This document shows positions 1-34,850 of a stretch of 34,850 nucleotides of DNA, one piece after another. How positions within the stretch are numbered: position 1 is the first letter of the stretch; each line of letters starts with the position of its first letter. The notes beneath the pieces are model-generated. The model was not told where the DNA came from and did not search any database. It saw only the letters and a program-made list of their open reading frames with translations. The position numbers were made by a program, and so were the translations under genes. The stretch spans positions 1 through 34,850 of the forward strand of contig CAZQAZ010000002.1 of the NCBI GenBank assembly GCA_964591855.1, read 5' to 3'. Source of the DNA: Candidatus Woesearchaeota archaeon (lineage in GTDB: Archaea > Nanobdellota > Nanobdellia > CAZCWL01 > CAZQAZ01).

Positions 1-1041
1 TTTAGTGTTGGTGGCGAGAGAGGAGACATGATGAGGATGCTTAGGATCGTGAGGACTCTCCTCCACAGAAACCATGAAGTATTCATCCTTGCACCTGATT
101 TTAAAATAGGAAAGGGCTACAAGTTCTTTGTGGTGGGCAGGAAACTTATAGACAAAGTACTCATCACGATCCAGCTTTTGTTTTTGTACCCAATTGCATA
201 TGTTAAGTTCAAGCCAGATGTCATCTTGACCAGGACACCACTATTCTCACTTATAGCATCTTTCTTCAGGATGTTTAATAAGAAACCTCTGATTGTTGAC
301 TCGTTCATGCCTTACCCAAAAGATGTGATACATAAGAACCTGAGGTTAAGATTGCAGTATATACCCTACAAAATGAGTGTGAATCACATCGATTTATTTA
401 CAGTTGAGAACAAGGTGTTTTACAGGTACGTTGTTGAGAATGGTGCACCAGAACATAAAGTCTTCATACTTCCACCAGGCATATCTTTGAGCCCGACTCC
501 ACCCGTGTTCAATAAAAGGTTGATATATGTCTCTTTCTTCTATAAGAATGATAAGTTTGAGATGTTCCTTAAGAAGCTTGCCGATGTGAAAAAAGTTGTG
601 CCTGATTTTAGGTTGGACATCTACGGGTATGGTCCAGAAGAGTTGAAATATAAACAGATAGTTAAGAGTCTTGGTTTGAGCAAGAATGTGAAATTCTTGG
701 GGAGAGTAAGTAATGAGAAGATTAGAAGGAAGATACCAGAGTATCACGCCTGCCTTCTGATGGACACAGCAGGTCAGAAAGCATATGAGTACTTATCTTA
801 CGGTAAGCCAATACTTGCAATCAAGTCCAACTTTACAGAGTGTGTTTTGGATGGAGCAGCATTATTAGCGAAAGACGTAGATGAACACGTAAAGAATGTT
901 AGAACTATATTATTGAGTAAGAGATTAACAAAGTTGTACGCCTCTAAGTCAAAGCAACTTGCTAAGGAGAGGTATGAAATTGGTTATGTATCTGAGAAAT
1001 TTGATAGAGCTCTCCGCAATATAATCTCTAAGACCAATTAA
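1..1041 (+). CDS. Glycosyltransferase family 4 (GT-B fold), probably 5'-partial
   Basis: Frame is open from base 1 (FSVGGERGDMM...). GT4-like C-terminal elements IYGYGPE, VKFLGRVS and a degenerate KAYEYLSYGKPILA (E-x-x-x-x-G-x-P) motif. Confidence 0.75.
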   Translation, partial: FSVGGERGDMMRMLRIVRTLLHRNHEVFILAPDFKIGKGYKFFVVGRKLIDKVLITIQLLFLYPIAYVKFKPDVILTRTPLFSLIASFFRMFNKKPLIVDSFMPYPKDVIHKNLRLRLQYIPYKMSVNHIDLFTVENKVFYRYVVENGAPEHKVFILPPGISLSPTPPVFNKRLIYVSFFYKNDKFEMFLKKLADVKKVVPDFRLDIYGYGPEELKYKQIVKSLGLSKNVKFLGRVSNEKIRRKIPEYHACLLMDTAGQKAYEYLSYGKPILAIKSNFTECVLDGAALLAKDVDEHVKNVRTILLSKRLTKLYASKSKQLAKERYEIGYVSEKFDRALRNIISKTN

Positions 1042-1900
1042 GAAATATGGATGCGCTGTGAACTAAAAACTTAAGATTGGCAAGAAATGCGAGCTTAAAC
1101 AGCCTTGTTCCTTTTATGTACTTTGAGAACTTTAAAGAATAGTATACTGTTGGTGAAAAAACAGCTATGAGAAGAGAAGGCTTGAATATTGATCCAGTAG
1201 CCATTAGCAAATAAAGGCCTCTTATGAAAATTGCTTTGTAAAACAAATTGGGGTACTTAAGGAATAAGTATCTGTAACCCTTAGCGTATTTCCACCACTT
1301 CTTAAAAGCTTTAAGCATTCCGTAAGGATAAAGATGAATCACATAGGCTTTGGGATTCCTGTAAATTCTAAATCCTTTTTTTCTAGCCCTGAGGCAGAAG
1401 TCTATGTCTTCACTTATGACGTTCCTAAATAAGCCTACTTTCTTAAAGACTTCATCTTTTATTGCAACGCAAGCGGTGGCAGAGGTATTAACATAACCTT
1501 CTGCAGATGTTTGTAGTTCCCAATTCAACCCAAAAACAACAGCTACGTCATCCTTCTTATTAATTCTTATACTACCAACAACAAACTTCTCATAATTCTC
1601 AGTCATAGGTCTTATTAACTCTTCTAGTGTTCTCTTTCCAGCAACACAGTCGGAATCTATGAATACAATGACTTCTCCTTTAGCAGCTTTTACTCCGAGG
1701 TTTCTTGCTTGTGCTATGTTAGATTTCTTTTGGATTATCTTGCAGTTATACTTTTTAGCGATAGATACTGTGTTGTCTTTGGAGAAAGAGTCTACCACTA
1801 TAATTTCACTTGGCTTGAGGGTTTGAGATCTTAACGACTTTAGGCACTTCTCTAAAGTTTTTCCGGAATTAAAAGTCGGAATCACAACTGAAACTTTCAT
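1028..1900 (-). CDS. Glycosyltransferase family 2 (GT-A) with C-terminal membrane segments
   Basis: MKVSVVIPTFN start, IIVVDSFSKDNT, ARNLG, FIDSD (DxD) and SEDIDF motifs; hydrophobic C-terminus. Confidence 0.92.
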   Translation of the reverse strand: MKVSVVIPTFNSGKTLEKCLKSLRSQTLKPSEIIVVDSFSKDNTVSIAKKYNCKIIQKKSNIAQARNLGVKAAKGEVIVFIDSDCVAGKRTLEELIRPMTENYEKFVVGSIRINKKDDVAVVFGLNWELQTSAEGYVNTSATACVAIKDEVFKKVGLFRNVISEDIDFCLRARKKGFRIYRNPKAYVIHLYPYGMLKAFKKWWKYAKGYRYLFLKYPNLFYKAIFIRGLYLLMATGSIFKPSLLIAVFSPTVYYSLKFSKYIKGTRLFKLAFLANLKFLVHSASIFLNWS

Positions 1901-1924
1901 TTTATTTTATTTGATTCGATATGA

Positions 1925-1934
1925 TTATAAATAT
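1925..1934. promoter_or_regulatory. Probable shared TATA box of the divergent GT2/GT4 genes
   Basis: TTATAAATAT in a 52-bp divergent intergenic, about 20-30 nt from both ATGs (1900 and 1953). Confidence 0.5.
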
Positions 1935-1952
1935 CTTTTGTTGTGAAGGTTT

Positions 1953-3059
1953 ATGGATGTATTGATACTTGGGTCGAAAGAGTATCCTGTTGGGATTAAT
2001 AAAGGCTATGATCTCCCATCTGGGGGTATGGAGGTATACGTTGAGAATCTAGTAAAGCATCTTAGGAAGTACTTCAAGATAAAGATCATCTCAGCATGGT
2101 TTCCAGGTTCTAAGAAGTATGAGAAGGAAGGGAATGTTGAGATGTACAGAATTAAAAGAATACCTGGGAAGATAATAAGAGGGTTAACTTTCCCTATGTT
2201 CTCTTTTTTCAAAGCTATTCCTATGAGATTTGATATTGTGATAGCTAATGGTCCTGTAACAACTTTCTTTGCTTACGTATTGGCTAGACTAAAGGGAAAG
2301 AGAATTATAGCTATTCCCCACGGCATAGCTAGCAGTCAAAAGGAACACCCTTTGATCGTTAGGCTCTTGGTTAAGTACCTAGCAGAGAAGTTTGCTTACA
2401 AGAGAGTAGACGCCTTAGTATTCCTATCAAAATCTGAGATGAAAGACTACATCAAAAGATTTGGCAGACCAAAAAACCCAGTAGTTATAGAACAGGGTAT
2501 AGACCTTAGTAAGTTCAAGTTGAAAAGAAGGAAAAAAGGAAAGGAAAAGGTGATACTATTTGTTGGGAGATTAGTTAGAGTTAAGGGTGTAGAATACCTA
2601 ATACGTTCTTTGAAGTATCTCGATGTTCCATATGTTTGCTATATTGTTGGGGATGGGCCAGAGAGGAAGATGCTAGAGAAACTTGCAAAGGACTTAAATG
2701 TGAATGTTAAGTTTTTTGGGTTTAGAACCGATGTCGAGAGATTCTTATCCGAAGCTGACGTTTTTGTCTTACCTTCCTTGTCTGAAGGTTTTCCAATAAC
2801 AGTCTTAGAAGCCATGGCTGCAAGAGTACCTGTAGTGATAACAAAACTAAACTTGCCACTCACAGACAAGGAAGTTATGTTCGTAAGAAAGAAAGATCCA
2901 AGAGACATAGCAAGAGGGATAAGAAAAGTTCTAATTAACAAAGGCTTGAGGCAAAGGCTAGTAAAGAACGCATACAACTTCGCTAAGAAACATTCTTTTG
3001 AGAGTGTGGCATTAAAATACAGAGAGCTTATAGAAAAGCTATCAAAAGAGCAGCGTTAA
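1953..3059 (+). CDS. Glycosyltransferase family 4
   Basis: SGGMEVYV, LFVGRLVRVKG, VGDGPE and DVFVLPSLSEGFPITVLEAMA canonical GT4 motifs. Confidence 0.93.
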   Translation: MDVLILGSKEYPVGINKGYDLPSGGMEVYVENLVKHLRKYFKIKIISAWFPGSKKYEKEGNVEMYRIKRIPGKIIRGLTFPMFSFFKAIPMRFDIVIANGPVTTFFAYVLARLKGKRIIAIPHGIASSQKEHPLIVRLLVKYLAEKFAYKRVDALVFLSKSEMKDYIKRFGRPKNPVVIEQGIDLSKFKLKRRKKGKEKVILFVGRLVRVKGVEYLIRSLKYLDVPYVCYIVGDGPERKMLEKLAKDLNVNVKFFGFRTDVERFLSEADVFVLPSLSEGFPITVLEAMAARVPVVITKLNLPLTDKEVMFVRKKDPRDIARGIRKVLINKGLRQRLVKNAYNFAKKHSFESVALKYRELIEKLSKEQR

Positions 3060-4011
3060 GTAAGATTTGGGTTAGAAAGATCACTCTTGTTGCTTGCTTT
3101 TCGTTGAGCTTAAAGAAGTAAGGAAATACCCAGTACACTGTATAGGGATTGTGGGGTTTTATGTATCCTTCTTTTGAAACAGAGGCAAACTTGTAGTATT
3201 TCATACCCTTAAACTTCACTTTGTAGACCATAAATAAGAATAAAAGGAAGTTTATCCCATACAAAGTTAACATTAGAATGCCAAGCTTTTCTATGTTTGC
3301 TAGCACTATTATTGTAGCAAGCATAGCACCTATTGAGTATGTCCCAACATCGCCTGGAAATACTTTAGCAGGATACTTATTCCACATATAGAATCCAGCA
3401 AGTACAGCTATACCTAAAATAGATAACACAATACCTATCGGTCTACTAAACAAGTAACTTATCAATGCGAGATATGACAAGTTGATGATTCCAAGCCCAG
3501 CTTCTAATCCATTGTACCCCGCAAGCATGTTTGTAGCATTTGTGGAGAATATGAACAGTAGTGGAATGAATGCAAGGTAGTAAAGAAAACCAAGATTAAC
3601 CTCACCAATGATTGGAAACACCATCTTTGTAACTCCAACTTGACTTGCCATTAGTGGAAGGGCTGCTATTATTGGGAGTACAATACTGTCTAACCAACTT
3701 AACTTAAGCACATCATCAACCAATGCTATTAAACCCATAGCGCTTATTGATGATGCAGCTACTAGTATATACATGAGTTCTGCCTTGACATTGAAAACAT
3801 GTGCTAGAGCAAGGAGAAGGAACAAAGAAACTATAAAGGATAGTACGAATCCAACACCTCCAAAGGTTGGAACTTTAACTTTCTTTGTCTTGTGGACGTC
3901 AATACCTGTGTAACCTCTCTTTAGCATCTTCTCCATAAAAACTTTAGTTGAGAAGTAAGACAAAATGAAGGATATCGGTGAGACAAGCAATGCCACTTGA
4001 ACGATGTTCAT
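3028..4011 (-). CDS. aglH: UDP-GlcNAc:dolichyl-phosphate GlcNAc-1-phosphotransferase (AglH/Alg7/MraY-like)
   Basis: Polytopic membrane protein with GIDVHK, VPTFGG, LVDD, NATNMLAGYNGLEAG and VFPGDVGT motifs; ATGA overlap with aglB. Confidence 0.85.
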   Translation of the reverse strand: MNIVQVALLVSPISFILSYFSTKVFMEKMLKRGYTGIDVHKTKKVKVPTFGGVGFVLSFIVSLFLLLALAHVFNVKAELMYILVAASSISAMGLIALVDDVLKLSWLDSIVLPIIAALPLMASQVGVTKMVFPIIGEVNLGFLYYLAFIPLLFIFSTNATNMLAGYNGLEAGLGIINLSYLALISYLFSRPIGIVLSILGIAVLAGFYMWNKYPAKVFPGDVGTYSIGAMLATIIVLANIEKLGILMLTLYGINFLLFLFMVYKVKFKGMKYYKFASVSKEGYIKPHNPYTVYWVFPYFFKLNEKQATRVIFLTQILLNAALLIAFL

Positions 4012-6512
4012 CCTAACACCCCTCTTAACATGTCAAACTCTCCACATCCCTTCTTGACATCACATGGGTCAACTATGTATGTGTAGTTGTCATAGTTAAT
4101 CTTCCAAATTCTTAGAGTAGTAATTCCCCCATGTTGTATGCTAAGGTAAGATAATGGAACTCCATTATCATAAACCTTCTCAAAGTGAGGAACCTCTTCA
4201 TCGACTATAAATAGTTTTGTGAACAACATGTCTTTTGCCATATCTGGTATGAATATTATCCCTGGTGGAGACCTTACATTGTAACCATAATCGACACTTG
4301 GGAGGAACATATAACACCCAGGTATACCATCCTCTCTTATGTCATAACATCCTTTTCCTTGGACACAAACACAATTAAATGGAAGGAAGTCATAAGTTTT
4401 TAATTTGGTGTTGTAAAGTACACCAATAGGTTCACCTGTTTTGTTCTCCGATGTAGGAACAAGTATTTGAGCAAGAAGTGTGTACTCCTTTGGCCAGAAT
4501 ACTCCTTTGATCTCCAAGTCTTTTGTTATCACACCAGGTTGACCGTTGAATACAAGCATGTCTGGATATTCTGAAGCATTTGTTACTTGATTCCTTGTTT
4601 TTTGAGCTAAGCCATACAATGAGTAGTATATGGACTTGCCTGGAGCATAGTCTCTGTATCCTATTCTTGCCATCTGATAAAACTTCAGTATATCATCGTC
4701 CACAATAACTAAGTAGTCTGGCCTGTGGTAGTAGTTCAAAGCATTCATCCACTGGGTTTCGTTTGTACCAGTCATTATAAACCTTGCATTTATGTTGTTC
4801 CATCTGGCCATAGCATTTCCACCATCAAATACTGTTGTTCTGTTCCATAATGCCTGCACCCAATATCCATAATCCCACCAGTGTGTGAAGACTGCATCTT
4901 TCGGGGTGTTGGCTTGTATCCATGGTGTGACTTGATCCCATTGAAGTTCTTGATAAGGTCCATATCTTTGCTTGTAGGAAGTGTTAGCAAAGACTGCTAT
5001 GAGAATGATAATTAGCACATAAGGAAGTAAGTAGTAAACTTTGTCTTTAATCTCTCTTTTCTTTGTTTCCTCAATTATGATATCTGAGGTTCTAACTATT
5101 GCATATGCACAAAGTATGGAGAAAGGCATTATAGCTTGCCATATAAGTCTTATAGCGCCTCTTCCTGCTATGAGGCTTATTATGAACCATATGAGAATGA
5201 GGAGCTCAGGTTCTTTGAGCTTCTTCTTTGTGAACTCGGAGTAGCTATCAAAGTAAACAAATAAGATTATCGCACCCGCAAGAGCTAGGGGTATGATGTA
5301 ATACTGAGACATAACAAGTGACAAGAATAAAAGCAATGCGACGATCCAACCAACCCACACCAACTTCTTGTTTACGTCTTTTAGGATTTTATTAATAAGC
5401 AGACCAGAACCTATTATTGCTAGGACGAAGACAAGGTTTAGGCTTGACCACCAGGACTTAAGCGAAGGTCTTTGATTCTCAGAGACAGATGTAGCTAACC
5501 TACTCCCACCCATAGGAGAGGTTATCCTATACACTAATGATTTAATTAGTGAGGACATAAGTGAGAAGTTAACAATACTTGCTACGAGAAGAAGGAGAAT
5601 TGCACTTATTGCGAAGTAAATAAGACCTTCGTATTTATACTTCTTAATCAGAGGTTCAAACTTGCTTGAGAACTTGTACCTCAAAAAGAAGGAAGCGGTG
5701 TAGATAGCATAAGCTCCAAGAAAAGTTTGGAACATCAAATCACTAGTAGTGGAGTGCAAGCTGTAACTTGTAGACCCAACCATGGCTATTGGAATCATTA
5801 TTAAGAGAGAAGAGAGTTTCAACCAAGTTTCTTTGTCTATCTTACCAAGCAAGTTAAGCACAGCAATAAGACCAGCCAAACTTGCGATTATGAATATCGC
5901 ACCCCTCCAGTTAAGTAGTAATGCCCCAAGAGTGACGCCGCTAAGTAGACTCCAAACATAACCTCTTTTGTCTTTTGTTTTAAAGGCCTTGGTTAGGAAT
6001 AGTAGAGCTAGTGGGAATAAGAAGAATGCAAGAGGTTCTTTATCCGCGTAGCCAACTGTGGTTCTAAATATGAAGCCAGGAACTGTAGCTAAGAGGGCAG
6101 CAGTTATCAGTCCAACCTTTCTGTTAAAAACTTCTTTTCCAAGGAAGTAGAAAGCTACTATACCAAGTAAAGTTGCTATAGCTGGATACCATATAAACAC
6201 AGTTATAAGCTTCCAACCAAAAACTTTTAACATCGAAAATAAAACAGCATTAAAGTAAGTGTGCATTAACAGTTCTCTCATTGGAACGTAGCCGACAGGA
6301 TAATACCTCATTGTATCCAATGGCCTTACGTATCCATTTCCCACGACATCTTGTGCATATCTATAGAATGGATAAGGATCTAAAGCCATTAAATACTTGT
6401 CTTTGAAGTTTGGAACACTTTGTATTCTTATGAAAAAACCAAGAAAGGCAATACCAATTACAAGTAAAATAAGGATAAGCTCTTTGTTCTCCTTCAAGGG
6501 CTTAACATTCAT
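4008..6512 (-). CDS. aglB: Oligosaccharyltransferase AglB (STT3)
   Basis: About 13 TM helices; ALDPY, GYADKE, SVSENQ, WWDYG and DILK (DxxK) motifs. Start placed at ATG 6512 (MNVKPLK), just after the upstream stop at 6517. Confidence 0.96.
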   Translation of the reverse strand: MNVKPLKENKELILILLVIGIAFLGFFIRIQSVPNFKDKYLMALDPYPFYRYAQDVVGNGYVRPLDTMRYYPVGYVPMRELLMHTYFNAVLFSMLKVFGWKLITVFIWYPAIATLLGIVAFYFLGKEVFNRKVGLITAALLATVPGFIFRTTVGYADKEPLAFFLFPLALLFLTKAFKTKDKRGYVWSLLSGVTLGALLLNWRGAIFIIASLAGLIAVLNLLGKIDKETWLKLSSLLIMIPIAMVGSTSYSLHSTTSDLMFQTFLGAYAIYTASFFLRYKFSSKFEPLIKKYKYEGLIYFAISAILLLLVASIVNFSLMSSLIKSLVYRITSPMGGSRLATSVSENQRPSLKSWWSSLNLVFVLAIIGSGLLINKILKDVNKKLVWVGWIVALLLFLSLVMSQYYIIPLALAGAIILFVYFDSYSEFTKKKLKEPELLILIWFIISLIAGRGAIRLIWQAIMPFSILCAYAIVRTSDIIIEETKKREIKDKVYYLLPYVLIIILIAVFANTSYKQRYGPYQELQWDQVTPWIQANTPKDAVFTHWWDYGYWVQALWNRTTVFDGGNAMARWNNINARFIMTGTNETQWMNALNYYHRPDYLVIVDDDILKFYQMARIGYRDYAPGKSIYYSLYGLAQKTRNQVTNASEYPDMLVFNGQPGVITKDLEIKGVFWPKEYTLLAQILVPTSENKTGEPIGVLYNTKLKTYDFLPFNCVCVQGKGCYDIREDGIPGCYMFLPSVDYGYNVRSPPGIIFIPDMAKDMLFTKLFIVDEEVPHFEKVYDNGVPLSYLSIQHGGITTLRIWKINYDNYTYIVDPCDVKKGCGEFDMLRGVLG

Positions 6513-6516
6513 AGCA

Positions 6517-7377
6517 TTATATAATAAGAGGTGATATATAAACTTCAAGTATAGCCGCTATTACAAGAATTATGAGGGAAAAAACTATAAGGTTAAGGCT
6601 TGTAATAAGGAGTCTAACAAATTCTTTGCTCCTTATTGGAAATCTTATGACACCTATGGATATAAACACACCTGCAAATATTGCAACAAGGTAAGAGATT
6701 AGTTCTGGGATACCATGAAGCAAGTACCTTGCAAAAGCTTTGGTGGCGGCTTTTGCACTTGATCCATACCTGTACACATTTTTGATAAGGAGCTCACCAA
6801 TGGCTACGGCAATGACAGAAGTGTTCCAAGTAAGAACAAATATGGCTCCTGCCCCAAAAAGAAAAGACAACACAAATGAAAACAAGAGAACTTTAACATT
6901 GTTAAGCAGTATTATACTAAACACATCTTCGCCAACTGCACTTCCGGTAGCTTGTCCTGTCACACCCATGACATGCTGGTTAACTGCAATTATGGTTTGT
7001 TTTTGGACGTTGAACAAGGCATTTGCAATGTTCTCGGGTAGGAATACGTACCAAGCTGTGAAGACAATAATGAACACAATGAAAAGTATGGAGAACAAAG
7101 ATATGAGCCTTGGATGTAACTGCTCCTTGATGACGCTTATGAAGTTAAGTCTTCTCTTTGGGGTTCTGGTCACAAATACATCCTGTTCTAGCACTACGAA
7201 TCTATGTAGGAGGGGCATACATAGAATCGTAGCAAGGAATATCATGGAGATGTCAGCTTCTGATGGGAAGATGAGATATGCTGTTACCAATGCGAAGGAA
7301 GAATAAATCACTCCAAGAATGATTATCTTCCAAGGTTTCTTTTCTATCTCTTCTGCACTTATAAGTCTCTCTAACAT
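6517..7377 (-). CDS. SpoIIM/DUF95-like integral membrane protein
   Basis: Multiple TM segments; IILLNNVKV and LLHGIPELISY (HG-x-x-E) motifs typical of the family. Confidence 0.75.
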   Translation of the reverse strand: MLERLISAEEIEKKPWKIIILGVIYSSFALVTAYLIFPSEADISMIFLATILCMPLLHRFVVLEQDVFVTRTPKRRLNFISVIKEQLHPRLISLFSILFIVFIIVFTAWYVFLPENIANALFNVQKQTIIAVNQHVMGVTGQATGSAVGEDVFSIILLNNVKVLLFSFVLSFLFGAGAIFVLTWNTSVIAVAIGELLIKNVYRYGSSAKAATKAFARYLLHGIPELISYLVAIFAGVFISIGVIRFPIRSKEFVRLLITSLNLIVFSLIILVIAAILEVYISPLII

Positions 7378-8423
7378 TTTGGATTTAGCACCCTTGTTCT
7401 TCCTCTTTGACCTTTATTTAGCTCTTTAGCTTCAATAAGATTTAACTGTATAAGGTGGTTAATATACTTTCTGTAAGATCTCTCGCCTAGTTTACCACCA
7501 TTCTTCTTATAGTATTTGAATATCTCACCAGAAGTCTTTCCAGGATTTTTCTTAATGCACTCCAAAATGAATTTCTCCTCAGGGTTTGTTATCTTCTTGG
7601 TGTCGACATCAAAACTTTCCTTCATTTTGTCTATAGCTTCCTTGACGTCCTCTACTTTTATCTTTAGCCTTTGTTTGTTTTCTGCTATCCTTCCAGCTGT
7701 AAGTATTAGGAATAGGCCTTTCCTTATGTCTTCGCTTTTGTAGCAGGCATCCACAATTAAGTTAAAAGCTTTCTCATCTATTGCTCCTGGTTTTAGACCT
7801 ATTTTAATCCTCTCCCTAAGAATCTCTTCCACTTGGTCCTTTGTGTATGGGTTGAATTCAAGGTGGAGCAACCCAAGTCTTGATTTGATTCTCTCTTCCA
7901 AATCCAATAGGAATTCCTTATGATTTGTTATTAGTACTATTGCTATTTTCTTCCCAAAGAATTCTGTTAGTTGATAAAGAATGTCTTGCTCTTCTAGTTT
8001 GTCAACCTCGTCCAAAGCTACTGCTACGCCTTTTACATTCTTTATCTTGTTTCTCATGACACTTATTAGCTCATCTTTTGATACACCTTTTCTAGGGATG
8101 GGTATGCCTATGTCTATGGCAACTTTTTGTAGTATTGAGAAAGATGAGGAATGCTCCCAGCAGTTTATAAACGAAGTTTTTATTGGAGTATTCTCTTCGA
8201 CCTGCCTAAAAACGAATCTTACACACGCTGTTTTTCCAACACCTCTTGGTCCAGATATGAATAGATTAGAAGGAGTCCTGTTATGGACTAATGGTTTTAT
8301 TGTCAATGAGATCTCTTCTATTTCAGTTTCTCTACCAGGAAGTTTCTCTGGTAAGAATTCGTAGTTGAAGACGTCTTCGTTTCTAAACAGCGTTTCATAC
8401 TCTTCAAGGAATTTCATATACAT
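7371..8423 (-). CDS. cdc6: Cdc6/Orc1 family AAA+ ATPase with C-terminal winged helix
   Basis: LPGRETEI, Walker A GPRGVGKT, INC, Walker B ALDEVD, RIKSRL, FNPYT and C-terminal GQRGRTR wing. The start may be 8417. Confidence 0.93.
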   Translation of the reverse strand: MYMKFLEEYETLFRNEDVFNYEFLPEKLPGRETEIEEISLTIKPLVHNRTPSNLFISGPRGVGKTACVRFVFRQVEENTPIKTSFINCWEHSSSFSILQKVAIDIGIPIPRKGVSKDELISVMRNKIKNVKGVAVALDEVDKLEEQDILYQLTEFFGKKIAIVLITNHKEFLLDLEERIKSRLGLLHLEFNPYTKDQVEEILRERIKIGLKPGAIDEKAFNLIVDACYKSEDIRKGLFLILTAGRIAENKQRLKIKVEDVKEAIDKMKESFDVDTKKITNPEEKFILECIKKNPGKTSGEIFKYYKKNGGKLGERSYRKYINHLIQLNLIEAKELNKGQRGRTRVLNPKC

Positions 8424-8434
8424 AATAACATATC

Positions 8435-8445
8435 TTTATTAATAA
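8435..8445. promoter_or_regulatory. Bidirectional TATA-like element between cdc6 and fen1
   Basis: TTTATTAATAA (self-complementary core TTATTAATAA) in a 40-bp divergent gap. Confidence 0.5.
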
Positions 8446-8463
8446 TGCTTTCCTTGTAGAATT

Positions 8464-9459
8464 ATGGGAGTGAACTTAAAGCCTCTGTTTGAGTCAGAGT
8501 TCGTAGAGCCTAGCCATTTCAAGGGAAAAATAATAGCCGTGGATGCTCTTAACTGGATCTTTCAGTTCATTTCTACCATAAGACAAAGAGATGGAACTCT
8601 TCTTATGGACTCTAAGGGAAGAGTCACATCGCACTTATCGGGGTTGTTCTATAGAAATGCATCTTTAATAAAGAATGGAATAAAGCCTGTTTATGTATTT
8701 GATGGAGAACCTCCTGAATTTAAAAAGAGTACTCAAGAGAAAAGAAGGGAGGAGAAGGAGAAATATCTTAAGGAGTATAAAGAAGCCTTGAAGAAAGGAG
8801 ATATAGAGAGAGCATTCTCTCTATCAACAAGAACAGCTTTTGTCGACGAAGAAGTTTTAAACACGTCTAAAGAGATACTAAACCTCATGGGTATACCCGT
8901 CGTTCAAGCTCCATCCGAGGGAGAAGCCCAGTGTTCTTACATGAACAGGGAGGGTGTAGTTGACTACGTCGCGTCTCAGGATTATGATTCTATTCTCTTT
9001 GGGACTAAGATGTTGGTGAGAAACTTAAACATCACAGGTAAGAGAAAGCTGCCAAGGAGTAAGGAGTATGTTGTTGTCTTGCCAGAGGTGATAGATGTTG
9101 AAGCGAACTTGAATAGGTTGGGGATTGATAGGGATAAGCTTGTCTTAATTGGAATGTTGGTTGGGAATGATTATACAGAAGGTGTTAAAGGTGTAGGTCC
9201 AAAGACCGCTTTGAAAATTGTTAAAGACATGAAAGAGAATGAGATAATAAAAAAGTATAATCTTAATGAAGAGATAATAAATTGGTTTAAGCATCCAAAA
9301 GTTAAGGACGTAAAGATAGAGTTTAAGAAAGCAAATATCGAAAAGTTAAGAGAGTTCCTGTTGGATTACGAGTTCTCAGAGGAGAGAATACAAAAGACTT
9401 TATCTGAGATAGAGAAGGCACAAGGCAGTAGACAATCAAGCCTTAGCTCTTACTTCTAG
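8464..9459 (+). CDS. fen: Flap endonuclease 1
   Basis: MGV start, IAVDALN, TSHLSGLFYR, VFDG, QAPSEGEAQ, SQDYD, GNDY..GVKGVGPKTA (H3TH) and C-terminal PIP box QSSLSSYF. Confidence 0.97.
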   Translation: MGVNLKPLFESEFVEPSHFKGKIIAVDALNWIFQFISTIRQRDGTLLMDSKGRVTSHLSGLFYRNASLIKNGIKPVYVFDGEPPEFKKSTQEKRREEKEKYLKEYKEALKKGDIERAFSLSTRTAFVDEEVLNTSKEILNLMGIPVVQAPSEGEAQCSYMNREGVVDYVASQDYDSILFGTKMLVRNLNITGKRKLPRSKEYVVVLPEVIDVEANLNRLGIDRDKLVLIGMLVGNDYTEGVKGVGPKTALKIVKDMKENEIIKKYNLNEEIINWFKHPKVKDVKIEFKKANIEKLREFLLDYEFSEERIQKTLSEIEKAQGSRQSSLSSYF

Positions 9460-10596
9460 CCTTAGTGTAATGAACGCAAAGGAAAGAACTGCAATCATAA
9501 GGAAGGCTACTTTGTACATCATACTCTGTGGTACGAACAAAAAGATAGACAGGCCAACCACTCCACCAAGCTTTAGCATCATCTCCCTTATGGACATGAA
9601 CTCAAGACTTTCTTTCTCGCTAATGCTTGAACATACAAGACTAAACAAAGGTATACTTAATAACACCCCAACGAGACCTAAGAGGAACCTAATGAGGAAT
9701 ATTAAGGATACATTATTTGTAAAGGCAAGTATGAAGAACAGCGAGCCGTAAATCAACGCTCCAAGCTTGAGCACAGATTTCTTATCGTACTTGTCTGAAA
9801 GGGATCCTATAAAATATGTTGATGCTAAACTGAGGACAAGAGCTACGGAGTTTATTGCACCCAGATCAAGTATAGAACTTTTGAAGTATATGAAAAGGTT
9901 AAGGAATATGTATTGTACAGCAACAAGAGCACCCATTAGGAAGAATGCTTTTAAGAAGTCTTTCCTCACCCCCACTAGTTTCTTTAGGTCCACATCCCAA
10001 TAATCCTTCTCGTCTTTAGTATCGAACAATGGAACTATAGATAGTAAGAGGATAACACCTGCCACTAAAAATAAAGTATTGAATGAGAAGTATGTTGCAA
10101 TATAACCACCAAGTACTGGTCCTAAGGCAGCTCCAACTCTTGCTGCTAGGACGAGCACACTTGTGTTCTTTCCAACCTTATGTTTATCACTGTGCTCTGC
10201 AAAATGTGAGTTAAGGGGCAGCCAGTAAAAGCTTTTAGCCGTGGCCCAGATTAGAGGCACCACATAAAGAAGCAACTTGTAATGCTCAAGAAGATACATC
10301 CCAAACAAAACTACAAGCGATAATATAGAGCTTATCGCTATAACTTTTTTCTTTCCAAGTTTTGATATGAGTCTTGCGGTTGGTAATGTGATAAGTAACC
10401 AAAAGGCATAGAATTCAATCATAAAGACCAGAACATCTTTAATGCTGAAACCAAGATCTATCAAGAAGATTGCAACGAATATGTTAAACAAGCTAAGGGC
10501 GAAGTTATTAAGGAACAAATTAGCATAGAGTTCTCTTAATTCTGTTTTTGGGTTTGAGAGAAAGTGAAGCTCTTGTATGTGGTTGTGGTGGTCCAT
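9436..10596 (-). CDS. MFS transporter
   Basis: About 12 TM segments in two halves; motif-A-like ARLISKLGKKK and GSLSDKYDKK; GAALGPVLGG. His-rich N-terminus MDHHNH. Confidence 0.85.
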   Translation of the reverse strand: MDHHNHIQELHFLSNPKTELRELYANLFLNNFALSLFNIFVAIFLIDLGFSIKDVLVFMIEFYAFWLLITLPTARLISKLGKKKVIAISSILSLVVLFGMYLLEHYKLLLYVVPLIWATAKSFYWLPLNSHFAEHSDKHKVGKNTSVLVLAARVGAALGPVLGGYIATYFSFNTLFLVAGVILLLSIVPLFDTKDEKDYWDVDLKKLVGVRKDFLKAFFLMGALVAVQYIFLNLFIYFKSSILDLGAINSVALVLSLASTYFIGSLSDKYDKKSVLKLGALIYGSLFFILAFTNNVSLIFLIRFLLGLVGVLLSIPLFSLVCSSISEKESLEFMSIREMMLKLGGVVGLSIFLFVPQSMMYKVAFLMIAVLSFAFITLRLEVRAKA

Positions 10597-10676
10597 ACAC
10601 TACATATCCTTCAGAAGTTTATTAACTTTGTTCTCTAGGACTAAACTTTAAAAGTGAAGCAGCTTTACTTGTTTCT

Positions 10677-10874
10677 ATGGTGATACAAGTAAAATACAAA
10701 AACAAGACATACAAGGTAAGAGTAAAGAGAGCTAAAGTGAAATCCATCATTGAGAAGGTAGGGCTAAATCCAGAAGAATACCTTGCTGTTAAAGGAGATT
10801 TAATCTTAACGGATGACGACTACATCAAGGATGGAGACGAAATTAAATTGTATGATGTTGTGTCTGGTGGTTAA
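10677..10874 (+). CDS. ThiS/MoaD-family ubiquitin-like sulfur carrier (SAMP2/TtuB-like)
   Basis: 65 aa, beta-grasp size, ending DGDEIKLYDVVSGG with C-terminal di-glycine; directly upstream of TtuA/NcsA. Confidence 0.9.
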   Translation: MVIQVKYKNKTYKVRVKRAKVKSIIEKVGLNPEEYLAVKGDLILTDDDYIKDGDEIKLYDVVSGG

Positions 10875-10876
10875 AC

Positions 10877-11719
10877 TTGTATGATAAGAAGTTCTGTAGG
10901 AGAATCGAAGCGAAAGTAAAGAGAGAGATAGAAAGGTATAAATTGATACAAGGAAAGGTAGGTGTTGGAGTTTCTGGAGGAAAAGATTCTCTTGTAACGT
11001 TCTTCATACTAAAGAAGCTTGGTTACAATCCTATTGGGATTTTAATAGACGAAGGTATTTGTGGATATAGGAATGTTACAATAAAAGATGCTATAAAGCA
11101 CTTTAAGGAATGGGACGCTCCACTCATTATTTACTCTTTTAAGGAAGAATTTGGGATGACTCTGGACGAGATGGTTAAGGAGCTTAATTTAATCCCTTGC
11201 ACTATCTGTGGCATTCTTAGGAGGTACTTGCTTAACAAGGCAGCTAGGGAGCTTGGTATAAAAACCTTAGCTGTTGGGCACAATCTTGATGACGAAGCAC
11301 AATCGATCCTAATGAACCTCTTCCAAAATGACATCCAAAAACTTGCAAGATTGGGTCCAGTTTCAGGTTATGCAAAACATAAGAGTTTCATAAGAAGAGT
11401 TAAACCATTGAGGAAGATAAAGGAAAAAGAAGTTCTTGCATACGCTATGTTAAATGGCATAAAGATTCATTTCATAACTTGTCCTTATGCTCCTGAATCT
11501 TTCAGGTCCGTGGTACAGAAGGAACTTAACTTATACGAGTCAAAACATCCTGGGACAAAGCTTAATATTGTCAAGTGGTTTGATAAGAGAAGAGAAAAGT
11601 TCAAATCCATGGTAAAGGATGAGAAGATTGGCACATGTGAAGTGTGTGGTGAGCCAACAGCTGAGGAGGTGTGCTTAACTTGTCAGTTGATCTCAAAGCT
11701 GCAGCGGAAAAAGAAATGA
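10877..11719 (+). CDS. tRNA 2-thiouridine synthase TtuA/NcsA (Ctu1 family)
   Basis: PP-loop SGGKDS, PCTIC, GHNLDDEAQ, TCPY and C-terminal CEVC...CLTC zinc finger; TTG start. Confidence 0.92.
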   Translation: MYDKKFCRRIEAKVKREIERYKLIQGKVGVGVSGGKDSLVTFFILKKLGYNPIGILIDEGICGYRNVTIKDAIKHFKEWDAPLIIYSFKEEFGMTLDEMVKELNLIPCTICGILRRYLLNKAARELGIKTLAVGHNLDDEAQSILMNLFQNDIQKLARLGPVSGYAKHKSFIRRVKPLRKIKEKEVLAYAMLNGIKIHFITCPYAPESFRSVVQKELNLYESKHPGTKLNIVKWFDKRREKFKSMVKDEKIGTCEVCGEPTAEEVCLTCQLISKLQRKKK

Positions 11720-11952
11720 ACAGAATGAAAAAGATATTCGAATCAATAGAAGTATCAGGCAAGGGCATGTCGCTAGACTTCTACCAATTTGCTAGAGCAT
11801 ACTTTGACGATGGGATTCACTTCTTTGAGAAAGAGAAATATCTTGAGGCCTTTGAGGCTTTTATCATATCTTGGGCTTACATTGATGCAGGCTTAAAGCT
11901 TGGTTATTTTAAGGTAAGAGACAGCCTTAAAGAACACTTCACTTCTGAATAG
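11716..11952 (+). CDS. DUF357 family protein
   Basis: ARAYFDDGIHF...AFEAFIISWAYIDAGLKLG pattern. Start set at the ATGA overlap with the TtuA stop (11716). Confidence 0.75.
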   Translation: MNRMKKIFESIEVSGKGMSLDFYQFARAYFDDGIHFFEKEKYLEAFEAFIISWAYIDAGLKLGYFKVRDSLKEHFTSE

Positions 11953-11992
11953 GCACAGAAAGTTTATTATTTGGCTAGGGATTTTATTTAGT

Positions 11993-13276
11993 ATGATTGA
12001 TAAGTCCATAAGTTATGTGCTTGATAGATTGAATCAAGCACATTTGATATACTACGCAAAGCTATTAGCTTCTAGATTCTCAACTAAAATAGTTTACACG
12101 GATCACGACTTAAATCAAAAAATACTAGACTTTGGCACACTTTTCTCATCATTTAACTTTCCAATAGTCATAGAAAGTGAGAGGTCAGATGATTACTATT
12201 CTATATTTGCTATGAAGGATTATCTTGAAGCGTTGAGAAAGGCTAGAAAAGAGAAATCTTATGATAGAGCCATAGATCAAGCTGTTAAGGACGCTTATGT
12301 TTACATGGAACACCTTATCAAAGTGTGTGACTACATCAACAAGTTTTATGTAGATGCGTTTAAGAAGAGTGTCTCTATTTTCAATGAGGCTTTTGGATTT
12401 AGGATAATCTTTCCAAAGCAACTACCTAAGATGTTTTTACACATTGCTTACTTCGATCCTGAAAAGAAAAACACTCCTGTTAGATACAATAAAGAAATGA
12501 ATGTGTTTGATGTTTATCCCGTGATATTTAAAATAAAGAATAAGTATTACTCTTCCTTGTTTGCAAGGGAAATAGCCAAACTTCTTGTTAATGACCCTGT
12601 GTACTTAGCAAGAATAGACGACCTAAGAACCATACTTAAGAATGTAGAATGGCTGCAGAATTTTAAAGACGTGTTCATTAACGATGTCAAGTTATTCTTT
12701 AGGTTCTACTTGAAAAGATTGGAGATGATAAAAGAGAGGGTTCCAAACTTTTCAAGGGTGATAGACGTCCACACATCAAAGCTGAATTCAAGTGTTCTGA
12801 ATATAACAAGCTCTGACTACAAAAGAAATGAAAGCTTTAGCAAGGCTGTCAACATATTTCTTAATGTGCTTGAGAAGGAAGAAAGATTCTTGAAGGTGTT
12901 TGCGGTGAAATCAAATGATGTGGAAGCTTACCTGTTAAAAAATAAGTTAAAGTCTCTGCTAGAGTACAAGGAAGTATTGAAATCATTCTCAAAAACACTT
13001 CTTTCATACGATGAACAAGCCTTATTGGTTATAAGATACTACTTGGATAGATTCTATCCTGTTTTCCTTGCTATTTACACTTTGGAATATAGAGTTCCAT
13101 CCTTGCATCTGGAAAGATATAAAGACAAGAACCTAAAGCAAGTGTGTGAGTTCTACAAGAAGAGGAAAGAGGAGTGGAAGGATTTGTTCGTGACAACAGC
13201 TGCTCTTGAGAATCTTAACAAGGTAGCAAAAGGAGTTTACTCCTTCCACAAATTCTTAACCTCATTAACATCGTAG
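11993..13276 (+). CDS. Hypothetical, largely helical soluble protein (427 aa)
   Basis: Long ORF with normal composition; upstream AAAGTTTATTA TATA-like element; no family recognised. Confidence 0.7.
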   Translation: MIDKSISYVLDRLNQAHLIYYAKLLASRFSTKIVYTDHDLNQKILDFGTLFSSFNFPIVIESERSDDYYSIFAMKDYLEALRKARKEKSYDRAIDQAVKDAYVYMEHLIKVCDYINKFYVDAFKKSVSIFNEAFGFRIIFPKQLPKMFLHIAYFDPEKKNTPVRYNKEMNVFDVYPVIFKIKNKYYSSLFAREIAKLLVNDPVYLARIDDLRTILKNVEWLQNFKDVFINDVKLFFRFYLKRLEMIKERVPNFSRVIDVHTSKLNSSVLNITSSDYKRNESFSKAVNIFLNVLEKEERFLKVFAVKSNDVEAYLLKNKLKSLLEYKEVLKSFSKTLLSYDEQALLVIRYYLDRFYPVFLAIYTLEYRVPSLHLERYKDKNLKQVCEFYKKRKEEWKDLFVTTAALENLNKVAKGVYSFHKFLTSLTS

Positions 13277-14034
13277 CCAAAAAGAGGAGCGTACACCTTC
13301 TTATACTTTGCAAACAGATCTTTAAACTTATTAAGCTCCTCTTGGTTTTTAATCTCAAGGCCAACTATCAACCCAAGATATTTATCTACGTGATCATCTA
13401 TGCTTCCTTCTAACTTCTTTGAAGGGCAACCATAATCCCATTTATGAATTATCTTAGCCTCGCCCAGGTAGTCTATACATATGCCTCTTTTCATCATAAG
13501 TAAAGCTGCATACTCGTCTTTTTCACAGTTTATTACTGCTAACATCCTTCCTGTTGCTCCAAGTGGTAAACCACCTGGCCCTTTCATCTTAGAGTCAAAC
13601 ACGTAAGCCTTATTGTTAATGATCTCTATGAAAATCTCTTGGTCAAAGTTCTTTAAATCAACCTTTCCTCCCTTGTTGAATATGTATTCTCCAACAACTC
13701 TGTTTATTTCTTGGCTTGTAAGTGGGAAAGCCTTGTTAAGCCTTTGAGCAGAAATCCTAAATTTCTCACCTTTGTACAAGGCGTATGCAGTTTCTTTTAT
13801 CACTTCTATGTCTGCAGGAATCTCTTTGGCATGGGAGAAACTCACAACTCCAAATATTCTTTTTAAGTCCACATCCTCACTTACGATTATTCTCCCCCTT
13901 AAGCTTCTAACCTTAGCGCTTATTCCTTCCCTACGTAAGAAGTCTTTGATATTTCTTACAAGTAGCCCTTCCATTTGCTTTCTTACGTAATCGCTCTTAG
14001 TGGCTATCTCTCCATATCTAACTAATGTCACCAT
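13237..14034 (-). CDS. ThiI-like protein: NFLD+THUMP domains intact, PP-loop degenerate
   Basis: VRYGEIATKS, IFGVVSFS, KAFPLTSQEINRVVG, VDLKN, GPGGLPLG and LMMKRG match ThiI; SGGxDS is replaced by NCEKDE. Start placed at MVTLVRYGE (14034). Confidence 0.8.
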   Translation of the reverse strand: MVTLVRYGEIATKSDYVRKQMEGLLVRNIKDFLRREGISAKVRSLRGRIIVSEDVDLKRIFGVVSFSHAKEIPADIEVIKETAYALYKGEKFRISAQRLNKAFPLTSQEINRVVGEYIFNKGGKVDLKNFDQEIFIEIINNKAYVFDSKMKGPGGLPLGATGRMLAVINCEKDEYAALLMMKRGICIDYLGEAKIIHKWDYGCPSKKLEGSIDDHVDKYLGLIVGLEIKNQEELNKFKDLFAKYKKVYAPLFGYDVNEVKNLWKE

Positions 14035-14085
14035 ACTTTGGGAACGCATCGCTATTCTTATAAACTTTGAGGTGGTTTTAGCTAT

Positions 14086-14259
14086 ATGAAATTTGAAGAA
14101 GGATTTGAAATGGTTATGATTTTCATATTCTTGTTCTTAGTGTTCTCATCTTTGTTCTGGCTCTTATTAGGGAACCACCAAATACCTGTTAAACCAATAA
14201 TTGCTGTGGCGTTTGGATTACTATCATCTGGAGTTGTGGTGTGGTATTTATATAAATAA
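14086..14259 (+). CDS. Small two-TM membrane protein (57 aa), not in the ORF track
   Basis: Translated by hand: MKFEEGFEMVMIFIFLFLVFSSLFWLLLGNHQIPVKPIIAVAFGLLSSGVVVWYLYK*. TTATAAA near 14058 and GAGGTGG at 14069-14075 upstream; fills an otherwise empty gap. Confidence 0.7.
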   Translation: MKFEEGFEMVMIFIFLFLVFSSLFWLLLGNHQIPVKPIIAVAFGLLSSGVVVWYLYK

Positions 14260-14263
14260 AGAA

Positions 14264-14326
14264 GTGGGAATCAGCTTCTAGAACCTCTTCATTGGTCAGA
14301 GGGTGTTCACAACCTCATCTTCCCAT
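14264..14326 (-). ncRNA. Candidate box C/D 2'-O-methylation guide sRNA
   Basis: Minus strand reads AUGGG-AAGAUGA(C)-GGUUGUGAACACCCU-CUGA(D')-CCA-AUGAAGA(C')-GGUUCUAGAAG-CUGA(D)-UUCCCAC. All four boxes are in order, with complementary ends UGGG(AA)/(UU)CCCA, about 62 nt. Confidence 0.75.
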
Positions 14327-14331
14327 AAGCT

Positions 14332-14724
14332 TCATATCTTTGAGTATTTAAAAATTATTTGGTCTCCGTCTTTTGGAGTGTAGTTCATGAAGTAAGGATA
14401 AACTTCTCCATTAACGGTTACAATCCATTTGTAGTTGTTATCATTGCAATAAAGATAGTCTGTTCTAATGCAGGTGTCATTCATAATGATTCCATACCTT
14501 CCTAAGATTACAGTAAGGTTCTCTCCATCCTCGAACTGAACGTATCCTTGTGTTGGGTTTGTGTAATCCTTGATTTGGATCTTCAAGTAAAACTTTTGAG
14601 TTTGGGGTTGAGTTCTCTGGGTGAACACAACAAATATCGAAGATATGAAGATCAAAGTGACAAATATAGAGAAAGCTTTCATTAACTTTGCTCCGCTCCT
14701 TTGGTCTTTTTTACCTTTGACCAT
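14332..14724 (-). CDS. Membrane-anchored DUF4430-like (beta-grasp) protein
   Basis: N-terminal TM helix; C-terminal W-x-x-x-VNG...YTPKDGDQIIFKY pattern. Confidence 0.6.
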   Translation of the reverse strand: MVKGKKDQRSGAKLMKAFSIFVTLIFISSIFVVFTQRTQPQTQKFYLKIQIKDYTNPTQGYVQFEDGENLTVILGRYGIIMNDTCIRTDYLYCNDNNYKWIVTVNGEVYPYFMNYTPKDGDQIIFKYSKI

Positions 14725-14774
14725 ATAAATCTATATTGGAAAAGGTATTTAAGATTTGGTGTTCTACAATTAGT

Positions 14775-16412
14775 ATGGCTACATATGGTTTAAGTTGGCT
14801 TTTCAGTAATATGTATCTTATATTCTCATTAATCTGTGTGATGGCTATTTATGTTGTAGTTTACAATTCTCTTCTTGCTGCTAAAAGAGAGGAAATAGCT
14901 GCCCCAGCTGCTGTTTTTGCCGCAGCTGCTGTTGCATATGCTTTTTACACTTTCAGACAAACTCTTGGTAGTGTGATATCCAATATTGGTAATCTTATTA
15001 TAGTAATCTTAGGTTTGATTGCACTGTTAGTGTTTGTATTCAGTAACATAAATCGCGAGGAGAAGAAGGGAAGTTTATTATCCTATGCTATAATCATAAT
15101 GGTCATAGGTTTCATTCTTCTGTACTTCGGGTATGGCTTTGGAGCCATACTTGTGTTAATAGGGTTGATAGCTTTCTTGATACTCTCAGTTGCCTCACTT
15201 GCGAAAATAGAACCTGGTCCAAGACCTCCCAGACCACCAAAACCTCCAAAACCAGAGAAGTTTAAACTCACAGTTTTTGTTAAAGATACAAAAGGTTTCC
15301 CAGTCAAGGATGCGGTTGTAGCTGTTGGAGGCAAAAACAAAAAGACTAATAAGAATGGTGAAACTAAATTTAAATTACCAAGAGGGAGATACACGGTAAC
15401 TGCGTCCCATACTTTGTATCCTCCTGCGAGTGGGGTTATAGAGCTCACGCACAATGACACTATTACTCTCGTCCTTGGAAAGTCGGAACCAGAACCTGAG
15501 CCTGATGACCCTAAAAAACACTTATCCTCACTTGTTGTTAAGGTTATAGACGGGAAGACTAAGAACCCAATACCCGAGGCTACGGTCAATCTATACGCTG
15601 TAAAGGGTGCAAGACTACAGCTCTCAGGGAAGACAGATAATAATGGAAGTGTGAAGTTCGACAAACTTCTTGTGTGGTACGCTAATCCTGCGAGAAAGGG
15701 TGTATGGCTTCCGGTAGTATATGGGGTCATAGTTCATAAAGAGGGCTATATAAGTGGAAGTGCAGGAGGAATTTATTTGGAAGAGAATAAAACTGTAGTC
15801 GTTACTGTTAGATTGTTTAAGAGGAAGAAACAGTTATCCGCCTGTGATGAGCTTAAGAATAAAGCGAAGGGTTGTAAGAGATATGTTAAGAACCTTAGGA
15901 AGAGAATATTTGAGAACTTTGAGAAGGCTGCAAAAAGCGATCCAAGTGAGTTAGAGCATTTAAGGAGAGAAGGTTACTTAACAGAAGCTGCTATGAAGTT
16001 CATAATGTCTATACCAAATAGCAAGTTAAGCAGGGATGAAATAGAGGAGAAGATTGGGGATTTCATAAGGGAAGTACTCTATTCAAGACTAGTTGAGCTT
16101 AGTGTTCTTAGGAATGAAAAGCTTGGAAAGGATGCAAAGATATTGTGGAACAAGTATGGAAAGTTGGGTGTGTTAAAGAGTTTAGACGACTATATCAAGC
16201 TCTTCATATTCTTACCTAAAGAGAATAGATTTCTTATTGAAACCTTACCTGGTGATACACCTTGTATCGATGCTGTGATGTATTATAGAACGAAGTGGAA
16301 GATGGCTGTAAACAGTGCAAAGAGGATAAAAGGAAGTAAGGAGCTTAAGAAGATTGTTGATCTGCTCGAAGAGAGGAAAGCCAGTGCGGGCTTTCTAGGA
16401 GGACCTACATAA
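14775..16412 (+). CDS. Membrane protein: about 5 TM, Pro-rich linker, two carboxypeptidase-regulatory-like beta-sandwich domains, helical tail
   Basis: LTVFVKD..GFPVKDAVV...TNKNGET..LPRGRYTVTAS and LVVKVID..KNPIPEATV...TDNNGSV...VHKEGY repeats, with PRPPRPPKPPKP and EPEPEPDDP linkers. Start at MATYG (14775), about 23 nt after a TATTTAA box. Confidence 0.75.
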   Translation: MATYGLSWLFSNMYLIFSLICVMAIYVVVYNSLLAAKREEIAAPAAVFAAAAVAYAFYTFRQTLGSVISNIGNLIIVILGLIALLVFVFSNINREEKKGSLLSYAIIIMVIGFILLYFGYGFGAILVLIGLIAFLILSVASLAKIEPGPRPPRPPKPPKPEKFKLTVFVKDTKGFPVKDAVVAVGGKNKKTNKNGETKFKLPRGRYTVTASHTLYPPASGVIELTHNDTITLVLGKSEPEPEPDDPKKHLSSLVVKVIDGKTKNPIPEATVNLYAVKGARLQLSGKTDNNGSVKFDKLLVWYANPARKGVWLPVVYGVIVHKEGYISGSAGGIYLEENKTVVVTVRLFKRKKQLSACDELKNKAKGCKRYVKNLRKRIFENFEKAAKSDPSELEHLRREGYLTEAAMKFIMSIPNSKLSRDEIEEKIGDFIREVLYSRLVELSVLRNEKLGKDAKILWNKYGKLGVLKSLDDYIKLFIFLPKENRFLIETLPGDTPCIDAVMYYRTKWKMAVNSAKRIKGSKELKKIVDLLEERKASAGFLGGPT

Positions 16413-16455
16413 AAATCTTTATAAAAACGAAGATTCTTAATTAATTTGGTGTACC

Positions 16456-17001
16456 ATGGCTTTGTTTAACTTGCAAGGGACAATACAATTGCTTAAAGAC
16501 ATAGGAATAATAGACTTCTTTTTGCCATTCCTACTTGTATTCGCAATTGTTTATGGGGTCCTAGAAAGAGCCCAAATATTTGGGGCTGATAGGCATGATA
16601 TAAATGCAGTAATTGCAATGGTTATTGGTTTCATGTTTGGAATAACTGGGTGGTCTGTTAGAGCTACACAAGCTTTCCTTCCATGGGTGGGTGTGTTAGC
16701 TATATTTATTCTTGGTATACTAATACTTGTAGCAATGTTCTTCCCTGATTTTTTCCAGATTATGGAAGGAGATAAATACAAAATTTATAGACAAATAGGG
16801 GCAGGAGTTGCCATAGTTGTTATGATTGTTGTTATACTTGATATGTTTGGGGTATTCGAGAAGACAGGGGGTATGACATCTAGTGAGCTCTGGGGACAAC
16901 TTATAGGCTTAATAATATTCGGAGCCATTTTCGTTGGAGCTTTAGCATTCATAATCAAAGGTTCCAAAAGGTCTGGAGGATCTGGAGGGTCTGAAGAGTG
17001 A
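16456..17001 (+). CDS. Unknown multi-TM membrane protein (paralog A)
   Basis: About 5 TM segments; FLPFLLVFAIVYGVL...DINAVIA motif; Gly/Ser tail. Confidence 0.8.
   Translation: MALFNLQGTIQLLKDIGIIDFFLPFLLVFAIVYGVLERAQIFGADRHDINAVIAMVIGFMFGITGWSVRATQAFLPWVGVLAIFILGILILVAMFFPDFFQIMEGDKYKIYRQIGAGVAIVVMIVVILDMFGVFEKTGGMTSSELWGQLIGLIIFGAIFVGALAFIIKGSKRSGGSGGSEE
16518..16545 (+). repeat. 28-bp exact direct repeat, copy 1
   Basis: CTTTTTGCCATTCCTACTTGTATTCGCA, identical to 17671-17698. Confidence 0.9.
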
Positions 17002-17010
17002 GGGATTGAG

Positions 17011-17604
17011 ATGGTTGATCCAGTGACACAAACAATGCTTGTATTTCAAAGCATAGCTGAAGCTTTAGCTCCGGGTTTAAAGCAGGCAGGAGTTGGGTGG
17101 GAGGTATTCTGGTTGGTATTTTTCTTAAGTTATGCTATGATTTATTCCTTACTTAACTTTGTACACTTCTTAAAAGATAACAATGCAGCTAAGTTTATAG
17201 TTGCTCTTGTATTATCTTTCTTCATATCATCAAATGCATGGGCGCTTGCTATAATTGCTTCAATATTCCCATCACTTGGTGTACTACTTGCCGTTGGTTT
17301 AGGCATAATAATTCTCACAGCAGTATTCTTACCAAGGTTCTTTGAGAGTGGGCAAAGTAAGTGGGTAGGATATACAGCATTGGCATTTGTTATAGTGTAC
17401 CTTATATCAACAGCCTTAGCTTCTGCTAAGGTTCTTGGTGGTGGGGTAACAGAAAGTGCAATAGCAAGTGCTATATCAAATTACATTGGAATAATAATAG
17501 CAATAGCTATAATTATTGGTGTTATCATATTCCTATCTGCAGGCAAGGGGTCGAGAGGTGGATCTTCGGGTGGGCTTTTCAAGATAAGCAAAATAAAGCC
17601 ATAG
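17011..17604 (+). CDS. Unknown multi-TM membrane protein (paralog B, more diverged)
   Basis: About 5 TM segments; FWLVFFLSYAMIYSLL...AAKFIVALVLS aligns by eye with the paralog A/C motif; Gly/Ser tail. Confidence 0.8.
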   Translation: MVDPVTQTMLVFQSIAEALAPGLKQAGVGWEVFWLVFFLSYAMIYSLLNFVHFLKDNNAAKFIVALVLSFFISSNAWALAIIASIFPSLGVLLAVGLGIIILTAVFLPRFFESGQSKWVGYTALAFVIVYLISTALASAKVLGGGVTESAIASAISNYIGIIIAIAIIIGVIIFLSAGKGSRGGSSGGLFKISKIKP

Positions 17605-17623
17605 ATTAATGGAGGTAAATTAA

Positions 17624-18196
17624 ATGGCAGAGCCTTTGTACCTTGTAACAAGAACAGGAGTTGCTAGTTACTTTTTGCCATTCCTACTTGTATTCGCAGT
17701 AGTTTATGCTTTCCTTGCTAAGACGAAGTTAGCAGGTGACAGGTCTGATATTAATGCTGTGATAGCATTGGTCGTGGCTTTCTTATCTATCCTTTCTGAG
17801 GGATTTAGGATTTTCATCTTAGGTTTTATACCTTATGCTGCAGTGCTTTTCCTTTTATTGTTCTTAGGCATTTTCATGTATGCAATATTTGGTGCAAGTG
17901 AGAAAGACATAGAGAAAGTTTTAAAGAACCCAAGTTTTTATTATCCTCTTGCGATTATATTTATAATCTTAGTGTTCATAGCTGCTGCACAGCAAGGGCT
18001 CTTTTCGAAGGCTTACAATTATACCAATTATACAAATGCTACGGGAGTTCCAGGCCAGTCTGGTACTTTAGTAGGGCCAGGTGCAGCCACAGTTATATTT
18101 GGCAGCCCAGTAGTTTTAGGTATGATTGTACTCTTAGTTTTGATGGCTATAGCTATGTATTTTATTGCTAAGCCTGAAGAGGAAAAGAAAGAATAA
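17624..18196 (+). CDS. Unknown multi-TM membrane protein (paralog C)
   Basis: FLPFLLVFAVVYAFL...DINAVIALVV motif; GGAGGT Shine-Dalgarno upstream; loop NYTNYTNAT. Confidence 0.82.
   Translation: MAEPLYLVTRTGVASYFLPFLLVFAVVYAFLAKTKLAGDRSDINAVIALVVAFLSILSEGFRIFILGFIPYAAVLFLLLFLGIFMYAIFGASEKDIEKVLKNPSFYYPLAIIFIILVFIAAAQQGLFSKAYNYTNYTNATGVPGQSGTLVGPGAATVIFGSPVVLGMIVLLVLMAIAMYFIAKPEEEKKE
17671..17698 (+). repeat. 28-bp exact direct repeat, copy 2
   Basis: Identical to 16518-16545. Confidence 0.9.
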
Positions 18197-18201
18197 AAGC
18201 T

Positions 18202-18885
18202 TTATTTGCTCTTCTTATGTTTATGCTTCTCTACAATTTCTCTTAGTTCCTTTACGCTATCCGACAAAGAAGGGATTATATTCTTCATAACCTTCTCCAT
18301 TGACTGCACGCTTACTCCAACATTCTCCATCGTTTTATCATAGTCTTCTAGCTTTTCAAGTAGCATCTTGTTGACGGAATCAAGTCTCTTGTTTAAGTCT
18401 TCTATTTTTGACTCCAAGCTCATGATCTTAGAGTTGACATCAGCTTTCCACTTGTCAAGGCCGGAGTATTTCTTTTCAACCTCTTCCCACTTCTCATCTA
18501 GCATTCTCTCTAAAATCCTCTCGACCTTCTCCACATCTATTTCTTCTTTTTCTTCGGTTGGTAGTTCTAAAGGCTTTGATGGTAAAGGCTCCGCAGGATT
18601 TTCTATCTCCGGCTCAGGAGAAGGTGTGGTAAATGTTTCAGGTGGCTGAACTTCAGGTTTAACTCCTGGAACTTCTGGAGGTGTGGGAAACTCTTGACCG
18701 CCAACAGCTGTTGTCTTGATATCAACTTGTGTGATCGCATCTCTGATCTGGGCTAAAGAATACCCTTTCTTCTTAAGATAAGAAATTATGTCCTCATTTG
18801 GTAAACCCTTTTTCCTTAACTCCATTACTTCTTGCACTGGGGCTTCTTTCACTTCAGGTTCAGGTTTCTTTCCGAAAAGCATCAA
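18202..18885 (-). CDS. Hypothetical protein: small helical N-domain, Pro/Glu-rich linker, long coiled coil
   Basis: LRKKGLPNEDIISYLKKKGYSLAQIRDAI, then a PEVPGVKPEVQPPE linker and heptad repeats; start overlaps the stop of the upstream gene. Confidence 0.8.
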   Translation of the reverse strand: MMLFGKKPEPEVKEAPVQEVMELRKKGLPNEDIISYLKKKGYSLAQIRDAITQVDIKTTAVGGQEFPTPPEVPGVKPEVQPPETFTTPSPEPEIENPAEPLPSKPLELPTEEKEEIDVEKVERILERMLDEKWEEVEKKYSGLDKWKADVNSKIMSLESKIEDLNKRLDSVNKMLLEKLEDYDKTMENVGVSVQSMEKVMKNIIPSLSDSVKELREIVEKHKHKKSK

Positions 18886-19271
18886 ACATCACCCTTTTCT
18901 TTTAGTTCTTTTACAATCTTTATAACATCTTCCTTACTTAAAAACCTTGTTGGGTCAAGGTAATCTAAGTATTTGGACAGAACTGCCACTTCTCTTTTCT
19001 TTGCGGTGTCTTTTAATTCGAGCATTATATGCTTGATTGCATCTTGTACTTCAAGCATATCACTTTTTAGTCTCCTTGTGGTATGTTCTAACTTACCAAC
19101 TTCGTCTTTAAGGTCTCTTGTCTTATCTATTAAGTTTCTATCAACAACGTCTATCTTCTGTTTGAGTATGTCCACCCTTCCTTCAAGTGCTCTTATCCTC
19201 TCGCTAAGTTCAGAGAGCTTTTTTGTTATGTATCTGCTGTATTCTATTTGGGTTTGTGTCTCTTTTGCCAT
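18882..19271 (-). CDS. Hypothetical coiled-coil protein
   Basis: Continuous heptads (LSELSERIRALEGRVDILKQKI...). Start placed at MAKETQ (19271) to avoid overlap with the divergent ATPase. Confidence 0.8.
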   Translation of the reverse strand: MAKETQTQIEYSRYITKKLSELSERIRALEGRVDILKQKIDVVDRNLIDKTRDLKDEVGKLEHTTRRLKSDMLEVQDAIKHIMLELKDTAKKREVAVLSKYLDYLDPTRFLSKEDVIKIVKELKEKGDV

Positions 19272-19289
19272 GATTAATTTAATAAACTT

Positions 19290-19307
19290 CAAAGTTATAT
19301 AACTTTG
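19290..19307. promoter_or_regulatory. Perfect 18-bp palindrome containing a TATA box in the divergent promoter region
   Basis: CAAAGTTATATAACTTTG equals its own reverse complement and ends 1 bp before the ATPase ATG. Confidence 0.65.
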
Positions 19308-19308
19308 T

Positions 19309-21564
19309 ATGAACAATGAAATTAAGTACAAAGTAGAGAGAGAAGGCTCAGAAAAGATTTTAACATTTGATTACACGAAATCTGTCATCTACCCTTCTAT
19401 TGAGGACAATGAAGAGGTTATGGAACAAGCAGTTAATGCTATAATAGAAGTTGGGAGGGTTACTACCCTCATCTTCATGGCTGAAAGGAATTATATTTAT
19501 GACTTCAAGCAGACAAACCTCCTTAATCAAATAGCAGAGCTATACATTGATTTAACAAAGGTAAAAGACATAATGGGACCAAAGTACATGGGTGAACTTT
19601 GTCCCGAGCATTATCCCAAAAGATTGTTTTACATAAGAAAGATTGTGTTGGAGATGTTCAAGAAGGATCCTATTGGGGCCTATGTTGAAACAGTAAGAGC
19701 CTTAAGAAAAGAGGAGATAGAGGAAACAAACCACCCGAAATGTAAGAAGACAACAATACGCTTACTTAAAACAATCAAGGAAGAACTTGAAATGGCAGAC
19801 CTGATAAAGGCTGCCAAACCTTTTCTAGCAGGTTACATAATTGGTGACAGGAGAATATACAGGAAGTTCTTCATACCACAGATAAGGCCTAACTTCATGT
19901 ACACAAGACTTATGGCCGAACCTCCCACTATGGGCGAGGAGGTTGAAACATACAGCATAGATAAAGACACAGAGGTTACTATATATAGAATTCCTGGAAA
20001 GGCAAGGTTGTTGTATCAAATTAATCCTCCTGAGTTTAAGCTTAAAGAGGATGAGTATGTTCTATTAGATGAGGTTAGAGACATCTTAACCAAGTATAAA
20101 CCTAAGGAAGAAGAGTTCACAAACCCACAAAGAATGAGAGACGTCTTCTTTAACATCTCAAAAGATCTGTTAGCAAAAATAGCGGAGGAGAGGAAGATAA
20201 AACTTAGCTACGAAAGGCTTCAGAGGTTGGCGAAGATACTTGTTAGATTAACTGTTGGCATAGGTTTAGTTGAGGTGATGTTAAAGGATAAGAGATTAGA
20301 AGACGTGTACATAAATGCTCCAGTAGGTATGACTCCTATTTACATAAAGCATGCGGATTATGGAGAGTGTGAGACTAATGTTTACCCTAACCCAAGGGAA
20401 GTTCAAACATGGGCAACAAGGTTTAGGATGATATCGTCTAGACCTCTTGATGAAGCAAACCCAGTTTTGGACTTCGACCTTGAGCTACCAAATGTTAACA
20501 CCAGAATAGCAGCCGTCCAACAGCCCTTGAGCCCAAGAGGTATTGCCATAGCTTTCAGAAGACACAGAGAAAGACCATTCACACTTCCTTTACTAATAAA
20601 ATACAAGTCTATAACACCATTTGCTGCAGGACTGCTGTCATTTTTAATAGATGGGAATAGGAGCTTTCTAATAGCAGGTACGAGAGGTTCTGGTAAAACT
20701 TCATTTCTATCTGCAATGATGGTTGAGATCATGAGAAAGTTTAGGATCATAACAGTAGAAGATACTCTTGAGTTACCAACCAGCTATTTGAGAAGGATAG
20801 GATATAACATTCTCCCAATTAAAGTTAGAAGTGCGATAAGTGGAGAGACATCTGAGTTTTCAGCTGAGAAAGGACTAAGAACCACGTTACGTTTAGGTGA
20901 TTCTTCTTTGATAGTTGGAGAGGTTAGATCAGAAGAAGCAAGAGCTTTGTACGAAGCTATGAGAGTTGGTGCTCTGGCAAATGTTGTAGCTGGTACTATA
21001 CATGGAGACTCACCATATGGTGTGTTTGATAGGGTTGTTAATGACTTGGGTGTCCCAAGGACATCATTCAAAGCAACAGACATAATAATCATAGCAAATA
21101 AGATCAAAACCCCAGATCAATTGTCTGAGATAAGAAGGGTTACGAGCATAACAGAAGTAAAGAAGCATTGGGAGAAGGATCCACTCTTAGAGAAAGGTTT
21201 CATGGACTTAATGAGATACGATGCCAAGAAGGACATGTTAAAACCAACGAAGGCTTTACTTGAAGGAGAGTCGGATGTTGTTAAGTCTATTGCAGTCAAT
21301 GTTAGAGAGTGGGTTGGGAATTGGGATGCGGTGTTAGAGAATATTAACCTTAGAGCCGATGCAAAGAGAATGCTTGTAGAGTACTCGGATAAAATAAACA
21401 ACACAGAGATACTTGAGGCGGACTTTGTGGTTGATTATAATGATGCATTTCACACTTTATATGCTCAGCTTAAAGAAGAATATGGTTACGTTGAGCCAAA
21501 GAAGCTTCTTTCTGAGTTAGAGGATTGGCTAAAGACAAAGATAAGAGAGGGAAGGTATGCCTAA
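19309..21564 (+). CDS. Type II/IV secretion-pilus assembly ATPase (VirB11/CpaF/ArlI family) with long N-terminal extension
   Basis: Walker A GTRGSGKT, Asp box TVEDTLEL, LRL, Walker B LIVGEVR, His box GTIHG, and RRVTSITEV. Confidence 0.95.
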   Translation: MNNEIKYKVEREGSEKILTFDYTKSVIYPSIEDNEEVMEQAVNAIIEVGRVTTLIFMAERNYIYDFKQTNLLNQIAELYIDLTKVKDIMGPKYMGELCPEHYPKRLFYIRKIVLEMFKKDPIGAYVETVRALRKEEIEETNHPKCKKTTIRLLKTIKEELEMADLIKAAKPFLAGYIIGDRRIYRKFFIPQIRPNFMYTRLMAEPPTMGEEVETYSIDKDTEVTIYRIPGKARLLYQINPPEFKLKEDEYVLLDEVRDILTKYKPKEEEFTNPQRMRDVFFNISKDLLAKIAEERKIKLSYERLQRLAKILVRLTVGIGLVEVMLKDKRLEDVYINAPVGMTPIYIKHADYGECETNVYPNPREVQTWATRFRMISSRPLDEANPVLDFDLELPNVNTRIAAVQQPLSPRGIAIAFRRHRERPFTLPLLIKYKSITPFAAGLLSFLIDGNRSFLIAGTRGSGKTSFLSAMMVEIMRKFRIITVEDTLELPTSYLRRIGYNILPIKVRSAISGETSEFSAEKGLRTTLRLGDSSLIVGEVRSEEARALYEAMRVGALANVVAGTIHGDSPYGVFDRVVNDLGVPRTSFKATDIIIIANKIKTPDQLSEIRRVTSITEVKKHWEKDPLLEKGFMDLMRYDAKKDMLKPTKALLEGESDVVKSIAVNVREWVGNWDAVLENINLRADAKRMLVEYSDKINNTEILEADFVVDYNDAFHTLYAQLKEEYGYVEPKKLLSELEDWLKTKIREGRYA

Positions 21565-23617
21565 AGTCAATGAAACCGAAGAAGAAAAAATAGTTAAGAA
21601 CTTGTTTCAAAGGTACTTGGAAAAGCAAAAAAAGAAAGCAGAGATCACTTCAAGAGAGTACAAGCTATTCACAAAAAAATACGTTCCTCAAGAAGTAAGG
21701 CTATACTACAACCTCGTTAAGAAAATCTCAAAATTCTTTAAAGTTAAAGCCCCAGCGAAACAAAAGGAGAAGTTAGACGATGCTTTGAAGAAAGTTTACC
21801 TGCCATTAACAGCTGATGAGGTTGTATCCTTTTCTTACTTTGTGCTCATTGTAGCTTTGATTGTGTCTATAGGAGCTTTTTTTGTGTACCCCTTACTGGG
21901 TGCATTGCTTGTTCCGTTTTCTATTCTATTGTTTTATAACCTGTACAATTATCCAATAACCTTGTATCTTGTGCAGAAGGCAAGAGCGTCAACAGAACTT
22001 ATACTCTCTATTCTTTATATAGTTATATTTATGCAAACCACTCCAAACCTTGAGAATGCTTTAAAATTTGCAGCTGATAATCTTCGTGGACCACTCTCAA
22101 GAGATTTTCAGAAGATACTTTGGGATCTTCAGGCAGCCAAATATCCAACCTTAGCAGACGCCCTTAACGAGTATGTGCTACAGTGGGAGGATAAGAATAA
22201 GGCATATATGGATGCAATCCATCTTATTGAAGCTTCACTTTCCCAAACTGACGAAAAGAGAAGGTTAGCAATGCTTGAGGGAGCTCTTAATAGAATATTA
22301 AGTGGGACTATAGAGGTTATGAACCACTATGTCAATGAGGTAAAAACACCTGTTGATGCTCTTTTCATGCTTGGTGTCACACTTCCTGTTATGGGTCTTG
22401 TTTTATTTCCAATCATTGGAGCATTTATGGGTGGTGTGATATCGGCTGGAATGTTGTTTGTGTTCTATGACATAGCTATCCCCGCGATGGTCATGATAAT
22501 AGGAAGGAATATCCTTCAGAAGAGACCTGTGGCATTTAGACAGCCAGATGTGTATAACCATCCTGAAGCTCCAAAGAAATGGCATTTCAAGTTCATGAAG
22601 TGGCAGATACCTTCTATTGTTCCAGCGATCTTGGTTTTCCTTGCATTCTTCCTACCTTTCCTTTATTACTTCCTTAACTTTAGGGGTGGGCTAGAGAATC
22701 CCAAAACAGCGGATGTATACATGAGTTTTCTATTCACGCTTTCTATAGGTATGGGTATATGGGCATTCGCATACTTTGAGTCTCATCAGAAAATGAAGAT
22801 AAGAGAGAAGATAAAAGATATTGAGACCCACTTCGCTGACGCTATATTCCAAGTTGGTAATAGAATGGCTGAAGGTTTCCCACCAGAAACAGCTTTGATA
22901 AAGACTGCTAACTCTATGAGGGGCACGACTTTCTATGGATTTATATGGAGGATTGTACACAATTTGAATGATCTTGGTATGAATCTTAGAGATGCGATAT
23001 TCAATAAAGTTAGTGGTGCAGTGAAGTTTTTCCCAAGCCCAATGATAGAATCCGCTATGAAGATATTTGTATCAAGTGCTGAGAAAAGCCCAGACGTAGC
23101 TGCGAAAGCATTGATTTCTATTTCAAGGTACCTTAAGAAGGTTCACGACATAGAGGAGAAGGTTAACGATGTGATGAGTGAGATTCTCAGCAACATGAGA
23201 TTCCAAGCATCTTTCATAGCACCAATGATATCAGGTATAGTCGTTGGTTTAACTACTATGATAATTAGGGTGCTATTCGCTATACGGGGTAAGACTGAAT
23301 TGTTGCAGCAAGCCCTTACACAGCAAGGTCAGATGGGTCTAGGAATGTTCGGATTTGGTATGTTTAAGATCTCAAATACACTTCCATTGGATGTATTTCA
23401 AATTATTGTTGGGGTTTACATGTTAGAGGTAGTTATAATTTCTTCTAGTTTGTCTGCTCAGATCAAATATGGAGACGATAAACTTCAAATCCTGCACAAT
23501 ATTGCTACCCTTCTTCTTCCAGCAATACTTGTTTACTTGGCGGTCTCGTTAATAACAACGTTCCTATTCTCTTCTATAGCAGATCTGGCAATTGCCGTTG
23601 GTGCAGCTACAGGATAA
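21557..23617 (+). CDS. Pilus platform membrane protein (TadC/ArlJ, two T2SSF-like domains)
   Basis: Overlaps the ATPase stop. TM clusters alternate with two cytoplasmic domains (NLENALKFAA..GPLSRDF; FADAIFQVGNRMAEGFPPETAL). Confidence 0.88.
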   Translation: MPKVNETEEEKIVKNLFQRYLEKQKKKAEITSREYKLFTKKYVPQEVRLYYNLVKKISKFFKVKAPAKQKEKLDDALKKVYLPLTADEVVSFSYFVLIVALIVSIGAFFVYPLLGALLVPFSILLFYNLYNYPITLYLVQKARASTELILSILYIVIFMQTTPNLENALKFAADNLRGPLSRDFQKILWDLQAAKYPTLADALNEYVLQWEDKNKAYMDAIHLIEASLSQTDEKRRLAMLEGALNRILSGTIEVMNHYVNEVKTPVDALFMLGVTLPVMGLVLFPIIGAFMGGVISAGMLFVFYDIAIPAMVMIIGRNILQKRPVAFRQPDVYNHPEAPKKWHFKFMKWQIPSIVPAILVFLAFFLPFLYYFLNFRGGLENPKTADVYMSFLFTLSIGMGIWAFAYFESHQKMKIREKIKDIETHFADAIFQVGNRMAEGFPPETALIKTANSMRGTTFYGFIWRIVHNLNDLGMNLRDAIFNKVSGAVKFFPSPMIESAMKIFVSSAEKSPDVAAKALISISRYLKKVHDIEEKVNDVMSEILSNMRFQASFIAPMISGIVVGLTTMIIRVLFAIRGKTELLQQALTQQGQMGLGMFGFGMFKISNTLPLDVFQIIVGVYMLEVVIISSSLSAQIKYGDDKLQILHNIATLLLPAILVYLAVSLITTFLFSSIADLAIAVGAATG

Positions 23618-23666
23618 GTATAATAAGGTTTTTATAGTTCCGTTTTTATTATTATTCTATAAAATA

Positions 23667-23673
23667 AGGAGGT
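23667..23673 (+). promoter_or_regulatory. Strong Shine-Dalgarno site of the pilin gene
   Basis: AGGAGGT 6 nt before ATG 23680; TTTTTATA TATA-like box at about 23629-23636. Confidence 0.65.
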
Positions 23674-23679
23674 CTCAAG

Positions 23680-24081
23680 ATGAAAGCACAAGGTTTGCCT
23701 TTGAACTTTGTAATTTTAGGTGCTTTGGCACTTTTGGTGTTAGTAGTTGCAGTAGCTTTCTTCATGTCAGGTACGGCAACCCTTTCAACAGCGGTGAGTC
23801 AACAACAAGTCCAGACGACATGTAACAATTTGTGTAACCAAATAAACAGAGAAGTGCAGAAGAATTATACTCTATCCGCAACTATGTGTAACTCTACGAG
23901 CAATGCATGTCTTGGGGGGAACGCATTAAATTTGGCAGAAAAGTTCGTACAGACAACCTATAAAGTCTCAGGGCTTGGGGAAGTAACATGTTACAACATT
24001 ACTTCTTGTGAGGTAACGTTCAGAGACGCAACTAACTGCCTCATAACACCTGCTAGTGGTATTAAGGTTACATGTATATAA
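23680..24081 (+). CDS. Type IV pilin with class III signal peptide (probable major pilin)
   Basis: MKA|QGLPLNFVILGALALLVLVVAVAFF; 8 Cys; sequons NYT, NST, NIT; directly after the ATPase and platform genes. Confidence 0.85.
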   Translation: MKAQGLPLNFVILGALALLVLVVAVAFFMSGTATLSTAVSQQQVQTTCNNLCNQINREVQKNYTLSATMCNSTSNACLGGNALNLAEKFVQTTYKVSGLGEVTCYNITSCEVTFRDATNCLITPASGIKVTCI

Positions 24082-24086
24082 AGAAC

Positions 24087-24108
24087 TTTTCTTTTCTTTT
24101 TCTCTTTT
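24087..24108 (+). terminator. Oligo-U archaeal terminator after the pilin gene
   Basis: TTTTCTTTTCTTTTTCTCTTTT begins 6 nt after the stop. Confidence 0.65.
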
Positions 24109-24139
24109 AGTAACGTATTTAATTTAATAGCTTTTTAGA

Positions 24140-26335
24140 ATGGGTATGGGATTTAGGAAGGCGGCTGAGCCACACCAAGCGATATTGATTTTTATATTAG
24201 GTCTTGTTACTTTCTCATTTATTCTATTTGGTATAGTTAGTGTGATATGCGGAACGATAGTTGGTTTTTCACAATTTAGTGGTAAGGACTTATTATGTAA
24301 AATACCGCATGCTGAAAGCGTATTTGCATCAGAAGATGAGGAGGATGTTGATATCTTCGGTGTGAGCTTGGCATCTAAAAGAATAGATGCGAATGTGCTT
24401 GCGTTGGATTTCAAACTTGATAATCTTGCGAGGGGTATATTGCCAGGGGCTGGGCTATGTACAGCAGATGTTGGTTGCTATTTGGGAAGTAGGATGTTGC
24501 CACCTTATTCTAATAAGGTGTACAGAACAGTTTATGCAGGGACTTATCCTTGTGAAGTTCCAGTTGTGCCAAAAGGAGACGATCCAATTTTCCAAGGTGA
24601 GAGCGAGGACCTGAAGTTCACAGCAAGAGTCAGTGGGAATTGCATGTACACAGAGACGGTGTTGGAGAATAACACTGTTGTAGTTAGTAGCGAAGACATA
24701 GTGGAGCAACAGGATGGGACAAAGATACATTATCTACTTGATCCTGTGAACTTTGCAGTTTATGAGGATGAAATTAAAGACGATGAGATAGCATTGAAAG
24801 TTGCTAAGATTAACAATCCAAATCATGACGACCCTGTGACGATCTCAGTAACAGGGATGACAAGTAGAGGTTTCAGAAAGATTTTGATGAGTGATGTTAT
24901 GGATTGGGATTCATGTAGCGATTATGTGTGCGAGAGTATACTCACTTTTCCAAGAGGAGATTCAGCGAAAAAATGCGGGGACACTCTTGCAGCCTTTCTT
25001 TCGAGATCTGTATACGAAATAAACAAAAGTGATAATTCAATTGTGATATCCGATGATAGTAGTGGGGACTTTGTTAAAGAGAATGTGATTCTTTCTAAGG
25101 AGGATGTTCTAAACACATCCCTTGAGAAAGGAAAGTACTTCTATCAAGTATTTAAAGTTGGTAAGGACACAAATGTTAAAGGTGTGTTTGTGTTTGGTAG
25201 AGTAAAGGAAAGTTATGTTGGGTCGGGTTCACTTCCGAAGGTGAATATTGATGTGTATGATTTTACCACTGGTGATACTCTGTACTCGGGTTCTATCCCT
25301 GTTAGTGAAGTCTTTTTGAGCGAGTTTGAATTTCCAGAAAGCAAGGCTGTTAGTAGGGGTGATGTGTTACTTTTGAGGATAAGTTCAGGCGATGCAGACT
25401 TAGAGATCTACAATTCATTCCTCAACAATGATTTATTGAGTTTCATGGGATATAACAAGACAGACTCTCCTGTAAGCGATCTGGGAAGCTTAGATATTAG
25501 CACTGATCAGATGTATTATCTTTATCCTATACTAGACGATACCGATTATAAGTTCAGGCTTAATCTATTACTTAACAGTCCTTACTCATCTTTAGACATA
25601 TATAATCTAACCGTTAATTTGACAAGCAATTTAATAGATAGTAGAGACAGTCTTCAATTTAAGATAAAGTTTGGCGATTCGGAAGAGGAGCACACTATGG
25701 ATTGTACACTCTACCAGGGAGAGTTAAGTAACGTGTACTGTGAATTCGATCCAGATGGTCCAGTAGTGATACCTAGCCCTGGAGAGATAGAGATTGTGTT
25801 TGATGACTTAAGACCATTGGAGGTACCTGTGTTTACGGAGTCTGACGAAGGCGTCGTGTCAGGCCCAAAGTTAGCATTTGAAAACATACTTTTTTCAACA
25901 CCAATAGTTCCAAATATGAGCATAGGGATGGGGCACTACCCCCTTTTAGAGTGTTACACGTTCAAGGTTTATGATGGGGGATATGTGAGTGATACTTCGG
26001 ATGTAAATGATGTTGTAACCTTTTTGAAAAGTGAAAAAGATGCTGAGGCTAAGGTGTCCGACAGTCCTGACGGCAAGAACATAGTTTACATCGATGAGGG
26101 TTCTTCAATAAGTGTAGACGATCTTAACCCTGCAAGCAAGGATTATTTCTTTACATATATATACTCCCAATTGTTTGGAGAGAATTATGGCTATGGTGTT
26201 GGTGGTACGAGTGAGATACTCTACTTGGATTACTCGAACCAAAAAGTGATATACGAGAAGAGCCCTGACTCTAGTGTGGATGAGAAAGCGTTGGTAGCAG
26301 CCTTAGTATGGGCTACTGGAAAGGTGGTGAGTTGA
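24140..26335 (+). CDS. Large acidic N-anchored surface protein, possible class III signal (731 aa)
   Basis: MGMGFRKA|AEPHQAILIFILG plus a hydrophobic helix; Asp/Glu/Ser/Val-rich beta-type body with several Cys and sequons. Confidence 0.72.
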   Translation: MGMGFRKAAEPHQAILIFILGLVTFSFILFGIVSVICGTIVGFSQFSGKDLLCKIPHAESVFASEDEEDVDIFGVSLASKRIDANVLALDFKLDNLARGILPGAGLCTADVGCYLGSRMLPPYSNKVYRTVYAGTYPCEVPVVPKGDDPIFQGESEDLKFTARVSGNCMYTETVLENNTVVVSSEDIVEQQDGTKIHYLLDPVNFAVYEDEIKDDEIALKVAKINNPNHDDPVTISVTGMTSRGFRKILMSDVMDWDSCSDYVCESILTFPRGDSAKKCGDTLAAFLSRSVYEINKSDNSIVISDDSSGDFVKENVILSKEDVLNTSLEKGKYFYQVFKVGKDTNVKGVFVFGRVKESYVGSGSLPKVNIDVYDFTTGDTLYSGSIPVSEVFLSEFEFPESKAVSRGDVLLLRISSGDADLEIYNSFLNNDLLSFMGYNKTDSPVSDLGSLDISTDQMYYLYPILDDTDYKFRLNLLLNSPYSSLDIYNLTVNLTSNLIDSRDSLQFKIKFGDSEEEHTMDCTLYQGELSNVYCEFDPDGPVVIPSPGEIEIVFDDLRPLEVPVFTESDEGVVSGPKLAFENILFSTPIVPNMSIGMGHYPLLECYTFKVYDGGYVSDTSDVNDVVTFLKSEKDAEAKVSDSPDGKNIVYIDEGSSISVDDLNPASKDYFFTYIYSQLFGENYGYGVGGTSEILYLDYSNQKVIYEKSPDSSVDEKALVAALVWATGKVVS

Positions 26336-26491
26336 ATGGTATCGGAATCATTTGAGCGTGTTGTTATGTTAATACTTGTACTTATATTTATAGCTTTGAT
26401 AGCAGGAATACTATTCATACTCTTTTCGGGTGCTAAAGGGAACATAGGTAGTAGTCAAACTGTATACTCTTTGGCTAAGCTGTGGAGTTGA
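26336..26491 (+). CDS. Mini pilin-like membrane peptide (51 aa), not in the ORF track
   Basis: Hand translation MVSESFERVVMLILVLIFIALIAGILFILFSGAKGNIGSSQTVYSLAKLWS*. ATG abuts the upstream TGA, GGTGGTGA precedes it, and it ends 4 nt before the next ATG. Confidence 0.75.
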   Translation: MVSESFERVVMLILVLIFIALIAGILFILFSGAKGNIGSSQTVYSLAKLWS

Positions 26492-26495
26492 AACA

Positions 26496-28271
26496 ATGGG
26501 TGTGGTGAAAGAAAACGCATTGATGATTGTAGTAGCCTTGGTTCTAGTAGCATTAGTTACATATATAGTGTTTCTAACTACTGGAGGAGTGTCAAAGTTA
26601 AGCTTAGGAATGGATAAGATCCTATGTACATCCACAGCTTCTTTAAGAGGTTATGTCTTCAGTAGTAAGTATATGCATTGGGCCTATTACAAACATCCAG
26701 AATTGTTTAGCAAAGTGGATACGATATTCCCAGTAATGTGTAAAAAGCAAGTTTACTTTGTTTCCCCTGTTACAGACTACGATCCAGTCAACAAGTACGA
26801 CGATGAAATCAAAGAGAAGGAGTTAGCTAACTATGATGAAGGAAGCGACGAGTACAACTCTCGCTTAGCTTACTGGAGACTTGTTTACCTTTTAAGAGAC
26901 CAAGCCAAAGACTGTTCTGATAGGTATGATCATGGAGACCCTCTTTTCCCCGGGGGATATGGAAAGAACCCAGCTATATGTTCAATAATTTTCTACGATC
27001 TTAACAATACATTTGATGTTAAGGTTAGAAAGGTACATTTCGACGAGAATGCTTACGGTTTGCTTAACCCAGGGCTTGTTCCACTTAGAAACGATGCTGA
27101 CATAAGGGAGTTTGTTGAAGAGATTTATGGCAAAAAAGAGTGTGATGCAATCCTCTTCCCAACTCACTCCACAGACTTCTGGCCTGTGAATTATGAAGAT
27201 GAAAAGTGTGAAAATGTTCCGACAGATGAAGCCGCAGATAGCTTGGATTTTGGGTGCGGTGAAAGTTGTACACTTGTAGACAGTAGGCTTAATAATGTGG
27301 TTGGAGTTCCACTTTCTAGCTCTGAAAGAGAGGAGTTAATAAGAGGTTATATGGATGGTAGTATATCTGAGATTAGGCTAACAACGGACGCAGACGAAGG
27401 TAATTTTATATGGTGTTCAACTGAGCTCTATGAAAAGGCGCTAGGGAATGCGGACTACTTATGTGCTAACTTCACATACGATCCCGAGTACGATGTTCCA
27501 GGGCTTATTAATGATGTGATGACGAAGCTTATAAAGAAAGACCAAAAGTGGTGGACAGATCAAAAAGAGATTAATTCATTAGGTATGGGGCAGTGGATAT
27601 GTGGAGCAAGGGGAGGGTATGGTGTGCAGTGTCCATTATATGCACACATTGATGGGAGTATGTTTTGTCCAGGAAAAGGTTCATCGAGTTTAGCTCCAGG
27701 TTACGACTGCATATACATCACAGATTGGGTGGAAGGATACTCTAAAGATACTGTTAAGGGACAACACATAAACCCTACTGATATAAGATCAGGTTGTGCG
27801 GCCAAGCCTCATCCAGGCTTAGGAATAAATAAGCCGGCAAGCCTTTCAAGAGGAGTTATATTTGTAACGTTTTTAGACTTGTGGGATGACAATTGGAATG
27901 ATGTTGTATGGGGTAGAGACTTCATGGGGGAAGGAAGGTATGTTCCAACCAAACAAGCTGCTATTCCTCCTAATAACAAAGTTGTCTTTGTGATATTTGA
28001 TGAAAGCTGGATGCTGCCAGGAAGAGGTGTTGTACCAACAAACGATCCAGGTACTTATCCATCATTTGGCTGTCTTCAAAGTTCAACAGCATTATTAAAA
28101 GTTTGGTCCGGTATGAAAAATGCATGGGTAGAGGGATGGTCAAATTATGCTAAGGATTGGTGTAAGGGGAGAAGCAAAGCAAGTGTGGTGAAAGAAGCAT
28201 TGTTGGTGCCGAATCCAGACGTTATTACAGGTGGTCTATCGGCTCTAGGAATAAACTATCTGGTGTGTTAA
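26496..28271 (+). CDS. N-anchored Cys-rich acidic surface protein (591 aa); paralog of 28282-29232
   Basis: N-terminal TM helix; shares PLFPGGYGKNPAICSIIFYDL and RGVIFVTFLD blocks with the next gene. Confidence 0.75.
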   Translation: MGVVKENALMIVVALVLVALVTYIVFLTTGGVSKLSLGMDKILCTSTASLRGYVFSSKYMHWAYYKHPELFSKVDTIFPVMCKKQVYFVSPVTDYDPVNKYDDEIKEKELANYDEGSDEYNSRLAYWRLVYLLRDQAKDCSDRYDHGDPLFPGGYGKNPAICSIIFYDLNNTFDVKVRKVHFDENAYGLLNPGLVPLRNDADIREFVEEIYGKKECDAILFPTHSTDFWPVNYEDEKCENVPTDEAADSLDFGCGESCTLVDSRLNNVVGVPLSSSEREELIRGYMDGSISEIRLTTDADEGNFIWCSTELYEKALGNADYLCANFTYDPEYDVPGLINDVMTKLIKKDQKWWTDQKEINSLGMGQWICGARGGYGVQCPLYAHIDGSMFCPGKGSSSLAPGYDCIYITDWVEGYSKDTVKGQHINPTDIRSGCAAKPHPGLGINKPASLSRGVIFVTFLDLWDDNWNDVVWGRDFMGEGRYVPTKQAAIPPNNKVVFVIFDESWMLPGRGVVPTNDPGTYPSFGCLQSSTALLKVWSGMKNAWVEGWSNYAKDWCKGRSKASVVKEALLVPNPDVITGGLSALGINYLVC

Positions 28272-28281
28272 AGGTGATGAA

Positions 28282-29232
28282 ATGTTAAGCAAAGTGACAA
28301 TGCTTATAATTGGAATCATTGTGCTAGCTCTTGGATTCTTTATAGTACTAAAGATTATTCCCGCTTACAATGAAAACTTCTCATATCATGTTTGTCACCT
28401 TTTTGCTTTCACGAGAGGGTTTATATTAAGAGACTGGGAGAATGTTGTGCCAAACAGATTAACAGTTAAGATATACGATGCAATAGCTAAGTTTATACCA
28501 TTACCATGTAAGGCAAGAAGCTTTAATATTAGTAGGATGGATTATGCAACGGACGAGGAATTTAAAGACGATTTCATAAGACTTGTTGGTAATCAAATAA
28601 TAGCATGTGATAATTTATTCCATTACAAGAACAATAATCCACTTTACCCGGGTGGTGCTGGAAGAAATCCTTTTGTGTGCTCTGTTATAAGATACAACCT
28701 TAAGAGACCTGATGGCTCAGTAATGGAACTTAGTTCATCCGAGTTTATTAATGGATTACAGAACATGAAAATAAGTTCTTTAAAGACAGAAGACGTGACT
28801 CTCAAAGACAAAGTTAACTTCATGTATGAGAGTGAGTTTTTGAGAGACACAGATAAGGAAGAGAAATGCAAGGGATGTTATAGGATAACAGGGGATTACA
28901 AAGCTAGTGACCCTGACTGCCAAGATCCAGTATGCTTTTATGGTAATTTCTTTGGAGCACAGGATCCTATCTCCAGTGAGGAGAGTGTAAACCTAAGATC
29001 AGAAGGTGTCATTTATATAACATTCCTTGACTACCCTGGAAGAATGATAACAAGGTATGACATAGGTAACAATGCATGTGGCTTTGGTGAGTTGTATGTT
29101 GAGGAGAGAGCTATAACTGGTGCTTCTAAGTGGAAGCTTGGTAACTTTATTTTACATTGGGAAGAATCCGAGATTGAGCCACAAGACATAGTTTTACTTT
29201 GTTACGAATCTTTAAATACAGGAAGCTCCTAA
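28282..29232 (+). CDS. N-anchored Cys-containing surface protein (316 aa); paralog of 26496-28271
   Basis: AGGTGA SD upstream; TM helix; PLYPGGAGRNPFVCSVIRYNL and EGVIYITFLD blocks. Confidence 0.75.
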   Translation: MLSKVTMLIIGIIVLALGFFIVLKIIPAYNENFSYHVCHLFAFTRGFILRDWENVVPNRLTVKIYDAIAKFIPLPCKARSFNISRMDYATDEEFKDDFIRLVGNQIIACDNLFHYKNNNPLYPGGAGRNPFVCSVIRYNLKRPDGSVMELSSSEFINGLQNMKISSLKTEDVTLKDKVNFMYESEFLRDTDKEEKCKGCYRITGDYKASDPDCQDPVCFYGNFFGAQDPISSEESVNLRSEGVIYITFLDYPGRMITRYDIGNNACGFGELYVEERAITGASKWKLGNFILHWEESEIEPQDIVLLCYESLNTGSS

Positions 29233-29239
29233 GATTTCT

Positions 29240-29398
29240 ATGAGGAAAGCATCCATATGGGAAAAACCAGTTAGTATTATTCTTATTATCGTAATAGCAG
29301 CTTTGCTCATATTTTTGATCTACATGTGGCTTGGTAAGTGGGGGGCTAGCCATGCAAGCAGTATTGCAGACGCTATTGACATCACGAAGTATGTGTAA
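29240..29398 (+). CDS. Mini pilin-like protein with class III-like signal (52 aa), not in the ORF track
   Basis: Hand translation MRKA|SIWEKPVSIILIIVIAALLIFLIYMWLGKWGASHASSIADAIDITKYV*; starts 7 nt after the upstream stop. Confidence 0.75.
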   Translation: MRKASIWEKPVSIILIIVIAALLIFLIYMWLGKWGASHASSIADAIDITKYV

Positions 29399-29558
29399 AG
29401 GTTTAAGGGCGATGTCCTTAGGGATAAGTGTTGTGATAGTTTTAGCAGTGGCAATTCTATTTGCCGTTGTGATGATTTTTATAATATACCCAATGGCCAT
29501 GTCCTCAAATACAACCCTTATGACTTTTGCAGATAAGATAGTGAATGCTTTCTCTTAA
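29391..29558 (+). CDS. Mini pilin-like protein (55 aa)
   Basis: MCKGLRA|MSLGISVVIVLAVAILFAVVMIFIIYP...NTT. Start moved from 29331 to 29391, giving an 8-nt overlap with the previous ORF; 29412 is an alternative start. Confidence 0.68.
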   Translation: MCKGLRAMSLGISVVIVLAVAILFAVVMIFIIYPMAMSSNTTLMTFADKIVNAFS

Positions 29559-29596
29559 GGCTTAATTATTTATACTAAGAACTCATTATCATTATT

Positions 29597-29785
29597 ATGA
29601 AAAAGGGAGTTGAACTTTCTGTAAATTTTATGATAATTCTAGCAATAGCAGTACTTGCAGCAGTCGTATTCATTTTATTTTACATCTCATCATCCCAGTC
29701 TGCCCAAGGTTCTTTGTGGAACATTAAGAGGAACATATCAGATGTCTTAATAAACAACACAACTTCTTCAATAGGAGTGACCTGA
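29597..29785 (+). CDS. Mini pilin with class III signal peptide (62 aa)
   Basis: MKKG|VELSVNFMIILAIAVLAAVVFILF; sequons NIS, NNT, NTT; TTTATA about 22 nt upstream. Confidence 0.82.
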   Translation: MKKGVELSVNFMIILAIAVLAAVVFILFYISSSQSAQGSLWNIKRNISDVLINNTTSSIGVT

Positions 29786-29786
29786 T

Positions 29787-31577
29787 TTGGTTAGTAAGGA
29801 GACCATAAGCGCTATTGGTGGTCTTATTGGTAGTTTTATTTTAGTTTGGATTCTTGCAAGCTCTTTTGGCATGCTCCCAACATCAAACAGGTATAAAGAA
29901 ACTTTTGATACGTTAGAAGAAGGATTCTACAAGGCAGGAAAGTATGGTTCTGCAGTTGTTACTGGTTATGGATTCTTCTATTACGATACTCATAAAAGAT
30001 ACTTTTGTGACCAGAGCAAAGTAAGTGTAAATCTTCCTACAAAAGAACCAAGTACATCTTTGTGGTTTGTGCAAAAGCATTCGCAAGATTATTCCTATCC
30101 ATTAATAATCTTTGTCAAGTCGAGTAAACTTGCCAAACATCTTGAGAGTATTAGAGACGTTGTTGGGGAGCAAGCAGGAAGTCTCATTGACAAAGATGTT
30201 CAAACATTAAGGCAGTGCGATGGTGAGTACTGCATGTGCTATGTGGAGATGTACCCACCATATTCAGGATATGTTCCAGAGGGATTTGAGTACGTCAGAT
30301 TCCAGAAAGTTAATTCTGTGGTGGATGACTCGAATGAGATTGTATCTATGCAGGGAGAAGAGGTAAATATTAATGATTATTTGTATAGCCCATCATTAAC
30401 AGACACTTTCTGGGATGCATTTACTATTTTGCATGAGGAAAAACTGTTCAACCAAAATACATTTAACAAAACCATGCCCTACATTAAAAAGTGCATAGAC
30501 TTCCACAGAATGTGTTCATGCGAGCCAAATGTATGTAGAGGATTAGACCAAGAGAAATGTGAAGATTACAAGACATTTGGTTACGACTGTCAGTGGGACG
30601 CCGATGAAGGTTCTTGCGTACAGAAGATAAGTCCAGCATGCATCCCAACAGCAACCTTTAAAGTGGATAGTAAAGATATGATAATGCCAATAGCTACTGT
30701 GTCTCCGTTAAACGCTAAACTATGGAATATACCAGACAAACCTCAAGATCAACAGGTATACATAGACAGAATGGGCTGCGTCTTGAATATAAGAGACATG
30801 TCCTCTTTGAAGGAGCCTCTCCTAGGGGAGAAATTTAGTGTAGCATACCAAGTGGATATCCCTTTGGCGAACATTATTGATAACAATAAAATAGTGACGA
30901 AAGTCTGCTCTGACGATTTTAAAGTGGAGGGGGACCAAGTGAGTGTGAGGATAAAAAAGAGTAGTTATACCTCAGCTCTAAAATTTGATGTAGAAGAGTT
31001 GAGTAAATTTGTATTTGGACCTGATGCTGTAAAGAGTGGAGATATAAGATATAACGTTACAAATGCAGATATCCTCTGGGGGGACTTGGGGAGTCAAGGG
31101 TTAGCGAAAGATATTCGGTTAAAACAGGAGAGTGGGCTTGTAGAAGAGATAGATGCTATCTTTTATCGTTCAGAAGAAATCCACGAAGTGGAAGACGTGA
31201 GCACTTTCATAAGGTATTTGAGCGTAACGTACAATTTGACAGGAAAGCGTACCAAAATAATAGGAAGAATTTATCCTTATATTATAGAGAATAAAGGGGA
31301 TACTATTATAGAAGGGTTTTATAGCAAGAAAACCTTTAACCATAATTATAATGATAAAGAGTTGTCAGAGTGGGGAATAACTTATTTTAATATAAGTGGA
31401 TATGGCTTAGGAGAGTTTGCGAAGTGGGACGAGTTAAGACCCGCAGCATATGTAAAAAATCAAAATTCATACACATGCTCTTCAGGTTATCCTTATGATG
31501 ATTATGCAAAATATTTCTACTGCTTAGAAAAAGATTCTGAGATAAAATGTGGTGGGGGCTATAAATCATGGCCATGA
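29787..31577 (+). CDS. Large N-anchored surface protein with internal Cys-rich module (596 aa)
   Basis: TTG start; N-terminal hydrophobic helix; CSCEPNVC..EKC..YDCQW..GSC..PAC segment. Confidence 0.72.
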   Translation: MVSKETISAIGGLIGSFILVWILASSFGMLPTSNRYKETFDTLEEGFYKAGKYGSAVVTGYGFFYYDTHKRYFCDQSKVSVNLPTKEPSTSLWFVQKHSQDYSYPLIIFVKSSKLAKHLESIRDVVGEQAGSLIDKDVQTLRQCDGEYCMCYVEMYPPYSGYVPEGFEYVRFQKVNSVVDDSNEIVSMQGEEVNINDYLYSPSLTDTFWDAFTILHEEKLFNQNTFNKTMPYIKKCIDFHRMCSCEPNVCRGLDQEKCEDYKTFGYDCQWDADEGSCVQKISPACIPTATFKVDSKDMIMPIATVSPLNAKLWNIPDKPQDQQVYIDRMGCVLNIRDMSSLKEPLLGEKFSVAYQVDIPLANIIDNNKIVTKVCSDDFKVEGDQVSVRIKKSSYTSALKFDVEELSKFVFGPDAVKSGDIRYNVTNADILWGDLGSQGLAKDIRLKQESGLVEEIDAIFYRSEEIHEVEDVSTFIRYLSVTYNLTGKRTKIIGRIYPYIIENKGDTIIEGFYSKKTFNHNYNDKELSEWGITYFNISGYGLGEFAKWDELRPAAYVKNQNSYTCSSGYPYDDYAKYFYCLEKDSEIKCGGGYKSWP

Positions 31578-32515
31578 GGAAAAGTCAAGAAGAGATTAAT
31601 ATAATAACAGCATTACTCATACCAGCGTTGGCTTTCCTACTTTTGTTAGTAGTCCTTTATGTTAACATGCTACCTGTTATTGATCCTTATATGTTCGCTC
31701 TTTTATTTGCACACGATGTTGGCACATTAGTAGATAGCGCGTATGCTTCGCCAGGAAATATAAGGTTTGTATACTCTGGACCGATTCCTTGTAAACCTGA
31801 TTACTCAAAAGGAGTTTTGAACTGCACAAAAGGCTCTTCGTGGATAGCCATGGGCTTTGGAAGTGGCCATGGAGAGAACTACAAAGTTGAGACAGCTTTA
31901 TACGATTTGCTTTTAGGAAACCCCGAACTCGTGGCTAACATCCCAAAGGTGGCTTTTGTAAACATACCCTTTACGGCAAAGATAAGGAAACTTACCGGCA
32001 CAATGGATATAGAGGGAACATCAACTTATTTCTCTGAACCTAGCACTTATGATTTCATGATGAGAAAAGGGAAATCTATAGGCATGTATTTAGCAAATGG
32101 TGGTGTTGTTATAAGAAAAGTGCAAAAAAACTTCTTTGGAACAATTAGTTATTCTAATAAAGACAACTTGGGAGTAGACTTTATAATGTCTAAAGTCTTA
32201 GATGTGTGTGAGAGTGGGCAAGAAGAGACCTTTGATATAACTCTTCTTCCAAGGTATGTACTGTACTATAATAATTTAAAACTCTGCATGGCAGAACTCG
32301 ACAGTTCAAATAATCCTAGAGATATAGAGTGTTATAATTTTAATAGGATGGATGGATGTACAGTTAGCATAAGTTCTGATGACGACGAATTTGAACGTGA
32401 TGACAATTTTATCAGCAGAATTGGAAAGTTTAACGATGACCACTCTCATAAGATAAGAGTGAAGATATCTAAAAATGCGGATGGAGTAAGCATCTCTCTG
32501 AGTGAGGCAAAATGA
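31568..32515 (+). CDS. Pilin-like protein with class III signal (315 aa)
   Basis: MAMRKS|QEEINIITALLIPALAFLLLLVVL; FAHDVGTLVDSAYASPGNI; Cys pairs. Confidence 0.78.
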   Translation: MAMRKSQEEINIITALLIPALAFLLLLVVLYVNMLPVIDPYMFALLFAHDVGTLVDSAYASPGNIRFVYSGPIPCKPDYSKGVLNCTKGSSWIAMGFGSGHGENYKVETALYDLLLGNPELVANIPKVAFVNIPFTAKIRKLTGTMDIEGTSTYFSEPSTYDFMMRKGKSIGMYLANGGVVIRKVQKNFFGTISYSNKDNLGVDFIMSKVLDVCESGQEETFDITLLPRYVLYYNNLKLCMAELDSSNNPRDIECYNFNRMDGCTVSISSDDDEFERDDNFISRIGKFNDDHSHKIRVKISKNADGVSISLSEAK

Positions 32516-33111
32516 AAATGAGAAAGTCGCAGATGCAAATATCTGTATTTCATCTCTTAGCAGTAACTTTATCTATTATACTTGTTCTTTACGTTGCAAT
32601 ACTTCAAAATAAAGTGAAAATGGAGACCATATCTTCAAACACAGAAGCGCAGCACCTTCAATTAATAAGAAGACTTTTCACATCTCCTGATTGTCTTGCA
32701 TACGAAGATAGAGTTTATGATGTAATAGGAAATAAGATATATTCTGCTAGATCAACGAAACCATTTGTTGTGGACATGTGGAAGTGGCATAGTTGGGAAC
32801 ACTTTAATTGTGTTAGAGATGTGGTGGGCCTGGATCAGAGACCATCACAGTTTAGATACTATAATATAACTCTTTATGATTTGGATGAAGGGGCTAAGTA
32901 CACACAGGTATCGACCTTACCAAGCGAATGTGATGAGAATACTGGTGTGTGTTATGAATTAAGTGCTACTAAAGAATGTGATGAGAGATTCTTTTTTGAC
33001 ATGTTCCCTGTTAGAATCATGACACAAGATGGCGAACTTCATGAGGGTTTAGTTTATATCAAGAGTTGTATGGCTGGAAGGTTAGTCCTCCCAAGTGAAA
33101 TGGAGGTGTAA
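32512..33111 (+). CDS. Pilin-like protein with class III signal (199 aa)
   Basis: MKMRKS|QMQISVFHLLAVTLSIILVLYVAIL; SPDCLAYED; ATGA overlap with the upstream gene. Confidence 0.78.
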   Translation: MKMRKSQMQISVFHLLAVTLSIILVLYVAILQNKVKMETISSNTEAQHLQLIRRLFTSPDCLAYEDRVYDVIGNKIYSARSTKPFVVDMWKWHSWEHFNCVRDVVGLDQRPSQFRYYNITLYDLDEGAKYTQVSTLPSECDENTGVCYELSATKECDERFFFDMFPVRIMTQDGELHEGLVYIKSCMAGRLVLPSEMEV

Positions 33112-33116
33112 ACAAA

Positions 33117-34199
33117 ATGAGAAAAGCACAAGCGAAGTTATCGCAGTTTATAGGTGTTGTGCTACTTGTGTTTTTCTTCATATTTTCAATGCTCTACATA
33201 AAGCTTTTCCTAGCAGCCGATGACATATTAAGAGCATCATTCTCATTCAAGGAGAAGCTTGTTGAGCTTGGATGTAAGTCTACACTTTATTCCCTTCTGG
33301 ATTATGAGTACTATAAAGGAGATAATTCTCATTTGGATACTCTTTCATGTTCACGTTTGGGAGAAGATTTTATACCATATAATGAGACACACTGTATAAA
33401 CAAAGAGAGTGGTGAGATTAAGGAGGGGGATTACGACGAAAAGAAAGTTCTTTATAAAGTAATAGCAGATTACTACCCCCTACCGAGAGTTGTTTTGGTT
33501 CCAGACTGTGGCTCATATAATGAGACTTTTTATTTATTTAAGGGATGTGGCACTAAGGAGTCCGAAGATGTGTGCAATTACACTCTAAGGCCTTATCCTA
33601 CTGATGAAGAATGTAGTTCCTTTTTGGACGATGTTTGGAGTAAGTTCGAGTCGGAGGAGTACGGCTACTCTCCTGATGAGAAGGAAGAATACATTGTTGA
33701 GGTTAATTATACCGTCATAGAGGATGGAACATGTAAACGTGAAATATTCCTATACGAATTAGATCAATCTGAGTGTAGGCCTAGTGGTAGTAGTTTGTGT
33801 AGAGAGACATCAGGTTGCACACAAACTAAATATGGTCAGCTCTTTGAAGATGTAAAGAGTATTGTAACTGATGAATTAGGGAGTGCAAGTGAGATTCTAA
33901 ATCCAAACCTAAAGAGATGTGAGGAGAGTTATGCCGGTGAGTGTGGAGACGTAGGTGTACCTGTAGGGGAGGACTATTATTATTTCTCTGAGAGAGTGAA
34001 GTTACTTGATCAAAGTCTGGCAAGGTATGGTCTTCGCTTCTTGGGTGGGATCTCTGGCAAGGGAACAATACCATCGTCTACAGATATTAAGGGAATAACT
34101 CTCTGTGAAACAAATATATTCTCCGTGTACCAAACAGGAGACATAATAAAGAAAGGGATATTAAGTCCAATAGCATATATAATGTGGGGTTCGATATGA
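33117..34199 (+). CDS. Cys-rich acidic pilin-like protein with class III signal (360 aa)
   Basis: GGAGGTG SD; MRKA|QAKLSQFIGVVLLVFFFIFSML; many Cys and Glu. Confidence 0.78.
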   Translation: MRKAQAKLSQFIGVVLLVFFFIFSMLYIKLFLAADDILRASFSFKEKLVELGCKSTLYSLLDYEYYKGDNSHLDTLSCSRLGEDFIPYNETHCINKESGEIKEGDYDEKKVLYKVIADYYPLPRVVLVPDCGSYNETFYLFKGCGTKESEDVCNYTLRPYPTDEECSSFLDDVWSKFESEEYGYSPDEKEEYIVEVNYTVIEDGTCKREIFLYELDQSECRPSGSSLCRETSGCTQTKYGQLFEDVKSIVTDELGSASEILNPNLKRCEESYAGECGDVGVPVGEDYYYFSERVKLLDQSLARYGLRFLGGISGKGTIPSSTDIKGITLCETNIFSVYQTGDIIKKGILSPIAYIMWGSI

Positions 34200-34850
34200 G
34201 AAAGAGTCAAGAGTATGCAACTGGAACAATAATCTACCTACTTGTATTCTTTACAGTGCTTCTAGTTGGGACATACGGGATTCATAACAGATTCTTAATA
34301 GAAAGCAGGGCAAAGTCTTATCAGCTTACAGCATTAAGTGCGGAAGAAGTTGTTAAGGATGTTAAGCAGCTTGTAGGCTCAGAAAGAAGATACGCCTTAG
34401 AAAGATCACTTTTCTTAGTTGGGGCTTTTGGGGGGTACAATGCACCAGTTGATCTTCAAAAGATCCCTGATTGTGAGGGTGGTGATAAAAACATAATAAA
34501 TCTAACATACTGCCGTGATCCGAATAGTGGGGAGCCTGTGCCTGCAACTAACTTCAAATATAGAAACATTAACATAAGAGAGTGTGGAACCACTCCAGCT
34601 AAGTACGAAGGTGGATTTAGTTCGCTGATGGGGAAGATCATGCCTGAAAGAGAGTATGGGGTTCCATACTTTTATGACAGCAACTTTGGGGAGTGTCCTG
34701 CTTCGTATAATCTTGACATAGATGTGCTTAAGGGAAACATAGAGAATGTTTCTAAGGCATTTGCAGAGTTAGATCCAGATGTTTACAATTACATCAAAGA
34801 GAAGTACGGACGTTTCATTGACATAGATAAGTATTATGTCCTTAAAATAC
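34196..34850 (+). CDS. Pilin-like protein with class III signal, 3'-partial, not in the ORF track
   Basis: ATGA overlap; MRKS|QEYATGTIIYLLVFFTVLLVGTYG...LFLVGAFGGY...; frame stays open to the window end. Confidence 0.78.
   Translation, partial: MRKSQEYATGTIIYLLVFFTVLLVGTYGIHNRFLIESRAKSYQLTALSAEEVVKDVKQLVGSERRYALERSLFLVGAFGGYNAPVDLQKIPDCEGGDKNIINLTYCRDPNSGEPVPATNFKYRNINIRECGTTPAKYEGGFSSLMGKIMPEREYGVPYFYDSNFGECPASYNLDIDVLKGNIENVSKAFAELDPDVYNYIKEKYGRFIDIDKYYVLKI

Follow-up and report, generated by a model that had tools for sequence, protein, structure and literature searches.

DPANN archaea rely on contact with host cells. Type IV pilus (T4P)-like loci with unrecognizable pilins and coiled-coil proteins have been reported from these archaea (PMC6393860, PMC11291902, PMC4858521), and serve for comparison here. 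In the "cluster 2" loci of Hamm et al. 2024 (PMC11291902), found in Woesearchaeota, Pacearchaeota, Nanoarchaeota, Aenigmarchaeota, and Nanohaloarchaeota, a CpaF-type ATPase and a TadC-type platform stand beside one or two DPANN-specific coiled-coil proteins, which were read as resembling viral attachment proteins. Subclade 4F of Makarova, Koonin, and Albers 2016 (PMC4858521) combines an ATPase carrying an extra variable N-terminal domain with an intracellular coiled-coil protein and an ftsZ-family gene in its context. The "dark matter" island of Makarova, Wolf, and Koonin 2019 (PMC6393860) pairs an ATPase, written "FliI," and TadC with unassignable flanks whose signal-peptide proteins were read as diverse pilins; the available description is generic and comes without cassette order, accessory module, or divergence rates. 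Outside DPANN, the Epd pilus of Methanococcus maripaludis (type IV filament [T4F] "system 1" in PMC13705601) functions in adhesion and draws many different pilins, including a headless major pilin, from one operon. The same 2026 survey (PMC13705601) describes ordered T4F loci as rare in Nanobdellati.

The locus studied here lies on contig CAZQAZ010000002.1 (C2) of a Candidatus Woesearchaeota archaeon (GCA_964591855.1), and the window is the stretch of 34,850 nucleotides from its first position. The source genome is a 574-kb assembly, 93.6% complete, and the archaeon is tiny and probably host dependent. Genes for an assembly ATPase (19309-21564, + strand) and a polytopic platform protein (21557-23617, +) overlap by 8 nt and are followed by a tightly packed run of 13 ORFs on the + strand, with intergenic gaps of -8 to +62 nt. 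The original prediction, made from the window sequence, had counted 12 co-oriented ORFs of 51 to 731 aa, all of which we recovered, and had missed a 13th (55 aa, 29391-29558, starting MCKG). It had also let the locus end with the window at 34850, where the last ORF is truncated; the locus in fact continues for another 8.3 kb, to about C2:43175, with Cys-rich proteins of 1263, 700, and 414 aa (p1263, p700, and p414). The whole locus holds 16 ORFs with an N-terminal helix and is preceded by a conserved module of three four-transmembrane paralogs and two coiled-coil proteins (16456-19271). At about 24 kb, it takes up roughly 4% of the assembly. Our favored reading, which we hold to be reasonably probable, is that this is the genome's sole T4F assembly locus, that its product is not an archaellum, and that it works by the mechanism proposed below. 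Such loci have been published before (Makarova 2016, 2019; Hamm 2024). Because the machine is of a known kind, the locus adds detail rather than a discovery: it is a lineage-typical, fast-evolving form and no new kind of system.

The 751-aa ATPase belongs to the FlaI/TadA/VirB11 superfamily. It matches Pfam T2SSE (PF00437) at 64.7 bits (7.9e-18; cut-off, 24.9), and among PDB sequences it matches 2oap (GspE2) at 6e-26, CpaF at 1.6e-20, and FlaI at 6e-18. About 215 extra residues precede the conserved part and about 100 follow it. The best NCBIfam model is FlaI, the ArlI equivalog NF058587, with 133 bits (132.8 to 133.3) over residues 215 to 643 at about 1e-38. This could point to an archaellum for motility, but the score falls far below the cut-off of 550, a value that the model exceeds in four control genomes, and TadA scores the same (132 bits at about 1e-38; cut-off, 373). 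By these matches, the protein is FlaI/TadA-like and is not an archaellum ATPase. No archaellum gene lies in the window, where the original prediction had likewise noted no ArlB/F/G/H-like genes. No archaellin exceeded its cut-off, Arch_fla_DE (PF04659) had no match in the 93.6%-complete genome (which does not prove absence), and FlaC_arch (PF05377) gave only subthreshold coiled-coil noise elsewhere in the genome. An archaellum is thus almost certainly not what the locus encodes. The predicted non-archaellum filament agrees with what we found: an ATPase, a platform, class III-like proteins, an A24 peptidase on a different contig, and no archaellum model reached.

Searches of the 93.6%-complete genome yielded no second T4F ATPase. 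The one other T2SSE match, on contig C5, was rejected as a second pilus ATPase: it combines a PIN domain with a P-loop and has unrelated neighbors. The ATPase count bears on whether the machine might be a retractile, competence-like T4F that imports host DNA or macromolecules and is not mainly an adhesin. The reduced 574-kb genome lends this idea general support, and PMC5498576 offers the speculation that a DPANN archaeon might use T4P for exchange. With a single ATPase, no retraction paralog, and no DNA-binding or nuclease domain in the locus (Pfam, NCBIfam), we regard import as highly improbable.

The platform protein (686 aa) is a very divergent relative of the T2SSF/TadC/ArlJ family. Its own sequence has no direct family match in Pfam or NCBIfam, and its alignment profile found nothing meaningful among PDB sequences. 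Full-length homologs that match the query at E values down to 1e-248 and are 23 to 55% identical to it do match PF00482, in 17 of 32 cases (best, 1.4e-10). The platform belongs to the T2SSF family by this transitive homology, and a search across the class found it in 60 of 61 genomes. The original prediction had found no prepilin peptidase in the window, as our profile searches also did, and had proposed to look for one elsewhere. An A24 prepilin peptidase is encoded on contig C5 (C5:25991-26293, in a 269-aa ORF) and matches Peptidase_A24 (PF01478) at 32.5 bits (cut-off, 26.5). It contains an Asp within a YYDSK context and a GGGD motif, which we take to play the same catalytic role as in PibD. 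Of the archaeal T4F core set in PMC13705601, the genome accordingly has the ATPase and the A24 peptidase directly and the platform transitively. The present locus, with its single fused platform gene and its peptidase on C5, differs from system 1, whose cluster contains two platform genes and a dedicated peptidase.

Upstream of the ATPase, u181 (16456-17001, +), u197 (17011-17604, +), and u190 (17624-18196, +) form a trio of paralogs according to BLAST, without a known family. They are membrane proteins of about 190 aa with about four long transmembrane helices, and the third has a longer loop with NxT sites. Homologs of u181 lie upstream of the ATPase in nine related loci. The AF2 model of u181 (pLDDT, 79) is all-helical; a fold search with it returned generic helical hairpins (best Z, 6.6) and nothing informative, and the ESM Atlas gave DPANN hypothetical clusters only. 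The next two genes, on the - strand, form a conserved pair. The soluble u227 (18202-18885) begins with a small helical domain and ends in a coiled coil, the two being joined by a Pro/Glu-rich linker, and homologs are present in 10 related loci. The coiled-coil protein u149 (18882-19271, about 129 aa) is divergently oriented from the ATPase and has matches in 57 of the 61 genomes surveyed in the class. It lies beside the ATPase in 12 related loci, and by position 41 of 60 relatives carry it 2.3 to 3.8 kb away from the platform gene, on the same contig and beyond the ATPase. Read from the ATG at 19271, u149 has no transmembrane helix (the longest ORF reaches 19331). Since neither protein has a signal or a transmembrane helix from the conserved start, both look cytoplasmic. 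Pfam searches with 11 u227 and 13 u149 homologs gave coiled-coil noise only (for example, Laminin_II, NPV_P10, DUF7310, and Nup88). DUF7310 also hits 12 unrelated coiled-coil places in the genome below its cut-off and provides no link to the haloarchaeal 4F proteins. A complex prediction for the ATPase with u149 scored 0.00, which gives no verdict either way.

This arrangement resembles the cluster 2 loci, with u227 and u149 as coiled-coil genes adjoining the ATPase and platform, and the two may belong to the same family as the proteins of Hamm et al. 2024. Their cytoplasmic appearance differs from the viral-attachment reading in PMC11291902, and the passages on candidate genes and methods in that paper give no description of an ordered downstream pilin-like run or of the membrane trio. 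Some features may correspond to traits of subclade 4F (PMC4858521): the FlaI model starts only at ATPase residue 215, u149 and u227 are coiled coils, and an ftsZ gene follows about 1 kb after the end of the locus. Unlike subclade 4F as described there, the locus has candidate cognate pilins directly downstream, and the ATPase has only 3 Cys in the entire protein. The dark matter island (PMC6393860) is likewise an ATPase and TadC between flanks that could not be assigned.

The run after the platform starts with p133 (23680-24081, +), a small pilin-like protein with 8 Cys that begins MKA|QG and is a candidate filament subunit. It belongs to an eight-member family in the genome (BLAST), its matches including q175, q116, q133, q147, and q139 on C2:67-77 kb, and small genes resembling it occur in relatives. 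Next is p731 (24140-26335, +), with RKA|A ahead of the helix, a large acidic ectodomain (pI 4.3), and 12 Cys; it has no family and no usable match in the ESM Atlas. It is followed by the helix-only mini-protein p51 (26336-26491, +), the large acidic p591 (26496-28271, +) with 18 Cys, and the N-terminally anchored, Cys-rich p316 (28282-29232, +). The latter two are paralogous (BLAST, 2e-7), and p316 also matches a 299-aa protein of relatives L007/L023 (BLAST and phmmer). Three helix-only proteins come after them: p52 (29240-29398, +; MRKA|S), p55 (29391-29558, +; MCKG|L), which overlaps p52 by 8 nt, and p62 (29597-29785, +; MKKG|VE), a candidate headless subunit of the Flp/Epd-like type whose N terminus is similar to those of q147 and q139. 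After the large acidic, Cys-rich p596 (29787-31577, +), the window closes with a cassette of four proteins whose N termini read K[A/S/G]-Q: p315 (31574-32515, +; MRKS|QEE), with orthologs in L025, L023, and L026; p199 (32518-33111, +; MRKS|QMQ), with orthologs in L023 and L025; p360 (33117-34199, +; MRKA|QAK, 14 Cys, pI 4.6), with positional counterparts of 208 and 183 aa in relatives that carry KAQFG; and p615 (34196-34850 and on to C2:36031, +; MRKS|QEY), with a 422-aa ortholog in L025.

An uncharged hydrophobic N-terminal helix is present in all 15 ORFs examined across the locus. The original prediction had placed such a helix at the start of each of its 12 ORFs, and in the window it is found in 13 of 13. 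It had also read [K/R]K[A/S/G] or MKA in at least seven N termini; reading them by eye, we count eight in the window (p133, p731, p52, p62, p315, p199, p360, and p615). Against a crude gene call of the whole genome (674 ORFs), both features are enriched: 14 of 15 locus ORFs have the helix, versus 150 of 674, and 9 of 15 have [KR][GAS] just before it, versus 45 of 674. Over the full locus, [KR][GAS] directly precedes the helix in 10 of the 16 ORFs, p414 and p55 having been read by eye. The claim of at least 12 pilin-like genes is thus overstated. The large proteins are acidic and Cys-rich, as predicted (pI 4.3 to 5.5 and 1.6 to 3.9% Cys in the window, up to 6.3% Cys past its end), in contrast to seven cytoplasmic proteins of the window at pI 8.8 to 10.1. 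By eye, p1263 and p700 resemble ordinary Sec/SPI signals.

The incomplete distribution of the site allows for a mixed neighborhood, in which only the [KR][GAS] ORFs are T4F substrates, while p51, p591, p316, p596, p1263, and p700 would be wall or adhesin proteins that are merely cotranscribed, anchored by an ordinary signal or secreted through Sec. A G, A, or S at position -1 is missing from five of the 16 ORFs (p51, p591, p316, p596, and p700), as it is from the sister-strain p316, and by eye p1263 and p700 show n-h-c regions in which the helix ends on small residues. On the other hand, KKG or KKA precedes the helix in p316 orthologs of the relative G010, the ORFs are all co-oriented and tightly coupled, and the same kinds of ORF recur after the platform in other families. 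We consider such a mixture unlikely.

None of the locus proteins reached a pilin family in Pfam or NCBIfam. Arch_flagellin (PF01917) peaked at 15.1 to 16.8 bits against a cut-off of 29.5, the highest value coming from the p133 N terminus, and Pilin_N had no match among the locus proteins. Class_IIIsignal (PF04021) had no hit over its cut-off genome-wide (best, 11.7 bits, in a 13-aa frame elsewhere), and the locus differs from Epd in having no DUF361/Class_IIIsignal match. For these proteins, a pilin fold and leader cleavage are putative. For p315, 11 proteins were found at E values of ≤1e-3 among 1.84 billion representatives. Its AF2 model (pLDDT, 73.4; pTM, 0.45) has helices at residues 5 to 34 and 40 to 60, followed by beta sheets. 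Foldseek against the PDB gave no match at E values of ≤0.001, and in a wide VIA-align search the best row had a Z of 5.3, with pilin-type rows below the noise level of the tool: GspK at 4.5 (3ci0_K; rmsd, 4.4; 88 aligned), 6qvf at 3.9, ComZ at 3.6, MshA at 3.6, and PilS at 3.5. Bacterial T2SS and T4P systems have minor-pilin tip complexes (GspH-I-J-K and FimU-PilV-W-X). The cassette is similar in having four consecutive, differently sized pilin-like genes in fixed order; it differs in showing no sequence homology, and the structural match to GspK is below noise. Mature Epd pilins have Gln at +1, as the K[A/S/G]-Q cassette would have. A further likeness to Epd and system 1 is the number of different pilin-like genes in one run, with p52, p55, and p62 comparable to the headless major pilin.

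The lack of a pilin match leaves room for a bindosome-like surface-display or pseudopilus machine, which would insert or present surface proteins with class III signals, or form a short pseudopilus, and build no long pilus; the cell would then mount its disulfide-rich surface proteins mainly through this locus. Large proteins with globular ectodomains, rather than small subunits, take up most of the coding length, and PMC13705601 proposes that binding proteins carrying SPIII functionalize T4F machines. Yet the locus proteins gave no match to a substrate-binding-protein domain (Pfam, NCBIfam), the BasE equivalog reached 61.7 bits against a cut-off of 1000, and p133-family small pilins and helix-only mini-pilins are present and conserved in relatives. 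Surface display without a pilus seems to us rather unlikely, though a little less so than the mixed neighborhood.

Under the favored reading of a T4F assembly locus, the A24 peptidase on C5 would trim very short M-(R/K)-K-[A/S/G] leaders off class III-type precursors. A hexameric ATPase of the FlaI/TadA type would then power the platform, taken here as a fused double-T2SSF protein, and subunits would be lifted from the membrane into a surface filament. The shaft would most likely consist of p133 and its seven paralogs, of the mini-pilins p52, p55, and p62, or of both. The cassette of p315, p199, p360, and p615 could act as a minor-pilin-like priming or tip set, and p731, p591/p316, p596, and the 1263-, 700-, and 414-aa proteins may be displayed binding or envelope parts, some of them perhaps adhering to a host. 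The membrane trio and the two cytoplasmic coiled-coil proteins would serve as lineage-specific motor accessories.

The loci of related DPANN genomes, in which the original prediction had proposed to check synteny, have the same architecture, including the ordered K[A/S/G]-Q cassette, whose orthologs keep their gene order in other families. Among the 37 relatives whose sequence extends at least 9 kb downstream of the platform, 20 have at least 5 such N-terminal-helix ORFs after it and 15 have at least 10, as counted with a rough ORF caller and an ad hoc rule for the helix. The locus had been called unusually complex and expanded. Since relatives share both the architecture and the long runs, this size is normal for the class. 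Contrary to the rarity of ordered T4F loci given in PMC13705601, the relatives examined suggest that many do have them, with pilin-like genes so divergent that current profiles miss them.

The surface proteins diverge fast. In the sister strain, the platform is 96% identical, whereas the p316 ortholog is 73% identical and the p199 ortholog, which starts MRKAQ, is 61% identical. In homolog searches limited to set length windows, p316 and p199 each retrieved only themselves and a single protein of the sister strain. A nearly identical motor next to pilin-like proteins at 61 to 73% identity would fit an arms race in which the K[A/S/G]-Q cassette and the giant disulfide-rich proteins form a host-recognizing pilus tip. 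We put this forward as a tentative idea, with a low but appreciable probability; if it is true, host range in Nanoarchaeia-type DPANN archaea would be set by this single locus, which would also provide the "missing cognate pilins" that arCOG-based surveys score as scattered or absent for the DPANN ATPase clade. For work on host recognition in cultivated DPANN systems, the cassette and the rapidly diverging ectodomain proteins offer concrete candidates. The flank past the locus end is shared with one relative: p414 is followed by genes for Alba, FKBP, FtsZ, SecE, Spt5, and L11, and the locus of the relative G051 ends at FKBP-Spt5-L11, the same as here.

The locus is a lineage-typical, non-archaellum type IV filament (T4F) machine with its putative substrates encoded in one operon. 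Systems of this kind have already been described in the literature. According to Makarova et al. (2016, PMC4858521), subclade 4F has an ATPase that is extended, includes a coiled-coil protein located inside the cell, and occurs in an ftsZ context; they state that the cognate pilins of its "nanoarchaeal" members could not be found. A later paper (Makarova et al. 2019, PMC6393860) describes a DPANN island with an ATPase (spelled "FliI"), TadC, and unassignable signal-peptide proteins taken as pilins. Across cluster-2 DPANN, Hamm et al. (2024, PMC11291902) report two T4P-like loci that are conserved and include coiled-coil proteins, detected by proteomics in one species. We add an ordered gene cassette, the class-wide linkage of an accessory module, ultrashort putative leaders, and divergence at the strain level.

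The ATPase (751 amino acids [aa], 19309-21564, plus strand) matches Pfam T2SSE (7.9e-18), and its best matches among solved proteins are Archaeoglobus fulgidus GspE2 (2oap), CpaF, and FlaI. NCBIfam scores it equally as FlaI (133 bits; cutoff of 550) and TadA (132 bits; cutoff of 373). Since the FlaI model aligns to residues 215 to 643 only, the protein carries N- and C-terminal extensions. The only other near-cutoff T2SSE match in the genome, a 513-aa PIN-domain and P-loop protein just below the cutoff on contig C5 (G000:C5:10508-10909; L004 1084-2625, minus strand), lies in an unrelated neighborhood and was rejected as a second T4F ATPase. With an 8-nt overlap, the ATPase gene is followed on the same strand by a gene for a 686-aa polytopic membrane protein (21557-23617). 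Pfam and NCBIfam searches with this protein gave no match, and PF00482 (T2SSF) finds nothing genome-wide at an E value of ≤1. Among its 67 full-length homologs, 11 carry a precomputed PF00482 assignment, and T2SSF matched 17 of the 32 aligned homologs that were scanned (best, 1.4e-10). By these sequence matches, we identify the membrane protein as a very divergent platform protein, matched in 60 of the 61 genomes of the class sample. Many class relatives (G052, G041, G027, G040, and G010, among others) also have a second, distant platform paralog (21 to 28% identical) and therefore a second T4F system, unlike the present genome with its single platform. An orthologous ATPase of 1,262 aa on a Micrarchaeota MAG contig (L019:9983-13771) contains an intein inserted after the Walker region (Intein_splicing, 3.3e-19; LAGLIDADG_3, 5.7e-20).

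The original prediction read the system as something other than an archaellum, and this holds: within the 93.6% complete assembly, no protein qualified as archaellin, Arch_fla_DE, or the FlaI equivalog, and the FlaC_arch search returned coiled-coil noise only. The peptidase that it proposed to seek elsewhere in the genome was located on contig C5, as a 269-aa Peptidase_A24 protein (32.5 bits; cutoff of 26.5).

Downstream of the platform, co-oriented genes follow at gaps of -8 to +62 nt. Naming each protein p plus its length in aa, their order is p133, p731, p51, p591, p316, p52, p62, p596, p315, p199, p360, and p615; to these we add p55 (29391-29558), which starts MCKG and overlaps p52 by 8 nt. 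The predicted span of 19309 to 34850 stands as a co-oriented run, but its end does not: p615 extends past the window to position 36031 of the contig and is followed by co-oriented genes for Cys-rich proteins of 1,263, 700, and 414 aa (49, 44, and 20 Cys), and Alba, FKBP, FtsZ, SecE, Spt5, and L11 come only after the last of these. A conserved module also lies upstream. An uncharged hydrophobic helix sits within the first residues of all 15 downstream open reading frames (ORFs) scored. On a crude gene call, the helix occurs in 14/15 ORFs of the locus versus 150/674 genome-wide, and [KR][GAS] precedes it in 9/15 versus 45/674. At least seven ORFs had been said to start with [K/R]K[A/S/G] or MKA; we counted eight in the window. 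G, A, or S at position -1 is absent in p51, p591, p316, p596, and p700, and by eye the signals of p1263 and p700 resemble Sec signals. The large proteins are acidic and Cys rich (pI 4.3 to 5.5; 1.6 to 6.3% Cys) versus a pI of 8.8 to 10.1 in seven cytoplasmic proteins of the window. The ORF layout, the enrichment of helix and motif, and the pI and Cys values therefore confirm the original observation.

The pilin-like proteins, none of which reached a pilin family in Pfam or NCBIfam, sort into five groups. p133 is one of eight small Cys-rich proteins that form a family, with the others at C2:67149-69080 and C2:72110-76926 on the same contig; p51, p52, p55, and p62 are helix-only miniproteins (51 to 62 aa); p591 and p316 are paralogs; and p731 and p596 are singletons. 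In the remaining group, four consecutive genes form a cassette (p315, p199, p360, and p615); taking the ATG at the motif as the start, each product begins MRK[S/A]-Q. For p315, we found only 11 relatives (E value of ≤1e-3) among 1.84 billion representatives. The conserved elements in their alignment are K-[GAS]-Q-x-[DE], a Pro within the helix, and the block "AHD...AYS.P". Its AF2 model (pLDDT 73.4, pTM 0.45) has helices at residues 5 to 34 and 40 to 60 and then beta sheets. Foldseek found no match to the model at an E value of ≤0.001, and in VIA-align the rows for GspK and four pilins had Z scores of just 3.5 to 4.5, below noise level. The predicted fold is compatible with a pilin but does not identify one.

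Upstream of the ATPase lie genes for three paralogous membrane proteins of ~190 aa (u181, u197, and u190; 16456-18196) and for two soluble coiled-coil proteins (u227 and u149; 18202-19271), the pair on the strand opposite to the ATPase run; all are parts of a conserved arrangement. Ordered loci are rare in Nanobdellati according to Sivabalasarma and Albers (2026, PMC13705601). The full order (trio, u227, u149, ATPase) recurs in nine fetched loci, and u149 adjoins the ATPase in 12. Among 60 class relatives, 41 have u149 on the platform's contig at a distance of 2.3 to 3.8 kb, 10 have it on a different contig, and 4 have it far away or on the other side; the match is weak in 1 and missing in 4. 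Four related loci (G010, G051, G013, and G002) have 19, 18, 12, and 19 co-oriented N-helix ORFs after the platform, including small MKAQG-type pilins, miniproteins, K[A/S]Q proteins, and giants whose Cys count reaches 80. Mature-domain phmmer searches linked p315, p199, p615, and p316 to positional counterparts there, and FKBP-Spt5-L11 closes the G051 locus as it does the present one. A crude count over these four and 48 further regions, in the 37 relatives with at least 9 kb downstream, gave runs of ≥5 such ORFs in 20, ≥10 in 15, and none in 11; other relatives have the ATPase without adjoining pilin genes. One related locus lacks a platform gene: there, a 2,361-aa protein with 186 Cys and TSP3_bac and CarboxypepD_reg domains (L009:15088-22173, minus strand) heads a convergent MKKAQ/MKKGA pilin-like run by the ATPase.

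Between a sister strain and ours, the platform is 96% identical, p316 73%, and p199 61%. Contigs from a second sample (X2) match window positions 16400 to 34850 with 0 to 2 differences per listed piece (word depth of ~70), so the strain recurs outside the probable source sample. Pieces listed from two low-depth runs (X4 and X5) differ at 0 to 1.4% of positions where they cover the trio, the coiled-coil and ATPase genes, or the platform and at 0.4 to 4.5% over p133, p731, p316, and p360; contigs at a depth of <5 count as weak evidence. Host adhesion is the most plausible role we infer for the locus. He et al. (2021, PMC7906910) present imaged pili-like links of ultrasmall cells with hosts.

The locus lies on a 118-kb contig, C2, whose first 34,850 bases make up the window, of a 574-kb assembly (22 contigs, rated 93.6% complete). 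The organism is archaeal, as genes upstream in the window include AglB/STT3, Cdc6, and FEN1, and the nearest public loci are labeled Nanobdellati, Woesearchaeota, or Nanoarchaeia MAGs. An N-glycosylation cluster occupies positions 1 to 6548 (GT4, GT2, GT4, an AglH-like Glycos_transf_4, and an 846-aa STT3/AglB). The locus proteins have few sequons (0 to 7 each); 32 occur in a 1,337-aa pilin-like giant encoded elsewhere on the contig. A 427-aa Lys-rich protein without a Pfam family (11993-13276, plus strand) is encoded between DUF357 and a THUMP/ThiI-like gene. Directly upstream of the trio, a 558-aa multi-TM protein (14736-16412, plus strand) has a PxP-rich linker and CarboxypepD_reg/Big_1-like domains. 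It adjoins a protein of 130 aa (14332-14724, minus strand) that has an N-terminal helix and matches DUF4430 weakly, and G010 has a similar neighbor of 126 aa.
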